DNA from: Candidatus Poribacteria bacterium
GTDB lineage: Bacteria; Poribacteria; WGA-4E; WGA-3G
DNA length: 62,389 nucleotides
NCBI GenBank assembly: GCA_009839975.1
Contig: VXOP01000361.1
Location: 1 to 62,389, forward strand
Reading direction: 5' to 3'
Part shown: positions 1-62,389 of the stretch, piece after piece
Position numbering within the stretch: the stretch's first letter is position 1
Layout: each line of letters opens with the position of its first letter
Notes under the pieces: generated by a model
The model's database searches: none
Told to the model about the DNA's origin: nothing
The model's input: only the letters and a program-made list of their open reading frames with translations
Position numbers and translations under genes: made by a program

Positions 1-22
1 GTTTCCGTCTACATCCCGCAAG

Positions 23-373
23 CTAAAGCATGGGGATTTGACGGGAGAGTGTTAAGAGGCACAGGTTTCCCCTTTTTCTGCTTGCCCCCAAATCCCAAAT
101 ATACCTATCAACAGCTCTAACAGAATGGTTTGCTTGTTTTGAAGCTGCTTCCAAAAGCAAAATTAATTGAATATCTGAAACTTTTCGATCTATAATTTTA
201 GATACATGATTCCTGACGTGTACATCAGGTTTGACAGTATCCGCTCCAAGAAGCATACGAAGATACTGAAAACCAGCGATCCCAAATCTTCTAATGTTCC
301 ATGTTTGATATTCTTCTGGTTTTGCTTGAATTGCCCAATTTTTGAGTGCTACTTCTTCCGAAACTTTATGATA
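23..373 (-). CDS. Hypothetical protein, possibly 5'-truncated (frame open 23..373, first ATG at 256)
   Basis: ORF track 23..256. The same frame stays open upstream to a stop at 374-376 with no other ATG. I could assign no motif. Confidence 0.3.
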   Translation of the reverse strand, partial: YHKVSEEVALKNWAIQAKPEEYQTWNIRRFGIAGFQYLRMLLGADTVKPDVHVRNHVSKIIDRKVSDIQLILLLEAASKQANHSVRAVDRYIWDLGASRKRGNLCLLTLSRQIPML

Positions 374-597
374 TTATAGTATAACAAATTTTCAGTCTGT
401 TTGTCAACGGAAGTAGCACAATGGGTGTGTAAAGTTTTTGGCATGAAATTGTGCTTCTTGCTAAAACATTTTCCATCATTACTCCTCTCCGCTCAACAAA
501 CATCGCCGGACCTCGGTATCACCAAGCTTTAGCTTGTATGTAGTATCACGCACACGTGGTTTTTGAAACCTAAAATTAAAAATAAACGTAAATTAAT

Positions 598-627
598 TTG
601 ACAAACATGTGCAGATTGTAGTATACT
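598..627 (+). promoter_or_regulatory. Sigma-70-type promoter (TTGACA-18-TATACT) for the LTD surface-protein gene
   Basis: TTGACA at 598-603, TATACT at 622-627, about 215 nt upstream of the start at 843. Confidence 0.5.
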
Positions 628-635
628 TTAAAATA

Positions 636-716
636 GCCTGTCGGGACCAGATTACCACGCGGTGCATCTCTGAGCACCGCTCTGATCCCAACTGATGTGG
701 TATCGGTAGAACAGGC
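636..716 (+). promoter_or_regulatory. Candidate structured 5' leader (nested stems), class unknown
   Basis: Complementary segments: GCCTGT 636-641 with ACAGGC 711-716; GGGACCAGA 643-651 with TCTGATCCC 681-689 (one mismatch); GCGGTGC 659-665 with GCACCGC 674-680; TACCAC 653-658 with GTGGTA 697-702. Confidence 0.3.
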
Positions 717-842
717 AACAGGTAATCCCTGTGATTATTAAATGATAATAATTAGGTTAGAAGATTGTTAAATTTTTAGGATTTTTACCCTGAAATCCGT
801 CCTAAAAAGTTTTTTATGATATTATGTAAGGAGAATTTTATT

Positions 843-3800
843 ATGAACTTGTCACATAAATTGACATTTTCTTTAGCATGTTTTATTGTGCTGTTGGCAT
901 TCACTGCATTGCCAGCCATGGCACAAACAATCTCAGCTACCTGGGTTCAGGATTATGATGACGACACAGCAGACGACCAGCCAGGATGGAACGTTACAGT
1001 TGCAGGTCTTACGGCGGAGGATAACGTAGACATTACATATTTAAATGTAAATCTCGCTGCAGCAGCTAGCGCCGGTACCCAAGCCGGTTTTGCTGACGTA
1101 GGAGCATCACCTGCCACATCTACTACAGGTCAAATCGCAGCTGCCCTTGGTAGTCAAATCGCAGTGCAAGTCGCAGCAGGCGCATCAGGAAGCGAAGTAA
1201 CTTATCAACGTGTAACCTTCCCAGTAGCTAGTCATGGTGCTACACTTACAGCAAAAGACTTGGTTAGACTTCCAATGTTAGCGGATCTTACCACTCCCCT
1301 ATACTATGCTAATTTTGGTGATATGGTAACCGTGACATTTAATTTCGCTGCTGCAGTTGCTGCTACGAATGGTGATCCGGTTGCTGACTTACATGTAAGT
1401 GATGTAACACTTGGTACTCCAGCGGATTGGCAATATATAAGTGTTAGCAAGAGTGGTATGACAAGGTCGATAACATATCGTTCAACTCATGCTGCTAATG
1501 CCACTTCAGTTACTAGTACAGTAAATATTGGTACTGCTTTTGCCACGCCTACTGATCCAGCAACAGACGGTCAAGCAACTATTCACTATGATAACACCGC
1601 ACCGACCGTAACTGATAATTCTGTTGGAATAGCTGCACCTCCTGGTTTCGGCACACCTCCTGACGGTATATGGAATAGTACTTTTATTCTCACTTTCTCC
1701 ATTTCGGATGATACAGATGGTAGTGGATTACCAGATTCAAATCCTGTCAGAATTCGCACAGACACTGCTAAACTTAGTGTAGATTCTATAGGTTTGGCTG
1801 ATGCAGACAATACTGTCGTCGGTACTGAGTATCTTGTTAGAATTACACCGAAAGCTGATCGTGTAACACGCGCTGGAGAAGATGTTCTTATCACTATAGT
1901 TCCTATTGATAAAGCCGGTAACGAAGGTAGTAGTATTACTTCAGTTAAGTTGACATTAGTAGAAGCTCCTCCGGTACAGCCAAATCGTGCACCTGACTTT
2001 GGAGCTAACACCATTCAAAACATAACAGCAACAGCAGGTACAGCAATAACGACGGTTACTTTACCAGCTGCGGTGGATCCAGATGGTGACTCGCTAATTT
2101 ATAGCATATCACCTACTTTACCTGCAGGTTTAAGTTTCAATGCTGGAACTCGTATGCTTTCAGGTACCCCCACAGCAATGATGGCACAGACAGCATATAC
2201 CTATACAGCTAGGGATGGTGATGGTGCAACTGACACAATAATGTTTAACATTACCGTCAATGCTGCACGTTCTTTAGATGAAGTAGCAACAGCGATGAGC
2301 AGTGCAGTTATCACAATTCAACCAGAGAGTTTCGTTGTTATCGTGCGAGACGAAGATGCAATGAATAATGAAGGTATACAGTTCCGTTCCGATGTTACCG
2401 TCGTTGAATGGCCAGGAATGCCTGATTTAGAACGGCTCTTCTATAGAGGCACTCAAGGTATTATCCTTGATAATGGTGGCGGTGGTGCAATTATATTAAA
2501 TGAATCCGCAGCACAAGCAAAAGATCGTCGTGTCGGTTCAGTCGGTATTAGTGAAATCATGTGGGCTATTGACAAAGGTTACCTCGGTGACGAAACCCGT
2601 GAAAAATCAAGTCAATGGATTGAACTTCACAATCTGAACGCAGCTGTTCAAGATAATGCTGATACAGCAGACGTTGATGAGTCTGATGATGGTGTTGCGA
2701 AAGTCTATCTATCTTGGAAAACAGGTCGCGATATTACCAGTGATTCCACGATAACAAGTGGTCTTTCAAATCCTGTGCTTGATGTTGTTACGAACTTCTT
2801 CAACAACCGTCCTGGCGGCCCTGCTTGGGATGTAAAAGGTAACAGTGGTAATAGTATTGCTGGTGAAGACTTTGCCTCAATGGCACGGATTTTACCGCAT
2901 AATAAATCTGCTTATGCCAATGCTGATGGTGCAAGATACGATAACCGTGACGGTAGAAACGCAGGGCACTGGAACGCATCTACATCAACTTACCTCAATG
3001 CACGTACAACAATAGCCGATGGTACCGATGTCGTATATCAGTATGAGGGTACACCTGGCCGTGCGAATCACGTATCCGTTCAGAACCAACCTCATGTTAG
3101 ACAGGCGCGTACAGCTAAACCTTCAGGTAATACTATTGTTATCAACGAGGTTGGAAACAATAGTAATGATGCTTATGATTGGGTTGAAATCCGCAATGCC
3201 TCTGGTGGTGAAATAAACCTCAAAAATTACCTAGTCACGAAAGTGACAGATAATAATACTGAGACTGTCATAGTTCGGTTCCCAGCCAATGATAATGTCA
3301 AGCTTGCTTCTAATGCAGTATTTCTCATACTAGCAAGTGAACCGGCAGATGATCTTGATCATCCGATTGCTGCTAATGGACACAACGTAGATAAACCAGC
3401 ACAAGAACAGGTACCGGGGACACCAAATAGTAAAGTCCGATACAAGGTATCCTCATTTAATTTGCCTAACGATGGCAATGTCGTGCTGATGGTGCGAAAA
3501 CCAGATAGTGGTCACAATAACGGACCTGGTGCACATAAAGACCAAGGCACATCTGAAACTGCGTCTACAGCGCATGGTCCCGACCTTCATCATATCGTAG
3601 ATATTGCTGGATACCACCCTAATTTACGTAAAGAAATGTATCCTAATCCAGTATCAAGCACCAACTTATGGCCACTCTATGCATTTGATCGGCCAAGTTT
3701 CACCAATAATAGGTTTGACCAAAATACAGTGCATCAACGTAACCGTACGGGAGCCTTAGCTAGTGATAGAGCCGGTGTTGGTTCTGCAAATAACAGGGAA

Positions 3801-5027
3801 GACCAGACAGCTTTCGGTAATAGAGGCTGGACAGGTGTCGGTTATAGACGTATGGCTGCCCAGACTGCAGCGAACGGCGGAACGCCTGGTTACTCGAATG
3901 GTGCCTTCCATGATAAAGGCGATGATATAAGAAGAACTGTGTATATCAGCGAAATTATGTACGCTGATGACGAACGTGGTTCGCTCCCACAGTGGATTGA
4001 ACTTCGTAATCCTTCTAATGCAATGGGTGCCAATTTACACAACTGGCGTCTTACCATCACCAACCACGATTCTAAGAATGCAGATGGCGATGCGTTTGAA
4101 GGCAGAGGTTCATCAACTGTCCTGCTTAGAGGTTTGGAAATTCAACCGAATTCTGCTGTGTTGATTACATCACGCAAAGGCCCTCGGTCCGATGTCCGTC
4201 TCTCAGATGATGGTATCTTCGTCTTGTACCCAACGCATAGAAACGCTTTCAGTATGGCAAATGCTACAAGTGATATTTTAAACTCTTACGGGTTTAAAAT
4301 CCGTTTAGAAGCGAATGCTCATGACACAAACAAGAAACATGAGTGGCAGTTAGTTGAGGAAGTCGGGAACCTTGCTGAACGTAGAACAGGTACTGAGTTG
4401 ATGAGAGGCGAAAGAACGGATACGGAACGTTACGACGCTCCTCGTTGGATGTGGCCGGATGCAAATACTGAAGATGATGCTCGTATCTCAGTGGCACGCA
4501 CAAATATGCGCGGAGGCACTATGGCTACTGGCTTTACGGTGTCAGATGGCAAATCGGAATCCGGTTGGATTCTCTCCAATATGGATATGAGAACCGATTT
4601 AATCAGTCCTACCTATTATGGGCATCGAGACGATTGGAGCACACCAGGTCAAACAAGAGGTCAACCACTCCCAGTTGAACTGTCCCATTTCCGTCCAACA
4701 CTGGAAAACGGTAAAGTTACTATCCAGTGGACAACGGAATCAGAACTTGACAACGCTGGATTCAATATCCTCCGTAGCGATACACGCGACGGTGAATTCA
4801 CACAAGTCAATGAACAGATGATACAGGGTAAAGGCACAACGGCAGAACGTAACACCTATAAATGGGTTGATACAACGGCAAAACCCGGTGCTGTCTACTA
4901 TTACCAAATTGAAGATGTCTCATTCGCAGGTCAACATAATGTACTTGCTACGACTAAGTTGAAAGGCTTGATCTCAGCAAAAGGTAAGTTGACAACACAA
5001 TGGGGCGACTTGAAAAACTTGCGGTGA
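843..5027 (+). CDS. Large secreted surface protein with three lamin-tail-domain (LTD)-like segments, one cadherin-like/putative Ig domain and a conserved C-terminal beta-sandwich-like domain
   Basis: AAGGAG lies 9 nt before the ATG at 843. Signal peptide ...LPAMAQ. Cadherin-like segment: AVDPDGDSLIYSISPTLPAGLSFN. LTD-like motifs: ISEIMWA..QWIELHN, VINEVGNN..DWVEIRNASG, YISEIMYAD..QWIELRNPSN. Confidence 0.8.
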   Translation: MNLSHKLTFSLACFIVLLAFTALPAMAQTISATWVQDYDDDTADDQPGWNVTVAGLTAEDNVDITYLNVNLAAAASAGTQAGFADVGASPATSTTGQIAAALGSQIAVQVAAGASGSEVTYQRVTFPVASHGATLTAKDLVRLPMLADLTTPLYYANFGDMVTVTFNFAAAVAATNGDPVADLHVSDVTLGTPADWQYISVSKSGMTRSITYRSTHAANATSVTSTVNIGTAFATPTDPATDGQATIHYDNTAPTVTDNSVGIAAPPGFGTPPDGIWNSTFILTFSISDDTDGSGLPDSNPVRIRTDTAKLSVDSIGLADADNTVVGTEYLVRITPKADRVTRAGEDVLITIVPIDKAGNEGSSITSVKLTLVEAPPVQPNRAPDFGANTIQNITATAGTAITTVTLPAAVDPDGDSLIYSISPTLPAGLSFNAGTRMLSGTPTAMMAQTAYTYTARDGDGATDTIMFNITVNAARSLDEVATAMSSAVITIQPESFVVIVRDEDAMNNEGIQFRSDVTVVEWPGMPDLERLFYRGTQGIILDNGGGGAIILNESAAQAKDRRVGSVGISEIMWAIDKGYLGDETREKSSQWIELHNLNAAVQDNADTADVDESDDGVAKVYLSWKTGRDITSDSTITSGLSNPVLDVVTNFFNNRPGGPAWDVKGNSGNSIAGEDFASMARILPHNKSAYANADGARYDNRDGRNAGHWNASTSTYLNARTTIADGTDVVYQYEGTPGRANHVSVQNQPHVRQARTAKPSGNTIVINEVGNNSNDAYDWVEIRNASGGEINLKNYLVTKVTDNNTETVIVRFPANDNVKLASNAVFLILASEPADDLDHPIAANGHNVDKPAQEQVPGTPNSKVRYKVSSFNLPNDGNVVLMVRKPDSGHNNGPGAHKDQGTSETASTAHGPDLHHIVDIAGYHPNLRKEMYPNPVSSTNLWPLYAFDRPSFTNNRFDQNTVHQRNRTGALASDRAGVGSANNREDQTAFGNRGWTGVGYRRMAAQTAANGGTPGYSNGAFHDKGDDIRRTVYISEIMYADDERGSLPQWIELRNPSNAMGANLHNWRLTITNHDSKNADGDAFEGRGSSTVLLRGLEIQPNSAVLITSRKGPRSDVRLSDDGIFVLYPTHRNAFSMANATSDILNSYGFKIRLEANAHDTNKKHEWQLVEEVGNLAERRTGTELMRGERTDTERYDAPRWMWPDANTEDDARISVARTNMRGGTMATGFTVSDGKSESGWILSNMDMRTDLISPTYYGHRDDWSTPGQTRGQPLPVELSHFRPTLENGKVTIQWTTESELDNAGFNILRSDTRDGEFTQVNEQMIQGKGTTAERNTYKWVDTTAKPGAVYYYQIEDVSFAGQHNVLATTKLKGLISAKGKLTTQWGDLKNLR

Positions 5028-5080
5028 GGAAATCAGGGATAAATCAGGGATAAATTTAATCTACTAACCTACCACAAGGA

Positions 5081-5112
5081 AAGGGTGTGCTGAGAAGCAC
5101 ACCCTTTTTTCT
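5081..5112 (+). terminator. Rho-independent terminator
   Basis: AAGGGTGTGC (5081-5090), loop TGAGAA, GCACACCCTT (5097-5106), then a T-run. Confidence 0.8.
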
Positions 5113-5514
5113 TAATCAGATCATTATCACTCTTCGGTGTCAAGTCCTCTTTAGTCCCGCAGGGACGATATGTGTAGAACAAAGACATTAGATAAACATT
5201 CCGTAACATAGGCTTTTAACTTCTTGACAAAGAGAATTAGATGTGTTAGAATAAGAGTAGACTTTAGTATTTTAATCGCACCACTATTCGGAATAGAAAA
5301 ATATTTGGAATGGAAACATGTTCTGTTTACTAAAGTAAACAATACTTTGTCCGCTTTAATCGCACCAATTTGGATACTGAGAGGCCACGTTACATAACAG
5401 TGATGTGGTCTCGTCAGTTATAGAATTCAGTTGGATTAAAATCGAACATGTGGTATTATACACACCATGTTATGCCTATTAACTAATGTGTACATACATC
5501 TAAGGAGGGAAAAC

Positions 5515-6885
5515 ATGTTCCCAAAAAATAGTATGGTGCGATGGCTTTGTCCAAAGAATAGAAAGTTCCAATCTTTACTAACATCCTGTATTGTCTTTTT
5601 CTTGATAACTTTATCATTCGCGATGGCTGATACGACTGCAGAAAATAGTGCAGAAGTTGAGCCTAAGAAGAGCCCGATAAAAATCGGTGGGGCAATGCGT
5701 GCCAACTACGTCTACGGTACGTATGAAGATCGGACGCGATATGGTAGTTCCGGCGATCCGTATTTGGAGGATGATGGTAGAGGTGCAAACTTTGGTGATG
5801 TTGATCTTGAATTGCTACGACTGAACGTCGACCTTGACTTTCATAACGTCATTGGAAAGATGGAATATCGATGGTATCCGAGGTATTTTGGTAGTTCAAT
5901 CGGTTACAGCATGATACATACTGCCTGGTTGGGTTATGATTTTGAGGATACGGGGACGCTCAAAGCAGGTATTGTGCGGGTGCCTTTTGGACCAACAGAC
6001 TACGGTGTTTCTACCAGCTGGTTTTTTGACCAGCATTTTTATGTTGGCCTCGCAGATGACCCTGATGTGGGAATCGTATGGAATAACAACACTGGCAACC
6101 TGACTTATGATGTAGGTTATTTCCTGATGAGTGAACCCCAGACGATAGGAAATAGTCTCAATAGTTCAAGATACGGATACGATGTTGTAAAATGGGAAGA
6201 ACAAGCAGATAAAGATGGAAATGTGCTATGGGGTGTTGAGGAGAATGGTTTTGATGAGCAACATCAATTCAATCTTCGTGCAATCTACGCCATTGAAAAC
6301 GTCGCTGATATAGGAGTCTCAGCACAATTCGGTTTGCTGCAAGGAACGAATGTAGGAAACGATGAAAGCGGAAACCACTTTGCTCTTTCTGCACACATGA
6401 AGAACTCCGCAGCAGACTTCACGCTCTATTCACAGTTTACCTATTACGCACACAATATTACAGAGGATACAGCGTGGGGTACCGGTGACTTGATTCCGAT
6501 GGGTGCTTACGAATTTGCATGGCCTGTTGCATCTGAAGGGTTAATACCTGCACTTTCCCTACGTTATGGTGGGATTAACACGGAAAACATCTCATGGTTA
6601 AACAGTGTCCTGCCATACATAGAATGGAGTACTATTCTCAAGACTGTTGAAACTTACAACCCAAGCACGCTTGTAACCCTTGGGATAAATTGGAACATCT
6701 TTGATTCACTGTATGTCTATAGCGACTTCGCTTTATCTAATGGTAATTCCTTTGTAGGTAATAGTGCAGGTGACGGTATCAGAGAAGGTTACGGAAGTAT
6801 CTACGATGGTGCGGGTGATGTTGGTGCCAACGGCAATAACGTTTGGAACTGGCGTCTTAATTTTAACTTCGGTGTTTATTTCTAA
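5515..6885 (+). CDS. Outer-membrane beta-barrel porin-like protein
   Basis: AAGGAGG at 5502-5508 before the ATG at 5515. Signal peptide. Alternating aromatic/Gly-rich beta-strand pattern. C-terminal ...NFNFGVYF (terminal Phe). Confidence 0.6.
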   Translation: MFPKNSMVRWLCPKNRKFQSLLTSCIVFFLITLSFAMADTTAENSAEVEPKKSPIKIGGAMRANYVYGTYEDRTRYGSSGDPYLEDDGRGANFGDVDLELLRLNVDLDFHNVIGKMEYRWYPRYFGSSIGYSMIHTAWLGYDFEDTGTLKAGIVRVPFGPTDYGVSTSWFFDQHFYVGLADDPDVGIVWNNNTGNLTYDVGYFLMSEPQTIGNSLNSSRYGYDVVKWEEQADKDGNVLWGVEENGFDEQHQFNLRAIYAIENVADIGVSAQFGLLQGTNVGNDESGNHFALSAHMKNSAADFTLYSQFTYYAHNITEDTAWGTGDLIPMGAYEFAWPVASEGLIPALSLRYGGINTENISWLNSVLPYIEWSTILKTVETYNPSTLVTLGINWNIFDSLYVYSDFALSNGNSFVGNSAGDGIREGYGSIYDGAGDVGANGNNVWNWRLNFNFGVYF

Positions 6886-6953
6886 TTGGTTCACACCCTT
6901 CTCATGTAGTTGAATCTTGTGTAGACTACTACTCTAAAAAAGGAGAATCCTAA

Positions 6954-8663
6954 ATGCACGAAGAAGAAAAACAACCGCTACAGATGCCGCATCAGGTAGA
7001 TGAAGGTAGGTATAAGAAACTATTCGGTTTAAACATTTACCTAACACCTGTATTCGTGATTTCTGGTATCACCATTGTTTTATTTATAGTTGGTTCACTT
7101 ATTTTTCAAGATCAAGCGACAAAACTATTCGGAGGTGTGCGAACCTGGCTTACTACCAACCTTGATTGGCTTTTTATGAGTACTGCTAATCTCGTGGTTC
7201 TCTTTTGTTTGATTGTAGCAATATCACCTCTTGGCAAAATTCGGCTTGGCGGTCCAGATGCAAAACCGGAGTATTCCTATTTAACTTGGCTAGCGATGCT
7301 TTTCGCTGCAGGTGTGGGGATTGGACTGCTATTTTTTGGTGTGTTAGAACCTGTCACATACTATCAGGCTCCCCCCCTCGGTGTTGAAACGGTATATGAT
7401 AAGGAAGCAGTTTACACCGAAGTTGATGTTCAGACAGGAGATGCGTTACAGGCCGAAGATGCGGATAAAGGATTCAGCACCAAGAAGTTTTACAACGCTG
7501 AGAGTGTCCCTGACATAGAAGACAGCACAGTTAAAAGGGCAGCTTCTTTAGGTATTGCCGCAACAGTCTTTCATTGGGGATTACACGGGTGGGGTGTCTA
7601 CGGCATTGTAGGCCTTGCACTGGCGTTCTTTGCATATAACCGAGGCTTTCCCATGCTTATCCGCTCCGCTTTCTATCCTATATTCGGGGAGCGTATATGG
7701 GGTTGGCCGGGACACATCATTGATACATTTGCCATTTTTGCTGGTATCTTTGGATTGGCGACTTCACTTGGATTAGGGGCTAAGCAAGTAACTTCCGGGC
7801 TTAATGCCCTATTCGGCATACCCGCAAATAATCTAACCATGATTCTGTTAATTGTAGGGATTACTGCCATCGCTCTTATATCAGTGATGACTGGTATCAA
7901 TGTCGGGATCAAACGTTTGAGTCAGTTCAACATAATCCTGGCGTTTGTTCTGCTCATAACTATTTTCATTCTCGGACCAACGCGTTACATCTTTCAAAGC
8001 ATGTTCTCTGGATTCGTAACTTATGTCAAGGAGATTGTTCCACTGAGCAATTGGATTGGGCGTGAAGATACAGGTTTTTTACACGGTTGGACAACCTTTT
8101 ACTGGGCATGGTGGATCGCTTGGGCACCGTTCATCGGCACATTCATTGCAAGGATATCAAAAGGGCGTACTGTGCGTCAATTTGTCTTCTTTGTGCTTAT
8201 ATTGCCGACACTTCTCTGTCTTTTGTGGTTTAGTGCATTTGGCGGAACCGCCATCCATCAATTCCTATCTGATGGATATGCTAGTGTAACAGAAATTGTT
8301 GAGGCGTATGTGCCTGAAATGGCTCTGTTTGAGATGTTTAAAGAACTTCCGATGACGATGCTCCTTTCCTGTGTTGCGATGCTGTTAACAATCATCTTTT
8401 TTGTTACATCTTCAGATTCTGGTTCGCTCATTGTTGATATAATAGCCGCTGGTGGCAAGGTTGATGCACCAGTTGCACAACGGGTTTTCTGGTGTACTGC
8501 TGAAGGTTTAGTTGCAATAGCACTGCTACTCGGAGGAGGTTTGAGGGCTTTACAAGCCGCATCCCTTGCAACAGGTTTTCCTTTCGCCATTGTGCTGTTA
8601 GGTATGGGTGGATGTGTCCTTGCTGGCATGATAAAAGAAAGAAGGGAAGCAATAAAGCAGTAA
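6954..8663 (+). CDS. BCCT-family (betaine/carnitine/choline) transporter
   Basis: Polytopic membrane protein with the Trp-rich BCCT signature ...WTTFYWAWWIAWAPFIGTFIARISKGRTVRQF... GGAG RBS upstream. Confidence 0.85.
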   Translation: MHEEEKQPLQMPHQVDEGRYKKLFGLNIYLTPVFVISGITIVLFIVGSLIFQDQATKLFGGVRTWLTTNLDWLFMSTANLVVLFCLIVAISPLGKIRLGGPDAKPEYSYLTWLAMLFAAGVGIGLLFFGVLEPVTYYQAPPLGVETVYDKEAVYTEVDVQTGDALQAEDADKGFSTKKFYNAESVPDIEDSTVKRAASLGIAATVFHWGLHGWGVYGIVGLALAFFAYNRGFPMLIRSAFYPIFGERIWGWPGHIIDTFAIFAGIFGLATSLGLGAKQVTSGLNALFGIPANNLTMILLIVGITAIALISVMTGINVGIKRLSQFNIILAFVLLITIFILGPTRYIFQSMFSGFVTYVKEIVPLSNWIGREDTGFLHGWTTFYWAWWIAWAPFIGTFIARISKGRTVRQFVFFVLILPTLLCLLWFSAFGGTAIHQFLSDGYASVTEIVEAYVPEMALFEMFKELPMTMLLSCVAMLLTIIFFVTSSDSGSLIVDIIAAGGKVDAPVAQRVFWCTAEGLVAIALLLGGGLRALQAASLATGFPFAIVLLGMGGCVLAGMIKERREAIKQ

Positions 8664-9095
8664 AAACTCTGTGCCGTTCAAAATAGGCAGGTATCCGTTT
8701 TGGGTATCTGTCTTTTTCTTTTTATTGTTGCATTTAGCGTGGTGGGTATGCTATACTAATCAGAATTGGTTGTTAAGAGTTTTTAAATAAGAAAAGGGGG
8801 TTGCTTTCACAACACCCCCAAATAGGATAAAAATAGGATACCACAAAAAGCATGGAATGTCAAGTAAAAAAGACAAAAAAGTTCAATTTTTTTTTGTGTA
8901 TTCTATTTTTTTTATTATAGGAGAAGAAAGATGGTGCTAAATCCATCCTTGCGTTTAGGCATTTTGAATGCCACCCCAGTTTCGTGTCATAATTTAGAGG
9001 CTCCTGAGTTAGTTGAGTCGACTGAATTTAACATACCTCACCCAACTGTAGATACCACGATGCAGTTGCCTTTTGGTTTTAGTAGTGCGTTATCT
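8652..9095 (+). repeat. Truncated copy A of the rep-like gene control region plus its first ~55 codons
   Basis: Aligns by eye with 12243-12717 and with the reverse complement of 32275-32796. It lacks a ~110-nt block present in the other two copies. Homology stops at about 9095. Confidence 0.85.
8782..8828 (-). ncRNA. Predicted countertranscript (antisense) RNA, copy A
   Basis: Minus-strand TTGACA (8858-8863), 17-nt spacer, TATCCT (8835-8840). Followed by a GGGGG..CCCCC hairpin (8796-8819) and a T-run. Confidence 0.4.
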
Positions 9096-9233
9096 GATAC
9101 GTGTCCTTTAAAATACATTCTAACAGTTCATGAAATAGGGCGCTCACAACGCCCTATCTCCTTAACTCACAAAAGTATACCAAAATACACTACTTTTGTC
9201 AAGCATAAATATAGACACAGACTAAGTTTATAG
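8931..9233 (+). pseudogene. Truncated rep-like gene (only the N-terminal ~55 aa are homologous)
   Basis: MVLNPSLRLGILNATPVSCHNLEAPELVESTEFNIPHPTVDTTMQLPFGFSSALS matches the N-termini of 12553..13665 and 31326..32438, then runs into unrelated sequence. Confidence 0.8.
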
Positions 9234-9421
9234 CAACTTTTTCATAAAAAAAGATAAACATGCAAACACTAAAAGATATAAGCAAAACTTCCCTCACATT
9301 ACTATGCCTTAAAAAAATACCCTGGAAATAAAAAACAAAACAAAAAATCTTAATTTGTCAAATCACCCGTAGACATGGTAGAATAATATCAGATAGACTC
9401 AGAATAAAAAGGGATCAACAC

Positions 9422-9655
9422 ATGCCAAGAGGACGAAAACTTACAACAGAACAAATACAACAAGCAGCAGCAGACCGAAGAAATGGCATGACCTGGAAAG
9501 CACTTAGCATAAAGTATAAAGTCGCAGTCAATACGATTAGGTATAGTTTAGCCGAGTATTCTGATGAGTTTGCTCCAACCGTGACAATGCTACGACCACA
9601 ACTCGAAAATCAACTCAACACCGCACGATCCGAAAAAAAGGCAGGCACCCAATAA
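9422..9655 (+). CDS. Small HTH DNA-binding protein (resolvase/transposase-type HTH)
   Basis: GRKLTTEQIQQA..NGMTWKALSIKYKVAVNTIRYSL. Confidence 0.5.
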   Translation: MPRGRKLTTEQIQQAAADRRNGMTWKALSIKYKVAVNTIRYSLAEYSDEFAPTVTMLRPQLENQLNTARSEKKAGTQ

Positions 9656-9697
9656 AGGATACCTGCCTGTAAGGTTTGTTATGTGATGTGAGAGGCG

Positions 9698-10933
9698 TTA
9701 TTCCCCGTTTTGCTTCAACTGCTTGATGACCGATTCAGCAAAATCACGATCCCATTTCTGCGTTAGATCGTCTTGCACCTGCTGCAATAGGGCGTGCCGT
9801 GTTTCGCGTGGTATCCTTTGTAGGAACGCATCAATTTCTTTGGCATAAGTGGATTGTAGCACTTTAGAACGCTGTGCCAACTCATTTCTATCCGCTTCTG
9901 TCGGGAAAAGACGCGTAAGCTCCTTCTCACTGAGTAGGGATTGTAACGCAACATCGGGATACTTTTCATAAAACCCAGCGTTTAGCCGTGACATCTCACG
10001 CACAAGCTCCTGTTGCAACACGCGCGGATCGTCCGCAAGGGCAGGTAAGATTTCACGGGATTCCTCACTGCCGTTCTCAATGTCCTCTTTTTTTGGTGGA
10101 ACATCAATAGGTAGGGTAGAATCCGGTGACCCACTCGGTGAACCACTTCCGATACGCGCAGTATTAAAAATAGACGACTCTTTGATACCAATCGCTTTAC
10201 CATCCGCATCTAAAATCAGATGAGAACGCAGCTTATCAATAAACGCATCAAGACTCGCGCTATCTTCGGCAGACTTTTGCTCAAAATCAAGGCGATCACG
10301 TCTCCATTCCTCACGACGCTTTTCAAATGCCGCCATGTCGGCTTGATGATCCACCAACTCTTGCTCAAACGAGGCAAGTTCTGCATCGAGCTCCGCCATT
10401 CTCGCTTCATATTCCCGTTGATTTTCTGCTAAATCAACTTCTAACTCTGCAGCAGCTTCGGGATTCCTCTTTCGTAAGTTATCAACATATTCTTCATAAG
10501 TATAGTCTCCCGATTTGAGTTTCTCCTTCCATGCCGCCATTTCTGCTATTTCAACTTCTAACTTCGCAGCAGCTTCAGGGTCTGATTCGCGCAGTTTCGC
10601 AAGGTAATCTGATTCGCGCAGTTTCGTAATGTAGTCGTTTTGGCTTGACGTTTCATCTTTTCTTAGCAGATGCGGTGCATGCTTTTGCAGATAGGTTTCG
10701 GCTTTCGCTGCTTTATCAGAGAGATTATCCAATGCATTACTATATTCAGTATCTTCGTCTAAACGCGGCAGATACCCCGCATCCGCCACCAGTTTATCAT
10801 ACTCTGCCATGTATGCATCATAACGCTGTTTGACACGTTGATGTTTTTGATTTCCTAACATATAAAACGCTCCAGCTGATAAAAGTATCACCGCACATAC
10901 TGCCGTGAGTGTCCATATCCATCGTTTCCTCAT
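9698..10933 (-). CDS. Membrane-anchored coiled-coil protein (CC2 family)
   Basis: N-terminal TM helix and long heptad-like charged repeats. The C-terminal ~90 aa are homologous to the C-terminus of 42946..43968 (EKY.DV...FP...DR...DFA.S). Confidence 0.7.
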   Translation of the reverse strand: MRKRWIWTLTAVCAVILLSAGAFYMLGNQKHQRVKQRYDAYMAEYDKLVADAGYLPRLDEDTEYSNALDNLSDKAAKAETYLQKHAPHLLRKDETSSQNDYITKLRESDYLAKLRESDPEAAAKLEVEIAEMAAWKEKLKSGDYTYEEYVDNLRKRNPEAAAELEVDLAENQREYEARMAELDAELASFEQELVDHQADMAAFEKRREEWRRDRLDFEQKSAEDSASLDAFIDKLRSHLILDADGKAIGIKESSIFNTARIGSGSPSGSPDSTLPIDVPPKKEDIENGSEESREILPALADDPRVLQQELVREMSRLNAGFYEKYPDVALQSLLSEKELTRLFPTEADRNELAQRSKVLQSTYAKEIDAFLQRIPRETRHALLQQVQDDLTQKWDRDFAESVIKQLKQNGE

Positions 10934-10958
10934 AACACACCTCCTGATTGACTATACC

Positions 10959-11753
10959 CTAATCTATTTGTGGACCGGGGTTCTTGGCGTCTTTTTCAAG
11001 TTGATACCACTTCTTTTTCTTCTCATCTATCTCTACATCCACCTCGACGCGACGATTTGTCACATCCGTAATCTCCTTTTGCAGTTTCACAATCTTCTTT
11101 TGTAAAGCTGCTACTTTAGCTTCACGGGTGGTGATTTGGTAGGTAAGACGATTGATCTGATCTATCTTTGTCGTATAACTTAAACTATATATCACGTCCC
11201 TGTATGCTTGCTTCTCAGCGTTATACTTCGCCTTTTCCGTTTTCATTTCCTCCTCAGCGTCTGCAAGAGAAGATTTCTTTAAATTAATCGCGAACTCGAT
11301 GCTACTATACATCTCATCAGAAGGAGACGTACGCAATAGTTTTGCTTCAAGTTCAGCAATCTCTTCACGAAGTCTCTTGGCTTCACTGCGGGCTTTGTTG
11401 TATGCATCAAGAGCATCATTGGCTGCCTTTGCTGCTCTCGTCTTCTCCTGCTCATTAGGTAAATTCTGCTCTGCCAACCTGTTTCTCCTACCCATAAGGT
11501 TGTTTATCTGCTCTTTGAGTTCTGCAATTTCGTCTCCCGCTAATGCTTTTTCATTTTCCAGAGCAGCAATCAAAGCAAGTCTACCTTTTTGAGTCTCTTC
11601 GAGTTTCAAGATGGCATTCCACATCTTAACCAACCAAACGGGGGCTTGCCACCACTTGGCATGTAAAACGTCTATCACGCCTATAGAACCTATAACGACA
11701 ACACATAAAAGTAAAATAATAAGCGTATTCTTTCTAATCTTATTGAGATTCAT
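10959..11753 (-). CDS. Membrane-anchored coiled-coil protein (CC1 position)
   Basis: N-terminal TM helix and coiled-coil-like sequence. GGAG RBS. Same position and architecture as 42054..42941. Confidence 0.65.
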   Translation of the reverse strand: MNLNKIRKNTLIILLLCVVVIGSIGVIDVLHAKWWQAPVWLVKMWNAILKLEETQKGRLALIAALENEKALAGDEIAELKEQINNLMGRRNRLAEQNLPNEQEKTRAAKAANDALDAYNKARSEAKRLREEIAELEAKLLRTSPSDEMYSSIEFAINLKKSSLADAEEEMKTEKAKYNAEKQAYRDVIYSLSYTTKIDQINRLTYQITTREAKVAALQKKIVKLQKEITDVTNRRVEVDVEIDEKKKKWYQLEKDAKNPGPQID

Positions 11754-12177
11754 TTTTATCTCCTTTGGGATACACTTCGGTATCCGAATGTATTAAGAAA
11801 TCGCAAATGCGATCTTATGGTATATCAATTCAACATTATATCTGACAGACCACAAAGGAGAGGTTGGCAGGTAAAAAACGCAATAGAATTGCTGCTAACG
11901 ATTTCCTTTGGGCATGCCGGTTTTCATATTTCAATACCAACAAGCGAATGCATGTGGTAACATGAAAACCAGCCCTGTCATAGTCCTGTTATGGCAGAGC
12001 TACGCGCTGAGCGTGCTTTTGTAAGAGACAGCACTTTCGGCGCGCCCCCAAAAGGGGAGCTTGCCCCGGTGTAACACACGCATCCCGTGCATTTCTAACA
12101 CCTCCGACATAATTCACGCGGTTCGTGAATTTCTAACGTCTAAAAAGCATTATACAAAATTGCGAAAAAAGTGTCAA
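11754..12177 (-). ncRNA. Consensus promoter plus ~390-nt conserved leader RNA (copy 1)
   Basis: Minus-strand TTGACA (12172-12177), 17-nt spacer, TATAAT (12149-12154). The first ~75 transcribed nt and several downstream islands match the 38105-38419 element. No conserved ORF. Confidence 0.5.
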
Positions 12178-12321
12178 GAAAAAATAAGTTATGTTTGAAG
12201 TATAAAATTAAACTTATTTAATTTTCCTACTACACCATAAATATTCTAAACTGATCTTTTCTTTTAGGGTTGCTTTTATATTGGTAGGTATGCTATACTT
12301 ATCGGAGTGTGTTTTAAGAGT

Positions 12322-12369
12322 TTTAAATAAAAAATGGGGGTTGTTGAAAACAACACCCCCCACACTGAT
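12322..12369 (-). ncRNA. Predicted countertranscript RNA, copy B
   Basis: Minus-strand TTGACA (12399-12404), 17-nt spacer, TATCCT (12376-12381). Hairpin at 12336-12361, followed on the minus strand by ATTTTTTATTT. Confidence 0.45.
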
Positions 12370-12552
12370 AAAAGTAGGATACCACAAAATTTTGGATATG
12401 TCAAGTAAAAAATGCATTTTTTTACGAATCCCTGTATTTTCCGATAGTGTTTGGTGCGATAGGGAAATCGCACCTACCGACTGGGTTAGGTCAAGGGGTT
12501 GCATAGCAAAAGCGTGTGTGTATTCTATTTTTTTTATTATAGGAGAAGAAAG

Positions 12553-13665
12553 ATGGTGCTAAATCCATCCTTGCGTTTAGGCATTTTGAATGCTGTTCCT
12601 GTTTCGTGTCATAATTTAGAGGCTCCTGAGTTAGTTGAGTCGACTGAATACAACATACCTCACCCAACTGTAGATACCACGATGCAGTTGCCATTTGGTT
12701 TTAGTAGTGCGTTATCGGAGTTGTTGTCTGGTGAGATGCGTTCTATTGATTTTTTATTATTGTGTGTATTTAATTATCGTAGCACTTATGAGAATGGTAA
12801 GACGTGGCGGACAGGCTTGCGTCTGCTTTCTGAACTTACCGATGTATCAGTTCGTTATATCCGCCAAAGATTATCCGATTTGAAGGACAAGGGTTGGTTG
12901 CATGTTTTGTCAGTTGGTATAAATACGGGTAGTCGTTATCAAATAGTGCATCACAATTGTGATCGTGATGACGTTCCGACAGATAAAAATGGTAATCCGT
13001 TGAAGTTTGCGATACCTCGTGGTGTTGGCGGTATTCTTGAAAGGTTGTTTTCTGGTGATATAAGTTGGAAGTCTGCGGTTGTATGGATAGTCATGAAGTA
13101 TCGCAGTGATTGGCAGACGGGCATAACGAATTCGTTGAGTATTGACAAGATACGCAAGTGGGTAGGTATGAGTCCGCAGACGGTCGTTAATTGTATAAAA
13201 GAACTCACGAAAGCGGGTTTAGTTAAGCGTTTGTCCAAGAAGCACGAGGCGGGTGTATATCAGTTGTATCCGAAACCTGATGGGAAACCGAAGCCTGTTT
13301 TCCGCAAGCGGAAGGTTAAGAAGGTTCGGACACCTGAAGATAAGGAGATGCGTGCGGATGGTGATTGGCGTTATAGCTTCAACGAGTTATGGAGAGTCAA
13401 TGTTGAAACGAATCAGATTCAACGTAGAAAGTCGCGGCGTTTTGGTATATGGCGTAATACATCGGAGCATGAGCGCTACACACAGATGCCGAAGTCTATG
13501 CGGGATGCTTTTGAAAAAGCTTATGAGTATTACCATCAAATTAAACGGGAATTAGGTGTTACCGATAGCGCACATAGCGTTACCCATACCGCACAGGACG
13601 TTACCCATACCGCACAGCAGGTTTTGGATGGTGTGGTTGGAGGCAATGGTAGTAAGGATTCGTAA
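12553..13665 (+). CDS. Rep-like protein with two winged-helix/HTH modules (candidate replication initiator)
   Basis: AGGAG RBS before the ATG at 12553. Two wHTH-like segments (LSELTDVSVRYIRQRLSDLKDKGWL and IRKWVGMSPQTVVNCIKELTKAGLV). Paralog at 55765..56847 next to parA. Confidence 0.6.
   Translation: MVLNPSLRLGILNAVPVSCHNLEAPELVESTEYNIPHPTVDTTMQLPFGFSSALSELLSGEMRSIDFLLLCVFNYRSTYENGKTWRTGLRLLSELTDVSVRYIRQRLSDLKDKGWLHVLSVGINTGSRYQIVHHNCDRDDVPTDKNGNPLKFAIPRGVGGILERLFSGDISWKSAVVWIVMKYRSDWQTGITNSLSIDKIRKWVGMSPQTVVNCIKELTKAGLVKRLSKKHEAGVYQLYPKPDGKPKPVFRKRKVKKVRTPEDKEMRADGDWRYSFNELWRVNVETNQIQRRKSRRFGIWRNTSEHERYTQMPKSMRDAFEKAYEYYHQIKRELGVTDSAHSVTHTAQDVTHTAQQVLDGVVGGNGSKDS
13558..13620 (+). repeat. 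Three tandem 21-bp iteron-like repeats inside the 3' end of the rep-like gene
   Basis: GTTACCGATAGCGCACATAGC / GTTACCCATACCGCACAGGAC / GTTACCCATACCGCACAGCAG. Confidence 0.8.
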
Positions 13666-13830
13666 ACAACCCAATTTCGCGTAACGCGCAGCTAGTTCAA
13701 AATTAATTAGGACCCAAGACGCGGACAACTTCAATTTTTTGTTTTTTTTGGATCAGCATCAGCGTTTTGGGGTTTGGTAACGGGTTCAAAAAACAACACT
13801 TAAGGGAAAGAGTCAGGTTTTTTTTTAATT

Positions 13831-13855
13831 TAGACTGATATTCTGTATCGGTCTA
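13831..13855 (+). other. 25-bp imperfect palindrome, candidate recombinase (lox-like) site 1
   Basis: TAGACTGATA-TTCTG-TATCGGTCTA within an ~80-bp block (TTAAGGGAAAGA...CGTCCT) conserved in three places. Confidence 0.45.
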
Positions 13856-13994
13856 TCTGCGTTGCAGCGTCCTGTCATCAGGACGGACGCATTCCCTTGC
13901 TTGGGGTGGATTAAGGGGTGTGGTATGTCAATACCTACTAACGATGTTACTGATTGTAAATGTCAAATTCTCTAAATTGTCTAATCTGTTAATT

Positions 13995-14303
13995 TTAGAA
14001 CCATCCGAACGGGGAGCGGCGGCTCTTCCAGATTAAAGTAACTTTCGTGCGTCTAATGCCTCGCTTGTCTGTCATATCACGCATCCTTATATCGTGCAAA
14101 CGCCCATAAAAACTGATACGCTCTGCTGATCGTATTGCACGAAAAAAAACATAATGCATCCCCGATGTCGCTTTCTCACCTGCCCGCATCCATCGCCACA
14201 TTGTCGTGCGATTTACGCCTACTTCTTTGGCTATATCCGACCATTGCCTACCTTTTTGTCTTAAATTCGCTATCTCAATTATTTTACTTTTTGTTAATTT
14301 CAT
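13995..14303 (-). CDS. HTH DNA-binding protein (phage small-terminase/transposase-HTH-like)
   Basis: IANLRQKGRQWSDIAKEVGVNRTTMWRWMR. Confidence 0.5.
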   Translation of the reverse strand: MKLTKSKIIEIANLRQKGRQWSDIAKEVGVNRTTMWRWMRAGEKATSGMHYVFFRAIRSAERISFYGRLHDIRMRDMTDKRGIRRTKVTLIWKSRRSPFGWF

Positions 14304-14654
14304 GTTCCTGATATCCCTTCAACCAAAATACTGCTTTTAATATGATGTTTTTGTTGCTTTTTTGACAGAAGAAATCAGACGTGTTCTGATATTTCCCCCC
14401 CCAAAAAAGCACTCACTTTTGTTGCTTTTTCCTGTTACTCTATGTTACGATTCAAAACCTCTCTATTTGTCATTGATGTTCTCCTTCCACTTTCACACCA
14501 TAAACATTGTTTGAATTTTAAAATTTTGAATGCACACAATCGCTTGTAACGCATTCTTCTTGACTAATTGCTATACCTTCCTCAAGGTATACTGTGAATT
14601 TCACGGTTTATTGAATTATCACTTGCTGGCACGACTTTCGGACGCCTGATCTCC

Positions 14655-16154
14655 TTACAGCAAAACACCTTGATTTTTGAGTTTTGCAATAAGTTGTTCT
14701 TGTGTGCCTGCTCCTTTTGTAGAGTTGCAAGCACCACACAACAACTGCAGATTGTCTATATCATCCGTTCCATCTGCTGATCGCGGGACGATATGGTCAA
14801 TTGTTAGGTTGCGTATCGGTAGCAAGTATTGACACCCGTTGCATTTGCCCTCTTGGATACCATATAACGTGTGCTTGTAGGATACAAAGACTTGCATTTC
14901 CGCCTCAGACAACACAATATCCGATTTTCTTATCCTATTTTTCTCTGCTTGTATCCACTCCTTGCTAAACAAGCCGCTTAACGTTAAACGTTTCTCTTTT
15001 GGCGTGTCAGTGCGTTCTGGCACATCCGTTCTGTGATTTATTTTACCAACAAGATGTCTCAACAATGGCATCTCTTTTTCTATACGCGATTTGACTAATT
15101 CAACAGCCTTTGGCGATAAATCAATACCTATCCACTTCCTATTTAGATTTTCCGCGGCAAGACACGTCGTAGCACACCCACAAAACGGATCCAAGACGAC
15201 ATCCCCGGCGTTGCTACTCGCTTTGATAATCCGATCAAGCAAAGATAACGGCTTCTGGGTAGGATAGCCTGTTCTCTCTTTTCCTGCTGCTATAGGTATA
15301 TCAATCCATAAACTTCCTATGGGTTTACCTTTATAATTATCTGCATAGGATTTTCTTAATGGACGTTTTCCTTCACGCCATATAATATCTCCTGCTTTAT
15401 CCATTTTAATTAATTTTTCTTTACTGACTCGCCATCCTGATGAATGTGGGTTTGAAATTCCTTTATATTCATAACATAAATTAGGTCTGTCTCCCATTGA
15501 CGGTTGACGAAATAAAGGGGTTGTTGTGTTATATTTTCTGCCATTTGTATCAGTATATGGAAATTTCTCATTTATTTCTAACTCTGATAGTGGTTGGGTA
15601 ACTAAGTTATGTAATAGATTATTGGATTTTGAATAGTGAAAAATGTTATCTGTGTCTTTGCCCAGTGATTTACTTTTATATTGACTACCTTTTGCCCTTC
15701 CTGATGCCCTTTGCCACACAATCTCGTTCCTGAAGTTATCCTGCCCGAACACCGAGTCCATCATCATTTTCAGATAATGACTCGCTGTTGGATCGCAATG
15801 CAGGTAGATACTGCCTTTCGGAGACAGGATACGGTGCATCTCTAACATACGAATTGACATCATGATGAGATATGCTTTCATCGCTTTACCGTGTGCTAAT
15901 TCCGCAGCGACGATGCATTGATAGAGTGATGGGTAATCCTCCGCTATCTGCCCGTGCCAGGCATTATCCACGTCATCTAGTGTCCACGAGTCTTTGAATG
16001 CTGCCCCTGCTGCCTCACTGCCTATCGGTGCAGAATAACTTTTATTACTATTGAAAGGTGGATCCAGATATATCAAGTCAATTGAATCTGAATTGATACC
16101 TTTGAGAACTTCTATATTGTCGCGTTCAAAGATGGTTCTGTTTTGAACATTCAT
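14655..16154 (-). CDS. Beta-class N4/N6 DNA methyltransferase fused to a C-terminal HNH endonuclease domain (paralog 1)
   Basis: AAGGAG RBS before the ATG at 16154. Motif IV DPPF precedes motif I (DPFCGCATT). C-terminal CNGC...IDHIVPRS..G.DDIDNLQLLCGACN. Confidence 0.8.
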   Translation of the reverse strand: MNVQNRTIFERDNIEVLKGINSDSIDLIYLDPPFNSNKSYSAPIGSEAAGAAFKDSWTLDDVDNAWHGQIAEDYPSLYQCIVAAELAHGKAMKAYLIMMSIRMLEMHRILSPKGSIYLHCDPTASHYLKMMMDSVFGQDNFRNEIVWQRASGRAKGSQYKSKSLGKDTDNIFHYSKSNNLLHNLVTQPLSELEINEKFPYTDTNGRKYNTTTPLFRQPSMGDRPNLCYEYKGISNPHSSGWRVSKEKLIKMDKAGDIIWREGKRPLRKSYADNYKGKPIGSLWIDIPIAAGKERTGYPTQKPLSLLDRIIKASSNAGDVVLDPFCGCATTCLAAENLNRKWIGIDLSPKAVELVKSRIEKEMPLLRHLVGKINHRTDVPERTDTPKEKRLTLSGLFSKEWIQAEKNRIRKSDIVLSEAEMQVFVSYKHTLYGIQEGKCNGCQYLLPIRNLTIDHIVPRSADGTDDIDNLQLLCGACNSTKGAGTQEQLIAKLKNQGVLL

Positions 16155-16254
16155 CACAAGACTCCTTTTGTCCATTTTACAGTTAATATTCTCTCTATAC
16201 ACATGTGCAGATATTTTGATTTTAGCATAACACCCGTTCAATTTCTACTACTGC

Positions 16255-16465
16255 GGAACATCGGTAACAACGGTAACAAGCATGCCATGAACCCTTACTG
16301 TTATCGCTTGTGCCACTTTCACTGTTGGTGGTAACAACGGTGGAACAACGGTAACATTTGTTCCGTTGTGCTTTTTGGTGGCACATTCAGTCGTGGTATA
16401 TGTTTATAGCGTTAATGTTACCGTTGTTACCGCACCTCCCATTACAAACCGATTTGGTAAACGGG
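16255..16465. repeat. Cluster of short GGTAACA/ACGGT repeats (iteron-like, candidate origin or operator)
   Basis: GGAACATCGGTAACAACGGTAACA (16255-16278), GGTAACAACGGTGGAACAACGGTAACA (16329-16355), inverted TGTTACCGTTGTTACCG (16416-16432), TTTGGTAAACGGG (16453-16465). Confidence 0.6.
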
Positions 16466-16467
16466 CA

Positions 16468-17892
16468 TTACAGGCTAATATCGTAATTATCATCTTTCGG
16501 ATAGTAAGGTCCGCGTTTTCTCGGCTGATGGATTTCTCCGTTCTCTACCATTTTGCGAAGTGTCTTTCTAATTAGACTATCCGAGACAGTGCCGCCTTTT
16601 CCGTCAGAGATTTCAATTTCTGATGGTGTCAGTCCATCTTTTGCGTCGTTAAGCAGGTCTATAATGTTGTTTCGCAGTTCTGACTGGTGGAACGTCTTTG
16701 CGTCTCCTTGTAGTTCCCATAAACCTATTGACGGATCAATTGTGAAAGACAATTCGCGTGTTGATATACGTTTGCCAGTTAAGTGTAAGGTTTTGGATCC
16801 TGAATCGTGCTGTAGCATCATCAGAGTATCCGCGGCTGCTTGAATCCCCGTTGACCCTTGTAGTTGATTAAAAGCATTGTCGGTATCAACTGCTTTGCGA
16901 GTATGCGTTATTAGGATAATGCACATATTTCTGCGGTTTGCGAGATTCTGAATTGGAATGACGACGTCGTAGTCGGTATCGTATGCTGTGCCTCTGGCAT
17001 TGCTTAACTGCGGTTTGACGCGATGCAACGTATCAATAATCAAAAGTTCTGTTTCTGTTTTGTCAAGATGAGTTTCAAGTAGTTTTATGCCTGCATTGTC
17101 CAAGACGAGAGTCTGGGTGTTGTCTATGATATGTAAGTTTGATAAGTCATGACTATTTTCTGTCAGTAAATCAATTCTGCCAAGTAAGAGATCCGGTGGG
17201 TCGTCAAAACATAGATATGTGACGTTGCGGGGTTCGTCCAGTTCTATTTTAGAAAAGACGGCTGCTCTGCTTGCAATCGCAACTGCGATATTTGTAGCAA
17301 AGAAGCTTTTACCAATTTTTGCGGGGCCGCCAAGAATTGCCAATCCTTCAGGTAGCATATCAGGTATGAACCATTTTACAGGCGGAACAATGCGGTCTTT
17401 CGCATCTGCATGTGTAAATGAATTGAGTTGCTTTGATGTAGATGTTTGGATATTCTCACCAACCTCAAGTATTTGCGACTGAATATATGCAATTTCAACG
17501 CTTTCATTGTATGCTAATTTTGTTATTTCGTTGGATATACTGATTATCGCCCTTCGTGTTGCGTAATCCTTAAGTATTCTCGCGTATACTACGGTGTTTT
17601 CAGTTTCAACAATCGGTGCCTGCAAGTCGTAAAGATAGTCAGGACCTCCAACACGATTAAGTTGTTCATTTATTTTCAAGTCATGTGCTACCAATATAGG
17701 GGTAACTCTTTCGTGTTTCTCAAATACTTTCAAGATGGTTGCATAAATCAGTTTGTGATCGGTTGTGAAAAATGCATCGGCAGAATTGCCTAACAAATCC
17801 TCAACGGCGGGTATTACTAATGGATTTATCATCATCGCGCCAAGCACTGCCTTTTCAGCATCGGCATCTTGCAAAAGTTTAATATCGTACAT
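16468..17892 (-). CDS. DnaB-N-terminal-domain / RecA-like AAA helicase (RepA/plasmid-phage replicative helicase type) with C-terminal wHTH
   Basis: GGAGG RBS before the ATG at 17892. DnaB-N-like AEKAVLGAMM...HKLIY. Walker A GGPAKIGKS. Walker B LLIIDTLH. Confidence 0.75.
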   Translation of the reverse strand: MYDIKLLQDADAEKAVLGAMMINPLVIPAVEDLLGNSADAFFTTDHKLIYATILKVFEKHERVTPILVAHDLKINEQLNRVGGPDYLYDLQAPIVETENTVVYARILKDYATRRAIISISNEITKLAYNESVEIAYIQSQILEVGENIQTSTSKQLNSFTHADAKDRIVPPVKWFIPDMLPEGLAILGGPAKIGKSFFATNIAVAIASRAAVFSKIELDEPRNVTYLCFDDPPDLLLGRIDLLTENSHDLSNLHIIDNTQTLVLDNAGIKLLETHLDKTETELLIIDTLHRVKPQLSNARGTAYDTDYDVVIPIQNLANRRNMCIILITHTRKAVDTDNAFNQLQGSTGIQAAADTLMMLQHDSGSKTLHLTGKRISTRELSFTIDPSIGLWELQGDAKTFHQSELRNNIIDLLNDAKDGLTPSEIEISDGKGGTVSDSLIRKTLRKMVENGEIHQPRKRGPYYPKDDNYDISL

Positions 17893-18135
17893 GTTTATCT
17901 CCTCCTTTTTTGAGTAAGGAGGCAACTGATGAGGGTATCAGCGACCTCGCTGGCTTTTGCAACCTCGCAATTCTCTTTTAGGGCCGCTTTGCCATTGAGG
18001 TAGGGATTCCTACCTCTCAGGGCATGCGCGGCGAGCCATACGAGGTTTTAATAGCGCGTGCGCTTTAGAAAAGGATTGGTAGTCCTTACGCACAGAACAA
18101 CTCCACAGCTGCTCCGCTATCATTATAACACTAAT

Positions 18136-18188
18136 AGTATAAATGAAAATAGTTGTAAATTCAAGCAAAAAATGCTAAAATTACAACT
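18136..18188. promoter_or_regulatory. Divergent overlapping promoters with an inverted-repeat operator
   Basis: Minus strand: TTGAAT (18159-18164), 17-nt spacer, TATACT (18136-18141). Plus strand: TTGTAA (18153-18158), 17-nt spacer, TAAAAT (18176-18181). Inverted repeat AGTTGTAA (18151-18158) / TTACAACT (18181-18188). Confidence 0.5.
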
Positions 18189-18213
18189 TAAATTATGGAC
18201 ATAGGGAAATTCC

Positions 18214-18576
18214 ATGAAAAAGAAAAAAAATGAAATCCTCGCTTATCTTTTTCAAGAAATAGAATGTCGCGGAAGAACGCAAACCGACGTTGCAGATGAA
18301 TTGGGATACAGTCAACAATATATCTCCAAATATATCCAAGACCACCAGGACAGATGGAACCGTCTACTAAAGGACACAGAACGCGAGATATCACTTTACA
18401 AGGCTCTGATTGAAGCAGTTAAGAGTACACCTGTTGTCGTAAACGGTGGAATAGATGCATACGTTGAGAGAATAGAAAGTGCAATTGATGCTGCCATCCA
18501 GGAACATAAACGCAAATATCCTCCGAAGCAGCTGCTTATCCCTGTTGTTTTTAATGTCATGAAAAAACCCAAGTAG
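18214..18576 (+). CDS. XRE/Cro-like HTH regulator
   Basis: RTQTDVADELGYSQQYISKYI. Confidence 0.6.
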   Translation: MKKKKNEILAYLFQEIECRGRTQTDVADELGYSQQYISKYIQDHQDRWNRLLKDTEREISLYKALIEAVKSTPVVVNGGIDAYVERIESAIDAAIQEHKRKYPPKQLLIPVVFNVMKKPK

Positions 18577-18630
18577 CCCTCCATCTTCTTACAGACAATT
18601 AAGGGAAAGATTTTGATTTTTTCTCTTGTT

Positions 18631-18655
18631 TAGACTGATATTTTATATCGGTCTA
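18631..18655 (+). other. Candidate lox-like site 2 (same orientation as site 1)
   Basis: TAGACTGATA-TTTTA-TATCGGTCTA with the same conserved flanks. Confidence 0.45.
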
Positions 18656-18836
18656 TTTGTATTGCATCGTCCTATAGTTCAGAGGCACGGATGTTTTATC
18701 TTTGTTTTTCTACAGCAGGGATTGCAGGGACTGATGTAACCACCACCCGATAGTCAACGATTATCAGAAAGTTGACAAAATGTGTCCATATTCTGCTAAA
18801 ATACGAACACCTTAAAATGTCAAGGAGACTTAAGAA

Positions 18837-19232
18837 ATGAAACACACAGATAGAACCGACACAGAAGCAGAGAACGAAGTTCGCGAAGCACGAGACGTGA
18901 CCGTGCATCTTCTCAATGCTGCAGTCATGCCACATCCAGGTTTCTACGATATGCAAGAGATTGACTCGACAGCGTTTGCCGAGTTGGTGCAGGAAGCGAA
19001 TGAATTGGGACAGCTGAAGCACTATATCGGATATGAATCAACTCTTGCCTTTGTCCAACATCTAACAGCAATAGACTTGGGGGGCAGGAACATGAATAAA
19101 ACGGAAATGAAGGATGGGGACTCGTTCCTTGTGATCCGACTTGTTTACCGTCCCACACAAGAGCAGAGAAGAACCGACAATCCGCAGCTTGAAGATTTTG
19201 AATTCTTTAAGGGCATCTACTCAAAAGCATAA
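18837..19232 (+). CDS. DUF1874 / STIV-B116-like small protein
   Basis: LLNAAVMP..G.Y....I....F..L......LKHYIGYESTLAFVQHL....L..RNMNKTEMKDGDSFLVIRL matches my memory of the family pattern. Not verified. Confidence 0.4.
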   Translation: MKHTDRTDTEAENEVREARDVTVHLLNAAVMPHPGFYDMQEIDSTAFAELVQEANELGQLKHYIGYESTLAFVQHLTAIDLGGRNMNKTEMKDGDSFLVIRLVYRPTQEQRRTDNPQLEDFEFFKGIYSKA

Positions 19233-19267
19233 AGGAAAAAATTGTCTCATTATTCCGTTCAGGTCTT

Positions 19268-19675
19268 TTAGGTCCTGTTGTGTATGCGGCGATGGCACCC
19301 TGAACAGAGTGCTGTAAGATCAGTGATTTTTTCGTTGAAAATACGTTTATATGTCTCGTGATGCACTTCTGTTGCTGTCGCACCACACTTTCTACATCTA
19401 TAACCTGCCATCTTCAATACTTTTCGCCTTTTCGCTTTCCATTTTTTAGAATTCAGATATACCCGGTAGTTGTCTCTCTTCAAATCCCATAGAATAGATC
19501 TCAACTCTTTTGATACATCACGATCACTCTTTTCAGATGATTTTGAAACTGACTTCGTAGATTTATCCGGCTCTCTTACCTGTCCAAGTTCAGATAAAAA
19601 TCTGTTGATCGCCTTAAGGTTCTTTCGGGAAAGAAGGGATGGTAGTATCTTAAAGAAGTTCATCTGTTTTTCCAA
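19268..19675 (-). CDS. HNH endonuclease-domain protein
   Basis: C-terminal CRKCGATATEVHHETY....LTALCSGCHRRIH. Confidence 0.65.
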   Translation of the reverse strand: MEKQMNFFKILPSLLSRKNLKAINRFLSELGQVREPDKSTKSVSKSSEKSDRDVSKELRSILWDLKRDNYRVYLNSKKWKAKRRKVLKMAGYRCRKCGATATEVHHETYKRIFNEKITDLTALCSGCHRRIHNRT

Positions 19676-19810
19676 TAATGTGATATAATAGTATCCCCGA
19701 TTATACCAAAAAACTGCGTTTAAGGAAACGCATATACAATCATATCTTCTATAGAGGGTAGGACATACAGAAATTTATAGAAATTAGCGGAATTTCGTAT
19801 GAAATTTAAA

Positions 19811-20728
19811 TCACCCGCTCTTACCATACTTATATCTTGCGATTGCACCGCGTTCTGCCAACTCCGCCCTCGCATAATGCGCGGGCATCTGTGGACTCTT
19901 CCATCTACCCGCTTCCTGCATATTAACAACTGATGCACCTGCCTGCGCGAGACTCACAGCAGAACCCACACGGAGAGAATGCCCCGAGATGAAACCGTCA
20001 AACCCTGCTGCATTTGCCCGCTTTACGATGATCTGTCGTGCAGATTGACACGTGAGTCTTTGTCTTTGGATATGATCTCCGCGTCGTATTCTTCTAAATA
20101 ACGCACCTTCAGTTATACTTGCACCAGTCCGGTATCGTGTCAATATCTTACGTGTGTCTTCACCCACATAAAGAGACTCACCGATGCCCGTCTGATCTGT
20201 CTTGCTTTTCCTAATCAGTAAGGTTTGCTTCTCAAAATCCGATATGTCTACTGCTACGACTTCAGCAACCCGCAGCAGACAATCAGACATCAAGCGAATC
20301 ATAGCACTATCACGAAGCCCTGCAACCGTCCGATCTGATTCAGCGAAAGCACAGACACGTTCTACTTGAGCCCATGTCAAGCCATCAACTTGCCCGCGTC
20401 CTCTGTCTTTCCCTTCGCGACGGATACCTGCAAGCACCCCGTTTGTCAGCGTGAGTTCTAAATCCGAATTGCCAGAATACTTTGCACGCCAGCGGACAGC
20501 ACTCACCACTTTTGCAATTGTGCCTGGAGATCTACCAACTTCATGCAGGTGTGTAAGGTATTCAGCCAACAGCACATCATCTAAAGACCTATCACCAAGC
20601 CACGAGGATAAAGCAGCCAAACAGCCACGATATCCCCGCAGTGTGTTCTCAGAGAGGGCCGATGCCAAAATTTTTTTTGTATTTTCCTGGACTGGCAGCC
20701 CGCTTGTTGCTTTCTGTAGTTTGTCCAT
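19811..20728 (-). CDS. Cre-like tyrosine recombinase
   Basis: C-terminal SGHSLRVGSAVSLAQAGASVVNMQEAGRWKSPQMPAHYAR carries the HxxR...W...Y catalytic signature and closely resembles Cre GHSARVGAARDMARAG...GGW...NY. Start chosen at MDKLQK. Confidence 0.8.
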   Translation of the reverse strand: MDKLQKATSGLPVQENTKKILASALSENTLRGYRGCLAALSSWLGDRSLDDVLLAEYLTHLHEVGRSPGTIAKVVSAVRWRAKYSGNSDLELTLTNGVLAGIRREGKDRGRGQVDGLTWAQVERVCAFAESDRTVAGLRDSAMIRLMSDCLLRVAEVVAVDISDFEKQTLLIRKSKTDQTGIGESLYVGEDTRKILTRYRTGASITEGALFRRIRRGDHIQRQRLTCQSARQIIVKRANAAGFDGFISGHSLRVGSAVSLAQAGASVVNMQEAGRWKSPQMPAHYARAELAERGAIARYKYGKSG

Positions 20729-20835
20729 CTTGCGCCTATTGGATAATAACTCATGATTTACACAAAAATCAATACCTAAATATAATACAGAATACCACAA
20801 ATCAACGGAAAATGCCCACCTACATTCTTTTCCGC

Positions 20836-22101
20836 TTACCGTTCCGCTAACTTCGCAACTAAATACTCCTGCCCCCGATTGCCTTTGATGCGGTTACAAT
20901 TGCCACAAAGCAATTGAAGGTTGTCAATATGATCCGTTCCCCCGACTGATCTCGCTATTATATGGTCTATCTCCAGGTGCTGAGCCTCAAAATGTGTGTT
21001 GCATCCATTACAATTACCTGCTTGTTCTCCATACAGAAATTTTTTGTTAGCAGAGGTGTTGTAAGGTGGTGTATTTCCTAAATCTGTGCGGCGTGGAATA
21101 TCTGTTCGGTGTATAATATTTTGAAACAAGCCTTGATCTGTTTTAATACGGTCAACAACTAAGTCAACTGCCTTTGGTGATATGTCAATGCCAACCCAAT
21201 TCCGTTGTAAACGCTCTGCTGCGACACACGTTGTAGCACACCCACAAAACGGATCAAAGACAATACCATCCTTATTACTGGACGCTTCAATGATAAGTTC
21301 TAATAGCGCTGATGGCTTTTGCGTGGGATAACCTGTATATTCTCTTGCTTGACTATTTAAAACTGATATATTCCACACATCGCTGATGGCTTTACCTTCT
21401 GGCATTGGAACATCATATATCGTCCTCCCTTCCTGCTCCCATGTAGGTAGCCTGCTTTTCACCTTTGGATTTTCTCTGTCATATATCCGAACAATCTTCT
21501 TCCCGCTACTTGATCCTGCATTATATCCAGCAGAAATTAACTGCTTTTGGCGTTCTGTTAGTTCACCGTATTGTTTATTGAAGATATAATTATCTGTAGC
21601 GGAATACATCATAATGATGTCGTGGTTGCGCTGGAAGTAACGCGCAGTATTTGTCCATTTTTCATAATGCCACACAATTTCATTCCTAAAGTTTTTCCTA
21701 CCAAAGATTGCATCCATTAGCAACTTCAGATAATGCGACATTGTTGGATCACAGTGCAAGTATATACTCCCATCTGTTTTCAAGATACGGTGCATTTCAA
21801 GCAAACGGGTTGCCATGTAAATCAGATACGATTTATCGGAATCTGTCATAGATGCTTGGATAACACGGTTAACAGCAGGATATTTGGTCTCAATCAAGTC
21901 AAGCCATGCAACATCTAAATCATTGAGTGACCATGTATCCTTGAATTCCGCACCTGCTGCTTGTGATCCGATAGGTGCAGCATAGTTAGCATTGCTATTG
22001 AAAGGCGGATCCAGGTATATCAAATTAATGCATTCAGAATTGATGCCGCGTAAAATAGGTAGGTTATCACCTGTGAATATTGTCTTGTTTGCTATGTTCA
22101 T
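20836..22101 (-). CDS. Beta-class N4/N6 DNA methyltransferase fused to a C-terminal HNH domain (paralog 2)
   Basis: GAGG RBS before the ATG at 22101. DPPFNS, then DPFCGCATT. C-terminal CNGC...IDHIIARS.GGTDHIDNLQLLCGNCN. Confidence 0.8.
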   Translation of the reverse strand: MNIANKTIFTGDNLPILRGINSECINLIYLDPPFNSNANYAAPIGSQAAGAEFKDTWSLNDLDVAWLDLIETKYPAVNRVIQASMTDSDKSYLIYMATRLLEMHRILKTDGSIYLHCDPTMSHYLKLLMDAIFGRKNFRNEIVWHYEKWTNTARYFQRNHDIIMMYSATDNYIFNKQYGELTERQKQLISAGYNAGSSSGKKIVRIYDRENPKVKSRLPTWEQEGRTIYDVPMPEGKAISDVWNISVLNSQAREYTGYPTQKPSALLELIIEASSNKDGIVFDPFCGCATTCVAAERLQRNWVGIDISPKAVDLVVDRIKTDQGLFQNIIHRTDIPRRTDLGNTPPYNTSANKKFLYGEQAGNCNGCNTHFEAQHLEIDHIIARSVGGTDHIDNLQLLCGNCNRIKGNRGQEYLVAKLAER

Positions 22102-22261
22102 CGGTTCATACCTCAAAGTAAAACATTGTGTAACGCGTCTTTTTTCATTATATCACAAATGGACAAGTTGAAGTAAAGCTGAATGATTTTTACCATCCAA
22201 CTTTTTCCCGGTACCACATTCTATCCTCCTTGAGTATATATGCGTTATTTTATTAATCATC

Positions 22262-22293
22262 ATATAATATGTATACATATTATATTTTACAAG
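22262..22293. repeat. 24-bp perfect palindrome plus TATATTTTACAA motif (centromere/operator-like)
   Basis: ATATAATATGTA|TACATATTATAT (22262-22285). It shares the core ATATGTATACATAT and the adjacent TATATTTTACAA with the parA upstream region (57194-57282). Confidence 0.55.
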
Positions 22294-22305
22294 TAAAATT
22301 AAAAC

Positions 22306-22335
22306 TTGACATTAATTGCATTTAGAATGTATAAT
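22306..22335 (+). promoter_or_regulatory. Strong sigma-70-type promoter (TTGACA-18-TATAAT)
   Basis: TTGACA 22306-22311, TATAAT 22330-22335. It faces the adhesin gene about 870 nt downstream. Confidence 0.55.
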
Positions 22336-22562
22336 ATGCTTGTCAGTTGAAATTTTGAAGAAAAAGGTTGATTAACAGACGCTACTATGTCCTTTAGAAT
22401 TCAGTCATAGATATTTTTTTCAGAGTTGGAACAATGGAAAACCGACAAAGAAACCGTCATTTTGTCCAAATATACGTGCCAGATGCCTATTGTTTGTGCG
22501 GAGATTGGGTTGGTGCCCTGGTGGCCTCGCTTGATGCTTCTGTTTTAACATCGGTTTTGAGT

Positions 22563-22573
22563 CCCCCCCCCCC
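22563..22573. repeat. Homopolymeric C11 tract
   Basis: Eleven consecutive C residues in the long untranslated region upstream of the adhesin gene. Confidence 0.9.
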
Positions 22574-22807
22574 AACGTCACCGTTAAATTTAGAAACACA
22601 GAACAGAAAAACAACTTTGGTAGTTTGCTGTAACCGCACGTCCGTTCTGGAGCGTTACGGGTTTTTTGTTACATTCGGTTTTAGATGATAGGTAGTCTTG
22701 GTGTTCATAAAGATCATCAAAATTAAATCGTTTTAATGTCTATTACAATTTTAATAATTTACTAATATATTTTTGGAGGTCGCAATGATGGTTATTTGCA
22801 GCATTTG

Positions 22808-22968
22808 ACAGATAAGGGATGTTTGTCTACGGCTATGTGACTACTTTATCTTAATTCGCAATAATTGTGAATTAAGTCCCATCTAACTTTACTCAATTTA
22901 TATCACCAACACTCCTAATACAAGTTAGGTTTAAAACCTCTAATCCTTAATTCCCTTCCTTATCTGTC
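22808..22968. other. Candidate invertible DNA switch (11-bp inverted repeats flanking 139 bp)
   Basis: GACAGATAAGG at 22808-22818 and CCTTATCTGTC at 22958-22968. The interior carries a minus-strand TTGTAT-15-TGATATAAA promoter-like sequence. Confidence 0.3.
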
Positions 22969-23201
22969 CATTTGTTCTTCTTATACCCTATTATCATGTC
23001 GGTTTCGCAAGTTCTACCCGACCTACAATTACAGTGAAATTCAGAAGTATATGCACAATTTCGGTCCAATGGATATAAACCATTATACTGAAAGGTTTAA
23101 TAATGTCTATTTATGTGTTTTGATTTTTGATGTGTTATCAAGAATCTGAAGTACAATCTTGTCCTGATATAAAACTGAGCAAATACTCAGGAGGTATTGA
23201 A

Positions 23202-26200
23202 ATGATTATTGCAAATATGTTCAGATGGAAATATACGTTAATATCAATTAGTGCGGTGTTTATACTTTACATAATTCATTTTAGTAATATAGCATATTCA
23301 ATTCCAGTAAGTGAACGGACAGAGCAAGTTCAGGAAGAAATTAAAAGAGCCTTAGATATAGATGAGGTTTCACAAATAACTGATGCACATCTTGCACGTA
23401 TTACTGCGTTAAATCTTAAAAATAAAGATATTCACAGTTTAAAATCTGGTGATTTTGAAGGTTTATCAGGATTAAAAAACTTGAATTTATTTGGCAACAA
23501 TCTTGATGTATTACCTAATTCAATATTCTCTGGATTAAAGTCTTTAACAGTGCTTCGGTTAGGTGGTAACAATACATATCCACTTCAGACACCCATAAAA
23601 TTGGAAAAAATATCGGATGGCGAGTTTAGAGCGGTTGTTATAACAGCTGCGCCCTTTGATATAGAATTAGATATTAATATAGTGAATGGAACTACGAAGA
23701 ATTCAAAGATTACCGTAAACAAAGGTAGCACCTATAGTTCTATTTTGAATGTTGAGCGAATATATGGAACAACAGATATAGTAACTGCAGAAATAAAAGT
23801 ATTACCGCAATTACCAAAGTTCCATTATGGATATATATTTGTAAAATCTAATAGAAGCCCCATCAACGTTATTGATAAAGTTGAAGTAATTATTGATAAA
23901 ACGCCAGACGACAACGTGGTAGATGAAGTTATAGAAGAAGATGAAGTACAGGATGATAGTTTAGATAATCAAGAACCAGAAATAGAAACATCAGAAGTCC
24001 AAAATGATATAACCAATAATCCTCCCTATTTTGGGACCAACAATATATTTGTTCGATACATAGAAGAAAATGTTATAGCAGGCATCAATGTTGGTATGCC
24101 GATTACTGCCATAGATCAAGATCCGAATGATACATTGATATATAGTCTTGATGGATTAGATCAAGAATCATTTAGTATTGATTCAAAAAGCGGTCAAATA
24201 CTAACCAAACTGCCGTTGGATTATGAAAGCAAAAATTTGTATATTGTCAGGGTAGTTGTTTCTGACTATAAGGATAAAAATTGGGTTTATGTTGTTATAA
24301 AACTCATAGATAAGAACGATGGCAGGACAAACTTTGTGGAAGATTTTTTAGATATAAATGAAAGAACGCCAGCAGTTCAAGATGCAATTATTAGTGCAAT
24401 TCCAAATATTGATAATGCAGAAAACATAACTGTTGACCATCTTGAATCTATTACTGAACTTAATTTACGCGGGGCAGGTATTACACAATTAAAATCAGGC
24501 GATTTTTCAGGTCTTCACGGATTAACGAATCTAAATCTATACGGAAATATGCTCAGGAGACTTCCCGAGGATATATTTAACGGATTGATCTCACTAAAAT
24601 CGTTGCGCCTGGGTAGGAATATATTTGATCCCTTGCCAATTCTTGTATCATTTCAGAAGATAGAGTTTGACAAATATCAAGTCGTAATACCAACTGGAGC
24701 ACCTTTTGATATAAATATGTTGGTTAACAATAATACTTCTATTGATACTGTCAGGATCAAAAAGGGCGATACAAGAAGTAACGTTTTCACTTCTAAAGGC
24801 ATTCCAAAAATTGAACAGTTACCAACATTACCTCGTAATCATTTCGGATATACTATATCACAATCTACAGTGTGTCATAGAAGTGAACAAGTTATAAAAG
24901 GAATTACAAATTCGTTAGGTCAACCTGATTGCCGACTTATAAGCGACCTTGATCTACTATTAATTAGAGATTTAGATCTTAGCGGTATGTCTATTGAATC
25001 ATTAAAGTCATTCGATTTTTCGGGATTATTAATGCTGAACCACATTGATCTGAGTAACAATAAACTATCTAAACTTCCGGAAGGTATATTTGATAAATTG
25101 ACCAGAATTCAATCACTTAACTTACATAATAATCGTTTCGATCCATTACCAATAACATTCTTATTGGAAAAAGTCGGTAAAGACCAAATAAAGATAACTA
25201 TACCCGTATGTGCTCCATCTGAAATGAATATACCAGTGAGCGTTAAGGTTGGCGAAATTGTAAGTAATAAATTTATAGTACAAATATCTACTGGCAATTA
25301 TGAAAGTGATCTCTATACAATAACCAGACCCGATGATACATTAGATTATATTTATGTGGATATTGTTGATCCTATTGATATACCTAATACACATAGTGGA
25401 TATACATTTATAGGAAATACGAATACACCCTTAGAAATTTTTGAACGCATAAATGTTGCCCCCGTTTTCGTTGAAGGTGAAAAGACAAATCGCAATATAG
25501 CAGAAAATACGGACTCAGGCGAAAATATTGGAATACCAATTACAGCTACGGATATAAACAACGATAAACTGAATTATACGATTACTGGACAAGATGCACA
25601 GTCCTTCAGTATTGATAATAGCAATGGACAGATCATAACAAAGTCTCCACTCGATTATGAGACAAAATCAGAATATTCTATAATAGTTAATGTGTCAGAT
25701 GGTATACTAACAACTAGCATAATTGTCGCTATAAAAATCGATGATGTATATGAAAATATATATCCAGTTTTTGTTGAAGGCGAAAATACAACGCGTAATA
25801 TAGCAGAAAATACGGATATAGGTATAGGTATTAATGCTATAAAGGCGACAGATGCTAATGAGAATGATACATTAGAGTACACGCTTAGCGGTACAGATGC
25901 TTCACGTTTCAAAATTGATAGTGCCTCCGGGCAATTGATAACAAATTCGCAACTTGATTTTGAAACAAAATCATCTTATTCAATTATTGTCCATGCATCA
26001 GATAATAACGGTGGCACAGATTCTATCACAGTTAAGATTATAGTAAACGATGTCAACGAAGCACCTGTATTTATATCAGATCTATCAACACGTATAACTA
26101 TAGACGAGAATATAACTACAAGAACAAATATCGGTAAATTCACTGCTACGGATGAAGACAAAGATGACATTCTAAAATGGACTATAACCGGTGAAGAGGC

Positions 26201-29200
26201 ACAATATTTCCACATCATATCTACTACAGGACAACTTCAAACAAAATCACCACTTGATTATGAAACAAAATCTTTATATACATTTGATGTAAACGTATAT
26301 GATAATCACGGTTTGAGTGATACCATTAGTGTTGATATTGAAATAAGTGATATTGATGAAAATACTGCACCTGAATTTATAGAAGGTGAAACCGTAAGTA
26401 GATATATAGCAGAAAATTCTAATGCCGGTATAGATATCGGGTCTCCAATTACAGCTCGTGACAGTGAACAAGACTCACTTGTCTATACCATCCAAGGCAC
26501 AGATGCAAATACATTTGATATTATTAGCACGACTGGTCAATTAAAAACAAAAGATTCTTTGGACTATGAATTTAAGAATTCTTATTCAGTCCAAGTCATT
26601 GTATCTGACGGTAAACTCACTGATACAATAACGGTTACAATATATATTAATGATGTTTTTGAGATTGTAGATATAGAACCTGATATACCCGAAACTACGC
26701 AACCTGATATACCCGAAACTACGCAACCTGATACATCCGAAAACACGCAACCTGATACACCCGAAAACACGCAACCTGATACATCCGAAAACACGCAACC
26801 TGATATACCTGAAACTATAGAACCACAAACACCTCAAAATAACGCACCATATTTTATTAGTGGTATTCCTACATCACGTTCTATAAATGAAAATGTTCCG
26901 ATAGGCACAAACATTGGCAACCCTATAACCGCTAAAGATGATGACGATGGTGACAAATTGACGTATAGTTTGATAAATTCAAGTGCTGCCCCTTTTGAAA
27001 TTGACGCTACATCAGGCCAAATTAAAACAAGCACAAATGTAGATCATGAAAACAAGAATTCATATACTATAACAGTTCAAGTTTCTGATAGTAAACTGAC
27101 AGATACTATAGCAATCACTATTAATATAATAGACGTAAACGAAGCACCTGTTTTCAATGCTGGTAATACTGCAACACGTTCAGTGTTAGCAAATACCGAT
27201 AGTATTACTAATATTGGAAGCGCATTTTCAGTATCGGATGACGATGGAGATGCACTCACATGGACATTAAGTGGTACAGATGCAAGTTCATTTAGTATTG
27301 ATGATAAAGGTCAACTGAAGACTAAAGATAATATCGATTATAGTTTAAAACAATCCTATGCTATAACAATCACAGTATCTGATGGCACCTTAACTGATAC
27401 GATTAAGGTTACGATAAACACTATAGATACAAATGAAGCACCTGTTTTTGCATCTGATACTACTACCCTTGAAATTGCTGAAAATACAGCATCAGGGGTT
27501 AACATAGGAAGCCCTATCACAGCAACGGATGCAGATAATGATACACTTACATATACACTCAGCGGAACAGATGCAGCCGCATTCAGTATTCAAAGCACAT
27601 CTGGACAAATAAAGACTAAAGAATCAACAGATCATGAGACGAAAGATACTTATGAAGTCATAATCACCGCATCAGATGGGAACAAATCAGACACTATCAC
27701 TGTTACCATTGAAATAAAAGATGTCAATGAAGCACCCGTTTTCACAGACAGTAGTGATATTACGCGTGAAGTAAATGAAAATACAGCACCCAATGAAGAT
27801 ATTGGTGATTCTATAGATATATCCGCAACAGATCCTGATGATGGTGATACACTGACGTGGACACTTGGAGGAACAGATGCAGCATCTTTTAATTCCGAAA
27901 TAGATTCTGATTCAGATACACTGCAATTAAAAACTGTATCGGCTCTTGATTATGAAACTAAAAATAGTTATTCATTGAAAATTATTGTATCAGATAGTGA
28001 TGGCTTAGAAGATGATATTTCTGTAACGATAAACATAAATGATGTATACGAAGCACCACCTAATAGCGCTCCTGTATTTACAGATGGTGCTAATACTGAA
28101 CGATCAATCGCTGAAAATACAGCATCAGGGGTTAACATAGGAAGCCCTATCACAGCAACTGATGCAAATAATGATACACTTACATGGACACTCAGAGGAA
28201 CAGATGCAGCCGCATTCAGTATTCAAAGCACATCTGGACAAATAAAAACAAAAGCAGCATTGGATTTTGAAACCAAAACTACATATACTATAATTGTTAA
28301 TGTTAGTGATGAAAAGGGTGGAACTGATAGTATTACTGTCACTATCAAAATTACCGATGTCAATGAAAATCCAGGATTTTTAGAAGAAAGTGTTACATAT
28401 TCTCTAAATGAAAATACGGCATCAGGTAAAAATATAGGTAAACCATCTGTGAACAATCCTAATAAGGATAACTTGATTTTTGAACTTAAGGGTGATGGAT
28501 CTAATGCTTTTGATATTGTTTCTAACACAGGTCAATTACGAACTAAAGATATATTCAATTACGAATCAGATCCTACAAGCTATTCTTTTCAAATTGACTG
28601 TAAATTAGGTGAAAATACTATTGATACAATTGATATTACTGTAAATATTAGAGATATCAATGAACCTCCAAAATTTAATATTAATGCTAAAGGTCTATCA
28701 AAAGAGTTTACTATTAGTGAAAAATTATTGTTCCCGACTATTAGTAACACTATTGCCATAATAGATGCTACAGATGAGGATGCTATAGATAATGAAGAAT
28801 ATACAAGACATAATATGCGTTATTCTAACAGATTGAAATATAAGATTGCAAGTAGCAATAGCAATCTTTTTACAATTGAACAAAGCACCATTACCTTTAC
28901 AGGAATAAACGTGTCAAAGACTGGTGGCCAGTTATATTTATATTACTCATCAGATGAAGAAAAATATGATACTGAAAAAACATACAAACTTAAAATTATT
29001 GTAGAAGATAGCAAGTTAGCAAGAGATTCTATTGATATTACAGTAAAAGTGAAAAAAAATAGTCCGCCATCATTTGTGGATGGTGATTCTACCACACGCG
29101 AAGTAAGCGCAACTGCAAATCTAGGTACTTTTGTAGGCGAACCTATATCTGCAACAGATCCTGATGGAGATAAACTTGAATATAAATTTGTTTATTTAAT

Positions 29201-29717
29201 TCCTGGAACTCAACATGAAGGTTTAGCTCCCAATATTCATAACTTTACAATAAACTCTGAAACAGGACAAATATCACTTGTAACAAATAAAGTTCTTCAA
29301 AGCTATGTAGTTACAGTTAATGTAACAGATGGAAAAGCGCGTGATAGAATTGACGTTACAATTAATCCTATTAGTTCATCTAATGCACCTTCTAATAATA
29401 TAGAACCGTTTAGACTTATTCCTACATCAACAGAATTATTACCGAATTATCCGAATCCGTTTAATCCTGAAACTTGGATACCGTATCAATTATCAGAAAG
29501 TTCTCATGTAGAATTAACTATATATGATATTAAAGGGGCTATCATAAGACATATAGATATTGGTCATAAAATGCCAGGCACTTATATAGATAAAATAAAT
29601 GCTATTCATTGGGATGGCTCTAATAATCGAGGTGAAAGAATTTCATCGGGAATTTATTTCTATACACTGAAGGCAGGTAAATATACTAAATCAAGGTCTT
29701 TATTGATATTGAAATAA
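23202..29717 (+). CDS. Giant (2,171 aa) surface adhesin: three LRR modules, about 14 cadherin repeats, a Pro/Thr-rich tandem linker and a T9SS/FlgD-Ig-like C-terminal sorting domain
   Basis: AGGAGG RBS before the ATG at 23202. N-terminal TM/signal sequence. LRR units (L..L.L..N.L..LP..IF.GL). Repeated cadherin signatures (NAPVF...I.EN...G..IG..I.A.D.D.D.LTY.L.G.DA..F.ID..SGQI.T...LD.E......I.V.D). C-terminal LLPNYPNPFNPETWIPY...GIYFY. Confidence 0.85.
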   Translation: MIIANMFRWKYTLISISAVFILYIIHFSNIAYSIPVSERTEQVQEEIKRALDIDEVSQITDAHLARITALNLKNKDIHSLKSGDFEGLSGLKNLNLFGNNLDVLPNSIFSGLKSLTVLRLGGNNTYPLQTPIKLEKISDGEFRAVVITAAPFDIELDINIVNGTTKNSKITVNKGSTYSSILNVERIYGTTDIVTAEIKVLPQLPKFHYGYIFVKSNRSPINVIDKVEVIIDKTPDDNVVDEVIEEDEVQDDSLDNQEPEIETSEVQNDITNNPPYFGTNNIFVRYIEENVIAGINVGMPITAIDQDPNDTLIYSLDGLDQESFSIDSKSGQILTKLPLDYESKNLYIVRVVVSDYKDKNWVYVVIKLIDKNDGRTNFVEDFLDINERTPAVQDAIISAIPNIDNAENITVDHLESITELNLRGAGITQLKSGDFSGLHGLTNLNLYGNMLRRLPEDIFNGLISLKSLRLGRNIFDPLPILVSFQKIEFDKYQVVIPTGAPFDINMLVNNNTSIDTVRIKKGDTRSNVFTSKGIPKIEQLPTLPRNHFGYTISQSTVCHRSEQVIKGITNSLGQPDCRLISDLDLLLIRDLDLSGMSIESLKSFDFSGLLMLNHIDLSNNKLSKLPEGIFDKLTRIQSLNLHNNRFDPLPITFLLEKVGKDQIKITIPVCAPSEMNIPVSVKVGEIVSNKFIVQISTGNYESDLYTITRPDDTLDYIYVDIVDPIDIPNTHSGYTFIGNTNTPLEIFERINVAPVFVEGEKTNRNIAENTDSGENIGIPITATDINNDKLNYTITGQDAQSFSIDNSNGQIITKSPLDYETKSEYSIIVNVSDGILTTSIIVAIKIDDVYENIYPVFVEGENTTRNIAENTDIGIGINAIKATDANENDTLEYTLSGTDASRFKIDSASGQLITNSQLDFETKSSYSIIVHASDNNGGTDSITVKIIVNDVNEAPVFISDLSTRITIDENITTRTNIGKFTATDEDKDDILKWTITGEEAQYFHIISTTGQLQTKSPLDYETKSLYTFDVNVYDNHGLSDTISVDIEISDIDENTAPEFIEGETVSRYIAENSNAGIDIGSPITARDSEQDSLVYTIQGTDANTFDIISTTGQLKTKDSLDYEFKNSYSVQVIVSDGKLTDTITVTIYINDVFEIVDIEPDIPETTQPDIPETTQPDTSENTQPDTPENTQPDTSENTQPDIPETIEPQTPQNNAPYFISGIPTSRSINENVPIGTNIGNPITAKDDDDGDKLTYSLINSSAAPFEIDATSGQIKTSTNVDHENKNSYTITVQVSDSKLTDTIAITINIIDVNEAPVFNAGNTATRSVLANTDSITNIGSAFSVSDDDGDALTWTLSGTDASSFSIDDKGQLKTKDNIDYSLKQSYAITITVSDGTLTDTIKVTINTIDTNEAPVFASDTTTLEIAENTASGVNIGSPITATDADNDTLTYTLSGTDAAAFSIQSTSGQIKTKESTDHETKDTYEVIITASDGNKSDTITVTIEIKDVNEAPVFTDSSDITREVNENTAPNEDIGDSIDISATDPDDGDTLTWTLGGTDAASFNSEIDSDSDTLQLKTVSALDYETKNSYSLKIIVSDSDGLEDDISVTININDVYEAPPNSAPVFTDGANTERSIAENTASGVNIGSPITATDANNDTLTWTLRGTDAAAFSIQSTSGQIKTKAALDFETKTTYTIIVNVSDEKGGTDSITVTIKITDVNENPGFLEESVTYSLNENTASGKNIGKPSVNNPNKDNLIFELKGDGSNAFDIVSNTGQLRTKDIFNYESDPTSYSFQIDCKLGENTIDTIDITVNIRDINEPPKFNINAKGLSKEFTISEKLLFPTISNTIAIIDATDEDAIDNEEYTRHNMRYSNRLKYKIASSNSNLFTIEQSTITFTGINVSKTGGQLYLYYSSDEEKYDTEKTYKLKIIVEDSKLARDSIDITVKVKKNSPPSFVDGDSTTREVSATANLGTFVGEPISATDPDGDKLEYKFVYLIPGTQHEGLAPNIHNFTINSETGQISLVTNKVLQSYVVTVNVTDGKARDRIDVTINPISSSNAPSNNIEPFRLIPTSTELLPNYPNPFNPETWIPYQLSESSHVELTIYDIKGAIIRHIDIGHKMPGTYIDKINAIHWDGSNNRGERISSGIYFYTLKAGKYTKSRSLLILK
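26679..26822 (+). repeat. Six tandem 24-bp repeats inside the adhesin gene (PDIPETTQ/PDTSENTQ units)
   Basis: CCTGATATACCCGAAACTACGCAA-type unit repeated six times in frame. Confidence 0.95.
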
Positions 29718-29730
29718 GTGTTAATAGTGT

Positions 29731-29756
29731 AGGCAGCATACCTGCGTATGCTGCCT
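29731..29756. terminator. Hairpin between convergent adhesin and STAS genes (possible bidirectional terminator)
   Basis: AGGCAGCATA-CCTGCG-TATGCTGCCT, a perfect 10-bp stem with a weak U-tract. Confidence 0.5.
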
Positions 29757-29854
29757 CAAACTATTCTTCAAAGTTATCAAGGATCAAATTATCAATGGCA
29801 TCTCACATGCATCTATACGATTTTCGTCTGACATTATATCTGACCAGACCCCGC

Positions 29855-30196
29855 CTATTTACGCTTCAGTCCATATATTGCTGCAGCTTCGGTATTGAAA
29901 TGTTCAAACATATTGATGAGCCGACTGCGGACGATCAGGTTTTTGATATTTTTCCCAACATGAATAATGGCAATCCGTCCATTTTTTGAGCGTGCCAGTT
30001 TGTAGGCACTCATGAGCGTGCCTAGTCCGCCACTATCCATTTTCTGCACGCGCTGAAAATCAATAAGAATAAGAGGTTTGTTCGCAGTATCTATCTGTTT
30101 TGTCATGACAGTTCGCATGTCCCGCACGGCTGTTCCTATAATGTTTCCAGTCGGTTGTAGGATAGCGATGTTGCCTTTTTTTCGTAGTGTTACCAT
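29855..30196 (-). CDS. STAS-domain protein (SpoIIAA/RsbV-like anti-sigma-factor antagonist)
   Basis: 113 aa. ...ILIDFQRVQKMDSGGLGTLM... matches the STAS DS.GLG region. Paralog at 41601..41945. Confidence 0.75.
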   Translation of the reverse strand: MVTLRKKGNIAILQPTGNIIGTAVRDMRTVMTKQIDTANKPLILIDFQRVQKMDSGGLGTLMSAYKLARSKNGRIAIIHVGKNIKNLIVRSRLINMFEHFNTEAAAIYGLKRK

Positions 30197-30272
30197 GTGT
30201 TCACCTCATATAAAGGGTTGATTGTTTGACAGAAACGCATATCGCTTATGTATCATGTATATTAGACAAGAC

Positions 30273-30360
30273 AAAATATCTTTAGCTTTTTTTCACGGGT
30301 AAAAAAAGTGTGTATCTGATAAAATATATGAACGTTTCTAAAAAAGAACTAAAGATTTTT
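30273..30360. promoter_or_regulatory. Conserved inverted-repeat operator in the STAS/sigma divergent intergenic region (pair 1)
   Basis: AAAATATCTTTAG (30273-30285) and CTAAAGATTTTT (30349-30360) flank a CTTTTTTT-CACGGG-TAAAAAAAG hairpin. Same layout as 41496-41553. Confidence 0.45.
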
Positions 30361-30443
30361 CTATAAAACACATATATTAAATATAGACAGTTTGTTTCAT
30401 ATGAACCGAACTGCAGATTCTAAGTCGTGTACGGGAGGTATAT

Positions 30444-31100
30444 ATGAATTGTCCAAGTGGTGGTCCCAGCCAACGCGGTAAATGTCCGTTTTATATTGTC
30501 CCGGATGATCCGCTCTCTGCGGATGCGTCTGTGAAACATTGTGTAGATGCTATAACAGCGAAAAATGATAGGTTACAAGGACTGAAAGAAGATTTTTATC
30601 AGATAGCGTATCTGGCACTATTAGAGGCTTTACCAGAATATAATCCATCTCATCCGAGTGGTGCAAGTCTGATTACGTTTGTGAAATCACGTGTCTGCAC
30701 GCGTCTCTGGCATGAACGTTCCAAAGCGTTATCACATATTCCATTTCCCACAGAGCCTTCTGATTGTTCCGGTTGCACAGGTGTGTGTTGTAGAAACCCG
30801 TTAGTTGCGGAGCTCACGCGTCAAGCGTGTTCACAAGAATCTATGGAAGACGAAGTTATTCGTCGACTTGAAGCGGAAAATCTCCGCAGATACTATCCAT
30901 TGCTGACTCGCAGGTTAAGCGAGAAAGAAAAAAGTATTCTGCAGCTAAAGTTTTTTGAAGAAAAAAGCGGTGTAGAGATTTCCAAGACACTGGGGGTCTC
31001 CGAGGGGCGTGTGAGTCAACTGACACAAACTGCCCTGGAAAAAGTCGGTAAAGCGTATTTTCTGCTATCGTTTGCTAAGAATCGCAACCCCTATATTTAG
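30444..31100 (+). CDS. Sigma-70-family RNA polymerase sigma factor with an unusual N-terminal GKCPFY motif
   Basis: Region 2-like YQIAYLALLEALPEYNP...FVKSRV. Region 4 HTH: LSEKEKSILQLKFFEEKSGVEISKTLGVSEGRVSQL. Paralog at 40782..41435. Confidence 0.75.
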   Translation: MNCPSGGPSQRGKCPFYIVPDDPLSADASVKHCVDAITAKNDRLQGLKEDFYQIAYLALLEALPEYNPSHPSGASLITFVKSRVCTRLWHERSKALSHIPFPTEPSDCSGCTGVCCRNPLVAELTRQACSQESMEDEVIRRLEAENLRRYYPLLTRRLSEKEKSILQLKFFEEKSGVEISKTLGVSEGRVSQLTQTALEKVGKAYFLLSFAKNRNPYI

Positions 31101-31133
31101 GCGCAGGCGGTGTGCCTAACTACGCAACGAACA

Positions 31134-31158
31134 TAGACCGATATAAAATATCAGTCTA
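31134..31158 (-). other. Candidate lox-like site 3 (inverted relative to sites 1 and 2)
   Basis: The reverse complement reads TAGACTGATA-TTTTA-TATCGGTCTA with the same flanks. Confidence 0.45.
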
Positions 31159-31325
31159 AATCAGAGAAAAAAATCTGACTCTTTTCCTTAAGTGTTGTCC
31201 TTTTAAACCGTTACCGCAACCGTTGTGGTTGTCCTGAACAGAAAAGAATCAAAAAATGCAAATCGTCCGCGTCTTGGGTCCTAATTAATTTTGAATTAGC
31301 TGCGCGTTACGCGAAATCGGGTTGT

Positions 31326-32438
31326 TTACGAACCCTTACTACCATTGCCTCCAACCTCCCTCTCCAAAACATCGTGCGCGGTATGGGTAACGCCCTGTGC
31401 GGTATGGGTAACGCTGTGTGTGCTATCGGTAACACCTAATTCCCGTTTAATTTGATGGTAATACTCATAAGCTTTTTCAAAAGCATCCCGCATAGACTTC
31501 GGCATCTGTGTGTAGCGCTCATGCTCCGATGTATTACGCCATATACCAAAACGCCGCGACTTTCTACGTTGAATCTGATTCGTTTCAACATTGACTCTCC
31601 ATAACTCGTTGAAGCTATAACGCCAATCACCATCCGCACGCATCTCCTTATCTTCAGGTGTCCGAACCTTCTTAACCTTCCGCTTGCGGAAAACAGGCTT
31701 CGGTTTCCCATCAGGTTTCGGATACAACTGATATACACCCGCCTCGTGCTTCTTGGACAAACGCTTAACTAAACCCGCTTTCGTGAGTTCTTTTATACAA
31801 TTAACGACCGTCTGCGGACTCATACCTACCCACTTGCGTATCTTGTCAATACTCAACGAATTCGTTATGCCCGTCTGCCAATCACTGCGATACTTCATGA
31901 CTATCCATACAACCGCAGACTTCCAACTTATATCACCAGAAAACAACCTTTCAAGAATACCGCCAACACCACGAGGTATCGCAAACTTCAACGGATTACC
32001 ATTTTTATCTGTCGGAACTTCGTCACGATCACAATTGTGATGCACAACCTCGTATATGCTACCCGTATTAATACCAACAGATAAAACAAATAACCAACCC
32101 TTGTCCTTCAAATCGGATAGCCGCTCGCGGATATAACGAACAGATACATCGGTAAGTTCAGAAAGCAGACGCAAACCCGTCCGCCACGTCTTACCCGTAT
32201 CATAAGTGCTACGATAATTAAATACACACAGCAATAAAAAATCAATAGAACACATCTCACCAGACAACAACTCCGATAACGCACTACTAAAACCATAAGG
32301 CAACTGCATCGTCGTCTCTACAGTTGGGTGAGGTATGTTGTATTCAGTCGACTCAACTAACTCAGGAGCCTCTAAATTATGACACGAAACAGGAACAGCA
32401 TTCAAAATGCCTAAACGCAAGGATGGATTTAGCACCAT
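31326..32438 (-). CDS. Rep-like double winged-helix protein (second complete copy)
   Basis: By my count it differs at 19 positions from the 12499..13665 translation. Confidence 0.6.
   Translation of the reverse strand: MVLNPSLRLGILNAVPVSCHNLEAPELVESTEYNIPHPTVETTMQLPYGFSSALSELLSGEMCSIDFLLLCVFNYRSTYDTGKTWRTGLRLLSELTDVSVRYIRERLSDLKDKGWLFVLSVGINTGSIYEVVHHNCDRDEVPTDKNGNPLKFAIPRGVGGILERLFSGDISWKSAVVWIVMKYRSDWQTGITNSLSIDKIRKWVGMSPQTVVNCIKELTKAGLVKRLSKKHEAGVYQLYPKPDGKPKPVFRKRKVKKVRTPEDKEMRADGDWRYSFNELWRVNVETNQIQRRKSRRFGIWRNTSEHERYTQMPKSMRDAFEKAYEYYHQIKRELGVTDSTHSVTHTAQGVTHTAHDVLEREVGGNGSKGS
31371..31433 (-). repeat. Three tandem 21-bp iteron-like repeats (copy C)
   Basis: Reverse complement of the GTTACC(C/G)ATA(C/G)CGCACA units. 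Confidence 0.8.
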
Positions 32439-32621
32439 CTTTCTTCTCCTATAATAAAAAAAATAGAATACACACACGCTTTTGCTATGCAACCCCTTGA
32501 CCTAACCCAGTCGGTAGGTGCGATTTCCCTATCGCACCAAACACTATCGGAAAATACAGGGATTCGTAAAAAAATGCATTTTTTACTTGACATATCCAAA
32601 ATTTTGTGGTATCCTACTTTT

Positions 32622-32666
32622 ATCAGTGTGGGGGTGTTGTGAAAGCAACCCCCCTTTCAATTTTTA
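32622..32666 (+). ncRNA. Predicted countertranscript RNA, copy C
   Basis: TTGACA (32587-32592), 17-nt spacer, TATCCT (32610-32615). Hairpin GGGGGTGTTG..CAACCCCCC (32630-32654), then TTTCAATTTTT. Confidence 0.45.
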
Positions 32667-32721
32667 AAACTATTAACACTCATTCCGATTAGTATACCAT
32701 ACCTGCCAATACAAATGCAAC

Positions 32722-32763
32722 CAAAAAATAAATAGGCAGATAACCGATAACGATTACCTGCCT
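32722..32763 (-). terminator. Rho-independent terminator (member of a recurring GGCAGGTAATCG..CGGTTATCTGCC hairpin family)
   Basis: The minus strand reads AGGCAGGTAATCG-TTAT-CGGTTATCTGCCT followed by ATTTATTTTTT. Related hairpins at 8684-8712 and 44008-44037. Confidence 0.7.
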
Positions 32764-32784
32764 ATTTTGAACGGCACAGAGTTT

Positions 32785-33156
32785 CTACTGCTTTATCGCC
32801 CCCACGTTACTTTTTTTACCAACTGGGGATACAGACAGCACATCATCGCTTATCCAATCTAAACCAACATAGTTTATGTTTAGCAAATCGGAAAAGCCAG
32901 AATTATTTGTCAACTGTGTGATATTTCTACTTTTTATATCATACTTATAGATATTAGTCGGTGGTTGTGTATGACTAAATCGAACGTTCAGTTCCACCTC
33001 ATGTGCACTGAAAACGACAGACTCACCGTTATCCATCCAGTCAAGACCGTGGGCATGTAAGTTTTTGGGTATCTGCAACTTTCGGGTATTCTCGTCTTGC
33101 ATTCTGAATCGCGGATTATATGGATTTATCAGATTACACGGATTTTTTTCTCTCAT
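32785..33156 (-). pseudogene. Beta-propeller (PD40/TolB-like) protein fragment with a repeat-derived N-terminus
   Basis: YKYDIKSRNITQLTNN looks like a PD40 repeat. The first ~20 codons (NPCNLINPYNPRF) are encoded by a REP-like element. A separate short RBS-preceded ORF lies upstream. Confidence 0.4.
33103..33144 (-). repeat. REP-like dispersed repeat (AATCCG...GCGATTCAGA family)
   Basis: The minus strand reads AATCCGTGTAATCTGATAAATCCATATAATCCGCGATTCAGA. Related copies at 48544-48578 and 50429-50464. Confidence 0.7.
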
Positions 33157-33321
33157 GTCCCTTTACTTTCACGAAGGCAGTAAAATACGATACTTTCCTC
33201 ATATCCACTCCTTCCTTCTTGACTCATCAATATCACACTGAATCATTCAGATTGTGATGCTTCTCGGCACTTGTTAATATGGTTAATAACTTGTTCAACC
33301 GTATTTTGGTAAGCATTTTAG

Positions 33322-35100
33322 TTAATGATAGAGATCGTTACGTTTGTGTCCGTTAGGAATTGCGACCCAGATCCCCCCTGTTTGTTGTGCAAGTTGTTGA
33401 TGAAATGTGTTGGTCGTTCCGATCACGCTGACAATAGCGGGCATTTGCTTGATAAGTTGAAGGGTGCCGCCTGTGGTTTGCTTCGGATCACCCGGTTCGT
33501 CCGTAAATACAATGAAATGCGTTTGAGCATTCGGTCTGGTTTTGATCCGTCTGACAGTTTCCTGGATTGCTGAAAGTAGGTTTTCATTATCTTTGAAGGG
33601 GATTTTTAAAATCTTGTGTATTTGGCTTTGTGTTTGAGGTGGGTTGTAAACATTCACGATATTAGTAGCACCTTTTGCGCGAAACCTAACGACACCCACT
33701 CTATAATCAATATGTGCGTTATCCCAATCGCGTAGCCACGTATCAATCTGTTGTGCGATATATGGCTTTTTTGATTCCATACTTTCACTTGTATCAATAA
33801 ATAGGATAATGTCGGTTGGGAAGTTGGCAGCCGATGTTCGTATCATGCGTCCGATGTTTTTAGGTTGTTGTGTTGTCATGACCTGCTGCGGTATTTCGTC
33901 TTTCGGAATTGCATGCCAAGTCCCACCCGTTTGTTCTGCTAACTTCTTGTGTTGTCCAATATTCTCACCTAACACATTTACATAGATTTCATTTTGTTGA
34001 CACACCTGGATAGCCGTACCTAATGTCTTTCCTGATAAACTTGTAAATGGTTCGTCTGTGAGTAGAATCAAGTGCTTGACGGTATTGCCTCGAAACTTCA
34101 TTTGATCTAATGTTTGATGGATAGCATCTAATGCGTGTTCATCGCCAGATACACTAATCGCATAGAGCATCTGCTTGTATTGAGATAAGTTTGTCGTCAA
34201 TGATGACACGTGTATATTGTTTGTTCCATTTTGATGGACATTGAAGCGTGTTAGACCGAGTTGATAATCAATTTCAGAGGCTTTGTATGCGTCAATCATT
34301 TCGATAAGGTGTTCTGCGACAGCGTGGATATTATCTAACATACTGCCACTGGCATCAATGACAAAGACGACATCAATCGGTGCGCCACCGCTACTTTGTA
34401 TAATATCATCTGCCAGTTGTTGTATGACACTGCTAAATGTATCTCCGGTGCCGGAGCCTGTTTTCCCTTTACCGGTTGTCCCACCAGTACCAGAGCCTGT
34501 TTTTCCTGCTCCTGTTTGAGATGGATTTATACTGAGACCTGACTTTGTGCCTTTACCGGATCCCCTTTCGAAAGTGCCTTCACGTTTGCCGACACTTTTT
34601 ACGTTGGGTGTCACAGAATCTCCACCGATGGGTGTCAACACCGAGTCGGGGGAAGGTGTCAAATCCGCATCTGTAGATAAATCAGGCGTATCTAATACCT
34701 CTAAGACATCAGCAGTTTTTGACGCTGCGCTCTGAATATCAGGTTGTAGGTTAGCAGCCGATCCTCCCTCCATCTTTTGTATTGCTGCGGATGTTTGTAT
34801 GTGTTTGACTGTCGTCTGCTTCTGTTGCATTGTTCGTCTTTGCTTGGACAGTTCTATCGGTGTTTCTGTTTCGGTTTCTTTCTTAGGTATCGGTAGCACC
34901 TTTTTTCTTTTTTTCTGCTGTCGTGGCAGCTCCGATAAAATATCTATCTGTATTTCATCCTCAGCTTCCGATATGTCTGATTTGAAATAGAGATTGAGCA
35001 TCAGAAGGATGATAGCGATACCATGCACAATCAAAGAAATGCGAAACGCCCGTTTGCGATGTTCTCGCTGAAACGCTTTTTGAAGTAGTCGATTATTCAT
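33322..35100 (-). CDS. Membrane-anchored protein with two von Willebrand factor A domains
   Basis: N-terminal TM helix. MIDAS-like VVFVIDASGSM and ILFIDTSESM. Gly/Thr-rich linker. Confidence 0.75.
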   Translation of the reverse strand: MNNRLLQKAFQREHRKRAFRISLIVHGIAIILLMLNLYFKSDISEAEDEIQIDILSELPRQQKKRKKVLPIPKKETETETPIELSKQRRTMQQKQTTVKHIQTSAAIQKMEGGSAANLQPDIQSAASKTADVLEVLDTPDLSTDADLTPSPDSVLTPIGGDSVTPNVKSVGKREGTFERGSGKGTKSGLSINPSQTGAGKTGSGTGGTTGKGKTGSGTGDTFSSVIQQLADDIIQSSGGAPIDVVFVIDASGSMLDNIHAVAEHLIEMIDAYKASEIDYQLGLTRFNVHQNGTNNIHVSSLTTNLSQYKQMLYAISVSGDEHALDAIHQTLDQMKFRGNTVKHLILLTDEPFTSLSGKTLGTAIQVCQQNEIYVNVLGENIGQHKKLAEQTGGTWHAIPKDEIPQQVMTTQQPKNIGRMIRTSAANFPTDIILFIDTSESMESKKPYIAQQIDTWLRDWDNAHIDYRVGVVRFRAKGATNIVNVYNPPQTQSQIHKILKIPFKDNENLLSAIQETVRRIKTRPNAQTHFIVFTDEPGDPKQTTGGTLQLIKQMPAIVSVIGTTNTFHQQLAQQTGGIWVAIPNGHKRNDLYH

Positions 35101-35107
35101 TTATATT

Positions 35108-36337
35108 TCATCTCCCCGTTTTCGACTTTATATTGAGTATATAATCTGTCGTTGCAAGTGGTATTGAGGTTTTATCAAGCACTTCTATGTTTAGAGGGAC
35201 TTTTTTGGTGCGGGCTTGGTCATCAGCTGTAAACAGAATACGGATTATTCTAAACTCATTTTTACCGAGCGTGATCGTCTGATCGGGTGTCTGATACTGC
35301 ACACCACTGATAGACTTTGGGCGTATCCGCAGTTTGATGTTTTTTGCATTCCCTCCGCTGTTTGTGAGTGTCAACCTGAGTCGGACATTCTCACCGGCAT
35401 CAATGTATCCGTTTTTGTTCGTCCGTTCTTCTAAAGTTGCGTCAATAGATATTTTGGGTTGTTCCTTACCTGGCAAGATACCGGAAAAGACTCCCTGTTG
35501 TATCACGACAAATATAACGACGCCGATAACAATCAAAAGAGGCAGTATCCGAATAAGTTTTTTATATCGCGACTTCTGTTTATCTTTATATGTAGCAAAC
35601 TTTATGACATTGCGGAGTTCGTGTGCAAGGCGGTAGTGCGGATCGAGTTGCAAAACAGTGTCAGTTTGACTCTTGGCGTTGTCTAAAGCACTCATACCTA
35701 CATAAGCCTGTGCAAGTTGGTAATGTGCTTCAACAGACTCAGGTTCTATTTTGAGCACTCTTTTGAATGCTGCTTCGGCTTGTAGATATTGCTTATTGTT
35801 GAGGTAAACAGTGCCGCGCTCCATCTCTTTATCAATGTCGAGTTCTTTGTCCTCAATAGGTGGCTTTGCTTGTTCAGTTTGTTCAGTCGGAATAGGTTTT
35901 TGATCTTGTTCGGTATTTTCAGTTTTCTTGGTGGTATCTTGTGGCACAATGGCTTGAAGGAAAGACAAGGCGGGTTGATAGGTTGGGTCAAGTTTCAGTG
36001 CGGTCTGTGTTGCGTTTTTCGCTTCTTGCAGTTGATGCTGTGAAAAATAGCAGAGGGCAAGGGCGTGATGCGCGTCAATATAATCCGGGTCAAGTTCGAG
36101 AACCGCTTCAAAATGGGTCATCGCTTGGTCAACCTGCCCATCATCAAATGCAGCTTTACCGAGCGTATAGTGAGCGTGTGCAATGTCGTTCATGCCTTCA
36201 TTATAGTCAATACCGATTGAAAAATCAATCACATAATGTGAACATTCGCTGTTTCTGATTGTATTTCGGTGTTGCCAAATAGAATAACACACATCACCCA
36301 TTGATAAGGGTAAATAACTGTTCACCTGCCCTTCCAC
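35108..36337 (-). CDS. TPR-repeat membrane protein with a C-terminal Ig/CARDB-like region
   Basis: TPR consensus repeats (AHYTLGKAAFDDGQVDQAMTHFEAVLELDPDY...). Central TM helix. The start codon is uncertain. Confidence 0.65.
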   Translation of the reverse strand: MEGQVNSYLPLSMGDVCYSIWQHRNTIRNSECSHYVIDFSIGIDYNEGMNDIAHAHYTLGKAAFDDGQVDQAMTHFEAVLELDPDYIDAHHALALCYFSQHQLQEAKNATQTALKLDPTYQPALSFLQAIVPQDTTKKTENTEQDQKPIPTEQTEQAKPPIEDKELDIDKEMERGTVYLNNKQYLQAEAAFKRVLKIEPESVEAHYQLAQAYVGMSALDNAKSQTDTVLQLDPHYRLAHELRNVIKFATYKDKQKSRYKKLIRILPLLIVIGVVIFVVIQQGVFSGILPGKEQPKISIDATLEERTNKNGYIDAGENVRLRLTLTNSGGNAKNIKLRIRPKSISGVQYQTPDQTITLGKNEFRIIRILFTADDQARTKKVPLNIEVLDKTSIPLATTDYILNIKSKTGR

Positions 36338-36387
36338 GCAGATAAAAGAGCTTCTGTTGTCTTCAGTGCTGGCGTATATCTTTTCGC

Positions 36388-36558
36388 CTAATAAGCTTTC
36401 TTTTTTAGCGCGTTATTGCGTTGTCTCGCCGCTTGGTCAAGTGGACTTGTAGATGTTAACAATTCTGTGGCAGAGTGAGCCGCTGCAAAAGGCACTCCGA
36501 CAAAAAGAGACGCAAAACAGAAAAGAATCATACATAAAGCAATTTTTCTAACAAACAT
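36388..36558 (-). CDS. Small (56 aa) secreted protein (below the ORF-track cutoff)
   Basis: GGAGG RBS, ATG at 36558. MFVRKIALCMILFCFASLFVGVPFAAAHS... is a signal-peptide-like N-terminus. Translated by hand. Confidence 0.4.
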   Translation of the reverse strand: MFVRKIALCMILFCFASLFVGVPFAAAHSATELLTSTSPLDQAARQRNNALKKKAY

Positions 36559-36572
36559 AAAAAATCCTCCTT

Positions 36573-36779
36573 CTAATAATCCCAGATACCAAGTTCTTTC
36601 CAGAGTGCCCTTATTTCTGGATCACCAAAATACTCCGATGAATAATTGAGCACGGTGCCGGAGCTATCGCTAACACTACGCGCATCATCAAGCCAGGGCC
36701 ATGAGAGTTTCATTAAATCCATCTGTCGCGCACCATACGGATACGAGTTAATCTTTTCATGTATTTGATTTGCTATCAT
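36573..36779 (-). CDS. Small hypothetical protein (68 aa)
   Basis: ATGA start/stop overlap with the upstream ORF suggests translational coupling. Confidence 0.4.
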   Translation of the reverse strand: MIANQIHEKINSYPYGARQMDLMKLSWPWLDDARSVSDSSGTVLNYSSEYFGDPEIRALWKELGIWDY

Positions 36780-36976
36780 ATCATGCGAGCCTCACGGCAT
36801 GCCTTCGCTTCCTTTTCATATTCAGGGGTATCTAACTTTTTGCCGTAGGTCTGAATATAGTATATATACAGATATTCCGCCTTGGCATATTCCTGTGTGT
36901 CCGTATCATCTGTTGGAAAGGGTGGTATCCATTCTGCGCTCCAGTGTCCACGTTCTTCTTGCTGCAAGGCAAGCAA
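36776..36976 (-). CDS. Small hypothetical protein (66 aa)
   Basis: First gene of an apparent minus-strand operon. Overlaps the next ORF by 4 nt. Confidence 0.35.
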   Translation of the reverse strand: MLALQQEERGHWSAEWIPPFPTDDTDTQEYAKAEYLYIYYIQTYGKKLDTPEYEKEAKACREARMI

Positions 36977-37021
36977 AACTCCGTTTACACGGTTCTCCTT
37001 TATTATCTGAAAAGAGGCAAA

Positions 37022-37690
37022 ATGAAAATGGGAAAACTACAGAGATCACAAGATGGCACGGTGTCCATCCAAACAAAAAAATATTAGCGTCGGCCGTCGC
37101 GCCGAACACACTCCGAGCATATAGTAGATGCTTGGTCGACCTATCTGCATGGTTGGGTGACAGGTCTATTGATGATGTGCTGTTGGCTGAATACCTTACA
37201 CACCTGCATGAAACTGGGAAGTCTCCGAGCACAATTGGACAGGTCGTAGCGGCTGTGAAATGGCGTGCGAAGTATTCTGGCAAATCCGATTTAGAACTCA
37301 CGCTGACAAACGGGTATCGGTGAGTCTCTTTATGTGTGTGATGACACAAGGAAGATTTTGAATAAATACGTAGCGGATGCAAAGATAACCGATGCTGTTT
37401 TTCGTAGGAGACGCCGCGGCGATCATATCCAAAAGCAAAGACTCACGTGTCAATCTGCGCGACAGATAATCACAAAGCGGGCAGAAGCAGCAGGTATTGA
37501 CGGCTTCATATCGGGTCACTCGCTCCGTGTGGGGTTCTGCGGTGTCTCTTGCACAAGCAGGTGCATCGGTTGTTGATATGCAGGTAGCGGGTAGATGGAA
37601 ATCATCACAGATGCCTGCACACTATGCAAAGGCAGAGTTGGCAGAACGGGGGCAATTGCGAGATATAAAGATGGGAAAAATGGATAACCT
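37022..37690 (+). pseudogene. Decayed Cre-like tyrosine recombinase
   Basis: Pieces in three frames match 19811..20728: MGKLQRSQDGTVSIQTKK / KKILASAV..LAEYLTHLHETGKSP..LTLTNG / ESLYV..GHSLRVG / SAVSLAQAGASVVDMQVAGRWKSSQMPAHYAKAELAERG. About 85 central codons are missing. Confidence 0.85.
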
Positions 37691-38104
37691 AATTATCCAA
37701 TCTGTTAATTTCATCGACTCACCTGTTGCCTCCCAAGTTGCAGTAACGTTTGGGGGTTTTTTTATTACTCTATGTAATAAACCGTGTTTTCAGAATACCA
37801 CTTGATACCTTGCAAAGCTGCAGCAACCTTTGGGGGTAAAAAAAATGTCCGATTAGCATATAAGTTAGTTTTTGCTTCATCTGAATAAAGAATTTTGCCA
37901 AGCCGACTTCATCAACTTCTTTTGGTGGCAACTTATCAGAAAATGAATCGCACACATCGAGCAATATCTCATCATAGGAATTGAGAAGATCAGGACCCGC
38001 CAAAGCAGAACATCCAAAGATAAGGAATTCTGCATCATAGCAGAATCCGAATTTTCCGAATTAAAATAAGTATAATTTACCTTCAAAAAACAACTAACTT
38101 TTTC

Positions 38105-38419
38105 TTGACACTTTTTGCACAATTTTGTATAATGCTTTTTAGACATTAGAAATTCACTGAATTCCGAATTGTGTGGATTATGTCGGAGGGTGCTTAATAT
38201 ATGCACCGACAGTGGTATCAACACTGCCGATGCGTAGCACTGACGTAACAGAACTACGACAGAGCTGGTATCTATCATATCAAATAACGGCTTTTATGTC
38301 ATGCTATAATAGAGACCAGCAACCTCTACAGAGATTGCAATTATATCTCGTTTACCTGCCAATTTCTGTAGTCTGTCTAAACAACTAACCTGCTTCAATG
38401 ATATAATTGGAGGCAAAAG
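38105..38419 (+). ncRNA. Consensus promoter plus ~280-nt conserved leader RNA (copy 2)
   Basis: TTGACA (38105-38110), 17-nt spacer, TATAAT (38128-38133). The transcribed sequence GCTTTTTAGACATTAGAAATTCAC...ATTATGTCGGAGG... matches the minus-strand 12142-region element. Confidence 0.5.
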
Positions 38420-38617
38420 ATGAGACTGGACTACAAAGTTATTCTCATAACCCTTATTATTTTCTCTGCGATTATCGGTGTTCTCATACTCGGCACAGAT
38501 GCAACACCAGATGAGACACCCGTAGAAATACATCAATGTGGCCCAGGCGGAACATGCACTGGGTGTAATGCGGATATATCTAAACCCTCTCCCAAACTGC
38601 CCTATTCGCTGGAGTGA
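38420..38617 (+). CDS. Small membrane protein with a Cys-rich tail
   Basis: GGAGG RBS. TM helix, then HQCGPGGTCTGCN. Confidence 0.45.
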   Translation: MRLDYKVILITLIIFSAIIGVLILGTDATPDETPVEIHQCGPGGTCTGCNADISKPSPKLPYSLE

Positions 38618-38666
38618 GCGAAGTAAAGGGATACCTCTCATAATAATTGAGAAGGAGTAAAATCTC

Positions 38667-39296
38667 ATGAGAAACAAAGTTTATTGGGGACTCGGTGTCC
38701 TCATTGTGCTATTCATAGGTGCTTTTGTGCTTGTGATGGTAAACGAGTATGCAGAAAACGAGCAGCTTGAAGCCGATGCCAAAAAAGCACAAGAACAGGC
38801 AGATCGGAACAAGCAACAAAAGCATGTGACAGATAACCCGCCAACGGATAACCACTCGGACAAAATACCGGTGGCACACCCTGAAAACAATACGCAACAG
38901 GAAGATCAAATTGCTGAACCGCCAACACCCGTTTCAGATGGTGAACTCAGTGAAATCTTGGAACACTTCATGCAAGTGAAAGCACCACCAGGAAGTAACC
39001 TTGAATCACTTCAAAATAGTATACGTATATCTGGTGATCCTCACCAGAGTATTAAGGATCACCCTGTCTATGAAGAATTTTACCAATTTATGATTGATTA
39101 TCCTGATTTTGATTACCAAACTGCAACGACTGAACTCAGACAAAAACGTTCTCGTATACTTCAAGAAATGACAGCAGCAATACGAGGACATGCAGCGGTA
39201 ATGAATGCAAGACAGGCAGCACTTAGAGAGGTAATTGAAGCTTCAACGCCTGAAATGATTCTGGAAGACTTTTCGGATAAAGGAGGGACAGAATAA
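38667..39296 (+). CDS. Membrane-anchored hypothetical protein
   Basis: GGAG RBS. The N-terminus MRNKVYWGLGVLIVLFIG resembles that of 42946..43968 (MKNKFYIGSIFIVLIL). Confidence 0.55.
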   Translation: MRNKVYWGLGVLIVLFIGAFVLVMVNEYAENEQLEADAKKAQEQADRNKQQKHVTDNPPTDNHSDKIPVAHPENNTQQEDQIAEPPTPVSDGELSEILEHFMQVKAPPGSNLESLQNSIRISGDPHQSIKDHPVYEEFYQFMIDYPDFDYQTATTELRQKRSRILQEMTAAIRGHAAVMNARQAALREVIEASTPEMILEDFSDKGGTE

Positions 39297-39667
39297 TGTT
39301 AATCAAGAGAACGGTCTTCACTATTCTTACGTTGTTCATAACGTTGTTGCAGACAACAGCGTTCTCGGAGACGCTAACGAATAGTAAAGGTGTAACGTGG
39401 ACTATCAATGACATTGGTGACGCGCAAAATCATTGGAACACACACGAAGGTTATTTGAATGCAGCTAACGGGAAGATGACACCGTTAACATTGGATAGAA
39501 CAATCATTGAATATGCGTATAATCAGAACTATGCTGCTCTGCAGAAGGCAGCGTCAGTGGGTGTTATGGCAGCGGGTTTTCGACAATATGGCATTGGTCT
39601 TGCAAGTTCACTGTTAACCTTACTTAATCAGAATAATCTTGAGGAGATTACTCGACAAGACGTTTAA
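39296..39667 (+). CDS. Small secreted hypothetical protein
   Basis: Signal-peptide-like N-terminus. The start overlaps the upstream stop (TAATG). Confidence 0.5.
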   Translation: MLIKRTVFTILTLFITLLQTTAFSETLTNSKGVTWTINDIGDAQNHWNTHEGYLNAANGKMTPLTLDRTIIEYAYNQNYAALQKAASVGVMAAGFRQYGIGLASSLLTLLNQNNLEEITRQDV

Positions 39668-39710
39668 ACATCATGATCCTCCTTTACAGGACTAATTGTA
39701 CCGCGTTTAT

Positions 39711-39990
39711 GAAACCTTATTGCGAATTAACACTTACTTTTTGAGTCGGAAGTATCCGAACCAGTTGAATCTTTTCTTCGGTTTGGGTAGCATCAACATT
39801 TTTGTCTTTTCTTGTTCTGTCTTTAACATAGACAAGAGTTGTTTCTCTCGGTCTTTTGCGTCAGCGAGTTCAGCTTTAGTATCCGAGAGTTGTTTTTGCA
39901 TCAACTCAATCACGACGTGGGGTTGTCCGGTGTTATGCTGATGTCCATTCTCTGATATTTCTGGAGTCTCAGGTTGTCTGCGATTGTCTT
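39711..39990. repeat. ~280-bp direct repeat, copy R1
   Basis: Matches 44543-44825. The ORF track shows near-identical plus-strand artefact ORFs at 39696..39941 and 44420..44734. Confidence 0.85.
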
Positions 39991-40186
39991 TTTCGTTTTT
40001 CTCATTGTGTCTCATTGTGCCATTTGTATTGAGTTCTCCGTAATATCGCTGGAGTTCAGCGGTGTCTACAACCAAATCCTTGAGCGTTTTTACTGGTGGA
40101 CAATGCCCCTGATTTCGCATGACGATACAACGCAGCACGTTTGACGGGGACTAAGCTTCTGCTTCTCTCATCCGTATCTTAGACAT
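39734..40186 (-). pseudogene. Coiled-coil hypothetical gene interrupted by an in-frame TAG at codon 12
   Basis: GGAGG RBS and ATG at 40186 (MSKIRMREAEA). TAG at 40151-40153. The same frame continues as the 134-aa ORF 39734..40138. Confidence 0.45.
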
Positions 40187-40448
40187 GGTATATCCTCCTA
40201 TTCTACTATACACTCTTTGGAAGTCTCATCTTGTCTCATATAACGGAATATCATAGAAAATCATTACAGCGTCCGGCAATATCACGAGTTCACACACCCA
40301 ACACGTTACCTTTCGTCATTTGACGAAGGGGGTGACTTTGACAAAATATCTAACATTTTCTTGTAAATGTGATATACTCACCATATCGGATCAAAGTGCA
40401 TCCGGTCACCCGTGATGCACCACACACTACACAAAGGAGGGTGAATAG

Positions 40449-40706
40449 GTGAATGACGCAAAGGAAATTGGCAAAGCGTTTAGCAAATTAGGTGTCGCTG
40501 CTAAAAAGAAAAAAGCCGTCAAAAGATTCATCAGAGTCAGGGACTTACGAAAAAAGGGATTATCAGCACCCAAGATACCTGAGATACTCAACGCTGAAGG
40601 AGGAAACTGGAAACTCAGAACAATATACGAAGATTTTAAGAAAATAAAGCAATCTCAAGGTATCAAAAAGAACGCGTCAGAACGCAATCTGAAAAGCCGA
40701 TTTTGA
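40449..40706 (+). CDS. Small HTH protein (resolvase-type HTH-like)
   Basis: GGAGG RBS. RVRDLRKKGLSAPKIPEILN. Confidence 0.45.
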   Translation: MNDAKEIGKAFSKLGVAAKKKKAVKRFIRVRDLRKKGLSAPKIPEILNAEGGNWKLRTIYEDFKKIKQSQGIKKNASERNLKSRF

Positions 40707-40781
40707 AAGCAGCGTCACAAATTCACACACAGATGGTTTCCACTGTGAGTCTTCTTTATGATTTGATGTTTGCGATATGCG

Positions 40782-41435
40782 TTATGTGTTTTGATACGGA
40801 TTTCCGTTTTCTGTATCGAGTGCGTTTAGATATGCTTTACCGAGTTTTGCTAAAGCGGATTGTGTGAGTCGTGTTACGTATCCTTCTGTGATGTTGAGTT
40901 TTTCGGCGATTTGTTTGCCTTTACAAGCATCAAAGAACTTCATTTCAATTACCTGTCTTTCATTTTCTGAGAGTTTGTTCAGAAGTTTTGGTAAGTTATT
41001 GCGTAAGAACTCAACTTCGATTTTCTGTATTACATTATCAGCCATATTTTCTATGACACAAGCTTGTGCGAACAATCCGGTGACTAAGGGATTGTTTGGG
41101 GCATCGCTGTCTTCCTCATAACATTCTTGATGTGAGTAAGGTATCTCTCTAAGTATTTTTGTTCTTTCCTGCCATAATCGTGTGCATACCTTTGCTTTTA
41201 TGAAGGTTGTGTACGATGCTCCGCTTGGGTGATGTGGGTTATACTTCGGTGTTTCTTCAATGATTGTTAGGAATGCGATCTGTCGCAAATCTTCATTGTG
41301 AGAATGCATCTGTGTGCTTTTTCCACAGGCACAGGAGACACATTGATGCACCGACTTTTCTGCGGAGAGTGGGTTATCTGGTATGACATAGAAAGGACAT
41401 TTACCTCTGTTATTGGGACCTTGTAGTTGTGTCAT
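40782..41435 (-). CDS. Sigma-70-family sigma factor, paralog of 30444..31100
   Basis: Shares RGKCPFY(I/V)(V/I)PD.PLSA, NP.HPSGAS..TF.K..VCTRLW.ER.K and the region 4 HTH. Confidence 0.75.
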   Translation of the reverse strand: MTQLQGPNNRGKCPFYVIPDNPLSAEKSVHQCVSCACGKSTQMHSHNEDLRQIAFLTIIEETPKYNPHHPSGASYTTFIKAKVCTRLWQERTKILREIPYSHQECYEEDSDAPNNPLVTGLFAQACVIENMADNVIQKIEVEFLRNNLPKLLNKLSENERQVIEMKFFDACKGKQIAEKLNITEGYVTRLTQSALAKLGKAYLNALDTENGNPYQNT

Positions 41436-41495
41436 AGTTTGCCTCCAGTGACATGCGCGTTACATGTCGGTTTGTCTATTATATCATTTCTATTT

Positions 41496-41553
41496 GAAAA
41501 TCTTTACTAATTTTTTTCTACGGGCGTTTATAAAAAAAATAGTAAAGATTTTT
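41496..41553. promoter_or_regulatory. Conserved inverted-repeat operator in the sigma/STAS divergent intergenic region (pair 2)
   Basis: GAAAATCTTTACTA (41496-41509) and TAGTAAAGATTTTT (41540-41553) flank ATTTTTTT-CTACGGGCG..-AAAAAAAT. Confidence 0.45.
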
Positions 41554-41600
41554 ATTTTTGTGTGATATATAACGTAAAATGCTATTAGTGAGGTGTATTT

Positions 41601-41945
41601 ATGGACACGAGAGTTCGTTTTCAAGATGGCGTTGTTATCGTTGAACCTGTCAGTCGTCTGATAGGTGCGTCTATTGTTGAGTTGCGTGATACGCTCTATA
41701 GCGAAATAGGTCGTCACACATCTCCTCACATTCTTTTTGATTTCCATCGCACGCGTCGTATAGATAGTGGGGGTCTTGGTGTATTGCTGAATGCTCTTGC
41801 TTTGGTGAAAAAGCGCGGTGGCAGTCTTGGTGTGATGAATTTGTCGAAGATAAAGAGTTTGCTGATGCAGGGTCATCTTCTGCGGTGTTTTGAACATTAT
41901 GATGAAGAACATACCGCGGTATCTTGTCTGTTGCATGCTGCCTAA
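41601..41945 (+). CDS. STAS-domain anti-sigma-antagonist-like protein, paralog of 29855..30196
   Basis: ...ILFDFHRTRRIDSGGLGVLL... Confidence 0.75.
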   Translation: MDTRVRFQDGVVIVEPVSRLIGASIVELRDTLYSEIGRHTSPHILFDFHRTRRIDSGGLGVLLNALALVKKRGGSLGVMNLSKIKSLLMQGHLLRCFEHYDEEHTAVSCLLHAA

Positions 41946-41970
41946 AACATACCACTGCTTGATCTATCAC

Positions 41971-41994
41971 TTGTGGTCTGTCAGATATAATGTT
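41971..41994 (+). promoter_or_regulatory. 24-nt motif identical to one upstream of the other CC1 gene (contains TATAAT)
   Basis: TTGTGGTCTGTCAGATATAATGTT at 41971-41994 equals the reverse complement of 11832-11855. Confidence 0.5.
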
Positions 41995-42053
41995 ATACGA
42001 AAATTGTATAGATGCATGTGAGATACCATTTACACATCAAAGGAGAAATAAAG

Positions 42054-42941
42054 ATGTTATCCATCCGTAATAAGAAGTTAGTCCTTTTTGCTATTACGCT
42101 GTTATGTATTACGACCGTTGTTTCTGCTGTAACTTGGAAGGAACTTTACGCTGCCTTAGATGCGTTTCTAAATGCTAAGGGTGTATGGGAAACAGTTGAA
42201 GGGCAAATAAAGAGTCTTGAAGATGAAACCGAGTCTCTTCAGGCAAAAATTGACCAAGAAAATGAAGATGAACAAAGTGACAACGCATTAATTCTTCACA
42301 ATATGTATATGTCCTCAGTGTATGAGAAAAAAGTTGAGGATATAAAGGAGGATTTGACTGAAGCGAAGACTGACCTGGAGAAAAAGGATTCAAGACTATC
42401 CTCTGCAATAAGTTCTTATGAATTCAGTAAAATTTATGAAAAGAAAGCCAAAAAAGCGTATGACAACTATGTAAGGATGTGTGACGATCCTCGTTATTGT
42501 CAACCAGATTGCTATTATTGTAATGAACATCAGAGATTATATAAAGCGTGGCAGGATTGGAAAAAGGAGAGAGAAGATGCCAAAAAGGAACGTGACGCTG
42601 CCTTCAAAGAATATGTTCCAGCTTATAATTTGGTAGAAGCTATTGAAAAGTGGTTGAACTGGAATGAGCAGGAGCATCGTAAATATAGGGGTTTAGTCAA
42701 GTATTGGGAAAAAGCACGCGATGTTCATGTTGAGAAATCGAAAAAGCTTCAGACGAAATTTGATGAGAAAAATGCCAAACTTACAGAGAGAAGGACAAGA
42801 AAGCTTGAATTACGCGCGGCAACTCCCAGCGTCAGAATATATATGAATAATATTCTGGCAGCGTGGAAACTCCCCGATTTTGATTACGATAAATATATTG
42901 AGAAGAACCCACCTCCAGAAATCATATTTGCAAAGGAGTAA
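42054..42941 (+). CDS. Membrane-anchored coiled-coil protein (CC1 position)
   Basis: AAGGAG RBS before the ATG at 42054. TM helix plus charged coiled-coil-like sequence. Confidence 0.65.
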   Translation: MLSIRNKKLVLFAITLLCITTVVSAVTWKELYAALDAFLNAKGVWETVEGQIKSLEDETESLQAKIDQENEDEQSDNALILHNMYMSSVYEKKVEDIKEDLTEAKTDLEKKDSRLSSAISSYEFSKIYEKKAKKAYDNYVRMCDDPRYCQPDCYYCNEHQRLYKAWQDWKKEREDAKKERDAAFKEYVPAYNLVEAIEKWLNWNEQEHRKYRGLVKYWEKARDVHVEKSKKLQTKFDEKNAKLTERRTRKLELRAATPSVRIYMNNILAAWKLPDFDYDKYIEKNPPPEIIFAKE

Positions 42942-42945
42942 ATCC

Positions 42946-43968
42946 ATGAAAAACAAGTTCTACATAGGCAGCATATTCATTGTTTTGATACTCGTATGTA
43001 TTTTTGTTTGGGCATATCAGAGACAGATCATACCGGCATTAGTTGTGAATGATGATTATTCTAAGAATGCCGTTTCTCAAAATGGGAAAGATACCCGATC
43101 TACTTTGGAAAAAGAGTTTCTGGAGATGTTGTCATCAATGGATATTGATTTTGAAAGCCTAAGTTTAGAGGATCAAGAAAAGTTGATGACACATTATCGG
43201 CAGTCGAAACAAATGACAAGTGAGGCATTTGACAAATACATTACGGAAGAAAACCAAAAGCTCCATAAACAAGTAACTGCATTTGACCAGTTGAATACAG
43301 AAGATAAAATAAGTTGGCTTATGGAAAATAGTTCGGGTGAATTTTCAAAATCACTTGAAGTTATACGTGAGTCCGAAAATCGTATTGCTGACTGGAATGC
43401 TTCCCGTCCACAAAGAGAGGCAGAAGCAGAAAAACGACGTTTGGAGACAGAAGCTGCAAATAAGTGGTTTGAAGAATGGAAACGCGAAACACGTGAACTC
43501 TTAAAAGAACTCGATCTGAAATTAAGATCACCGCGTTCCATACTTTTAGATGATAATGTTGATACCACCATATCGGAGGATTCATCAGAATCCGCAGCAG
43601 AAAACGCAGTTTCCACTTCCCAATCAATTGTTTTTGATTCTGTAGTTTCACTCTCTAAAGTCCAATCAAAATTGAAACCATTTCTTGTAGATTTAGATGA
43701 AAAATACTTTGATGTTGTCGTATCTCAAACGCTAACATCACAAGAGATAGATAGGTATTTTCCGATGGACTTGGATCGTGAGATGCTTCGTTCCCGGACT
43801 ACCGAGATGCAAAAGTTAGTCGTTTCTCAGGTTCGCAAGCTGGTGTCTGATGTCAAGGGGGCAACCGCAGAGCAAAAACGCTCACTCGCAAGGGAACTGG
43901 TGAAAAAAAACTTTGATAAGGATTTCGCAAAATCTATCTTATCAGAGTTAGAAAAAGAGATGGAATAA
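42946..43968 (+). CDS. Membrane-anchored coiled-coil protein (CC2 family)
   Basis: AAGGAG RBS before the ATG at 42946. C-terminus homologous to that of 9698..10933. Confidence 0.7.
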   Translation: MKNKFYIGSIFIVLILVCIFVWAYQRQIIPALVVNDDYSKNAVSQNGKDTRSTLEKEFLEMLSSMDIDFESLSLEDQEKLMTHYRQSKQMTSEAFDKYITEENQKLHKQVTAFDQLNTEDKISWLMENSSGEFSKSLEVIRESENRIADWNASRPQREAEAEKRRLETEAANKWFEEWKRETRELLKELDLKLRSPRSILLDDNVDTTISEDSSESAAENAVSTSQSIVFDSVVSLSKVQSKLKPFLVDLDEKYFDVVVSQTLTSQEIDRYFPMDLDREMLRSRTTEMQKLVVSQVRKLVSDVKGATAEQKRSLARELVKKNFDKDFAKSILSELEKEME

Positions 43969-44007
43969 CACCGATACCTTGCTACACAACTTTTTACAAA
44001 AACGGAC

Positions 44008-44037
44008 AGGCAGGTAATCGTTATCGGTTATCTGCCT
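44008..44037 (+). terminator. Terminator-like hairpin of the GGCAGGTAATCG family
   Basis: AGGCAGGTAATCG-TTAT-CGGTTATCTGCCT: 13 bp including two G-U pairs. Weak U-tract. Confidence 0.5.
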
Positions 44038-44542
44038 CTCTCTTTATACCCAATCTAAACCTTTCCCTACGCAATTCCATCGGTCAGAAGCACACATCCC
44101 ATCGCACTTATACTGATCCGACACCAGATGCTGACTGCCAAACGATAATAGACAACAACATCTTCAGACCCCTCGGCTGGCGAACCGTAGTCAAGCAACC
44201 GCAGTATGAACTGACTGGCACGCTCACCGGTATATCCCCACAAGCATTGATACTTGACACACATTCAAATCAGCAGTTCTCTTTACAGATAGGTGAGAAG
44301 ATCGAGCAAGCAACTCTACACACAATAGAACCGAAGCGGGTTATACTCACACACACAACAGACAAGACAACAGTATTGACACGCTCTCCCATATTTCCGC
44401 GATAATCGCAACACAAAGGATGCACACAATGCCCTACACCGCATTCTTTGCAAACGCCCTACCTAAACACCAGACAGAAAAACAAAACAGACACCCCCCT
44501 ATAAACAGGCAACGGACACCAACACGGATATTGATGTCCTCT

Positions 44543-44825
44543 GAAACATTATTGCGTCTCCGAACTTACTTTTTGAGTCGGAAGTATCCGAGCCAGTTGA
44601 ATCTTTTCTTCGGTTTGTGTAGCATCAACATTTTCGTCTTTTCTTGTTCTGTCTTTAACATAGACAAGAGTTGTCTCTCTCGGTCTTTAGCATCAGCCCA
44701 GTTCAGATTTAGTGTCCGAGAGTTGTTTTTGTAGCAACTCAATCACGATCTGCGGTTGTCCGGTGTTATGCTGATGTCCATTCTCCGATATTTTTGGAGT
44801 CGCATTTTGTCTACGCTTGTCTTGC
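44543..44825 (-). pseudogene. Direct-repeat copy R2: 3' remnant of the 39734..40186 gene with a 1-nt insertion
   Basis: Minus-strand translation PKISENGHQHNTGQPQIVIELLQKQLSDTKSELG stops where copy R1 continues. The 5' part of the gene is absent. Confidence 0.75.
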
Positions 44826-44855
44826 GCGTGTAAAAAACATAGACATCAGGGGTTC

Positions 44856-45542
44856 TCACTTCGATGAACGGTAAAGCTCATAAATACTGAGACGTCTTTC
44901 ATAGCAGAGTTGTATGTGTTTATAGAGCATCAGGACTTTATCGGGGGTTGTATCAAACCACTCTCTGCCTGCCCCTTTGTCCTTTAGGTCTTTTCGCCAA
45001 CATCCACACCGCTTTAGGAGATAATGCAGTGCTTCTTCCAAATCTTTGGGGGTATCTGTTTTTAGAATCAGTGCGATTGTGGGGTGTTGTGTCCATTGTT
45101 TCGTTTGTTCACAAACCCGTTGACTGACATCGTGTTCCGTATAACCGATGTTACACGCCCACCGTCCATCTGAGGTCTTGTGTAGGATAGCATCGCGATC
45201 GTCATAAAAGACGTATACAGCCCCTTCACCCTCACCGAATACGCGTAGCGGGTATTCATAGATTTGCCACGTTCCTTCGTCTGAGTTGTGTTCTACATAT
45301 CCTTTTTCATTCAGCTCGTATAGAACATATTCCGTCAGTCCCCTCATATAGGCATCAACGGAATCATAGGGCGAGTGTAAAATCTCATCGGAAGCAAGCG
45401 GTAATCCACCGTGTTGTGTGTGGTGTTCAAGCACACACTTTGTTATGCATGCTATGCTTCCGGTGCCTTTCAAGGTGATTTTGACTATTTCTTCAGCGAT
45501 CTGAAGATTGAGATGTTGACTTTTGTGTTTATAGGTGGTCAT
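44856..45542 (-). CDS. T5orf172/MUG113 (GIY-YIG-like) domain protein
   Basis: GAVYVFYDD...NIGYT..DV..R...........TIALILKTD.PKDLEEALHYLL..........GREWFD fits the T5orf172 pattern as I recall it. Confidence 0.5.
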   Translation of the reverse strand: MTTYKHKSQHLNLQIAEEIVKITLKGTGSIACITKCVLEHHTQHGGLPLASDEILHSPYDSVDAYMRGLTEYVLYELNEKGYVEHNSDEGTWQIYEYPLRVFGEGEGAVYVFYDDRDAILHKTSDGRWACNIGYTEHDVSQRVCEQTKQWTQHPTIALILKTDTPKDLEEALHYLLKRCGCWRKDLKDKGAGREWFDTTPDKVLMLYKHIQLCYERRLSIYELYRSSK

Positions 45543-45638
45543 AACGTTCTTTTTTTGTTTTTCAAACAGATGTGTGTCGTGTCTGTATTCCAGTTGATAT
45601 TATTGCGTATTTTACCATATCATACTATAATATATAAC

Positions 45639-46205
45639 ATGAGACGTCGAAAGAGAACAAAAAACAGTGTGAATACGAAGATTAGGCGGACGGCGGTTGC
45701 TTACAATCCGAGTTATTGTAGCCTGACACCTGCAGCGTTAGATCACTGTTTACCGACAACACCATCTGATCTCTTATTTTCTCGTTATTGTGCTTACCAG
45801 CAGATGCAAGACACGCGGGATGTCTTTTTGTTTTTCAGAGCGCACTGGGTGAAAAACCGAGATGGCATTCACATCATACGCAACTTAGATACCCCGATAC
45901 CCACCTTTTCACCGATGGTTTTTGACATCACGCATGAGGACGAGATGCAAGACTTTCATACGCGTATCGGTTACGACATCTACTGGGAGCGGATATTAGA
46001 ACTCCAGTGGCATGATTTTGTTGCTCTTGCAACCCATATTTTGACACGGACGCTTGAGGGGATGATACATCAACCAGACACAAAGAAAAAGGATGATATA
46101 ATACTTACAGGCGACACACTATGGCTGCCAAAAGCTTATAGAAACGCTATATTTGCCTTATCACGAGCAAATAAAAACCGAAATATCACATTTCCATTAT
46201 TTTGA
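45639..46205 (+). CDS. Hypothetical protein
   Basis: The ATG at 45639 avoids overlap with the convergent upstream gene. No recognisable motif. Confidence 0.4.
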   Translation: MRRRKRTKNSVNTKIRRTAVAYNPSYCSLTPAALDHCLPTTPSDLLFSRYCAYQQMQDTRDVFLFFRAHWVKNRDGIHIIRNLDTPIPTFSPMVFDITHEDEMQDFHTRIGYDIYWERILELQWHDFVALATHILTRTLEGMIHQPDTKKKDDIILTGDTLWLPKAYRNAIFALSRANKNRNITFPLF

Positions 46206-46526
46206 AAACTGGGGGCTTGTTCTCTTTAGTCTTGATATTCCCCTATCCCTGCCTATCGGTGTTTATTCAGTGTTTTTGCTGTTTATTGCCGTGATATAGA
46301 AGCAGTGCTTTTCAAGAAGGGCGTTATATCGCATCTTGAAGTGTTTTTATGTTCTTGCTTTGTGAACCAATAGTAGTTTGTCGTGATTTCGATGTTTTGT
46401 AATGTGCTTGTCTTTCTCTCTCATCTCTGATAGAATAGGTTTTGTTATTCGTTTTGAAAGACATATCAATCTACGTTTCATTGTTTAATCCTTATGAGTT
46501 GGCGGGTGTGTATCGCACCCGCTTTC

Positions 46527-46823
46527 TTACGTCTTTACCTCTGCATCCGTTGTAAAGATTTCACCGCAGTAACGGCATTTGATGGCTTCCGCCTTGATTA
46601 ACTCTGCACAACTGGGACATTTCTTACGTTTCCCAGTTCGCAATTTGCCTGCTTCCGTTTTGGGTTGGCATAAAACAATGAGTGTGCCAATCGGACCTAA
46701 GAACAATCCCAGAAAGAAACCTGCTAATCTATCCCTGCCTTTATATTCGGAAATCGGGGCTGTCATCAAGGCAAATATTAAACCGATTGCTAAGTGGAAC
46801 ATAAGATACGCCATATATTCCAT
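46527..46823 (-). CDS. Membrane protein with a C-terminal zinc ribbon
   Basis: Two TM helices, then KCPSCAELI....KCRYCGEIF. Confidence 0.55.
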   Translation of the reverse strand: MEYMAYLMFHLAIGLIFALMTAPISEYKGRDRLAGFFLGLFLGPIGTLIVLCQPKTEAGKLRTGKRKKCPSCAELIKAEAIKCRYCGEIFTTDAEVKT

Positions 46824-46843
46824 AGTCTATTGACTCCTGTCTA

Positions 46844-47863
46844 TTATGTCTCTGTTTTGATTTCACACCATCGTAGTGCGAGTTTATACGCCGGTGTTAT
46901 GTCCAATGTGCCTATTGCAGACAGGTTGATTTTCATATCTTTTATGAAGTAGTTGCCGTTGTTATCCATGACGGTGAGCTTCATGTTTTGTTCCCAGTAT
47001 CTCTTTGGAGCTTCGAGAGACACAGTATCGTTGTTTTTTCCATTGAGGTATTGATAAGCGATGGTCACTATATCGCTATCTCTAAAGATTTTTGCTTGAT
47101 GGAGGCCTATGTTGCTGGTGGCATCTATTTCAAATCTAACGAAGTTGTTTCCTATATCTGTCAGTATCGGTTTATTATTTACAAGTTGTGGGAATGTGAA
47201 GGGATTGACCCGGTTGTTAAAATGATAGTGTTTAGAGAGCCATCTTGCCTCATAATGTGCGATTTCAAACGGCTTGCCTTCAGGTTTATGGTATAACCCA
47301 AAGCAGTGTCCCAGTTCGTGAAATATGAGATTGGCATTAAAAGCGTGACTACCGCCGGCGATGTAGCAACTGCCACCATACCGATTAGAATGACGCGGGA
47401 AACCTACACCCCATTTGTTGCCATCTACAAACTTTACACCGCCTACGATCACGAGGCGGATCGTGTCTTGCTTATCCCACGGCGGCTTATTCGGGTTCAA
47501 CGTATCGGGTAAGTCTGCTAAAATCTTGTTCCAAGTATCTTGCACATAGTGTGAAGCGTTCTCTTTACCGGATACTGTGTGAATGATAACATTGCCTTGT
47601 TCATCGGTCTCGGTTCTAAACGTCTTATGACCAAACCCGTGTTCTGCCATCTGTTCCGTATACAGTTGTTGTGCTTCAAGGGTGAACTTCGAGATGTTAT
47701 CACGCACGGCTGCCAGAGGCGGAGCGTCTACAGGTTTGAAATAGAGCGTCTGCACAAAAAAAGGCGTCCCCCCATAACTACTAAAGACGCAAAGAAAAAT
47801 GAAAATCAAAAGAAAACAGAAAACAGAAAATGTGTGTCGCATAAAAATACCTAACCGGTGCAC
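46844..47863 (-). CDS. Secreted zinc metalloprotease (metzincin-type HExxHxxGxxH)
   Basis: Signal peptide. FHELGHCFGLYH. Confidence 0.7.
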   Translation of the reverse strand: MHRLGIFMRHTFSVFCFLLIFIFLCVFSSYGGTPFFVQTLYFKPVDAPPLAAVRDNISKFTLEAQQLYTEQMAEHGFGHKTFRTETDEQGNVIIHTVSGKENASHYVQDTWNKILADLPDTLNPNKPPWDKQDTIRLVIVGGVKFVDGNKWGVGFPRHSNRYGGSCYIAGGSHAFNANLIFHELGHCFGLYHKPEGKPFEIAHYEARWLSKHYHFNNRVNPFTFPQLVNNKPILTDIGNNFVRFEIDATSNIGLHQAKIFRDSDIVTIAYQYLNGKNNDTVSLEAPKRYWEQNMKLTVMDNNGNYFIKDMKINLSAIGTLDITPAYKLALRWCEIKTET

Positions 47864-47922
47864 GTAAACAATAACACGATCATAACGTTAAACGTTATAA
47901 ATGTCAACAACTATGGAGAGAA

Positions 47923-48300
47923 ATGATGCTAAAAAAGTTTATCCTTATCGGAATTGTCCTCATTGTTTTTTCCACGCAAGGATGTGACAATTCTAATCTG
48001 AATTTAGAGAATGTTATTATAGATAGCCAATCATCAGAAACAGCACCGACCTGCAAAGTCGGAGACATACTTATAGAAGGACAAAGCTGCACAGATCCCA
48101 ATACCGATGCTTTATTTTCTGTGACACCCCAGGGGAATGGAAAGTATACATCTGAGAGTGGGTTACTCTATGAATCTACAGATGTATTAGATACGATAGG
48201 GACTACTCTCAATGGACAGGCATACAACTTCAAAGCAACAAAACAAGATAATGGCAGCTGGAAAATAGAAGTTGTTACGGATGACGAGATACTACAATAA
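47923..48300 (+). CDS. Small lipoprotein
   Basis: Signal peptide with lipobox-like STQGC. Confidence 0.55.
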   Translation: MMLKKFILIGIVLIVFSTQGCDNSNLNLENVIIDSQSSETAPTCKVGDILIEGQSCTDPNTDALFSVTPQGNGKYTSESGLLYESTDVLDTIGTTLNGQAYNFKATKQDNGSWKIEVVTDDEILQ

Positions 48301-48543
48301 CCCAAGTTGCTACCTATCAAAATTTTGCCGATTTTGCCATAAGTGGATCCGCGATTTTCATAGACTTCGGCATCTTGTGTTCATGGTTTTTGTTGTCTGA
48401 ATCGCGGATTATCACAGATGGCGCAGATTTCGCGGATTTTTCTTTGGCACATCAAGCTCATTTGGACACACCAAAACGTCTGTTGCATGTTAACTTATCT
48501 AAAACACTGACTTCACGGAGAACGCCAATATAACAGACGCAAT

Positions 48544-48578
48544 AATCCGTGTAACCCGCGCAAATCCGCGATTCAGAC
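48544..48578 (+). repeat. REP-like repeat (direct copy 1 flanking the FRG-TPR gene)
   Basis: AATCCGTGTAACCCGCGCAAATCCGCGATTCAGAC. Partial or inverted copies at 48345-48358, 48395-48411 and 48425-48441. Confidence 0.8.
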
Positions 48579-48601
48579 GGTTTTCTGTTCTACTGCTATG
48601 C

Positions 48602-50368
48602 CTATGGGGGTGTTAGCAGTGCGACGATGTCTTCTGGTAGTTTGACTTTGTGCTTCTTCTCAAAGTCCTCAATGCTTTCATAGTCTTTACGAAACTCATT
48701 TGAGACAATATTTTCCTGTTTTTCTCTGGCTATCGTAAAGTCTTCTTTGGCTTTTTCCTCTTTTTGTAAGATTAACCACACTACACCACGATTGTAATGA
48801 TAGGATCCAGGATTATGAGAATTCTCGCGTTCGAGTCTTATTGCTTCACTGTGATCTTCTATAGCAAGTTTATAATCGCCTTTTTTGCGGTGGGCAATAC
48901 CACGATTATTATAAACTTCGTCAATAAAATCGGGTTTCAATTCTGTTGCTTTGGTAAAGTCTTGAATTGCAGTATCATAATCTTTCATTTTATCACGGTA
49001 AACAACCCCGCGATAGTTATAGGCTCCAGAAAAATTGGGATTTAGCTCTATAGCTTTAGTATAGTTTTCTATTGCAGGATATACCTCATCTTTACGGTCA
49101 TAAATCATCCCAAGATTGAAATAGACATTAGCATTATCAGGCTCAAGAGATAAGGCTCTATTTTGGTCTTCTATTCCACGATCATAATCGCCATTCTCCA
49201 TATATACGAGTCCACGATTAAGATAGGCTCCAACAAAACCGGGGTTGAGTTCTATTGCTTTGCTGAAGTCTTGAATTGCTTTATCATACTCACACATATT
49301 TTGGTATAAATTCCCACGATCGAAATATGCTTCAGCGTAATTTGGTCTAAGTTGTATTGCTCTGTTATAATCTTCAACGGCTTCGTCAAAATTACGCTTG
49401 TGTTTGTAAACCCATCCGCGCCAAAGGTAAATATTGACATCGTTAGGATCAAGTTCTATCATTTTAGTAAAGTCGTCTATAGCACTGTCAAATTTCTTTA
49501 AATTGACATAAACAATCCCACGACGGTAATATGCCTCTACTGAATCGGGTTTCAATTCTATTGCCTTAGTATAATGTATTATAGCTTCTTCGTATTCCTT
49601 TTGTTTTTCTTCTGTACTTTCCGCTTTATCTCCCCTATTGCTACATGAGAGTCCTCTATAAATCTGTGTGTTAGCACTTGCATGGATATCTTGGCTTCTT
49701 ATAAATCCGTATAGATCGTTGTAAATAGTTTCCGTAAATATACCATGATACTTTCGCAGATATTGAAGTATTAATTTTTTTAGAACTGCGGGAATAATAA
49801 CTATGTTTTCCTTATTCGGTTCAATATAACCTTTTGGAGAACGAACAAATACGCTTTTTTGTCCGACAACGCGATGTCGTGGATTCCGAGGATACCTTAA
49901 CATGCCCTTTATTTCGTCAGTTTTTTGAAGAATTATCCTGCCATCTTTATCATGGTGACCATCACAAGCAAAGAATAGGGCAACTAAATAGTCGGTTGTG
50001 AAGTCAATAAGGTTAGTTTTACCACCATAATGCTGGATTTCAGTAAGGATCTCAAAATCTACTTCTGCAGTATCTTCTTCTTTCACGCTGAACATTCTAG
50101 CGAGAATCGGGCGAAAATCTGGTGGTATATCCCCCGTATGGGGTATATGTCCTGTGTGTTTTTTAGCACCATTAAGCATCTCTTTTTGGACAACCTCTAT
50201 ATCAAATCCTTGCGTATCTATATCATCAAAATCTCGGTAAAGTTTAGAGGACACTTTCCTATTTTTATTCTGGCGTTCACCTCGGAAGATATAATCTCCA
50301 TCTGCTGATTTTTCTTCTATTTCGTTGATTATTTTCTTAATCTGACTCAGATCGTTTTCCTTACTCAT
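48602..50368 (-). CDS. FRG-domain protein fused to about nine TPR repeats
   Basis: N-terminal YIFRGERQ....HYGGKTNLIDFTTDYLVALFFA (FRG-domain signature). The C-terminal two thirds are canonical TPRs (A..Y.RG.VY......D.AI.DF.KAIEL.P). Confidence 0.7.
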   Translation of the reverse strand: MSKENDLSQIKKIINEIEEKSADGDYIFRGERQNKNRKVSSKLYRDFDDIDTQGFDIEVVQKEMLNGAKKHTGHIPHTGDIPPDFRPILARMFSVKEEDTAEVDFEILTEIQHYGGKTNLIDFTTDYLVALFFACDGHHDKDGRIILQKTDEIKGMLRYPRNPRHRVVGQKSVFVRSPKGYIEPNKENIVIIPAVLKKLILQYLRKYHGIFTETIYNDLYGFIRSQDIHASANTQIYRGLSCSNRGDKAESTEEKQKEYEEAIIHYTKAIELKPDSVEAYYRRGIVYVNLKKFDSAIDDFTKMIELDPNDVNIYLWRGWVYKHKRNFDEAVEDYNRAIQLRPNYAEAYFDRGNLYQNMCEYDKAIQDFSKAIELNPGFVGAYLNRGLVYMENGDYDRGIEDQNRALSLEPDNANVYFNLGMIYDRKDEVYPAIENYTKAIELNPNFSGAYNYRGVVYRDKMKDYDTAIQDFTKATELKPDFIDEVYNNRGIAHRKKGDYKLAIEDHSEAIRLERENSHNPGSYHYNRGVVWLILQKEEKAKEDFTIAREKQENIVSNEFRKDYESIEDFEKKHKVKLPEDIVALLTPP

Positions 50369-50428
50369 AATTCATTCTCCAGAGACTGTTTAGCCGATTC
50401 TCACCGAAAACAAGGATGACACAGACAC

Positions 50429-50464
50429 AAAATCCGCGTAATCCGATAAATCCGCGATTCAGAC
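50429..50464 (+). repeat. REP-like repeat (direct copy 2 flanking the FRG-TPR gene)
   Basis: AATCCGCGTAATCCGATAAATCCGCGATTCAGAC. Confidence 0.8.
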
Positions 50465-50530
50465 ACTCCCTCCACAATCGCAATTTCATCTTTCGTTAAA
50501 TTATACAATTCATATACCAGTTTATCAATC

Positions 50531-53500
50531 TCATTTTGGTGGGGTTTGTCCTTGGGGTTTCGCCCTTGAATGACGAAAACTTACTTGCTCTATTAAGGTG
50601 TTTCTTATTTCTTCCAGTCTATCTTGAAAACCAAAATAGCTTGCAACCATGTCGTCTATAAACAAATGTTCATCTGTGTATATCTCCTCTGAAACAGGCA
50701 TCGGTTCTCTATCTTTAAGCATTTCGAACACTTGTTTTGCTTCATGTGCAAAGTCAAATTTAAAACCTATGGGTAACATTTTCATATCTGTTGCTTCTGC
50801 CTTCAATAAGCCCCCTCCAAGATTTTTTCTGCCAGTAATTTCTCTGAACAACCAGACGAAAGAAGAATTTAGATAAATCCACAGACAATAGTGCATATCC
50901 GAATTCCAAAGATTTTCCGGTAAGTACAACTCTACGTGGCTATAAGAGAATACCATGCCGTCGTTAAAAGTACAGTAATGGCGTGCTCCAACTCCCCGTG
51001 GCATAATTAAGGCGGGTATTTTATTTTTATCTTCTCGCTTGCTTGTTAACGCAGGTTTTATTCTTTTGTCAGCAGAATTAGCGATAAATTGTGCACTTTT
51101 GACAATTATTGGCAAGTGGGAATTATCATCGCTTAATTGACTTAACGGAACATTTAATCCTTGTCCAAAAGAAACATTACTGATTACTTTAGATTTTTTT
51201 CGAATACTTGACAGAATTTCGCTATAAAATTCAGGCATTGAAAAGATATGTCCCCACTTCATCAATTGATCTGATTTCATGGTCTTATTGTCAGAAATAA
51301 CCATGTTGACATCAGCGATTCCGTACTCTATATTCTCCACTATTTTTCTGGAAAAAAGTGTAATAATAGCATTTATATTTTGACTTTTGGTATCAGAGAA
51401 AAATTTTGCACTGGTATCAATAATTTGTAGAAATGAAAATTTGTTGATCGAGAATCTTTGGAACTTGTAACCATAATCTGTATCAAGCCAAGCGTTTTGT
51501 GTAATAAAACATCCATTGCCGAATTCATTCAGAAATTTTGGCGCACGAGCGTAAAAGTAAATCAACAAATCACTACCACGCGGCAAAGATTCTTCCCAAT
51601 CAAAAACAACTTGTTTCCCATAGGCTGTTTTTTGTTCGTCTGAAAGCAAACTATTCCTAGACTCAACATAAGGAGGATTCCCAATCACTACATCAAATCT
51701 GTCTGTAAGTCTAAACATCCATTCTGGATCAAACCAATCCGATTTTGCGTTTTGGTCATAGGGTTTCCATTGTGCAATTTTGCGAGCATTTTCAAAGTCA
51801 ATGTCAAAGATTCTTTTATGTGTTTCAAACTTTTTTTGTTCCTTTTCTCTCAACTGTTCACGTTGTTCAGGATTGCGGAGTGACGCAATTTTGGATTCTA
51901 TTTCTGCTTGCCGATTTTCTATCCATTCTGCCCGCTGACGCTCCAATTCATTTTCCAATTGTTCACGACACTTTTCCTCCCGCTCTTCAAGTTTTCGCTT
52001 TTGACTGCGGTTGTTTGCAAGAAAAAACCTTTCACGAATCGCGTCAATTTCTTGTAGCAATTGCTGTACGGTATCATCTTGGAATAATCTTTTTGTTTCG
52101 GATAATTTTATACCTATCAGTGTGTTTGCTGCAACAAACCGCGTCTCTAAGTTTGGCAAAGGTTTGATACCAAAGTTATCTGCACCGCTGTCCGGGTCCT
52201 GCTCAATTGCAAGTGAGATGAAAAAGCGGAGTTTGGCAATTTGACACGCAATCGGTTGGATATCCACACCGAAGATGCTGTTCTGAATCAGGTATAACTT
52301 CCGTCCGAAGTCTGAATCGCGGTATCGTTCGAACGTGTCACTGATTTCGGTGAGTTCATCGTCGCGTTCCTGCTGGTCTTGGGTGTTGAACGCATCTGCT
52401 GCCCGTTTTACAGCGAGCTGCTTCTGCAATGCTTCCCATCGGGTGTTATCTGGGTCAAGTCGCCGCAGTGCCAGTGTCAACTTGTGGAGCACTCCCATCG
52501 GAAACGCACCGGAACCGACTGCTGGGTCCAGTATCTTGAGTTCAGAGATAGTTTTCACAATCGCGTCCGTTTCGGTGTCATCAAACCATTCGCTTGCATC
52601 GTCAAATATCTTGGCATAGTCAAAAAGGTATCGCAATCGTTCGTCCCAAGCGACATCATTGGTATCAGTGGGTTGACACTTTTGAGATAACGTAGCGACT
52701 AACGCCTCCTCCACCATATAGTCTACAATCGCGCGTGGGGTATAGTAGGAACCTGTCATCTTGCGCGCTGTTTCTCCCGTTTCCGGGTTGATAGCAGCGA
52801 GTAGGTTTTCAAACACTCTACCGAGCAATTCGGGGTCAAGTGCAACTTCTTGATCTATCGGTGTGTTTTCCTCTACGGTGAATTTGTAGTGTTCAAGGAG
52901 AGGGATGAGTCCTCGATTTTCGTGAAAAAAGATACGATTGGGGACAGATAACAGATCGTAATGCCTATCAGAGAAGCAGTCTATTCTGTAACCACCTTCA
53001 CCTGTTGCCTTAAAACTGTCCAGACAATCGAACAAGCCACCGTTGATAAATGGTGTTTTGGCAAACAATTCCAAAAGTCTATCAGGGTCGCGCATTTGCT
53101 TTTTGTAGCGATACCGTGAGAAATTACGGTGATTAGGATTGCCTCCCTTGCTAAACTCACGTTTGTCAATCTCTGTGTTGAGTGTAGCGAAAAAGAGGTT
53201 TTGTAGCACGGCACGATAGTAGGAATCACCATTATCAAAGTCATCTTCTGTCAATAGGTCTTGGATGTGTGCTTTGCTAAACAGTTCATCTGCTATCAAT
53301 CCTTTTTCCTTGATAAACCAGATAAAGAGCAGACGTGTGATAAGACGTATGACATGCTCCTCCGGTTTTATGGTAAGGTGTTTGTCTGCGGGGAACTTTC
53401 CTTCCGCTACTGCCCATTCATACCACGTGAACAGTTTCCGATAAAACTGTTTGTTGAGTTCTTCGGTGTCCAGTTTGGCGAGCCATGCCGCCAGCAGTCC

Positions 53501-54127
53501 GTCAAAGTTCTTTGATTTTTTCTTTTGGTCTATCCACTTGACGCATTCTTCAAGTGAGAGTTCGGAGAGGATGTCCAAGTGCGCGCGGTGTGGGGTGTTC
53601 AGGCGGATGTCTTTGATGAGGGTGACCTGTCCAAGCACATCATACTGTTCATTGATAAGATTGGGTCTGCGATCAGCGAAGGCGATTGTGAGGCGGTTTC
53701 CAGCACGGAATAGGAGGACAGTGGGTGCGAAAAATCTTTTATTGATTTCACGTGTGAATTCTGCGTATTTGGTACGTGAGTAGTCGCGTTCTTTCAACTC
53801 AACGGCACAGAATAGGAAACTTTGATAATTACCTTTCTCAAATGCACTGGACTCAAGTAGGTTCAGCTGTTGTGGACTATCATCAATTTCGTCTTTTGTG
53901 AATTGGAAGATGAGTTTGATTGAGTCTGCAGATTCTCGGAATGCTTGTTCGGATGTAGTGTTTTGGTTTTGTGCGGGGAATTCGGCAAAGAAGTCTTGGA
54001 TGGTGCCGGTAAGTTCAAGTGTGCGTTCGCTACGGTAGCCTATCGTTGCGAGTAGGTTCTTTGATTTTTCCAGAAAATCGCCGGTTGATAATGTTTGTAA
54101 TGCGGATTTGATCTTTTCTAAGTTCAT
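50531..54127 (-). CDS. Type IIG / Eco57I-like gamma-class N6-adenine DNA methyltransferase (possible fused restriction enzyme), probable 3' frameshift
   Basis: Motif I ILDPAVGSGAFP. Motif IV VVIGNPPYV. Possible N-terminal ExK (AVELK). The family-typical C-terminal peptide EIDKLVYELYNLTKDEIAIVEG is encoded just downstream (about 50466-50534) in another frame. Confidence 0.75.
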   Translation of the reverse strand: MNLEKIKSALQTLSTGDFLEKSKNLLATIGYRSERTLELTGTIQDFFAEFPAQNQNTTSEQAFRESADSIKLIFQFTKDEIDDSPQQLNLLESSAFEKGNYQSFLFCAVELKERDYSRTKYAEFTREINKRFFAPTVLLFRAGNRLTIAFADRRPNLINEQYDVLGQVTLIKDIRLNTPHRAHLDILSELSLEECVKWIDQKKKSKNFDGLLAAWLAKLDTEELNKQFYRKLFTWYEWAVAEGKFPADKHLTIKPEEHVIRLITRLLFIWFIKEKGLIADELFSKAHIQDLLTEDDFDNGDSYYRAVLQNLFFATLNTEIDKREFSKGGNPNHRNFSRYRYKKQMRDPDRLLELFAKTPFINGGLFDCLDSFKATGEGGYRIDCFSDRHYDLLSVPNRIFFHENRGLIPLLEHYKFTVEENTPIDQEVALDPELLGRVFENLLAAINPETGETARKMTGSYYTPRAIVDYMVEEALVATLSQKCQPTDTNDVAWDERLRYLFDYAKIFDDASEWFDDTETDAIVKTISELKILDPAVGSGAFPMGVLHKLTLALRRLDPDNTRWEALQKQLAVKRAADAFNTQDQQERDDELTEISDTFERYRDSDFGRKLYLIQNSIFGVDIQPIACQIAKLRFFISLAIEQDPDSGADNFGIKPLPNLETRFVAANTLIGIKLSETKRLFQDDTVQQLLQEIDAIRERFFLANNRSQKRKLEEREEKCREQLENELERQRAEWIENRQAEIESKIASLRNPEQREQLREKEQKKFETHKRIFDIDFENARKIAQWKPYDQNAKSDWFDPEWMFRLTDRFDVVIGNPPYVESRNSLLSDEQKTAYGKQVVFDWEESLPRGSDLLIYFYARAPKFLNEFGNGCFITQNAWLDTDYGYKFQRFSINKFSFLQIIDTSAKFFSDTKSQNINAIITLFSRKIVENIEYGIADVNMVISDNKTMKSDQLMKWGHIFSMPEFYSEILSSIRKKSKVISNVSFGQGLNVPLSQLSDDNSHLPIIVKSAQFIANSADKRIKPALTSKREDKNKIPALIMPRGVGARHYCTFNDGMVFSYSHVELYLPENLWNSDMHYCLWIYLNSSFVWLFREITGRKNLGGGLLKAEATDMKMLPIGFKFDFAHEAKQVFEMLKDREPMPVSEEIYTDEHLFIDDMVASYFGFQDRLEEIRNTLIEQVSFRHSRAKPQGQTPPK

Positions 54128-54220
54128 AAATAGTTACTTCTGAATTTATCAGGACAGACGCATTTCAACAACGACTTTTTAACCTTAGAGAATTTTGCGT
54201 TTATTCGGTTATGCTATAAA

Positions 54221-55348
54221 TTAGACTTCACCGAATGCGTTTGCGACGAGGACGAGGTCTCGAATGTCAACGATACCATCACCGTTCACATCCGCAACGT
54301 TTTCGCCTACTTGTCCAAATGCGTTTGCGATGAAGACGAGGTCCAAAATGTTGACTGTATTATCGCGATTAACATCTGCAGCGGGCCATCCGACTGACCA
54401 GAGAAGGATTTGCCCATCCGAACCCGCGCTTGCCAACTTCTTACCATCTGGACTAAAGGAGACACTATTAACCCAACCGGTGTGTCCGTGAAGTGTCCGT
54501 AGAGGTTCACCAGTGATGACACTCCATAGACGCACTGTCTGATCACCTGCGCTTGCCAGAATCCGACCATCCGGACGAAACGAGACACTATTAACATCAA
54601 AGGTGTGTCCTTCAAGAGTATGTCGGAGCGTGCCAGTCGCAACATTCCACAGACGCACTGTCTGGTCAAAACCCGCGCTTGCCACAATCAGACCACTCGG
54701 ATTAAAGGCAACACTTAAGACCGAATCGGTGTGTCCTTCAAGGGTATGTCGGAACCTGCCAGACCTGACATCCCATAGAAAAACCCTCCCATCAGCACCT
54801 CCAAGGGCAAGCATTCGACCATCTGGACTAAACGAGACACTTAGGAATTCAATCCCGAACTCGATATTCGCTGAATAACCCCCAGTCGAAACATCCCATA
54901 GATTAATACGATTACCACCCGCGCTCGCCAACGTCTGACCACTCGGATTAAACGAGACACTTGGGGATCCGTAGTGTTCGTCCCGATACCATAGGCGCGT
55001 ACCGGTCGCAATATCCCATAGATAAACCGTCCCGGATGAATCCGCACTTGCTAACTTCGTACTATCCGGATTAAAAGAAATGCTATTGACCAAACCACCT
55101 TCAAGATACACTACCTCTTGATACTTTTCTGTATCGTAGAGCCAAATGCCGCTGTCACTTGCCACCACAAGAAGTTCCCCATCCGGAGAATACGCAATAT
55201 CATTTATGGGTTCTCCCCCCAGATGTGAAAACGCAGTATCCGGCACCTGTCGCTCTTGGGCTAAACTTGGGTGATGTCCGTATAGCGTTAGTCCCAAGCA
55301 TAAGACAATCAGTAAAGATATAATCATATTCAGTTTCATATTCATCAT
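54221..55348 (-). CDS. Secreted WD40 beta-propeller protein with a C-terminal dockerin-like module
   Basis: Signal peptide. About seven WD40 units (SVSFSPDG..LASAG.D.TVRLW.V). C-terminal duplicated DVN.D..V.I.DLV..ANAFG. Confidence 0.75.
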   Translation of the reverse strand: MMNMKLNMIISLLIVLCLGLTLYGHHPSLAQERQVPDTAFSHLGGEPINDIAYSPDGELLVVASDSGIWLYDTEKYQEVVYLEGGLVNSISFNPDSTKLASADSSGTVYLWDIATGTRLWYRDEHYGSPSVSFNPSGQTLASAGGNRINLWDVSTGGYSANIEFGIEFLSVSFSPDGRMLALGGADGRVFLWDVRSGRFRHTLEGHTDSVLSVAFNPSGLIVASAGFDQTVRLWNVATGTLRHTLEGHTFDVNSVSFRPDGRILASAGDQTVRLWSVITGEPLRTLHGHTGWVNSVSFSPDGKKLASAGSDGQILLWSVGWPAADVNRDNTVNILDLVFIANAFGQVGENVADVNGDGIVDIRDLVLVANAFGEV

Positions 55349-55589
55349 AAAATCTCCTCTATTTTTTTCTTATACGTTAGTATAAACATACAATTTTTCT
55401 ATTGTCAAATTAATTTTGGATGTGCATTTATGGTGAATTTATACCAGTCATAATTTTTAGATTTTACGCAGAATTTGACAATATTCTTACAAAATTATGC
55501 GAATTTGTGTAAATTTAAGTTGATTAAAAATTGGATTTAATATTATTATTTAATATGTTTAGGAAGAATTAATATAGTTTTCAGTTAAA

Positions 55590-55641
55590 ATGCCGAAACC
55601 CAAGACAAATGTCTTGGGTCTATAAAAGCAGTGTTCGGCAT
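55590..55641. other. Long hairpin/cruciform in an AT-rich region upstream of the rep-like paralog (origin-like)
   Basis: ATGCCGAA (55590-55597) / TTCGGCAT (55634-55641) enclose ACCCAAGAC-AAAT-GTCTTGGGT (55598-55619). About 250 bp of very AT-rich DNA lies upstream. Confidence 0.4.
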
Positions 55642-55764
55642 GATTTTTGGACAGCAGAGTCTTTAAAATCAAATAGCCTGCATAATAGGCTGTTAAGAGT
55701 ATAACATTTATGATAAAAATAGTCAAATGTATTTTTCACTTTTTTTACTCTTACAGCCTCAAAA

Positions 55765-56847
55765 ATGAGGTTTATTATGTCCGGACAAACGTCAAATACT
55801 TTCAATAAGTTTCATATCAACCTATCGAGTTCAGGTACAAATCCTGCTATTTATGCCAGTTTTTTAGAGTGGGAACCGATTGTCCTGTCTGATTCGTCTA
55901 TATCTGAGGAACATTCAAGCTCTGCTGTTCGTATTCCGTCAATAGTATCTCAAGTTTCAGGTGTATCGGAGGTCCCAGAGATCCAAGAGACGACGCATCA
56001 GGTGCCGTGTGGCAAGCATAGTATATTTGATCCTGATGAGAAAGTGCCTGGTTTTGTGAGAGTTGTTTATCTGCAGATGAACGAACATTCTAACTGGGAG
56101 TCTGGCGTGACGCATGCTTTATCGCTTCGCCATCTTGCTAAATCCGTGAATGTGAAAAACCATTCGCAAGTGCATCGTGCACTGCAATGGCTTATTGAGA
56201 ATGGGTGGATACTAGTTAAGGGAAAACGCAAGTCAGATGGAGCTTACTTCTACCAAATCGTCCATCACAAGTGCGACCCACAGGATGTGCCTGTTGACCG
56301 AGATGGAAGACCGCAGAAATGTGCCGTGCCAACGGGACCAGGATCACCAAGCCAACTACTCGCTGAAGGAAAAATAACTTGGAGGGTATTTCTGGATTGG
56401 ACAGTCCGAAAAATACATTCGTGTTGGACATCCGGAATCGCTAAAATGGCAGTCCGAGATACAGCTAAACTCGCAAAACTTAGTGTCAAGACCATAGCCA
56501 AAAATGCTAAGAAAATGATGGAAATCGGGCTGTTGAAACGGTTGTCCCCAAAGTTTAGACTCTCCGAGTATCAAATGTTCCCAAAACCTTATACAAATAG
56601 AAGGGAACGAACACCTGAGCCGTGTGCAAGCAAAAAAGCTATGAAATGCATCAACGGATGGTATTATAGCTACAATGGACTGTGGCGATTTCATAAGCAA
56701 ACTTTCCACATAAAAATGCAGGAACACGGAGGCAGATGGAGAGATAGCAACTCCGAAGAACTCGCTAACATAAATAGAAGTATATATAAAGACTTCTGTC
56801 AGTATATGCAAAGACTCGCGCGATTACCAAAGACGGCTTCACCCTGA
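55765..56847 (+). CDS. Rep-like double winged-helix protein (divergent paralog of the 370-aa family)
   Basis: Shares YQIVHHKCDPQDVPVDRDGRPQKCAVP (compare YQIVHHNCDRDDVPTDKNGNPLKFAIP), ..W......W......SG......LAKLSVKTIAKNAKKMMEIGLLKRLS and MFPKPY. Confidence 0.6.
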   Translation: MRFIMSGQTSNTFNKFHINLSSSGTNPAIYASFLEWEPIVLSDSSISEEHSSSAVRIPSIVSQVSGVSEVPEIQETTHQVPCGKHSIFDPDEKVPGFVRVVYLQMNEHSNWESGVTHALSLRHLAKSVNVKNHSQVHRALQWLIENGWILVKGKRKSDGAYFYQIVHHKCDPQDVPVDRDGRPQKCAVPTGPGSPSQLLAEGKITWRVFLDWTVRKIHSCWTSGIAKMAVRDTAKLAKLSVKTIAKNAKKMMEIGLLKRLSPKFRLSEYQMFPKPYTNRRERTPEPCASKKAMKCINGWYYSYNGLWRFHKQTFHIKMQEHGGRWRDSNSEELANINRSIYKDFCQYMQRLARLPKTASP

Positions 56848-56898
56848 ACTTGCTTCAACTGTTTAACTGTGCCCCGCGGTGCTAAGTAAAATAATATA

Positions 56899-56963
56899 GG
56901 TGGTCGCAAACACAACATGTGGATGGTCACAAAGACGACATGGGACGGTCACATATCATACAT
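56899..56963 (+). repeat. Three tandem ~22-bp iteron-like repeats just downstream of the rep-like paralog
   Basis: GGTGGTCGCAAACACAACATG / TGGATGGTCACAAAGACGACATG / GGACGGTCACATATCATACATG. Confidence 0.7.
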
Positions 56964-57193
56964 GCCGACTGACAGGTTTCACCAACAATTTCTGAAAAAT
57001 AACCAATTCTTAGCAAATACGCTAAAAAAACTTTAGCATAGTCCGCACAAAACAAAAATCTTACTGTCCCAGCTCGTAGTCAAATACAGAGTTGCAAAAT
57101 AGGTATATACAGCGAATGTGTAGAAGACGTGATATTCAAGAGACGAAATAAAAAACAGAACAGATTTATGTAATCATATTTTTTATATTATCG

Positions 57194-57282
57194 TATTATA
57201 TGTATACATATAATATGTATATAAGTAAAAAGTTATATTTTATATTTTACAAATAAAAAGTTATGTATTATATTTTACAACA
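57194..57282. repeat. parS/operator-like region: 22-bp perfect palindrome plus two ~27-bp direct repeats
   Basis: TATTATATGTA|TACATATAATA (57194-57215). AAAAGTTATATTTTATATTTTACAAAT and AAAAGTTATGTATTATATTTTACAACA immediately precede parA. Confidence 0.6.
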
Positions 57283-57293
57283 GAGGTGGTATT

Positions 57294-57938
57294 ATGAAAA
57301 CCTTAGCGATATTGTCTGGTAAAGGTGGAGCTGGCAAGACGACCCTTGCTGTGCATTTAGCAGTTGCTGCGGAACAGGCGGGTCATTCTACTGCTGTGAT
57401 AGATCTGGATCCGCAAGCGAGCGCGTTTTCTTGGAAGTCTACGCGTGTTGCTGACAAAGAGACACCGGTAGTTATTTCGGCACATTCGGCGCGTTTGTTA
57501 GAGATACTGGATACTGCTAGGGACGAGGGTGTTGATTTGACGATAATTGATACGGCACCGCATGCTGAGACGCCAGCGTTGGCAGCGGCGCGTGCTGCGT
57601 CTTTAGTGCTGATCCCGTGCCGTCCTGCAATCTTTGATTTGCGTTCTATCAAGACAACAATAGACATCACGCGTCTGGCTCAAGTGCCTTCAATGGTTGT
57701 GCTGAATGCGGTGCCAGCTCGCGGTAAACGCACGGCAGAAGCGCGGCGTGCCATCGCGACGTATAATGTCCCTTGCGCTCCTTTTGAGTTAGGCAATCGC
57801 GTTGCGTTTGTCAGTGCTGTGACATCCGGACAAACAGCACAAGAAACCGATCCCAGAGGAAAAGCCTCACAAGAAGTATTATCACTTTATACACACATCA
57901 CTAAACACATAGGAGTACTTTCTAATGGCAAAGAATAA
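57294..57938 (+). CDS. parA: ParA-family partition ATPase
   Basis: Deviant Walker A: LSGKGGAGKTT. 214 aa (small type Ib-like ParA). Confidence 0.85.
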   Translation: MKTLAILSGKGGAGKTTLAVHLAVAAEQAGHSTAVIDLDPQASAFSWKSTRVADKETPVVISAHSARLLEILDTARDEGVDLTIIDTAPHAETPALAAARAASLVLIPCRPAIFDLRSIKTTIDITRLAQVPSMVVLNAVPARGKRTAEARRAIATYNVPCAPFELGNRVAFVSAVTSGQTAQETDPRGKASQEVLSLYTHITKHIGVLSNGKE

Positions 57939-58200
57939 CATGGCACTTGAAGAGGCTTTAAACCAATCAGCAGGCACAACTTCACGCGATAAAGATAGAC
58001 CCACGACTACAAGGTGTGCAGCACGGCAAGACAAAAAATTGATTGGGGGTCATTTTGACACAGACGTGCATAAGCAGCTAAAGATGATGTCTTTTGAAGA
58101 AGAATGTAGTATTCAATCGCTGCTTGGCGAGGCATTGGATTACCTATTTATCAATAGGGGTAAACCCCCGATCGCAAGTAGGAACAGGCGCAATAGGTGA
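57925..58200 (+). CDS. Ribbon-helix-helix (ParG/CopG-like) partition/repressor protein
   Basis: Overlaps the parA 3' end. The C-terminal KLIGGHFDTDVHKQLKMMSFEEECSIQSLLGEALDYL fits a beta-alpha-alpha RHH fold. Confidence 0.6.
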   Translation: MAKNNMALEEALNQSAGTTSRDKDRPTTTRCAARQDKKLIGGHFDTDVHKQLKMMSFEEECSIQSLLGEALDYLFINRGKPPIASRNRRNR

Positions 58201-58336
58201 ACGCAACGTATACACATACACAGATACCACTGCTAAGCCGAATACACTCTACTCTTATCAGATAGAAGATGTATCGCATGCAGGGGTTGAACAACTGTTC
58301 GAACAAGAGGACTCATTTCACCCCGCGGGAAGTTGA
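58181..58336 (+). pseudogene. 3' remnant of a surface-protein gene (C-terminal domain as in 843..5027)
   Basis: GERNVYTYTDTTAKPNTLYSYQIEDVSHAG matches AERNTYKWVDTTAKPGAVYYYQIEDVSFAG. No upstream coding continuation. Confidence 0.7.
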
Positions 58337-58384
58337 CAACACGCTGGGCAGATTTGAAGGCATTGGATTGAAAGGAATGTCAAT

Positions 58385-58762
58385 ATGAATCGTTTGTGCA
58401 TTTTGTTTTTTTGTTGTGCTCTGTGTTTGTCTGGGGGCTGTTCTGACAGACTGTCGGGAAATGACCTGGGCATTGTGTGGGTCATGTATGATTTTGTTGC
58501 TACCAGCGATGACGGTGTCCCTGTGGATGTTGTGAATGCGTTTCTTTCGCAGGAAGGGTATACGCCACAGGTCATACAAACGTATTACCTAACAAGACGC
58601 TCAGTGCAGCGAATATACCTTGGAACAGATGTGGATCCGTCTCCACTGCTCAGCGGGCTCCGGAAACTCCCCGGCGTTCTTTTAGTAGAACTTGATATGG
58701 ACACAGGAGGATTTAGTGATGATCCAGCCGCAGCATACTTTGATGAATTGATTGTTGATTAA
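58385..58762 (+). CDS. Small lipoprotein
   Basis: Signal peptide with CLSGGC lipobox-like sequence. Confidence 0.5.
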   Translation: MNRLCILFFCCALCLSGGCSDRLSGNDLGIVWVMYDFVATSDDGVPVDVVNAFLSQEGYTPQVIQTYYLTRRSVQRIYLGTDVDPSPLLSGLRKLPGVLLVELDMDTGGFSDDPAAAYFDELIVD

Positions 58763-58974
58763 TGATATGTTTTCAACTCATATTGATCTCAGCAACACAC
58801 AGCGGACAGACTACGCTTTATATTTGATCAGAGTCTCAAACTCTGGCATGTGCTAAATGATTGGCACGAACAAAAGAAAAAGTGGCGACAAGAAACGGAA
58901 CGTATACGACAGAATATGACGCATTATGGGAAGGGGATCCAACGATGAAAATAAGAAACTTATGGAGCAAATAA

Positions 58975-60090
58975 ATGAACAGAAAAATATATTTATGGAT
59001 GGTTGTGTTTGCCGTTCTATGTGTTAGTATTGGCGTATTGCTATTCACACGGAACTGGAACACGGAAAAAGAAAATGAATTGGGTATACCAGATATACCT
59101 TCATCCTTTAATCAGGCTCAAATAGAAGGAGCTATGTTGCTAAAATCCGCTATACATTGGTATGATCAACATCGTGACAAGGACGATCTTAGGATTTATT
59201 TTCAAGAGTTGTTAGATTTTGTGGGCAAAATTTCTAATATGTTTAGATTTGTTATTATAATTACAGATGAAAATTATGATGTGATCGTAGATGGAGGTGC
59301 TAATCCTGACGATTATCGTAATCCTGGCATACTCGGTAGGGATATGATCATAAATGATGATAACCTGAAAGATGGTTTATTAAAACTTTACAGACATTTG
59401 GATAAATCTGAAATTGACAGAAACCTTTTTAGTGAATTAGACAAATTTATTGTGTCGCCTCAAGATAGAAATGACACATGGTTGACATTCTATTTTGATA
59501 TGGCAATGAAGGTGAGAGAAGTTCCACCAGAAGAGTTTATGGCTGATATGATGAAAATCAACTTTTTAGGTGTATGGTATGATAACAAATTTTTTATAAC
59601 TGTTTTCGAGACCAGAATACCTTATTATTATCGTCTCACCAAGAATGGTAACGACATAAATAATTGGAACGATGCAGTTAAGTATTCAGATGATGTTTTA
59701 TCAGGTGTGAATGTTGATGTATTGCCGTATACTAGTTCTATTGATGACGGCAAAAAACTTGTCGTCACAGTAACAATTTTGGATAAAGTCCAATTATATA
59801 AGCATGATTCAAATGTGTTTATAGATCGTAGTAGTCAAAATCCTGAGAATATTTATTTGCGTGTATTTTTGCTGACGGATGATGGCAATTTAGTTTCTCA
59901 CTATTATGATTTCTATAAACTACACAAAATTGATGATAAAGATACTTGGAAGATTGAAGTACCCGTTTTAAATGATAAGAATTATCTTTTAGAGATAAAA
60001 ACGAACTTAAAGGTGAAAATCATCATGAACAATAAGCCCGAAGAAGGCCTGATGCCAGTGGGTGTTGCCGTATATAAGTCAATTAGGTAA
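58975..60090 (+). CDS. Membrane-anchored hypothetical protein
   Basis: N-terminal TM helix. No recognisable motif. Confidence 0.5.
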   Translation: MNRKIYLWMVVFAVLCVSIGVLLFTRNWNTEKENELGIPDIPSSFNQAQIEGAMLLKSAIHWYDQHRDKDDLRIYFQELLDFVGKISNMFRFVIIITDENYDVIVDGGANPDDYRNPGILGRDMIINDDNLKDGLLKLYRHLDKSEIDRNLFSELDKFIVSPQDRNDTWLTFYFDMAMKVREVPPEEFMADMMKINFLGVWYDNKFFITVFETRIPYYYRLTKNGNDINNWNDAVKYSDDVLSGVNVDVLPYTSSIDDGKKLVVTVTILDKVQLYKHDSNVFIDRSSQNPENIYLRVFLLTDDGNLVSHYYDFYKLHKIDDKDTWKIEVPVLNDKNYLLEIKTNLKVKIIMNNKPEEGLMPVGVAVYKSIR

Positions 60091-60398
60091 TGTTCGTTAT
60101 ATAGTTCCCACAACCGTTGTGGAGATTTTTGAACGTGTCGTATCAGGTTTACAACAATAGGGTTATTGTCGTTATAGGTAACGCGATGAGAGCCAAATCT
60201 ATTGCACGCGTAAAAAGAAAATGCACCTCCACCGCCAAAAACGTCACAAATATGACAGGCAAGGTTATCAGGTATTATTTTATCAAAAATATCACTGAAA
60301 CCTGCTTTGCATCCGATGTAAGGAATTATCTTTAGATCCGTGCGCTTATTTTTTACAAAAAACTCGGATTGCTGTATACTCACCTCGCCTTTATTCAT
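60090..60398 (-). pseudogene. N-terminal remnant of a Dam-family (D12 class) DNA adenine methyltransferase
   Basis: IPYIGCKAGF....IIP......CDVFGGGGAFSF.......VTYNDNNPIVVNL contains the Dam N-terminal and motif I region. The catalytic DPPY part is absent, and the ORF tail runs antisense into 58975..60090. Confidence 0.6.
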
Positions 60399-60610
60399 TT
60401 CATCAATCCTTTTGTTGTATACATATCGTGTATTTTTATAGCATACGACATCTTTCAGTCTTTTATCGCTGTTTGATTCACGTTTTAAGCGTGTTTCGCC
60501 ACAGTCACGCTGCCCGTGTAAAAAGGGTGATTGAGACCATCAGCAAGGTTGCTGAAGTTTACACGTCTCAATCAGTGACTGATATAGAATACCACATATT
60601 TCTAACAAAA

Positions 60611-60713
60611 TCAAGGTGTTTATTGGCATACAATAGGATCCGTCAAGGTGTTTATTGTTTTTCGTTGATATTTTGTAGTAAGTATTGACATGTTCGGCAA
60701 TCTCAATTATTAT
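60611..60713 (+). promoter_or_regulatory. Promoter (TTGACA-17-TATTAT) preceded by two 15-bp direct repeats
   Basis: TCAAGGTGTTTATTG at 60611-60625 and 60643-60657. TTGACA 60685-60690, TATTAT 60708-60713. Confidence 0.4.
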
Positions 60714-60789
60714 ATATATTAGACAATGAAACAATTCCAATAAGTTTGTTTGATAATGAGGTTGAACAACAGATACATAATACAAAGAT

Positions 60790-62328
60790 ATGGACTATGT
60801 TTTTCTTGGCGGTGCGGGTGAAGTTGGCGGTAGTTGCATGCTTTTATCTGTATCGGATCGTCATTACCTTTTTGATTGTGGCATTCGCGTGAATAGGACA
60901 GGTGCTGAATCTTTGCCAGATTTGAAGCTTTTAAAAGAGAGAGTGCCAACGTTAGATGGTATTTTTGTTTCTCATGCACATGCGGATCATATCGGTGCTT
61001 TACCTTTGGCACATGCAGCATTTCCAAAAGCTCCGATCTATGCAACGGAGCCGACACGGCACTTAGGTGCTGTGATGTTGAATAATGCTGTTAGTCTGAT
61101 GGAATCAGAAACGGATGGATCTCTGTTCACACAAGAGGCTGTAGAAGCAACACTCGGTAAGATGCGCGTGTTTTCTGTCGGCAGTTGGCATCAGTTAGCT
61201 GAAGGTATCCGTGTTCTGTTTATTCGTTCTGGTCATATTCTGGGTGCGGTCTGTATTTATTTAGAGACACCAGATGGCACATTTTTCTATAGCGGTGATG
61301 TTTCATCATTTCATCAAAAGACAATTGATGGTCTTGATACTTCATTATTACGGGTCTCACCAGATTTTATGGTTTGTGAGGGGACTTACGGTGATAGCGT
61401 GCATCCGTCTCGTTCTGTGGAGGAGATGAATTTAGCGAAATCTGTTGCGGAAGTGATTAGTGATGGTGGGAGTGTGTTGATACCAAGTTTTGCCTTAGGT
61501 CGTGCTCAGGAGATTATTCTGATCTTGAAACAGGCGATGCTGAATAAAGTTATACCGAAGTTTCCAGTTGTAACGGATGGGTTGGTGAATTCTATTTGTT
61601 CTGTTTATGCTTCTATGCCGGAGGCACTTGGTGGTAAAATTCAGAACTATATGAAGCATGCGCAGCAGCCGTTATTTTTCTCTGAATACATTCGTGCTGC
61701 GCGCATGGGTGAACAGGAAGTGATTCTGAAAGAGGGTGTGCCGAAATGTATTATTGCAAGTTCTGGCATGTTGATGGGCGGTGCCTCGGTCACTTATGCC
61801 AAAGGTTTGTGTGGTGATCCGAAGAATGCGATTTTCCTATCAGGTTATCAAGATGCGGAGTCACCGGGTCGGCGTTTGCAGGAGCTTGAAAGCGGAGATC
61901 GGCTTGTATTTCCCGATGGTGTCCCGTCTGAAGTAAAATGCCGTGTGGCGCGTTTTCATCTTTCAGCCCATAGCGACCAGGGACAGCTGGTATCGTTTAT
62001 CAAACAGGTAAATCCGAAATCAGTGGCATTGGTTCACGGAGAAATAGATACGTTATCCCAGTTGCGTGACAAGTTGATGAAGGCGTTTCCAGTATTATGT
62101 CCTCAGAATGGACAGATGTTGTCAGCGACAGATAATCCTGTCTGGTTGCCACCTTCGACGCGAGAACGTATCAATCGTAAAATAGCAGTAGATTTCGATG
62201 TCCAGATAACAGGCAACAAAATGAATTTAGATATATCAAACCTTGATGCTGATAGATGGAACGATTTTTGTATGGGAGACCACGTGGCTACGTTGAAAGG
62301 AGAAAAGTTGATTATCCGTAAAAAGTGA
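60790..62328 (+). CDS. Metallo-beta-lactamase-fold beta-CASP nuclease (RNase J/CPSF-like)
   Basis: HAHADHIGALP (HxHxDH motif), later SGHILGA and SAHSDQ..L. About 80 aa of C-terminal extension. Confidence 0.75.
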   Translation: MDYVFLGGAGEVGGSCMLLSVSDRHYLFDCGIRVNRTGAESLPDLKLLKERVPTLDGIFVSHAHADHIGALPLAHAAFPKAPIYATEPTRHLGAVMLNNAVSLMESETDGSLFTQEAVEATLGKMRVFSVGSWHQLAEGIRVLFIRSGHILGAVCIYLETPDGTFFYSGDVSSFHQKTIDGLDTSLLRVSPDFMVCEGTYGDSVHPSRSVEEMNLAKSVAEVISDGGSVLIPSFALGRAQEIILILKQAMLNKVIPKFPVVTDGLVNSICSVYASMPEALGGKIQNYMKHAQQPLFFSEYIRAARMGEQEVILKEGVPKCIIASSGMLMGGASVTYAKGLCGDPKNAIFLSGYQDAESPGRRLQELESGDRLVFPDGVPSEVKCRVARFHLSAHSDQGQLVSFIKQVNPKSVALVHGEIDTLSQLRDKLMKAFPVLCPQNGQMLSATDNPVWLPPSTRERINRKIAVDFDVQITGNKMNLDISNLDADRWNDFCMGDHVATLKGEKLIIRKK

Positions 62329-62389
62329 GTCTGTCCGATAGAATTAACCTATATATTTCCGTGCAAATGTGTCCATTGCACTTCTTTAT

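Follow-up and report, generated by a model that had tools for sequence, protein, structure and literature searches.

Inverted, partly identical rep-like modules bracket a 17-kb segment in a probable multi-replicon cointegrate of a poribacterial sponge symbiont

INTRODUCTION

Inverted repeats that recombine with each other and thereby give two isomers are known from plastid genomes and the yeast 2-micron plasmid, and several replication modules may also share one molecule, as in the IncF plasmids with their FIA/FIB/FII multi-replicon mosaics. A simple Campbell-type fusion yields direct repeats, not inverted ones. In Halobacterium, the inverted repeats of pNRC100/200, which measure 33-39 kb, catalyse the formation of inversion isomers (PMC1447603).

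Here, we describe a 62,389-nucleotide stretch of DNA from Candidatus Poribacteria bacterium (GCA_009839975.1, VXOP01000361.1:1-62389; hereafter, the window) that shares with pNRC100/pNRC200, plastid genomes, and the 2-micron plasmid the presence of long inverted repeats on one replicon, with copies that evolve in concert. Unlike the repeats of those systems, which are near-identical duplicates, the arms of this locus are short (1.6 kb), carry one replication module each, and are diverged alleles identical only in tracts of 318 and 597 nt; moreover, we infer its isomers from one contig rather than from mapping, and the recombination proposed for the arms is that of the host rather than of a dedicated FLP-type system. 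The likeness to IncF-type cointegrates lies in the several same-family modules and truncated remnants found on one molecule, which fits repeated fusion and decay, whereas two of the modules here face each other and have a common iteron core, and thus probably the same specificity. As in iteron-type initiators (pPS10 RepA, F RepE, and R6K pi; Rep_3), the protein has a pair of winged-helix domains, its gene contains or adjoins about three direct repeats (21-23 nt), and ParA is encoded nearby in larger replicons. In contrast to those initiators, the protein has no significant sequence match to Rep_3 and its relatives, and the putative iterons lie at its gene's 3' end instead of upstream.

RESULTS

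Gapped self-BLAST of the window aligned the two arms (Table 1) at 93.4% identity over 1612 columns, with 7 gaps and E = 0, and their ungapped core (12357-13749 and 31242-32634) is 96% identical. The arms lie 17.3 kb apart, and two inverted repeats of ~1.6 kb around a cargo of ~17 kb, as proposed in an earlier sequence-only reading, are real. The right end that it placed at 32796 overshoots the A/B homology by ~64 nt, the extra bases being common to arm B and the truncated third copy only. The description of the arms as almost identical applies to two tracts and not to the whole, which is a mosaic: 25 of 98 positions differ in block 12258-12356, none of 318 in 12357-12674, 35 of 298 in 12675-12972, none of 597 in 12973-13569, and 51 of 296 in 13570-13865. 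The divergent blocks thus differ by 12-26%. The identical antisense ORFs pointed out in both arms are explained by their location within the 597-nt tract. Each arm does contain a whole gene, as had been claimed, and the two intact 370-aa products differ at 19 amino acids. Because block 12675-12972 displays a dS of 0.43 and a dN/dS of 0.14, and both ORFs are intact, we take the arms to be old alleles of one replicon type and not a fresh duplication.

Table 1. Coordinates of features in the window, in order of position.
Feature	Position	Strand	Remarks
Truncated third rep copy	8649-9097	+	upstream control region and first 56 codons; direct to arm A
Repeat X	12101-12223	.	adjoins arm A externally; 80% identical to 38189-38059
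Arm A, inverted repeat, complete rep module	12258-13865	+	self-alignment
Promoter-like site TTGCTT, 18 nt, TG-n-TATACT	12270-12299	+	by eye; in all three copies
rep leader hairpin, arm A	12336-12361	-	followed by T run on minus strand; terminator-like
repA, 370 aa	12553-13665	+	arm A ORF; two winged-helix domains
Three 21-nt direct repeats, core GTTACCCATACCGCA	13558-13617	+	arm A; putative iterons/origin
Palindrome, arm A inner end	13830-13856	+	TAGACTGAT-ATTCTGT-ATCGGTCTA
Inter-arm segment, 17.3 kb	13866-31123	.	
HTH gene	13995-14303	-	
MTase-HNH fusion	14655-16241	-	
DnaB-like helicase	16468-17925	-	
HTH_3 gene	18214-18576	+	
Third palindrome copy, within cargo	18630-18656	+	27-nt core identical to that of copy B
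B116-like gene	18837-19232	+	
HNH gene	19268-19675	-	
Cre-like tyrosine recombinase	19811-20800	-	Cre is the closest relative of solved structure, E = 6e-10
Second MTase-HNH fusion	20836-22116	-	
Cadherin/LRR adhesin, 2196 aa	23127-29717	+	33% GC
STAS gene	29855-30196	-	
Sigma gene	30444-31100	+	
Arm B, inverted repeat	31124-32732	-	contains palindrome, iterons, repB, leader hairpin
Palindrome, arm B inner end	31133-31159	-	
repB, 370 aa	31326-32438	-	arm B ORF
Putative iterons, arm B	31373-31433		
Leader hairpin, arm B	about 32630-32654		
Decayed second tyrosine recombinase gene	36799-37805	+	three ORF fragments; 76-80% nucleotide identity to 19821-20731
Repeat X'	38059-38189	.	inverted relative to X
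Putative plasmid core	55765-62328	+	
RepC, distant Rep paralog	55765-56847	+	32% identical to RepA
23-nt x 2.3 repeats	56902-56953		beside RepC gene
ParA	57294-57938	+	
91-aa partner	57925-58200	+	
Beta-CASP nuclease	60790-62328	+	

The two conserved tracts were compared across three strain haplotypes recovered in short-read assemblies, and within each haplotype A and B display 0/318 and 0/597 differences. The haplotypes differ mutually at 11-13 sites, namely a cluster of 11 (13377-13477) and two further SNPs (12534 and 13237), and every strain variant in the identical tracts occurs in both arm copies. Between strains, no variation was seen in the divergent blocks, and all 111 differences between A and B are fixed. 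Given that strain-specific SNPs of the identical tracts are always found in both copies, these data point to gene conversion between the two. Single SNPs might also seem shared through bubble-popping where repeats were collapsed, an explanation that is less likely for the 11-site cluster.

The label "rep-like" given to the arm gene in the sequence-only reading is supported by its context and by iteron-like repeats, although searches of Pfam and NCBIfam returned generic HTH domains only and placed the protein in no curated Rep family (Rep_3, RepA_N, RPA, IncFII RepA, and others). The family is likewise absent from Pfam, NCBIfam, PLSDB, and INPHARED. In the profile comparison, residues 88-120 and 179-229 of the protein align with wHTH proteins, and its AlphaFold model (pLDDT 76.5) contains two helix-strand wHTH units. 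A fold search with this model retrieved generic tandem winged-helix proteins alone, with low TM-scores, and did not place RepE, pi, or RepA above them. In addition, the second winged-helix region, and only this region, matches the O-like and DnaD-like replication-initiation families of PHROG (E about 6e-8).

Members of the family were found in Candidatus Poribacteria MAGs only. In long-read assemblies, they are carried by units of 4.1-4.8 kb, as tandem multimers or circular-named contigs, and on these units Rep is the sole protein with a recognisable DNA-binding domain. A 66% identical homolog resides on a 54.9-kb contig named circular (87x), and elsewhere Rep homologs adjoin ParA, a 91-aa partner, and beta-CASP. 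The coverage of such Rep/ParA contigs is ~3x that of other contigs of the same MAG (130x vs 46x; 248x vs 80-87x). Collectively, this context and the repeats support the arm protein as a candidate replication initiator.

Each arm has the appearance of a complete minimal replicon, with a promoter-like site, a structured leader, the 370-aa gene, and three putative iterons. The promoter-like site was identified by eye and falls under the threshold of the promoter scan. The stem of the leader hairpin differs in sequence between A and B, with pairing kept in both, and the leader of arm A also has a minus-strand promoter-like site (12404 to 12376), so that a countertranscript is possible. Repeats of 21 nt (2.5-3.1 copies) occur at or after the 3' end of rep in all 15 homologous loci checked. 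Their unit differs by Rep clade: in one clade the repeats are within the ORF, and in another a different unit is found ~190 nt downstream of the stop codon. Finally, the palindrome TTAGACTGATATTNTRTATCGGTCTAT that had been noted at the inner end of each arm is indeed present there, and it occurs once more in the cargo, whereas shuffled sequences gave an expectation of 0 matches. At arm A, it sits in a conserved element of ~65 nt (13796-13873).

The inter-arm segment hosts the helicase, two MTase-HNH fusions, HNH protein, Cre-like recombinase, adhesin, and STAS/sigma pair listed in the sequence-only reading; the iteron-like repeats on that list belong to the arms, and no convincing iteron array was found within the 17.3-kb cargo. 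The truncated third copy, which had been placed near 8652-9095, was recovered with slightly wider limits: its part 8895-9097 is 95.6% identical to arm A (12517-12719), and its part 8649-8871 is 82.7% identical to 32799-32579 and extends ~65 nt past the A/B boundary. Repeat X contains a perfect sigma-70 consensus, TTGACA-17-TATAAT, on the minus strand (12177 to 12149), directed towards a gene for a 264-aa coiled-coil protein. The window also has a second STAS/sigma pair.

All four arm-flank junctions are spanned at 99.9% identity by contigs of other samples and assemblers, from independent assemblies of at least three other samples. More specifically, contig L016 contains copy A together with the sequence on either side of it, and the same holds for copy B in L010, L011, and L048. 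The orientation of the window is found in five junction-spanning contigs and the window itself, and the flipped junction in one contig, L018. In this contig, the MTase-HNH/HTH102 genes (inner left) are followed by an A-type rep, then by a B-type block 1, and finally by the VWA/TPR genes (outer right), with the switch between A-type and B-type sequence within the 318-nt tract. Such a junction is expected for a flipped isomer, albeit in one short-read contig whose 318-nt tract could be mis-resolved. The reciprocal junction was not found among the related contigs, and L010, which belongs to an NCBI MAG that seems to represent the strain of L018 (both have the private SNPs 12534G and 13237G), has the window orientation at that junction.

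DISCUSSION

We consider it probable that the window represents a multi-replicon cointegrate plasmid, or an island of plasmid origin, in an uncultivated sponge symbiont, with inverted rep modules that recombine homologously. A plasmid would have taken up several replication modules of one lineage-specific Rep family, and the arms, derived from different plasmids, would have come to lie head-to-head. We propose that host homologous recombination acts on them, because the identical 318- and 597-nt tracts are inverted on one molecule. On the haplotype data, gene conversion holds these tracts identical and passes new strain SNPs to both copies, and reciprocal crossovers may invert the 17.3-kb segment and give two isomers, for which L018 is the one supporting contig. 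The large invertible segment suggested earlier is therefore plausible in view of the flipped junction and the concerted evolution, with a single short-read contig falling short of proof.

Signs of cointegration include the truncated rep, the decayed recombinase, the duplicated promoter repeat X, the second STAS/sigma pair, and a third Rep paralog. Of the earlier proposal of an integrated or fused plasmid dimer, the fusion is retained, in the form of a multi-replicon cointegrate; the allelic nature of the arms and their dS argue against a dimer of one plasmid. Indeed, the arms together with RepC/ParA, the truncated rep, the decayed recombinase, and the second STAS/sigma pair support a cointegrate rather than a single-plasmid dimer.

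A chromosomal island in which two separate plasmid integrations left the arms as remnants, rather than a free multi-replicon plasmid, with the same recombination behaviour, is the alternative that retains some weight, although we regard it as unlikely. Truncated Rep genes are present in Poribacteria chromosomes (6.4 and 5.9 Mb), and a 157-kb linear contig terminates in a tandem array of a small Rep plasmid. In addition, binning placed the window in a MAG, it is not circularised (its ends have no terminal overlap), and its genes include one for a BCCT transporter and a porin-like one. However, no housekeeping, tRNA, rRNA, or Rfam RNA genes were detected in the 62 kb, the RepC-ParA-beta-CASP core is intact and similar to the one on high-coverage contigs of other MAGs, and the region 39.6-46 kb is 86-91% identical to part of the 54.9-kb circular-named contig.

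Site-specific inversion, in which the Cre-like recombinase flips the cargo at the inverted inner-end palindromes and could thereby act as an expression switch for the adhesin or the sigma module, as in lox, hix, and shufflon systems, is in our view improbable. Its appeal is that, as in Cre/lox and Xer/dif, a Cre-related tyrosine recombinase is encoded inside the segment, and three palindromic sites, each with 9-nt arms and a 7-nt spacer, are found in 62 kb, where copy-to-copy homology stops. Yet the spacers are unlike, ATTCTGT at site A and ATTTTAT at site B, and unlike spacers normally block strand exchange by tyrosine recombinases such as Cre and XerCD. In the sole recombinant, L018, the crossover falls in the rep leader, ~1.2-1.5 kb from the palindrome, right up to which the sequence is of A-type. 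No assembly has a rearrangement at the palindromes, and the contigs crossing 13.8, 18.6, or 31.1 kb are all colinear with the window. Furthermore, the G-T wobble of the palindrome and its constant polarity relative to the upstream gene in all three copies also fit a transcript 3'-end structure.

Very little speaks for a composite transposon or novel element moving the 17-kb cargo with whole rep genes as terminal inverted repeats, a possibility raised in the sequence-only reading that we have abandoned. The geometry alone, with 1.6-kb inverted arms around accessory genes, favors it; the arms, however, have no transposase or DDE domain (Pfam and PHROG return HTH and replication-initiator-like matches only), and no direct repeat of at least 4 nt is common to the 20-nt outer flanks, i.e., there is no target-site duplication. 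The outer boundary is ragged, with B and the truncated copy reaching beyond A, and the arms are diverged outside the converted tracts. No empty site or second location was found among 50 related loci, and the contigs of the element share flanks. Finally, misassembly, whether by a chimeric join or by collapse or duplication of a repeat, is scarcely credible: short-read contigs do mostly break at the arms, but L016, L010, L011, and L048 span the arms plus flanks, so the arrangement is almost certainly no assembly artefact, and the fixed A/B differences are unchanged across strains.

Recombining repeats are well-known plasmid behaviour, and what this poribacterial locus adds is a previously undescribed family of candidate replication proteins.

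Two intact rep modules in inverted orientation

Self-comparison of the window revealed a single dominant inverted pair, with an ungapped core (12357-13749 against 31242-32634) of 96% identity. In gapped BLAST of the window against itself, the match extended to 12258-13865 (arm A, plus strand) against 32732-31124 (arm B, minus strand), with 93.4% identity over 1612 columns and 7 gaps, and the rep ORF is intact in both arms. Copy A and both of its flanks are covered by a 22.6-kb contig (L016), and copy B and both of its flanks by three contigs (L010, L011, and L048), each ~99.9% identical to the window. Since these contigs, which were obtained by protein look-ups, derive from different samples within the same sponge-metagenome study and from an NCBI Poribacteria MAG, the arm-cargo-arm arrangement is not an assembly artifact. 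The inverted rep-like pair, the third, truncated copy, and the lox-like palindrome at each inner end, all proposed in the sequence-only reading, are confirmed (see the table).

Features of the window, in window positions; A/B rows are in arm A coordinates
Feature	Coordinates	Strand	Remarks
Truncated third rep copy	8649-9097	+	Same direction as arm A; upstream region and first 56 codons
Repeat X / inverted copy	12101-12223 / 38059-38189		125 nt, perfect TTGACA-17-TATAAT promoter
A versus B	12258-12356		25/98 differ (block 1)
A versus B	12357-12674		0/318 differ
A versus B	12675-12972		35/298 differ (block 2)
A versus B	12973-13569		0/597 differ
A versus B	13570-13865		51/296 differ (block 3)
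Promoter-like site	12270-12299		Read by eye
Leader hairpin, arm A / arm B	12336-12361 / ~32630-32654		In rep leader of ~250 nt
repA ORF	12553-13665	+	Intact, 370 aa
repB ORF	31326-32438	-	Intact, 370 aa
Three putative iterons, arm A	13558-13617
Three putative iterons, arm B	31373-31433
Palindrome, inner end of arm A	13830-13856	+
Palindrome, inner end of arm B	31133-31159	-
Third palindrome copy	18630-18656		Within cargo
First STAS/sigma pair	29855-31100		Divergent genes
Decayed second Cre-like recombinase	36799-37805		Split into three ORF fragments
Second STAS/sigma pair	40782-41945		Divergent genes; neighborhood 86-91% identical to 54.9-kb circular relative
Rep paralog, ParA, 91-aa partner, and beta-CASP/MBL nuclease block	55765-62328		Conserved in other Poribacteria MAGs (L036, L037, L042)
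Repeats past RepC stop	56902-56953		23-nt x 2.3

The arms are mosaics of divergent and identical tracts

The copies had been described as almost identical, which holds for the 318-nt and 597-nt tracts and fails for the three blocks between and beside them. The coding divergent block has a dS of 0.43 and a dN/dS of 0.14, which argues that the arms are old alleles shaped by purifying selection rather than products of a recent duplication. We compared three strain haplotypes, namely that of the window, that of ERZ23491722 (L016 for copy A and L011 for copy B), and that of VXXJ01/ERZ23491828 (copy B from L010, A-type sequence from L018 and L022). The divergent blocks are invariant among the three. 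The identical tracts vary among strains at 11 clustered sites (13377-13477) and at 12534 and 13237; bubble-popping by short-read assemblers in collapsed repeats may mimic the sharing of single SNPs, though less plausibly that of the 11-site cluster. Each of these variants is found in both copies of the strain carrying it, a pattern that argues for concerted evolution by gene conversion between the inverted copies.

Candidate Rep protein and putative iterons

The 370-aa candidate Rep protein has generic HTH matches only in Pfam and NCBIfam, the latter holding no matching Rep model, and its PHROG matches, to replication-initiation O-like and DnaD-like proteins, are weak (E ~6e-8). No relative was found by tblastn in PLSDB plasmids and INPHARED phages. 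Two winged-helix domains are predicted by both the profile and an AlphaFold model (pLDDT 76.5). A fold search of the PDB with this model returned only generic tandem winged-helix proteins and no specific RepE or pi match; placement in the RepE/pi/RepA fold family was not possible by this search.

Approximately three direct repeats of 21 nt (23 nt for RepC) lie at or just past the 3' end of the gene in every Rep family member checked, that is, at the three rep loci of the window and in related database loci (L002, L004, L005, L008, L033-L038, L040-L042, L044, and L045). In the window's clade, the repeats (unit GTTACCGATACCGCACAG) sit within the last codons of the rep ORF; a second clade has another unit, TGAATTCCTGTGAGTTGTCAC, located ~190 nt 3' of the stop. 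In RepC, a distant paralog of Rep encoded in the window, the repeats lie 55 nt past the stop. Since the units agree in period, copy number, and position but differ in sequence, the repeats are likely iterons defining a new replicon family. As the iteron cores are the same in arms A and B, the two modules probably share specificity.

The hairpin in the rep leader is terminator-like on the antisense strand, and its stems differ in sequence between A and B yet pair in both. The hairpin is preceded, at a distance of 15 nt, by a promoter-like site on the minus strand (TTGACA-17-TATCCT), and the two together may produce a short countertranscript for copy control, with a predicted length of ~45 nt. 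From this arrangement, each arm would constitute a complete minimal replicon, comprising a promoter-like site, leader, rep, three iterons, T-rich runs, and palindrome.

The contig as a probable cointegrate plasmid

RepC is 32% identical to Rep, and its block with ParA, the 91-aa partner, and the beta-CASP nuclease is syntenic with high-coverage contigs of other Poribacteria; in two MAGs, contigs with Rep and these three partners have ~3x the coverage of same-bin contigs. Because the window contains several rep modules, remnants, and duplications, and because its 62 kb hold neither a tRNA or Rfam RNA gene (both scanned for over the full length) nor an obvious housekeeping gene, it fits a multi-replicon cointegrate plasmid. 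The main alternative is a chromosomal island made of integrated plasmids, in favor of which truncated Rep genes are present in Poribacteria chromosomes. A search for terminal overlap of the window, as a test of circularity, was negative.

In the circular relative L004 (a 54.9-kb contig named circular), homology to the window stops exactly at the start of repeat X (12103), and the inverted copy of repeat X adjoins the decayed recombinase. Repeat X was rejected as a recombination site, since a duplicated strong promoter explains it better.

The window has two divergent pairs of STAS anti-sigma-antagonist and sigma-70-family genes (32% and 47% identical), and such pairs are linked to Rep genes in relatives (L001, L002, and L004), the 54.9-kb circular contig among them. 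This plasmid backbone seems to include sigma control. A 282-nt direct repeat, 89.7% identical (39710-39990 and 44542-44823), encloses ~4.8 kb with the second pair. The 2196-aa LRR/cadherin-repeat adhesin (23127-29717), with 33% GC versus ~42% in the rest of the contig and a 24-nt x 5.8 coding repeat at 26677-26814, looks like foreign cargo. Upstream of this gene, in a 1-kb intergenic region of 34% GC, lies a C11 homopolymer (22563-22573) at which three independent short-read contigs (L016, L011, and L017) end, two of them in artificial poly-C/G; the tract could mark a sequencing drop-out site or be phase-variable through slipped-strand mispairing. The breaks at ~22560 were considered as a junction and rejected, the homopolymer being their cause. 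Two paralogs (14655-16241 and 20836-22116; 42% identical) encode an N6/N4 DNA methyltransferase fused to a C-terminal HNH nuclease, and a small separate HNH protein is encoded at 19268-19675. The region 48602-55348 includes a 1198-aa Eco57I/MmeI-like type IIG restriction-modification protein (50531-54127), flanked by an FRG-domain TPR protein and a WD40-repeat protein.

Orientation of the cargo

Contig L018 (ERZ23491828, 8.6 kb) starts with the MTase-HNH gene and the 102-aa HTH gene of the inner-left flank, followed by A-type blocks 3 and 2, and continues through the 318-nt identical tract into B-type block 1 and then the VWA and TPR genes and recombinase pseudogene of the outer-right flank. 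This order is the exact junction that would be expected of an inverted isomer produced by reciprocal crossover within 12357-12674. L010, which belongs to an NCBI MAG sharing both private SNPs with the L018 strain, is oriented there as in the window. A search through every member of the Rep 90% cluster for the reciprocal flipped junction found none; each B-type Rep contig in it agrees with the window in orientation, and the junction-spanning contigs other than L018 match the window. The 318-nt tract has been resolved oppositely by two assemblies of seemingly one strain; either both isomers are among the reads or one assembler is wrong. Since the copies exchange sequence, we consider flipping of the cargo fairly likely, and the 17-kb segment is a candidate that can be tested for it.

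The palindrome TTAGACTGATATTNTRTATCGGTCTAT lies at both inner ends of the arms and once within the cargo, against 0 matches expected in shuffled sequence, and among related loci it was found only in contigs of the same element. The conserved 65-nt element containing it marks the ends of inter-copy homology, as a recombination site might. It can also be folded into a pair of hairpins with a G-U wobble and in every copy reads in the sense of the upstream gene, features that would fit the 3' structure of a transcript. Cre/lox-type inversion of the cargo at the palindromes is not supported: the inner-end spacers are unlike (ATTCTGT versus ATTTTAT), the crossover of the sole recombinant (L018) lies in the rep leader instead of the palindrome, and none of the three sites is rearranged in any assembly. 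Direct copies of the element (13796-13873 and 18595-18673) bracket 4.8 kb with HTH, MTase-HNH, DnaB-like helicase, and HTH_3 genes, approximately the size of the small Rep plasmids, and a deletion variant between them was seen in none of six contigs.

It is highly improbable that the inward rep-iteron modules, lox-like sites, and Cre-like recombinase form a dedicated 2-micron-type switch, in which arm recombination during replication would reverse a fork and amplify copy number, or would flip the adhesin and STAS/sigma cargo as a programmed phase switch in a sponge symbiont; such a device, if real, would be the bacterial analog of FLP-mediated amplification, made of whole origins.

Among the interpretations first offered for the layout, a fused plasmid is supported in modified form and a flipping segment is plausible, whereas a composite mobile element is not supported: a composite transposon was rejected, as no transposase lies in the arms, their outer boundaries are ragged, no target-site duplication was found, and no empty site turned up among the 50 related loci.

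The Rep family in other Poribacteria

A database search returned 50 homologs of Rep, none named and all metagenomic, and a scan of species-representative genomes detected the family in Candidatus Poribacteria MAGs alone. Scanning JGI metagenomes with the Rep profile yielded two short contigs only, which gave no gene context. A homolog 66% identical to Rep, on the 54.9-kb contig named circular (54,869 bp; ERZ25069580 ctg100995_87x_c; 87x), adjoins a STAS/sigma pair. In long-read assemblies, rep is also found on 4149-bp and 4768-bp units as tandem multimers, represented by a 13.1-kb contig named circular, by two 'contig_2' records (5.5 kb and 21 kb; CBDCAZ010000002 and CBDCAV010000002 are Poribacteria 'contig_2' records) of MAGs that are otherwise complete, and by copies at the end of a linear 157-kb contig. 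These small plasmid units occur in 3-5 tandem copies (L005-L007 [ERZ25069580, ERZ25072196], L033, and L034), and they could be true multimers, integrations, or a concatemer assembly effect; their other small proteins have no replication domain. A second inverted Rep pair was not found within the 10-kb flanks in relatives, which have tandem direct multimers only. The literature searched yielded no description of Candidatus Poribacteria plasmids.

DISCUSSION

Long inverted repeats on circular replicons include those of plastids and the yeast 2-micron plasmid. The window arms would behave as such repeats do, and the window as a whole resembles multi-replicon cointegrate plasmids. In pNRC100/200 of Halobacterium, a further example, inverted repeats of 33-39 kb catalyze inversion isomers (PMC1447603). 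Unlike known inverted-repeat replicons, the window has arms that are just the replication module and that are diverged alleles, only partly homogenized; its Rep family, unlike known systems, is missing from curated libraries. In the most probable mechanism, inverted paralogous replicons carried by a cointegrate plasmid recombine homologously, in an unexplored lineage and with an undescribed Rep/iteron family. For plasmid biology at large, this mechanism is ordinary.

The locus offers a clean natural case of concerted evolution between inverted replication modules. Together with its relatives, it defines a phylum-specific replicon family with a two-winged-helix Rep and, at the 3' end of its gene, three putative iterons of 21 nt, ranging from 4-kb plasmids up to molecules of 55-62 kb. 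The larger members carry eukaryote-like adhesins, TPR/WD40/VWA proteins, restriction-modification genes, and sigma/anti-sigma-antagonist pairs. This family is of value for annotating the mobile DNA of sponge symbionts and may possibly later provide a vector backbone for an uncultivated phylum.

What the first reader, a model, noticed from the sequence alone, without database searches (positions are those of the whole stretch)
12270..12553. Predicted antisense (countertranscript) RNA in the leader of every rep-like gene copy
In all three copies a TTGACA-17-TATCCT promoter on the strand opposite the rep-like gene points at a G5/C5 hairpin followed by a T-run. This predicts an ~45-nt RNA fully complementary to the rep mRNA leader, if the sense transcript starts at the upstream TTGC(A/T)T-18-TATACT promoter.

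The 17-nt spacer sequence differs between copy A and copies B/C, while the hexamers and their spacing are preserved. This is the classic copy-number-control layout of small plasmids, and it supports calling the 370-aa protein a replication initiator.

Coordinates: 8782-8828 (-), 12322-12369 (-), 32622-32666 (+).
Basis: partly seen in the sequence, partly recalled or inferred. Interest (0 to 1): 0.65.

Follow-up and report, generated by a model that had tools for sequence, protein, structure and literature searches.

The report
Antisense RNA gene in plasmid rep leaders
Each copy of a plasmid replication gene in this sponge-symbiont (Candidatus Poribacteria) DNA carries, in its leader, a small conserved gene for a ~45-base antisense RNA of the kind that small plasmids use to limit their own copy number; this is a classical design found in a plasmid family that appears undescribed.

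Summary
TTGACA-17-TATCCT occurs exactly three times in the 62 kb window, only in the three rep leaders (0.02 expected). Each copy points at a GC-rich hairpin followed by a T-run on the strand opposite rep.

The layout is kept in relatives down to 42% protein identity, with a similar one upstream of a 30% paralog in the window. Ten of 11 independent leaders carry such a promoter (2.1 expected). The invariant alignment columns include TTGA of the -35, the G of an extended-10 TG (its T nearly invariant) and T-A-n-n-n-T of the -10. Hairpin stems differ in sequence but always fold.

The 370-aa protein is very probably a plasmid initiator. Relatives sit on exact concatemers of 4,023- and 4,768-bp units in circular-flagged contigs, and the model shows two tandem winged helices.

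New here: the antisense promoter lies inside a long, covarying hairpin of the sense leader (SL-II). SL-II brings the antisense target next to the ribosome-binding site. Two relatives instead place the promoter inside rep, so their antisense RNA covers the start codon.

No RNA data could be found, so the transcript and its exact mode of action remain predictions. Verdict: a real, well-supported new member of a known kind.

The parts
12270..12299 (+). Copy B sense promoter P_rep: TTGCTT-18-TATACT with TG at 12291-12292. The predicted rep mRNA start is about 12306.
   Evidence: Sequence. Aligns in the same columns as TTGACA-18-TA(A/G/T)ACT of L001, L016, L012 and L013.
12376..12404 (-). Copy B antisense promoter: TTGACA-17-TATCCT with an extended-10 TG.
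   Evidence: Alignment A3: TTGA of the -35, the G of the TG and T-A-n-n-n-T of the -10 are invariant, and the T of the TG nearly so.
12322..12369 (-). Predicted countertranscript ctRNA-B, about 48 nt: a 5' tail, a hairpin (12336-12361) and a U-tail. It is fully complementary to about +17..+64 of the rep mRNA.
   Evidence: -18.8 kcal/mol, z -3.4. No transcript data are available.
12364..12538 (+). SL-II of the sense leader, a long hairpin. Its base helix pairs alpha (12369-12381, the complement of the antisense -10 plus the A-rich linker) with beta (12520-12532, just upstream of the Shine-Dalgarno sequence). The antisense -35 and a 104-nt B/C-specific insert (12413-12516) lie in its upper part.
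   Evidence: MFE folds. Alpha-beta complementarity with shuffle controls and compensatory changes.
12541..13665 (+). Copy B Shine-Dalgarno AGGAG (12541-12545) and the rep gene (ATG 12553, 370 aa). The start codon sits in a small hairpin, GATGGtgctaaatCCATC.
8728..8757 (+). Copy A sense promoter: TTGCAT-18-TATACT (TG before the -10).
8835..8863 (-). Copy A antisense promoter: TTGACA-17-TATCCT (TG).
8782..8828 (-). Predicted ctRNA-A, about 47 nt, with its hairpin at 8796-8819. The hairpin sequence is identical to that of copy C.
   Evidence: -14.5 kcal/mol, z -2.6..
8821..8917 (+). Copy A SL-II. The alpha strand is about 8826-8841 and the beta strand about 8898-8913.
8931..9233 (+). Copy A rep remnant. 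Only 8931-9097 is homologous to rep; the rest of the gene is deleted.
   Evidence: repeat D3, 8895-9097 = 12517-12719, 96%.
32691..32720 (-). Copy C sense promoter: TTGCAT-18-TATACT.
32587..32615 (+). Copy C antisense promoter: TTGACA-17-TATCCT (TG).
32622..32667 (+). Predicted ctRNA-C, about 45 nt, with its hairpin at 32630-32654.
   Evidence: -16.9 kcal/mol, z -2.9..
32453..32627 (-). Copy C SL-II, the mirror of copy B.
   Evidence: (repeat I1).
31326..32438 (-). Copy C rep gene (370 aa, 95% identical to copy B).
   Evidence: P0001.
55520..56847 (+). Fourth, divergent Rep paralog (55765-56847, 360 aa, 30% identity) with a similarly organised leader. It has a sense promoter TTGATT-18-TATTAT (55520-55549), a nested hairpin (55593-55640) and an antisense promoter TTGACT-17-TATACT with TG (55726..55698, minus strand).

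Best explanation
Each site is a small gene for a cis-encoded antisense RNA (countertranscript, ctRNA). It lies in the 5' leader of the rep gene of a plasmid family that I could not find described, most likely from Candidatus Poribacteria, which are sponge symbionts.

Shown by sequence and comparison: a sigma-70-type promoter with an extended -10 (TTGACA-17/18-TG-n-TAnnnT) faces the rep promoter from about 100 bp away. It runs into a GC-rich hairpin plus U-tract. This predicts a 45-48 nt RNA (5' tail, hairpin, U-tail) that is perfectly complementary to the first stem-loop (SL-I) and adjacent linker of the rep mRNA.

Inferred from the classical plasmid systems: the RNA is made constitutively in proportion to gene dosage, pairs with the rep mRNA leader, and lowers Rep synthesis. 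That would set copy number and incompatibility.

How pairing is turned into repression is not shown. In the window's copies the RNA does not cover the ribosome-binding site. Instead, a conserved and covarying long hairpin of the sense leader (SL-II) loops out the DNA segment that carries the antisense promoter. As a result SL-I and its 4-9 nt A-rich linker end up 2-12 nt from the Shine-Dalgarno sequence.

My preferred reading (inference, about 35-40%) is that the ctRNA-mRNA duplex removes a single-stranded standby or landing site and sterically blocks 30S binding at a start codon that already sits in a weak hairpin. RNase III cleavage and decay of the duplex is a possible addition or alternative. 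In two relatives (L020, L025) the same promoter sits inside the first ~20 codons of rep, and the RNA covers the start codon and Shine-Dalgarno sequence directly. This argues that translation is the controlled step in this family.
For: - Exact pattern: it occurs 3 times in the window, only in the rep leaders, against 0.02 expected. The scans list all three sites with TG.
- Relatives: 10 of 11 independent leaders have a minus-strand promoter (-35 at least 5/6, TAnnnT, spacing 16-18) against 2.1 expected from shuffles. All hits to the pattern in the loci lie on the strand opposite rep and, with one stray exception (L018), just upstream of it.
- Alignment A3: the invariant columns include TTGA of the -35, the G of the extended-10 TG (its T nearly invariant) and T1, A2 and T6 of the -10. 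The -10 varies as TATCCT, TATCAT, TACCAT, TACAAT and TATAAT, always keeping the bases that matter most for sigma-70.
- Hairpins: stem sequences differ (GGGGGTTG.., GAGTGATGG.., GGCATGC.., GGGTGTGT.., AGGGTGC.., GCCCGCG..) but all fold, with z from -2.6 to -5.4 for the 11 tested. A U-rich tract follows on the antisense strand only.
- Sense promoter: it is conserved upstream, so the sense transcript does cover the target.
- Rep identity: relatives sit on exact 4,023-bp (237x) and 4,768-bp concatemers in circular-flagged contigs, on a 5.5-kb contig, and on 55-68 kb circular-flagged contigs, two of which carry ParA. The AF2 model has two tandem winged helices. PHROG gives weak hits to replication-initiation O-like and DnaD-like families.
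- SL-II: 13-16 contiguous alpha-beta pairs in 8 of 10 leaders in the 18-nt analysis. In the shuffle test with a 13-nt alpha, at most 7 of 1000 shuffles matched the observed run in those eight. There are compensatory changes at four columns, and G.U pairs occur only in the sense orientation.
- Class II relatives: the ctRNA covers the AUG and Shine-Dalgarno sequence.
Against: - No transcript evidence. No RNA run holding this DNA could be listed.
- The -10 hexamer is also one strand of the conserved sense-RNA helix (alpha), so part of its conservation could come from RNA structure rather than promoter function.
- The motif TAGGATA is repeated 4 times in L011 and twice in copy A, which could point to a protein-binding site.
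- In the window's copies the ctRNA ends 100-180 nt upstream of the start codon. In a thermodynamic model, blocking the target does not change Shine-Dalgarno accessibility.
- No convincing ctRNA-dependent terminator or preemptor was found.
- U-tails are weak in L009, L011 and L013.
- It is not known whether Poribacteria RNA polymerase uses this consensus, beyond the conservation itself.
- Circularity of the window was not shown, and copies B and C might be silent passengers.
Confidence: 0.72

Rival explanations
1. There is no antisense RNA. The conserved hexamers are constrained by the sense leader. On this view AGGATA is one strand of the SL-II helix and/or a Rep or repressor binding site (an iteron or operator of the form TAGGATA/TAGGAAT). 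TGTCAA would be a conserved loop or binding motif. The GC hairpin would be a 5' stabiliser or regulatory stem-loop of the rep mRNA.
For: - The alpha-beta helix covaries, and G.U pairs fit only the sense strand.
- TAGGATA-containing units are repeated 4 x 37 bp in L011 and twice in copy A. A similar TAGGAATT sits at the rep transcription start in most relatives.
- No transcript data exist.
Against: - This does not explain why TTGACA sits at exactly 17-18 bp from a TAnnnT, with a TG one base upstream of that hexamer, in 10 of 11 lineages.
- It does not explain why the variable -10 keeps T1, A2 and T6 rather than an iteron core.
- It does not explain why the U-tract always follows the hairpin on the antisense strand only.
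- It does not explain why L020 and L025, which lack SL-II, have a fresh TTGACA-18-TATAAT/TAGAAT inside rep aimed at the same hairpin.
Confidence: 0.12
2. The antisense promoter works mainly through transcriptional interference with the convergent rep promoter (collision or occlusion across about 100 bp). The hairpin and T-run serve only as an insulator that stops antisense transcription from running into upstream genes. On this view RNA-RNA pairing is incidental.
For: - The two promoters face each other with start sites about 63 bp apart.
- The ctRNA does not reach the ribosome-binding site.
- The thermodynamic model shows no structural switch.
Against: - Interference needs no stable, structured, GC-rich hairpin with covarying stems that sits exactly on a matching sense stem-loop.
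- In L012 and L020 the antisense RNA is about 90-115 nt and structured. In L020 and L025 it covers the AUG and Shine-Dalgarno sequence, a layout typical of trans-acting antisense control.
- The rep-less remnant (copy A) has kept an intact RNA gene whose hairpin is identical to that of copy C. That makes sense only for a diffusible product.
Confidence: 0.1
3. The system is a pT181/pIP501-type attenuator. ctRNA binding to the nascent leader would let SL-II and its following U-rich stretch act as an intrinsic terminator upstream of rep.
For: - SL-II ends in a U-rich stretch just before the Shine-Dalgarno sequence in all class I leaders.
- In 4 of 9 nascent-RNA folds the 5' leader pairs with the alpha region, which could act as a preemptor.
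Against: - The U-tract is largely paired with the A-rich linker and forms part of the stem. In L001 only 2 U follow a perfect 16-bp helix.
- The enclosed loop is 57-150 nt, which is unlike any intrinsic terminator.
- The putative preemptor is not conserved.
- SL-II forms with or without the target blocked.
Confidence: 0.06

Closest known systems
pMV158/pLS1 RNA II and the R1162/RSF1010 ctRNA (small plasmid countertranscripts that block rep translation; from my own knowledge of the literature)
   Same: A roughly 50-75-nt RNA made of a short 5' tail, one terminator hairpin and a U-tail. It is transcribed convergently with rep from a constitutive promoter in the leader. In relatives L020 and L025 it covers the Shine-Dalgarno sequence and AUG, as these RNAs do.
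   Different: - In the window's copies the RNA ends 100-180 nt upstream of the start codon.
- The Rep is a tandem winged-helix/HTH_36 protein, not a rolling-circle or RSF1010-type initiator.
- No sequence or structure match to any Rfam family, even at E <= 10.
pSK41 RNAI, ColE2 RNAI and IncB/IncI RNAI (antisense RNAs that bind the 5' leader far from the ribosome-binding site and act at a distance; from my own knowledge)
   Same: The target is a stem-loop at the 5' end of the rep leader, not the ribosome-binding site. Repression has to be transmitted through leader structure. Foldseek gives weak hits of the Rep model to the pSK41-type RepA N-terminal domain (4pql, 4pt7, E 0.02-0.04).
   Different: - No pseudoknot activator or refolding switch could be found.
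- Here a covarying long hairpin (SL-II) that contains the antisense promoter places the target next to the ribosome-binding site.
- There is no Pfam RepA_N or Rep_3 match.
pT181 RNAI/RNAII and pIP501 RNAIII (attenuation; from my own knowledge)
   Same: A countertranscript against the 5' leader well upstream of the start codon. A hairpin followed by U-rich sequence lies just before the Shine-Dalgarno sequence. A small HTH gene accompanies rep on the small plasmids, a possible analogue of CopR.
   Different: SL-II is not a canonical terminator, and no conserved preemptor was found.
IstR-1/tisB standby-site occlusion (from my own knowledge)
   Same: An antisense RNA pairs about 100 nt upstream of a structured ribosome-binding site and blocks a ribosome standby site. 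This matches the geometry proposed here once SL-II is folded.
   Different: IstR-1/tisB is a chromosomal toxin-antitoxin locus, not a replication control system. The standby role of the A-rich linker here is pure inference.

Membership tests
Plasmid countertranscript (cis-antisense) replication control, as a functional class | A promoter on the strand opposite rep, inside the rep leader | tested here: met
   It is conserved in 10 of 11 lineages against 2.1 expected, and the promoter-critical positions are invariant or nearly so. This is sequence-level evidence only.
Plasmid countertranscript (cis-antisense) replication control, as a functional class | An intrinsic terminator that gives a short, structured RNA | tested here: met
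   A hairpin plus U-tract on the antisense strand is found in all leaders, with z from -2.6 to -5.4 for the 11 tested. The U-tails are weak in L009, L011 and L013.
Plasmid countertranscript (cis-antisense) replication control, as a functional class | The sense rep transcript starts upstream of the target, so the RNA is complementary to the mRNA | tested here: met
   A conserved upstream promoter (TTGnnn-17/18-TAnACT or TAACAT) aligns across relatives. The start site itself has not been mapped.
Plasmid countertranscript (cis-antisense) replication control, as a functional class | The RNA is actually made, and it lowers Rep synthesis and copy number | not testable with these tools
   No RNA-seq run holding this DNA could be listed.
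Plasmid countertranscript (cis-antisense) replication control, as a functional class | The regulated gene is the initiator of an autonomously replicating plasmid | tested here: met
   Relatives lie on exact 4,023-bp and 4,768-bp concatemers in circular-flagged contigs. They also lie on a 5.5-kb contig and on 55-68 kb circular-flagged contigs, two with ParA. The fold is a tandem winged helix. This is context evidence, not an assay.
Described Rfam antisense families (the ctRNA families of pGA1, pND324, pT181 and p42d, plus CopA and RNAI) | A match to the family covariance model | tested here: not met
   There is no hit at gathering score in the whole window. None of these families appears even at E <= 10 in leaders A and B.
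pT181/pIP501-type attenuation | A ctRNA-dependent intrinsic terminator in the sense leader with a mutually exclusive preemptor pairing | tested here: inconclusive
   SL-II is followed by U-rich sequence, but those U residues pair with the A-rich linker. The loop is 57-150 nt. A preemptor appears in only 4 of 9 nascent folds and is not conserved.
Direct translational block (pMV158 RNA II type) | The ctRNA overlaps the Shine-Dalgarno sequence and/or the start codon | tested here: not met
   This is not met for the three window copies, where the RNA ends 100-180 nt upstream. It is met in relatives L020 and L025.
Known plasmid initiator protein families (Pfam Rep_3, RepA_N and others) | A significant match to the family profile | tested here: not met
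   Pfam gives only HTH_36 and generic winged-helix hits. NCBIfam gives nothing meaningful. The PDB sequence search finds only generic HTH regulators. PHROG gives weak hits (E about 5e-8) to replication-initiation O-like and DnaD-like families.

The most novel reading that the evidence does not exclude
The family uses an undescribed layout in which the antisense promoter is hidden inside a covarying hairpin of the very mRNA it regulates. SL-II loops the promoter segment out of the folded leader, so that a 45-nt RNA binding 100-180 nt upstream of the start codon acts right beside the ribosome-binding site by occluding a standby site.

The multi-replicon 62-kb element may also exploit the RNA genes as specificity modules. 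Copies B and C differ in the hairpin loop, which suggests different recognition specificity. The rep-less remnant A keeps an RNA gene whose hairpin is identical to that of C. It could act as a trans-acting incompatibility or exclusion determinant against related small plasmids.
Probability: 0.25. Interest if true: 0.65.

Novelty: new member of a known kind. Interest (0 to 1): 0.5.

Why it matters
Poribacteria are uncultured sponge symbionts with no genetic tools, and plasmids of sponge symbionts are barely characterised. One recent long-read/Hi-C study could not link any plasmid to any MAG (PMC11410982). My two literature searches found no paper describing a Poribacteria plasmid.

This locus defines a replicon family with four parts: a Rep protein of unannotated type, its promoter, a predicted copy-control RNA, and a structured leader. 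The family occurs both as 4-5.5 kb high-copy circles and as modules in 55-68 kb elements that carry eukaryote-like symbiosis proteins.

This gives a minimal replicon to build vectors from, a marker for plasmid-host linkage in sponge metagenomes, and a natural series of variants. In that series the promoter lies upstream of, on top of, or inside the start of rep. The series can be used to study how antisense control at a distance evolves from direct ribosome-binding-site occlusion.

The control principle itself is classical, so the finding extends known biology rather than overturning it.

Tried and rejected
- **Expression data.** Three searches for RNA runs (leader, gene, 10 kb of the window) listed nothing.
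- **DNA runs.** These only confirmed a 2-3x depth over rep and contig breaks at the repeat borders. They also showed one recombinant joint.
- **Public records.** DNA searches (blastn) of the 'phages' and 'plasmids' collections found no match. A protein-pattern scan of viral contigs found none. The metagenome contig scan gave only two distant fragments.
- **Rfam.** Nothing was found at gathering score or at E <= 10 that relates to antisense control.
- **Refolding switch.** Constraining the ctRNA target as unavailable does not consistently change Shine-Dalgarno or AUG accessibility, so this was rejected as unsupported.
- **Attenuator.** Considered and judged weak.
- **Second sense promoter at beta (TATYCT).** Only copies B and C have a usable -35 (TTGCAT-16-TATTCT, brought in by the insert). 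Other lineages have none, and the covariation with G.U pairs favours an RNA helix.
- **Leader peptide.** A 24-codon ORF over SL-I exists only in copy B and is not conserved.
- **YUNR loop motif.** Not conserved.
- **MAFFT-based covariation counts for SL-I.** The stems are too divergent in length to align. I therefore relied on per-sequence folding with shuffle controls.
- **Fold search.** It could not assign the Rep to a specific initiator family. It returned only generic tandem winged-helix proteins.
Full report
**1. What is at the coordinates**

The window holds three copies of one module.
- Copy B is the leader 12270-12552 plus a 370-aa gene at 12553-13665 (+).
- Copy C is the mirror image: gene 31326-32438 (-), 1,393 nt at 96% identity to B.
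- Copy A (8728-9097) is a remnant. It keeps the leader and only the first ~55 codons.

In each copy the strand opposite the gene carries TTGACA-17-TATCCT preceded by TG. This exact pattern occurs three times in 62 kb and nowhere else, against 0.02 expected.

Seven to fifteen bases downstream of the -10 lies a GC-rich hairpin. On that strand only, a U-rich tract follows it. The predicted 44-45-nt RNAs fold at -14.5 to -18.8 kcal/mol, with z = -2.6 to -3.4 against dinucleotide shuffles. The terminator scan missed them because the stems contain one bulge.

The 17-nt spacer differs between A and B/C, while the hexamers, the spacing and the TG are kept. The sense promoter TTGC(A/T)T-18-TATACT lies about 100 bp upstream and faces the antisense promoter.

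**2. What the gene is and where it comes from**

Pfam sees only an HTH_36/winged-helix signal. PHROG gives weak hits to replication-initiation O-like and DnaD-like families.

About 50 relatives exist, all unnamed. In the genome collection the relatives lie in Candidatus Poribacteria MAGs, including fragments in a 5.9-Mb chromosome. DNA runs holding the window are sponge metagenomes.

The context of the relatives is decisive.
- One relative lies on a circular-flagged 14.2-kb contig at 237x that is an exact concatemer of a 4,023-bp unit.
- Another lies on an exact 4,768-bp concatemer.
- Another lies on a 5.5-kb contig.
- Others lie on 55-68 kb circular-flagged contigs, two of which carry ParA.
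- On the small circles no other gene matches a known DNA-replication family. The only other gene with any DNA-binding signal is the small HTH gene described below, which gave one weak hit.

An AlphaFold model (pLDDT 72) shows two tandem winged-helix domains. Foldseek returns tandem winged-helix proteins and, weakly, the pSK41-type RepA N-terminal domain.

The protein is therefore very probably a plasmid replication initiator of a family that carries no annotation. The window is a whole contig. It also carries a fourth, 30%-identical Rep paralog next to ParA and a beta-CASP gene. This matches the layout of the large circular relatives, so the window is probably a ~62-kb multi-replicon plasmid. 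Circularity was not shown.

**3. Comparative test of the antisense gene**

I collected leaders of relatives from 78% down to 42% protein identity.
- Ten of 11 independent leaders carry a minus-strand promoter (-35 at least 5/6, TAnnnT, spacing 16-18), against 2.1 expected from shuffles. The eleventh has TTGATT-17-TACAAT.
- In an alignment of the antisense genes the invariant columns include TTGA of the -35, the G of the extended-10 TG (its T nearly invariant) and T1, A2 and T6 of the -10.
- The -10 varies (TATCCT, TATCAT, TACCAT, TACAAT, TATAAT) while keeping the bases that sigma-70 needs most. The spacers are free to vary.
- Downstream there is always a stable hairpin (z from -2.6 to -5.4 for the 11 tested) with a different stem sequence in each lineage. 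A U-rich tract follows it on the antisense strand.
- The sense promoter is conserved too, and it aligns with TTGACA-18-TA(A/G/T)ACT of relatives.

This is the signature of a transcribed antisense gene, not of chance similarity. No Rfam family matches, even at E <= 10.

**4. A second conserved element: SL-II**

The complement of the antisense -10, together with the A-rich linker in front of it (alpha), pairs with a segment just upstream of the Shine-Dalgarno sequence (beta).
- There are 13-16 contiguous pairs in 8 of 10 leaders.
- With a 13-nt alpha fixed only by the promoter position, at most 7 of 1000 shuffles matched the observed run in those eight leaders.
- Four columns show compensatory changes.
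- All transition mismatches are G.U in the sense orientation, which would be A.C in the antisense orientation.

MFE folds of all class I leaders show the same picture: SL-I (the ctRNA target), a 4-9-nt linker, a long hairpin SL-II with the antisense -35 in its upper part, and then the Shine-Dalgarno sequence 2-12 nt after the helix. The 104-nt segment specific to copies B and C lies inside the SL-II loop.

So the -10 region is under double constraint. This is a caveat for the promoter argument. However, the -35, the TG and the spacing cannot be explained by the helix.

**5. How it probably works**

By analogy with the classical systems, the RNA should pair with SL-I and the linker of the rep mRNA and lower Rep synthesis. 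This is inference. The step after pairing is unresolved.
- A refolding switch is not supported. Blocking the target in a partition-function model leaves Shine-Dalgarno accessibility unchanged.
- An attenuator is weak. The U-tract after beta is mostly paired with the linker, and the loop is 57-150 nt.

Two relatives (L020, L025) lack SL-II. They have a TTGACA-18-TATAAT or TTGACA-18-TAGAAT promoter inside codons ~9-19 of rep. Their antisense RNA runs over the AUG and Shine-Dalgarno sequence and stops at a hairpin just upstream of the Shine-Dalgarno sequence. In L012 the promoter overlaps the start codon.

This series suggests that translation is the controlled step. In class I, SL-II would then keep the target next to the ribosome-binding site. 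In most class I leaders the start codon is itself in a small hairpin (unpaired probability 0.01-0.11 in six of the nine modelled). I therefore favour occlusion of a standby or landing site and steric hindrance by the ~45-bp duplex, possibly with RNase III-dependent decay. Transcriptional interference between the convergent promoters may also contribute.

**6. Rivals**

- The hexamers could be sense-RNA or protein-binding constraints (TAGGATA repeats in L011 and copy A, TAGGAATT at the rep start). This cannot explain the -35/TG/-10 geometry, the strand-specific U-tract, or the class II layout.
- Pure transcriptional interference cannot explain the structured RNA or the retention of an intact RNA gene by the rep-less remnant A.
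- Chance is excluded.

**7. Comparison and novelty**

The system works like the countertranscript controls of small plasmids.
- The class II relatives resemble pMV158 RNA II.
- The window's class I copies resemble the action-at-a-distance cases (pSK41, ColE2, IncB).

It is not a member of any described RNA family, and its Rep matches no described initiator family. I rate it a new member of a known kind. The SL-II layout and the multi-replicon arrangement are the parts that might turn out to be new variants.

No transcript data could be obtained. The existence of the RNA remains a strong prediction rather than an observation.

Noticed in passing
window 55520-58000 and 60790-62328: There is a fourth, divergent Rep paralog (55765-56847, 360 aa, 30% identical to the 370-aa Rep and 33% to P0049). 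ParA (57294-57938) and a beta-CASP nuclease (60790-62328) follow it. This matches the layout on two circular-flagged 62-68 kb relatives, so it is probably the primary replicon. Its leader has a similar module, with an antisense TTGACT-17-TATACT (55726..55698) and a nested, covarying hairpin (55593-55640).
   Followed up: partly
window 9422-9634 (+); L016 5796-6059, L012 6278-6541, L027 5692-5955, L021 2975-3244: A conserved ~87-aa HTH protein (ending ..IKxALKKRFNLHI) accompanies rep on the small plasmids. A homolog (53-65% identity) lies next to the rep remnant A. Copy A is therefore the relic of a small plasmid that lost most of rep. The protein could be a Cop-like repressor.
   Followed up: partly
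window 12336-12361 versus 32630-32654 and 8796-8819; joint 8814->12357 in run X4: The 96% identity between copies B and C starts inside the SL-I hairpin (12357). The loops differ: GAAAA in B, CTTTCA in A and C, which is roughly the loop inverted. A and C share an identical hairpin although their flanks are only 72% identical. One sponge metagenome contig joins the A-type 5' leader to the B/C-type 3' part at the hairpin. This suggests module exchange at SL-I and possibly distinct ctRNA specificities.
   Followed up: partly
window 12413-12516 (and mirror 32475-32578): A 104-nt segment is present only in leaders B and C, replacing 23 nt in A. It contains a stable hairpin, GGTGCGATagggaaATCGCACC. 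It also supplies a -35 (TTGCAT-16-TATTCT, 12500-12527) that could create a second sense promoter independent of the ctRNA.
   Followed up: no
L011 3760-3910: Four tandem 37-bp repeats lie between SL-I and the antisense -35. Each contains AATAGGATACC, the antisense -10 motif, and they look like iterons. In this relative the predicted ctRNA would be about 150 nt long, and its terminator has no U-run.
   Followed up: no
window 8758-8795, 12300-12335, 32655-32690; same place in L001, L013, L016: Two short conserved motifs lie in the first 35 nt after the rep -10: T(A/C)(G/A)GAAT(T/G) at the predicted start site, and GTTAATAGTTTYAAA. The second is more conserved than a mere U-tail complement needs to be. 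It could be an operator or an RNA element.
   Followed up: no
window 8685-8713 (+), 32767-32730 (-); L001, L012, L016 upstream of rep: A conserved terminator hairpin (AGGCAGGTAnCC...GGTTATCTGCCT followed by a T-run) lies directly upstream of the rep promoter in copies A and C and on the small plasmids. It insulates the rep promoter from upstream transcription. Copy B lacks it.
   Followed up: no
window 816-5027, 23127-29717, 35108-36337, 48602-50368, 54221-55348: The window encodes large eukaryote-like repeat proteins (cadherin plus LRR at 2,196 aa, lamin-tail/Ig at 1,403 aa, TPR, WD40). These are typical of sponge symbionts and here sit on what is probably a plasmid.
   Followed up: no
window 14655-16241, 20836-22116, 50531-54127, 16468-17925, 19811-20800, 36799-37651: Between copies B and C lie two methyltransferase-HNH fusion genes, a DnaB-like helicase and a tyrosine integrase. 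A diverged inverted copy of the integrase region (79-83% identity, 19848-20677 versus 37075-37651) lies just beyond copy C. An Eco57I-type restriction-modification gene lies further along, at 50531-54127. The 17.5-kb segment between the inverted rep copies B and C could invert by recombination.
   Followed up: no
window 12552-12569, 8930-8947, 32439-32422: The start codon of rep sits in a small hairpin, GATGGtgctaaatCCATC. Relatives L009, L011 and L015 pair the AUG with an upstream CAUCAU instead. The start codon is mostly paired in the folding ensembles.
   Followed up: partly
window 39710-39990 and 44542-44823; 13818-13892 and 18618-18692: There are two further direct repeat pairs (about 280 nt at 89-92% identity, and 75 nt at 75%) of unknown meaning.
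   Followed up: no

Follow-up and report, generated by a model that had tools for sequence, protein, structure and literature searches.

Restriction-modification (RM) enzymes of Type IIC/IIG, such as MmeI, BpuSI, Eco57I and Tth111II, unite a nuclease, a methyltransferase and a recognition module that sets both activities in one chain, and, like the gene family described here, they are often mobile and solitary (PMC2582602, PMC3817140). One source (PMC4081073) counts MboII, MnlI and HpyAV among the HNH enzymes; these Type IIS systems pair HNH cleavage with a beta-class N6-adenine methylase such as M.MboIIA, whose cognate restriction enzyme is MboII. The Mod proteins of Type III systems (EcoP15I Mod, Mbo45V Mod) have the beta-class order and a central target-recognition domain (TRD) that is exchanged between alleles. 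On prophages, N6_N4 methyltransferases fused to a ParB fold combine the same Pfam methylase family with a second DNA-acting domain, and such fusions are enriched on mobile elements (PMC12704722). In this study, we analysed genes in which such a methylase is fused to an HNH nuclease. Our literature search found no paper on this fusion and no characterised function for it, in line with what a sequence-only reading of the locus had supposed.

The two fusion genes and their surroundings

The window, meaning the whole stretch of DNA analysed here (62,389 nucleotides, from a Candidatus Poribacteria bacterium), carries two methyltransferase-HNH fusion genes, ORF A (14655..16154, (-), 499 aa) and ORF B (20836..22101, (-), 421 aa). 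They start with ATG at 16154 (preceded by AAGGAG) and at 22101 (preceded by GAGG), respectively, and both stop with TAA. The Pfam profile N6_N4_Mtase (PF01555, gathering cut-off 26.7 bits) matched aa 25-355 of ORF A (E 1.7e-41, 143 bits) and aa 25-315 of ORF B (E 1.5e-50, 173 bits), while HNH (PF01844, cut-off 21.4 bits) matched aa 438-482 of ORF A (E 2.7e-13, 50.3 bits) and aa 364-409 of ORF B (E 1.7e-12, 47.7 bits), all above the cut-offs. On these matches, both proteins are assigned to the beta-class amino-methyltransferases and the beta-beta-alpha-Me nucleases, and the motifs and linker quoted in the sequence-only reading were all present. DPPF lies at aa 31-34 in both proteins, followed by the TRD (about aa 148-295 in ORF A, about aa 145-256 in ORF B) and DPFCGCATT (aa 322-330 and aa 283-291, respectively); motif IV, (D/S)PP(Y/F) in general form, thus stands ahead of the SAM-binding, FxGxG-like motif I with a variable block between them, which is the beta-class order. 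The linker reads HRTDVPERTD in ORF A (aa 374-383, with an insertion of ~31 aa) and HRTDIPRRTD in ORF B (aa 331-340). The HNH domain comprises CNGC (438-441), DH (453-454) and NLQLLCGACN (468-477) in ORF A, and CNGC (364-367), DH (379-380) and NLQLLCGNCN (394-403) in ORF B. Both catalytic centres are therefore complete in both proteins, with DPPF and DPFCGCATT in the methylase and two CxxC pairs, DH, N and N in the nuclease. In HNH nucleases, the catalytic His follows an Asp and acts as general base, one Asn is structural, an Asn or His binds the metal and the two CxxC pairs hold zinc.

ORF A and ORF B share 42% identity (E 3e-125), indicating that they are paralogues. Their conserved frames are 60% and 47% identical, whereas their target-recognition regions show no detectable similarity; because the TRDs are unrelated, the two copies would have two specificities, as had been suggested before. 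An AlphaFold model from a 21-sequence alignment was too poor for use (pLDDT 59.6), and a model of ORF B from a 101-sequence alignment reached pLDDT 76.6. Foldseek with the latter gave M.MboIIA as the top match (E 1.9e-14); the fold matches, which also included M.RsrI and M.BceJIV, were to methylases alone, with no solved two-domain relative. By structure and by sequence, the methylase part best matched methylases that included the RM enzymes M.MboIIA, M.RsrI and EcoP15I Mod, with M.BceJIV likewise near the top. The top fold matches of ORF B are N6A enzymes, and N4C enzymes match further down. N6A methylases usually have DPPY/F and N4C methylases SPPY/F, although exceptions exist. The methylated base is probably N6-adenine, judging from these top fold matches and from DPPF, which is kept in 119 of the 120 closest relatives of ORF B.

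The profile matches agree with the earlier description of helicase, Cro-like, DUF1874-like, HNH and Cre-like genes bracketed by the two ORFs. These are a replicative helicase of RepA type with DnaB_N and AAA_25 (16468..17925, (-); AAA_25 1.1e-20, DnaB 2.7e-20, phrog_19 3.5e-28), an HTH_3 regulator of Cro/CI type (18214..18576, (+); Pfam 8.5e-6), an STIV_B116-like protein, formerly DUF1874 (18837..19232, (+); Pfam 1e-8), a small stand-alone HNH endonuclease (19268..19675, (-)) and a Xer-like tyrosine recombinase with Phage_integrase and SAM-like N domain matches (19811..20800, (-)). The small HNH protein contains CRKCG ... HH ... CSGCHRRIH and matched phrog_119 'HNH endonuclease' at 2.4e-12, but Pfam HNH only at 0.005. 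Downstream of ORF A lies a gene for a 102-aa HTH protein (13995..14303, (-)), within the conserved 9.1-kb module. A Rep-like initiator gene (12499..13665, (+); HTH_36, replication initiation O-like) stands inside a 1393-nt repeat (12357-13749) with an inverted copy at 31242-32634. Just upstream of ORF B, an AT-rich palindromic repeat (22246..22300, no strand) is a possible origin or boundary of the element; its second copy at 57177-57246 stands beside another Rep-like gene.

Positions 13502-22569 of the window matched a 9,112-bp contig of another Poribacteria MAG at 99%, with both fusion genes present. Because this independent contig carries it, the arrangement is not an assembly artefact. Rep-like, helicase and tyrosine recombinase genes occur together, the ~9 kb unit recurs, and it is embedded among repeated Rep-like copies; we regard the module as a putative plasmid-like integrase/helicase element in the genome of a Poribacteria sponge symbiont. 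The window gave no match in Rfam or tRNA scans, and a promoter/terminator scan gave no promoters above background. A true IIG-type gene is located elsewhere in the window (50531..54127).

Conservation, recognition domains and mobility of the family

The fusion family covers at least 589 genome loci, and at 50% identity the linker plus HNH alone gave 743 representatives. Its closest members come from more than 10 phyla, and MAG names mostly suggest sponge and coral holobionts. PF01555 and PF01844 were both found in 120/120 closest relatives of ORF B, and the HNH motifs, read as canonical at the outset, proved intact beyond the two ORFs, with DH..N..CxxCN kept in 116/120 (~97%). Among 101 sequences, R332, R338, C364, C367, N394, C399, C402 and N403 (ORF B numbering) were invariant, and D379 and H380 were near-invariant (at least 90%). 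The catalytic Asp or His was lost in 4/120 relatives whose methylase looks intact, so the methylase alone can persist. Two apparently HNH-less or split relatives, P0299 and P0340, were rejected as such, since both are copies with a frameshift, downstream of which the HNH is still encoded. A comparison of ORF B with a 94%-identical copy gave a dN/dS of 0.08 overall and, within the HNH, of 0.02 (20 synonymous against 2 non-synonymous changes), both figures coming from this one close pair. These values indicate purifying selection. The sequence-only reading had allowed that the fusion might turn out to be a common, already characterised methylase family lacking nuclease activity; the family is indeed common, but it is uncharacterised and its HNH motifs are intact.

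We clustered the ORFs of 80 genomic neighbourhoods (8-kb flanks). No conserved partner gene, whether restriction enzyme, helicase or controller, was found among them, and the sole recurring neighbour was an IS1595 transposase (17/80). Any nuclease partner of the methylase must therefore be the fused one. The fusion is widespread, self-contained and mostly alone, which argues against the earlier view of it as a special device of one replication/recombination cluster. In PLSDB and INPHARED, tblastn matched the methylase part alone (30-39% identity), and no record held the full fusion; it is rare in cultured plasmids and phages and a minority among viral methylase homologues. PADLOC and NCBIfam recognised no more in the fusion than a generic methyltransferase and a Cas9/IscB-like HNH, and the best 25 PADLOC matches were to MTase_II, MTase_III and oMTase models, with IIG absent from these 25. 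Databases name family members just 'DNA methyltransferase' or 'HNH endonuclease', with the result that a family abundant in public data escapes current defence-system finders.

The frames were conserved between family members, with a median identity of 67% in the N block and 60% in the C block, whereas TRD similarity was undetectable in 92% of pairs. Twelve TRD types occurred among 38 proteins, and frames and TRDs were reassorted between family members, indicating that the central TRD is freely exchanged between conserved frames. Tandem arrays of 3-4 genes had frames 93-100% identical and different TRDs, the pattern by which specificity diversifies in the hsdS genes of Type I and the mod genes of Type III systems.

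In relatives, the fusion gene was found as cargo of IS1595 transposons. Terminal inverted repeats of the GGGAATTAT... type, a DDE_Tnp_IS1595 transposase and flanking 8-bp target duplications were present together at L022, L025, L059 and L077. ORF A and ORF B were rejected as such cargo, since no transposase gene of this kind lies in the window and the end motif has a single match there, at chance level and far off at 60098, with none near either ORF. Other carriers were one phage-like contig and the integrase/helicase element of the window. One fusion-gene locus adjoins an OLD-family ATPase gene, and a weak AbiEii-like match lies four genes from a fusion gene. Close copies of ORF B stood in unrelated contexts, with DNA homology beginning at the ATG; in the closest copy (L081) it ended exactly at the stop codon, and in L087 it ended 28 nt before the stop. 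RM systems are reported to be enriched in sponge symbionts and to undergo lateral transfer there (PMC8163846). The family is most likely a selfish mobile unit spreading between phyla, by MAG names mostly in sponge and coral holobionts. Near-identical frames over more than 10 phyla, partly as IS1595 cargo, make concrete and traceable a community-wide gene flow that published surveys of sponge symbionts inferred only statistically.

Candidate functions of the fusion

We propose, with a probability of roughly 55%, that each fusion is a single-chain RM enzyme and that the two copies in the window differ in specificity. The N-terminal beta-class methyltransferase would read a short DNA motif through its central, exchangeable TRD and methylate resident DNA at that motif, and the C-terminal HNH, held by the conserved HRTDxPxRTD linker, would cut DNA at, or close to, sites where this motif lacks methylation. 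Since such HNH domains usually nick a single strand, cutting would probably occur as a dimer or from two sites. Since one TRD would set both activities, a TRD swap would make a new and internally consistent specificity. For the ~9 kb element, ORF A and ORF B may act as modules of defence and addiction (post-segregational killing). This reading is favoured by the intact catalytic centres, purifying selection, TRD diversification, tandem arrays and missing partner gene, as well as by the matches to RM methylases, the mobile carriage, a homologue with an Mrr_cat nuclease and the RM enrichment in sponge symbionts. Among the functions listed in the sequence-only reading, the comparative evidence thus favours a single-chain RM or self-marking-and-killing system, and packaging or nicking is less favoured.

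Several points count against single-chain RM. Double-strand restriction requires the putative dimer or two-site mechanism, and a constitutively active nuclease with its own methylase faces an establishment problem in a new host; no controller gene for the fusion nuclease was evident. The rarity in cultured plasmids and phages, the minority share among viral homologues, the generic recognition by PADLOC and NCBIfam and the four relatives with an altered HNH beside an intact-looking methylase also weigh against it.

The ORF-bounded homology of ORF B copies in unrelated contexts and the extreme cross-phylum spread would also suit a homing-type selfish gene, in which an orphan methylase protects mobile DNA from host restriction or marks it and the HNH serves for homing or for initiating recombination, so as to spread the gene rather than restrict foreign DNA. 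Group II intron maturases and IscB have mobility nucleases that resemble this HNH, and phages and plasmids often carry solitary methylases. We consider this unlikely, since homing requires homologous flanks, yet the flanks of the copies are unrelated; in at least five loci the IS1595 transposase, not the HNH, supplies mobility; rapid TRD diversification and tandem arrays would have no evident use for a nuclease targeting its own empty site; and the replacement by Mrr_cat suggests a generic cleavage module. A variant that we hold to be more unlikely still is a homing methyltransferase, whose HNH would break unmethylated sites in naive genomes or diverged resident alleles, so that repair from the incoming copy would install the gene ORF-precisely and sweep it through a host-associated community across phyla, the TRD reprogramming methylation and cleavage together. 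If so, the protein would offer a natural scaffold of methylase and nuclease modules.

We give even less credence to an orphan regulatory or anti-restriction methyltransferase with the HNH as a catalytically silent zinc-finger module for DNA binding or dimerisation. The database names and the few members without the catalytic His are consistent with it, but the catalytic D-H, N and N persist in ~97% of close relatives, the HNH dN/dS of 0.02 (one close pair) points to constraint, and the frameshifted P0299 and P0340 remove the apparent HNH-less cases. Least probable is an element-maintenance nickase, in which the HNH would nick a specific site of the element to support its replication, transfer or packaging, while the methylase only binds DNA or marks the element. 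In the window, the ORFs stand on either side of a replication/recombination module that has a Rep-like gene, the AT-rich palindrome adjoins ORF B and phage HNH proteins aid packaging (PMC3592412). Yet the family consists for the most part of lone chromosomal genes or IS cargo, away from replication or packaging genes, and two TRDs in one element and arrays of 3-4 genes do not suit a single cis-site function.

If the single-chain RM reading is correct, the family represents an unrecognised architecture of ~400-500 aa, comprising a beta-class methylase, an internal TRD and a C-terminal HNH. Its TRD cassettes, tandem arrays and near-identical frames form a ready series for learning the specificity code of beta-class TRDs and for building enzymes with new specificities.

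Comparison with known systems

ParB-fold methyltransferase fusions differ in their partner, a ParB/CTPase fold at the N terminus instead of an HNH at the C terminus, and their function is unassigned (PMC12704722). A further parallel is WP_309185678 on plasmid NZ_CP100605 of Bradyrhizobium sp. Ash2021, a methylase homologue, 33% identical over aa 8-392, that carries a PD-(D/E)XK nuclease, Mrr_cat (E 6.8e-6), where the HNH sits in the fusion. Interchangeable cleavage domains are typical of restriction enzymes.

The Type III Mod proteins resemble the fusion in sequence and fold as well as in layout, but they require a Res helicase-nuclease subunit encoded beside mod. No res-like SF2 helicase-nuclease gene adjoins ORF A or ORF B or is conserved in the 80 loci, and the neighbouring helicase is of DnaB/RepA type; the two ORFs are therefore not assigned to Type III. 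In the MboII, MnlI and HpyAV systems, nuclease and methylase are separate proteins and the nuclease has a DNA-recognition domain of its own, whereas the HNH of the fusion lacks such a domain and is covalently joined to the methylase.

In Type IIC/IIG enzymes, the chain begins with a PD-(D/E)XK nuclease, continues with a gamma-class methylase and ends with the TRD, whereas in the fusion a beta-class methylase with an internal TRD is followed by a C-terminal HNH. ORF A and ORF B thus lack the MmeI/Eco57I-type architecture, and a likeness in working is our best hypothesis. The fusion is most likely comparable in function to Type IIC, with a new architecture.

Two fusion genes within a replication/recombination module

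The sequence-only reading had placed two paralogous methyltransferase-HNH fusion genes in this stretch. Both genes proved real and correctly positioned, and the Pfam search proposed there matched N6_N4_Mtase followed by HNH in each protein: ORF A (14655..16154, minus strand, 499 aa) at E 1.7e-41 and 2.7e-13, and ORF B (20836..22101, minus strand, 421 aa) at E 1.5e-50 and 1.7e-12. Both ORFs have a Shine-Dalgarno-like sequence before the ATG, and both ATGs agree with the gene calls of an independent assembly. Every motif quoted earlier was recovered in both: DPPF at aa 31-34, DPFCGCATT downstream of it (the beta-class order), the linker HRTD(V/I)PxRTD and a full HNH (CNGC ... IDHI ... NLQLLCGxCN). 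The proteins share 42% identity (E 3e-125), which bears out the paralogy, and their target-recognition domains (TRDs) are unrelated.

The genes said to be bracketed by the two fusions were all identified by Pfam and PHROG: the helicase as DnaB_N/AAA_25, the Cro-like protein as HTH_3, the DUF1874-like protein as STIV_B116-like (DUF1874 being the former name), the HNH as a small protein with a weak Pfam score but a phrog_119 match at 2.4e-12, and the Cre-like protein as a tyrosine recombinase. Another Candidatus Poribacteria MAG has a 9,112-bp contig that matches window positions 13502-22569 at 99% and holds the whole gene set, and the module stretch is also present in sponge-metagenome runs.

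Adjoining the module is a Rep-like initiator gene at 12499..13665 (388 aa; HTH_36, 'replication initiation O-like'). It lies inside a 1,393-nt repeat (12357-13749) with a 96% inverted copy at 31242-32634; each arm holds a 388-aa Rep-like initiator gene, and the arms enclose 17.5 kb, including both fusion genes and the module. This repeat could mediate inversion. A truncated third copy at 8649-9097 corresponds to the 5' end of the Rep-like gene and its upstream region, and a fourth HTH_36 Rep-like gene, more distantly related, lies at 55765..56847. A tyrosine recombinase remnant at about 37025-37677, 77-83% identical to 19848-20677 in inverted orientation, points to a second such element, now decayed. 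Next to the start of ORF B, at 22246-22300, there is an AT-rich palindromic repeat (…CATATAATATGTATACATATTATAT…) that recurs at 57177-57246 beside the Rep-like gene at 55765-56847; it may mark an origin or a boundary of the element. A terminator-like hairpin (TAGACTGATAT…ATATCGGTCTA) is repeated at 13818-13892, 18618-18692 and 31119-31172, each time following a Rep-like gene or the HTH_3 gene. Given the Rep-like gene, the repeats, the recombinase remnant and the palindrome, the fusion genes therefore appear to be part of a plasmid-like or integrative replication/recombination module, within a region of several related, partly decayed modules.

The window also holds a third RM-type gene of classical single-chain architecture, a Type IIG-like candidate at 50531-54127 (minus strand, 1,198 aa; Pfam Eco57I methylase 9e-28, PADLOC REase_MTase_IIG 2.7e-57). 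A block of 33% GC (22100-30000) stands amid 41-44% GC and contains a gene (23127-29717) for a 2,196-aa protein that, judged by eye, seems to contain leucine-rich repeats, numerous cadherin-like repeats and, at its C-terminus, a sorting signal of T9SS type. These features suggest an adhesin of eukaryote-like type gained by horizontal transfer, a sort of protein described for sponge symbionts. An FRG-domain plus TPR protein and a WD40 protein are encoded at 48602-50368 and 54221-55348; eukaryote-like repeat proteins of such kinds are likewise reported for sponge symbionts.

Family size, hosts and mobile contexts

The sequence-only reading had treated the fusion as a device of this element's cluster, but our searches revealed a large family spread across many phyla. 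Each of the 120 best database relatives for ORF B (60-99% identity) had the two-domain architecture, as did 118/120 for ORF A. The two ORF A exceptions, P0299 and P0340, looked HNH-less but are frameshifted copies with the HNH still encoded downstream. Searching with the linker and HNH alone returned 743 representatives of 50%-identity clusters (E ≤ 1e-10), with the domain C-terminal in most of the best matches listed. At least 589 loci of the family emerged from a scan that took one genome per species. The best 80 of these (43-73% identity) came from Poribacteria, Chloroflexota/Dehalococcoidia, Acidobacteriota, Alpha- and Gammaproteobacteria and Rhodothermales, and also from Acidimicrobiia, Opitutales, Bacteroidia, Planctomycetes and Thermodesulfobacteriota. 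Judging from isolate names, nearly all of these closest 80 loci appear to come from MAGs of sponge (some coral) holobionts. Cultured plasmids and phages yielded relatives of the methylase part only, and about 9 of the 80 best IMG/VR matches ran through the HNH. The fusion is real and common in metagenomes, and databases annotate it only generically, as a methylase or an HNH nuclease.

No neighbour gene was conserved across the 80 loci except an IS1595-family transposase (Zn_ribbon_IS1595 + DDE_Tnp_IS1595), found near the fusion gene in 17 of them. At L022:6563-9504, L025:6951-9401, L059:~6240-9563 and L077:6893-9508, terminal inverted repeats starting GGG(G/A)ATTAT enclose the transposase and the fusion gene, with 8-bp target duplications (AAATCTTT, CTAGCG(A/C)G, CAAATGAA and TTTCTGAT); these are IS1595-family transposons with the fusion gene as passenger. 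A further locus, L020:7657-10263, was recognised by its ends, which have the same motifs. The carriers belong to Alphaproteobacteria, Dehalococcoidia, Poriferihabitaceae and other MAGs, and no IS1595 ends were found in the window. Among other relatives, one at 75% is found in a phage-like contig alongside a P22-type portal and two further methylases, one at 91% (locus L087) adjoins an OLD-family ATPase, and one at 95% (locus L081) has a weak AbiEii-like match in the gene four positions upstream.

Conserved frames and exchanged target-recognition blocks

Conservation was assessed in alignments of 21 and 101 family members. The results showed near-invariant N- and C-terminal frames and a conserved linker with invariant R332 and R338 (ORF B numbering); in the HNH core, the zinc cysteines, N394 and N403 were invariant and D379/H380 were at least 90% conserved. 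Among 120 relatives, 116 kept DH..N..CxxCN and 119 kept DPPF. Between ORF B and a 94%-identical copy, dN/dS was 0.08 for the gene as a whole and 0.02 for its HNH part.

Beta-class enzymes carry the TRD in the block that lies here between NEIVW and GYPTQKP. This block was hypervariable, with 12 types among 38 proteins: 92% of TRD pairs had no detectable similarity, against 67% and 60% identity in the two frames. Frames and TRDs were also reassorted among members. The database relative P0031 has an ORF A-like TRD in ORF B's frame (94% and 86%), and P0013 has ORF B's TRD (85%) within a different frame. Four methylase-HNH genes stand in tandem at L039:6427-12347 (Flammeovirgaceae MAG CBDATB010000013) and three at L069:27-3738 (Bacteroidia BNXT01000022). 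The genes of these arrays have 93-100% identical frames and differ only in the target-recognition block, so each array looks like a set of specificity cassettes.

Compared with ORF B (20836-22101), the copy at L081:5488-6753 is 94% identical in nucleotides, with homology running exactly from ATG to TAA between unalignable flanks, and that at L087:1326-2591 is 88% identical, with homology from the ATG to 28 nt before the stop. At both loci, the flanks and the neighbour genes are unrelated, and the called ORF ahead of the fusion gene has a stop codon that abuts or overlaps the fusion gene's start codon. dS was uneven along the gene (TRD 0.10, linker 0, N block 0.32, HNH 0.84). This unevenness, together with the reassortment of frames and TRDs, suggests that the ORF-exact edges may have arisen by allelic replacement, through recombination within the conserved ends of family members already in place.

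A putative single-chain restriction-modification enzyme and its known counterparts

The fusion is best read as a single-chain restriction-modification (RM) enzyme, because both active sites are intact and under selection, there is no conserved partner gene, the specificity module, as in Type I and Type III systems, has diversified and occurs in arrays, and the gene rides on mobile elements. A further reason is a homologue on the Bradyrhizobium sp. Ash2021 plasmid NZ_CP100605 (L091:4956-6674; WP_309185678), which bears Mrr_cat, a C-terminal PD-(D/E)XK domain, where the HNH sits. An S1/P1 nuclease gene lies directly downstream of it. The methylase is also closest to RM methylases, including M.MboIIA, whose cognate restriction enzyme is an HNH nuclease (PMC4081073). 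Sponge symbionts are reportedly enriched in laterally transferred RM genes (PMC8163846). The sequence-only reading had already offered a single-chain RM device as an option, and this part is favoured; its tie to one element gave way to a large mobile family. Three rival readings, a selfish gene of the homing type, a nickase specific to the element and a fusion whose HNH is silent, are all less favoured, chiefly because the TRDs are diversified, the contexts solitary and the catalytic residues conserved.

As a single-chain RM enzyme, the fusion would read a motif through its methylase TRD, mark resident DNA there, and use the tethered HNH to cut unmethylated copies. The methylated base is probably N6-adenine, judging from DPPF and the top-ranked fold matches, although N4C enzymes also appeared lower in the ranking. 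The HNH matched those of Cas9, IscB and intron maturases, a type that usually cleaves a single strand, and several methylases of the beta class form dimers, so the enzyme may act as a dimer or at two sites. RM systems on mobile elements are defence and addiction modules, and the fusion may serve in both roles.

The earlier remark that no characterised function was known for the fusion agrees with our search, in which no paper on a methylase-HNH fusion was found in the literature covered; REBASE lay outside that search and may hold an entry. As far as we found, the fusion is uncharacterised, and sequence and fold searches returned no solved structure spanning both domains. Analogous prophage fusions of a ParB fold with an N6_N4 methylase are likewise uncharacterised (PMC12704722). 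In function, the fusion resembles Type IIC/IIG enzymes (MmeI, BpuSI), but their defining layout, which runs from an N-terminal PD-(D/E)XK nuclease through a gamma-class methylase to a C-terminal TRD, does not fit it, and no IIG model was among its best 25 PADLOC matches. Its motif order and TRD exchange are like those of Type III Mod, although it lacks Res. MboII, MnlI and HpyAV likewise pair an HNH nuclease with a beta-class methylase, whereas the fusion does so in one chain and without a separate recognition domain. It would be a variant of single-chain restriction-modification, only moderately surprising in architecture alone; what makes it a good system, and one open to direct tests, are its modular TRD arrays, IS1595 cargo form, cross-phylum spread and apparent ORF-exact replacement.

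Follow-up and report, generated by a model that had tools for sequence, protein, structure and literature searches.

The two divergent STAS/sigma gene pairs in the 62-kb window (the whole stretch of DNA analysed, 62,389 nucleotides) are best explained, with a probability of about 0.55, as copies of a mobile, autoregulated sigma/anti-anti-sigma cassette that would plug into a kinase module encoded elsewhere and thus represent a distributed form of the known partner switch. In the proposed mechanism, the sigma and STAS genes would be transcribed divergently from two copies of a family-specific promoter that the sigma factor encoded in the cassette would itself recognise, so that sigma and STAS would form a positively autoregulated unit. 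The STAS protein would partner-switch with the RsbW-like kinase/anti-sigma and the response-regulator PP2C phosphatase of a sigma-less chromosomal cluster, and its unphosphorylated form would sequester the kinase and thereby free the sigma factor. At other loci, the same promoter would drive the genes of secreted PD40/TolB-like propellers and membrane-anchored coiled-coil proteins.

All four open reading frames were recovered, and the paralogy of the two pairs, reported in a preliminary description of this DNA, was confirmed: sigma-A and sigma-B are 47% identical (E 5e-73), STAS-A and STAS-B 32% (E 3e-25). The genes and the cassettes that they form are the following:

29855..30196, minus strand: STAS-A, 113 aa, single-domain STAS protein of the SpoIIAA/RsbV type with the motif DSGGLG (Pfam PF01740, E 6.5e-13)
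30444..31100, plus strand: sigma-A, 218 aa, two-domain sigma-70-family factor (TIGR02937; Sigma70_r4, E 1e-11)
40782..41435, minus strand: sigma-B, 217 aa, paralog of sigma-A
41601..41945, plus strand: STAS-B, 114 aa, single-domain STAS protein with the motif DSGGLG (Pfam PF01740, E 6.7e-10)
29858..31111, no strand: cassette A (STAS-A, putative bidirectional promoter, sigma-A), 87% identical in blastn to positions 675-1968 of locus L057, flanks unrelated
40727..41963, no strand: cassette B, 93% identical in blastn to positions 7448-8694 of locus L036, flanks unrelated

Each pair most likely makes up a cassette of about 1.25 kb that is complete in itself and comprises the sigma and the STAS gene. 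The relative of cassette B (L036) is located on the Candidatus Poribacteria chromosome OZ242325.1, and that of cassette A (L057) on another contig with ParA, RHH, HNH and methylase genes as neighbours. The window itself contains integrases, a DnaB-like helicase, replication-initiator-like HTH proteins, ParA and a methylase-HNH, in agreement with the mobile-element context assigned to both pairs previously. Judging from these alignments, the cassette appears to move between chromosomal and mobile-element contexts.

Poribacteria live as symbionts of sponges and are uncultured. Among 185,579 GTDB species genomes, 51 full or partial loci of the sigma family were identified, all of them poribacterial. 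At E ≤ 1e-30, the family is represented by only 18 clusters among 1.84 billion representatives, and its named members are likewise all poribacterial. Genomes carry one to five paralogs; one member (L047) is found on OZ219753.1. A viral origin of the family was considered and rejected (no member in IMG/VR, generic sigma matches only in PHROGs). No literature on poribacterial sigma factors or gene regulation was found.

The inverted repeats described earlier in both intergenic regions were recovered, with arms of 20 nt in pair A (30274-30293 and 30341-30360, 85% complementary), where a T7/A7 hairpin is nested at 30286-30308, and arms of 41 nt in pair B (41480-41520 and 41529-41569, 76% complementary). 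By comparison of the loci, each repeat is two copies of one putative promoter pointing away from each other. The window was scanned with a promoter PWM trained on loci outside it, and only the four pair promoters scored (30-40 bits), the next-best unrelated site reaching 10.2 bits. They are arranged as follows:

30256..30294, minus strand: putative STAS-A promoter, with A-tract at 30287-30293, -35-like CTAAAGATAT from 30285 to 30276, 17-nt spacer and -10 TATACA from 30261 to 30256 (PWM 30.2 bits)
30294..30339, no strand: variable spacer between the promoters of pair A, holding the T7-CACGGG-A7 mini-hairpin; its length and sequence differ among homologous loci
30340..30378, plus strand: putative sigma-A promoter, with A-tract at 30340-30345, -35-like CTAAAGATTT at 30349-30358, 17-nt spacer counted from TAAAGA and -10 TATATT at 30373-30378 (PWM 40.4 bits)
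41478..41517, minus strand: putative sigma-B promoter, with A-tract at 41511-41517, -35-like GTAAAGATTT from 41507 to 41498, 17-nt spacer and -10 TATAAT from 41483 to 41478 (PWM 32.9 bits), conserved in ortholog L036
41532..41571, plus strand: putative STAS-B promoter, with A-tract at 41532-41539, -35-like GTAAAGATTT at 41542-41551, 17-nt spacer and -10 TATATA at 41566-41571 (PWM 33.2 bits)

The family promoter is composed of an A-tract, the -35 element CTAAAGAWTT, a 17-nt spacer and the -10 element TATAAT, and about 42 of 50 homologous sigma genes are preceded by this architecture. Fifty-one full motif sites were counted in 0.8 Mb of loci (fewer than one expected), located upstream of at least 26 sigma genes and of STAS genes in any orientation (convergent in L020, operon in L006); the motif also precedes some genes for secreted PD40/TolB-like beta-propeller and membrane-anchored coiled-coil proteins. 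Positions left unconstrained in the motif are conserved as well (C at position 0 in 45/50 sites, AAA at +17 to +19, A at +23 in 47/50). No canonical TTGACA promoter was found for the four pair genes; the core STAS gene in L058 has the promoter TTGACA-N18-TAAAAT. The variant of the -35 element tracks a residue of the region-4.2 helix, which is M or L at 9/9 loci with TAAACTT and at 0/27 loci with TAAAGA, a covariation that is partly confounded by phylogeny and that includes a joint switch inside one clade (L010 versus L008, L009 and L014). We infer that the cassette sigma factor probably reads its own promoter, i.e. is autoregulated, because a FliA-like -35 element occurs together with a FliA-like sigma region 4, and because of the position of the motif and this covariation.

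Both STAS proteins exceed the 22.6-bit cut-off of Pfam STAS (PF01740; 48.8 bits for STAS-A, 39.1 for STAS-B) and miss that of the NCBIfam model ant_ant_sig (TIGR00377, 53.45), STAS-A narrowly at 48.3 and STAS-B at 32.7. When sigma-linked poribacterial STAS proteins were aligned with SpoIIAA and RsbV, the phosphorylatable serine (S58 of SpoIIAA, S56 of RsbV) was invariant in 21/21. Their closest homolog without a linked sigma gene is the core poribacterial STAS protein P0108 (58% identical to STAS-A). About 20 of 50 loci have a STAS homolog immediately beside the sigma gene, the order being divergent, convergent, sigma-then-STAS or STAS-then-sigma, and about 30 of 50 are without an adjacent STAS gene.

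The sigma proteins have an ECF-like two-domain sigma-2/sigma-4 architecture of about 200 aa. Both match Pfam Sigma70_r4 (44.7 and 36.6 bits, cut-off 24.1) and NCBIfam TIGR02937 (59.3 bits over residues 48-203 of sigma-A, 52.0 bits over residues 39-200 of sigma-B, cut-off 42.9). Pfam Sigma70_r2 alone remained below its cut-off (14.1 bits vs 24); FliA region 2.1-2.2 was matched by sigma profile alignment. An AF2 model of sigma-A was obtained with a mean pLDDT of 82, and its Foldseek matches were all sigma factors. Among solved proteins, FliA comes closest to region 4 (PDB, E 1e-13), and the FliA/WhiG model TIGR02479 matches it with E 1e-14. Region 3 was not detected in the cassette sigmas, with no match to Sigma70_r3 and only one short helix linking sigma-2 and sigma-4 in the AF2 model. 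Models of group 3 subfamilies were not reached (TIGR02479, FliA/WhiG, 54.7 vs 189.6; TIGR02980, SigB/F/G, 44.4 vs 234.35), none of the curated ECF subgroup models was passed, and no gene for an anti-sigma domain adjoins family sigmas in the roughly 50 loci.

The N-terminal RGKCPFY...PLSA...CV segment is shared and conserved across 99 homologs, as the preliminary description had it for the two paralogs. The view that it cannot be assigned to a known sigma region has to be revised: according to the HMM and AF2 models, in which it lies within sigma-2 (pLDDT 87-95), much of the N-terminal part corresponds to the helix that opens sigma region 2, with only about 20 extra residues. The cysteine-rich character noted for this part stands, with Cys14, Cys33, Cys36, Cys85 and Cys129 each kept in 84-99 of 99 sequences. 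Sigma-B shows the family-typical set (Cys13, Cys32-x-x-Cys35, Cys84, Cys126); sigma-A combines the conserved Cys14, Cys33, Cys85 and Cys129 with the clade-specific linker residues C108, C111, C115 and C116. Linker cysteines were gained in 15/15 sequences without Cys36 and are absent from 82/84 sequences with it, a ligand-swap pattern that may point to a sigma-2 domain with metal- or redox-binding properties. A sister clade has kept the identical cysteine pattern. To our knowledge, such a domain would be unusual for a sigma factor; the conserved cysteine set of the N-terminus is itself unusual, and a metal/redox role therefore stays plausible.

The reported absence of a linked kinase or phosphatase held throughout. 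The 62-kb window gave no match to poribacterial RsbW-like and PP2C seeds taken from L058, nor, in a weaker test, to seeds for B. subtilis RsbW, SpoIIAB and RsbX, and in none of about 50 loci was a kinase, a phosphatase or an FlgM-like or ASD-type anti-sigma candidate encoded within 8-10 kb of the family sigma gene. A small anti-sigma protein encoded between sigma and STAS at co-directional loci was rejected; the genes there encode only secreted proteins or membrane proteins that have an N-terminal anchor and next to nothing in the cytoplasm. The further suggestion that the sigma factor might be controlled without a kinase fared poorly, as the finding named there as telling against it was largely obtained. 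The nearest STAS homologs outside sigma loci sit in a core cluster conserved in six assemblies (L058-L063, named members Candidatus Poribacteria), with the order STAS, STAS, Usp, PAS histidine kinase, response regulator and response regulator-SpoIIE, plus a HATPase_c_2 kinase and a third STAS gene. This cluster contains no sigma gene and supplies both an RsbW-like kinase and a PP2C phosphatase of the response-regulator type. Given the invariant phospho-serine and the position of the closest STAS homologs in a kinase/phosphatase cluster, the simplest reading is that the kinase gene lies elsewhere. The known targets of RsbW/SpoIIAB are group-3 sigma factors with region 3, unlike the cassette sigma family, from which region 3 is absent.

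Control without a kinase, the idea of the preliminary description, in which the sigma factor is bound by the STAS protein itself, acting as anti-sigma or co-factor, and the two-gene cassette is complete, would suit a unit of just two genes that has sharp boundaries, seems to move as a whole and retains the sigma-STAS linkage through four gene orders, with no kinase, phosphatase, FlgM-like or ASD-like candidate in the surveyed neighbourhoods; non-canonical STAS proteins of unknown direct target do exist (PMC8256260). We consider this quite unlikely, since the phosphorylatable serine is invariant in the linked STAS proteins, their closest paralogs belong to a canonical kinase/phosphatase cluster and some 30 of 50 family sigma genes do without an adjacent STAS gene. 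Moreover, no described case of a STAS protein that binds a sigma core domain directly was found in a limited literature search, and in sigma-SsdA it is the anti-sigma domain that binds the fused STAS (PMC10733313). Very unlikely, too, is control in cis, by which the cysteine cluster would act as a zinc, iron-sulfur or thiol-redox switch and the STAS protein would be accessory or serve another target. The retention of the five cysteines, also in the sister clade, the apparent exchange of Cys36 for linker cysteines and the confidently modelled N-terminal segment speak for it; a merely structural zinc site, however, would require no sensing role, and the conserved STAS linkage and the invariant phospho-serine would be left unexplained. 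In-cis control by cysteines is compatible with the distributed partner switch and need not replace it. Improbable to the same degree is a union of both ideas, a complete kinase-independent unit in which the direct target of the STAS protein would be a sigma factor that senses metal or redox state and is gated by Cys14/Cys33/Cys36 (or linker)/Cys85, and through which mobile elements would subject poribacterial hosts to a transcription programme of their own.

As to the intergenic regions, the preliminary description had proposed a conserved palindromic operator. A true operator or cruciform for a dimeric repressor, or a structured nucleic-acid element, is extremely improbable, even though the long arms of pair B (41 nt) fold well as DNA (z = -5.3): about 5% of shuffles fold at least as well as pair A (z = -1.7), the distance between half-sites ranges from 23 to 64 nt across loci around unrelated centres, each half is placed 17 nt from its own -10 element, and single halves occur upstream of sigma genes without a divergent partner. 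The CACGGG / CTACGGGCG loop, also described there, is not conserved in other loci. The hairpin centre is located upstream of both -35 elements and would therefore be absent from either mRNA; its interpretation as a terminator or RNA element was rejected on this ground and on an empty terminator scan. The motif might instead be a promoter of the housekeeping sigma factor, with CTAAAGAWTT as the site of a separate activator or repressor and the regulon of the cassette sigma elsewhere. Its -10 element TATAAT is the housekeeping consensus at 17-nt spacing, its A-tract resembles an UP element, TAAAGA agrees with TTGACA at 3/6 positions, and the core partner-switching cluster contains no copy of the motif. 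We nevertheless regard this as unlikely: across 0.8 Mb with many other genes, the motif is hardly seen outside sigma-family loci and the genes next to them, its -35 element fits the consensus of the sigma class closest in region 4 and varies with the region-4.2 residue, and no candidate DNA-binding regulator is conserved across the loci. A general poribacterial housekeeping promoter was rejected on the same confinement and on the TTGACA/TAAAAT promoter of the core STAS gene.

RsbV-RsbW-SigB and SpoIIAA-SpoIIAB-SigF operate by partner switching, and the RsbK-RsbY type of Bacillus cereus has a CheY-PP2C phosphatase. The cassette STAS resembles RsbV and SpoIIAA as a single-domain protein with a conserved phospho-serine, and the cassette sigma factor, like SigB, would be co-regulated with its STAS protein from an apparently sigma-specific promoter. 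As in the RsbK-RsbY type, a HATPase_c_2 kinase, a response-regulator PP2C phosphatase and a PAS histidine kinase are encoded in one cluster in Poribacteria. Unlike in RsbV-RsbW-SigB, the kinase and phosphatase lie outside the sigma operon in a separate, sigma-less core cluster, and the sigma-STAS unit is multi-copy and apparently mobile. The two-domain cassette sigma further departs from SigB/F/G by its lack of region 3, its cysteine set and its score (44 bits vs a cut-off of 234).

The FliA promoter consensus is TAAAGTTT-N11-GCCGATAA (PMC7286023). The cassette -35 element TAAAG(A/T)TT resembles the TAAAGTTT of FliA/WhiG (sigma-28) at almost the same distance to the -10 element, and the recognition helix of the cassette sigma reads SEGRVSQL, compared with SESRVSQL in FliA. 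In contrast to FliA, the -10 element is TATAAT-like rather than GCCGATAA, there is neither FlgM nor a flagellar neighbourhood, and sigma-2 is set apart by conserved cysteines and a unique YDPxHPSGAS loop; the missing region 3 and the model score (54.7 vs 189.6) also separate the cassette sigma from FliA/WhiG. With ECF (group 4) factors it shares the sigma-2/sigma-4 layout of about 200 aa, the TIGR02937 match, likely autoregulation and expanded paralogs. It differs from them in that no ASD/zf-HC2 anti-sigma is co-transcribed, the promoter differs from the AAC/CGT type, no curated subgroup model is matched and control appears to be exerted by a STAS protein. In the Actinoplanes missouriensis system sigma-SsdA/SipA, STAS is fused to the sigma factor and the anti-sigma carries a STAS domain of its own (PMC10733313). 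Here as there, sigma and a STAS module are closely linked, and the partner proposed for that module is an anti-sigma domain of the kinase type (PMC10733313); unlike in sigma-SsdA, STAS and sigma are separate genes in an apparently mobile cassette and the kinase is unlinked.

The analysis adds a sigma family, all of whose named members are poribacterial, together with a probable promoter code in which a FliA-like -35 element is combined with a TATAAT -10 element. It also provides a first sketch of a regulon, which would include the sigma factor itself, its STAS protein, secreted PD40-like propellers and membrane coiled-coil proteins. In the proposed model, the partner-switching network would be split into a sigma-less core hub of kinase and phosphatase and multiple, partly mobile sigma/anti-anti-sigma satellites, a layout that would let mobile elements tap the signalling hub of their host.

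Both divergent STAS/sigma pairs of the preliminary description were recovered as four open reading frames, together with the inverted repeats claimed for their intergenic regions. The features are as follows:

29855-30196, minus strand: STAS-A (PF01740, E = 6.5e-13)
30274-30293 and 30341-30360: inverted-repeat arms of pair A, intergenic
30444-31100, plus strand: sigma-A (sigma-70 region 4; TIGR02937 over residues 48-203)
40782-41435, minus strand: sigma-B (sigma-70 region 4; TIGR02937 over residues 39-200)
41480-41520 and 41529-41569: inverted-repeat arms of pair B, intergenic
41601-41945, plus strand: STAS-B (PF01740, E = 6.7e-10)

The pairs are paralogous (47% identity between the sigma factors, 32% between the STAS proteins), and both sigma factors pass the cut-off of TIGR02937, the NCBIfam sigma-70 superfamily model. 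An AlphaFold2 model built on a 99-sequence alignment (mean pLDDT 82) predicted a sigma-2 bundle (helices 23-38, 48-65 and 76-97), a linker of low prediction quality (98-118), a short helix (119-130) next to it, and sigma-4 (helices 134-211). The N-terminus, previously regarded as unassignable, is thus partly accounted for, as residues 23-38 form the first sigma-2 helix; only ~20 residues (RGKCPFYIVPDDPLSA) are extra, and these were modelled confidently (pLDDT 87-95). Foldseek searches with the model returned sigma factors only, among them SigB, SigD, WhiG, sigma-32 and FliA. FliA was the best solved sequence relative (E = 1e-13), with an alignment spanning region 2.1-2.2 and region 4 (SESRVSQL in FliA vs SEGRVSQL in the cassette sigma). 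Since region 3 is absent and scores lie far under the FliA/WhiG and SigB/F/G model cut-offs, the protein is a factor of ECF size whose region 4 is FliA-like, and no curated sigma subgroup takes it in. Its cysteines are unusual and conserved in the alignment (C14 98/99, C33 99/99, C36 84/99, C85 98/99, C129 89/99). The 15 sequences without C36, all of the sigma-A clade, have each gained linker cysteines, which include a CxxC motif in 11 of them, and 82 of the 84 sequences with C36 have no linker cysteine. This exchange suggests a putative metal or redox site.

The sigma family is uncharacterised and known from Poribacteria only. At least 100 close homologs (210-225 aa) were found, all named ones being Candidatus Poribacteria; one member (locus L047) is carried by OZ219753.1. 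When one genome of each GTDB species was scanned for the sequence pattern, all 51 loci recovered were poribacterial, and single genomes held as many as five copies. Among 1.84 billion representatives, an exhaustive HMM search yielded only 18 clusters at E <= 1e-30 and a sister clade whose sole named member is likewise poribacterial; IMG/VR contained no family members. The sister proteins (P0188, P0189, P0194, P0195, P0202 and P0212; ~215 aa) keep the KCPxY...CxxC...ICG cysteine pattern and have another N-terminal cysteine and a C-terminal ECQxxG motif.

For eight loci, the intergenic regions between the divergent genes were brought to the same orientation and compared arm by arm. Each arm consists of an A-tract of 6-9 nt, a spacer of 2-3 nt, CTAAAGA(A/T)TT and a -10 element, TATA(A/T)AT, placed exactly 17 nt past TAAAGA. 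A regular expression that included the A-run requirement matched 51 distinct sites across the loci (0.8 Mb) and the window (<1 expected), and positions left free by the expression were conserved too. Sites lie directly upstream of at least 26 sigma genes, of STAS genes in any arrangement, including a convergent one (L020) and a STAS-then-sigma operon (L006), and of genes for secreted propellers of the PD40/TolB-like type and for coiled-coil proteins with an N-terminal anchor. Scanning with a position weight matrix (PWM) placed a promoter in front of ~42 of 50 sigma genes, with the -35 variants TAAAGAWT, TAAAGTTT and TAAACTTT. With a PWM trained without window sequences, the four window sites scored 30-40 bits vs 10 bits for the next best in 62 kb. 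On these sequence comparisons, the inverted repeat is well supported as two back-to-back promoters. It had been described as one conserved palindromic operator with a CACGGG loop; because the gap between the -35 elements varies from 23 to 64 nt and its centre is not conserved between loci, the dyad is not a single operator and the loop is incidental. Being upstream of both -35 elements, the dyad centre is part of neither transcript. At L001, both promoters are duplicated 928 nt apart (6883/6932 and 7811/7860, within 6883-7860). The STAS-sigma gap grows to 1.19 kb as a result, apparently by local duplication or insertion.

The cassette -35 element matches the FliA consensus, TAAAGTTT (PMC7286023), and region 4 resembles that of FliA; the -10 element and sigma-2 are both unlike their FliA counterparts. 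In addition, the choice of -35 variant goes with the residue that follows RVSQ(I/L), which is M or L at 9/9 TAAACTT loci and 0/27 TAAAGA loci; both switch within one clade (L010 vs L008, L009 and L014). These correspondences argue that the promoter would be read by the cassette's own sigma factor. Recognition by a housekeeping sigma factor together with an activator remains a rival. Canonical TTGACA promoters do occur in Poribacteria (L058), but none precedes STAS-A, sigma-A, sigma-B or STAS-B, which favours a cassette whose sigma and STAS genes are positively autoregulated.

Searches of the window by phmmer with Bacillus and poribacterial seeds detected neither an RsbW/SpoIIAB-like kinase nor a PP2C phosphatase, in line with the preliminary description, and none lay within 8-10 kb of ~50 sigma loci (phmmer; Pfam-annotated contigs). 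The kinase-free reading of that description was not supported: all sigma-linked STAS proteins (21/21) keep the phosphorylatable serine, and the closest STAS protein outside sigma loci (P0108; 58% identity to STAS-A; of a 66-member Candidatus Poribacteria cluster) belongs to a core cluster that is syntenic in six assemblies (L058-L063):

L058 10001-16501 (also L059-L063): STAS, STAS, Usp, PAS histidine kinase, RR, RR-SpoIIE(PP2C)

Alongside these genes, the cluster also encodes an HATPase_c_2 RsbW-like kinase (143-151 aa) and a third STAS protein. The cluster, which resembles RsbK-RsbY systems, holds no sigma gene in the six assemblies and has no obvious output. The invariant serine and the placement of P0108 suggest that the kinase for the cassette STAS proteins would be encoded elsewhere. 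Most simply, partner switching would here form a distributed network, with the sigma-less kinase/phosphatase cluster as its hub and multiple sigma/STAS pairs as satellites.

The mobile-element context proposed earlier was borne out by integrases, a DnaB-like helicase, ParA, methylase-HNH fusions and replication-initiator-like HTH genes around the pairs:

14655-16241 and 20836-22116: two paralogous N6/N4 DNA methylases with C-terminal HNH fusions
19811-20800: intact tyrosine integrase, near methylase-HNH or element genes
23127-29717: 2196-aa ORF with LRR, at least nine cadherin domains and a C-terminal FlgD-Ig-like sorting-type domain
36799-37650: frameshifted integrase copy (79-83% identity to the intact one), near methylase-HNH or element genes
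48602-50368: FRG-TPR protein gene, adjoining the following gene
50531-54127: Eco57I/MmeI-type methylase (1198 aa)
57294-57938: ParA, next to a distant HTH_36 paralog

Cassette B (40727-41963) matches L036 at 93% identity, and cassette A (29858-31111) matches L057 at 87%, both with unrelated flanks. Further copies adjoin integrases, ParA/RHH genes and transposases; one sigma clade occupies a fixed position downstream of dnaG-rpoD, without STAS. A 1393-nt inverted duplication (12357-13749/31242-32634; 96% identity) carries a 388-aa HTH_36/replication-initiator-like gene on each copy. A third 5' fragment of this gene lies at 8895-9097 and the more distant paralog, next to ParA, at 55765-56847; together these copies suggest several related plasmid-like integrative elements within the window. 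Direct repeats of ~281 nt (39710-39990 and 44542-44823; 89-92% identity) enclose 4.8 kb in which cassette B lies together with two genes for membrane or coiled-coil proteins (42012-43968), and may be boundaries of a mobile unit.

The 2196-aa ORF (G+C 33% vs 41-44% in its surroundings), with an in-frame 24-nt tandem repeat (26653-26844) encoding PD(I/T)(P/S)E(T/N)TQ, appears to have come in by horizontal transfer and borders cassette A at its truncated end. A conserved ~51-nt sequence with GTCAGATATAATGTT (29794-29844, 41980-42030 and 11832-11862), just downstream of STAS-A and STAS-B and upstream of two operons for coiled-coil proteins (42012, plus strand; 11753, minus strand), probably serves these operons as promoter region; only a remnant is left at cassette A, beside the giant low-GC gene. 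A hairpin-containing element (TAGACTGATATTTTATATCGGTCTA; 13818-13865, 18617-18670 and 31124-31171), one copy of which directly follows sigma-A, may be a terminator or recombination site common to the elements. Short inverted repeats of the type GTCTGAATCGCGGATT...AATCCGCGATTCAGAC at several intergenic sites (48395-48578, 33103-33135 and 50431-50463) may be REP- or MITE-like. The methylase-HNH, Eco57I/MmeI and FRG-TPR genes are defence-island-like content.

The full model, combining promoter, autoregulation and a kinase acting in trans, is given a probability of roughly 55%; the motif comparisons support the promoter well, and autoregulation and the trans-kinase are inferred. The system would be partner switching in a new form, built on an uncharacterised poribacterial sigma family.
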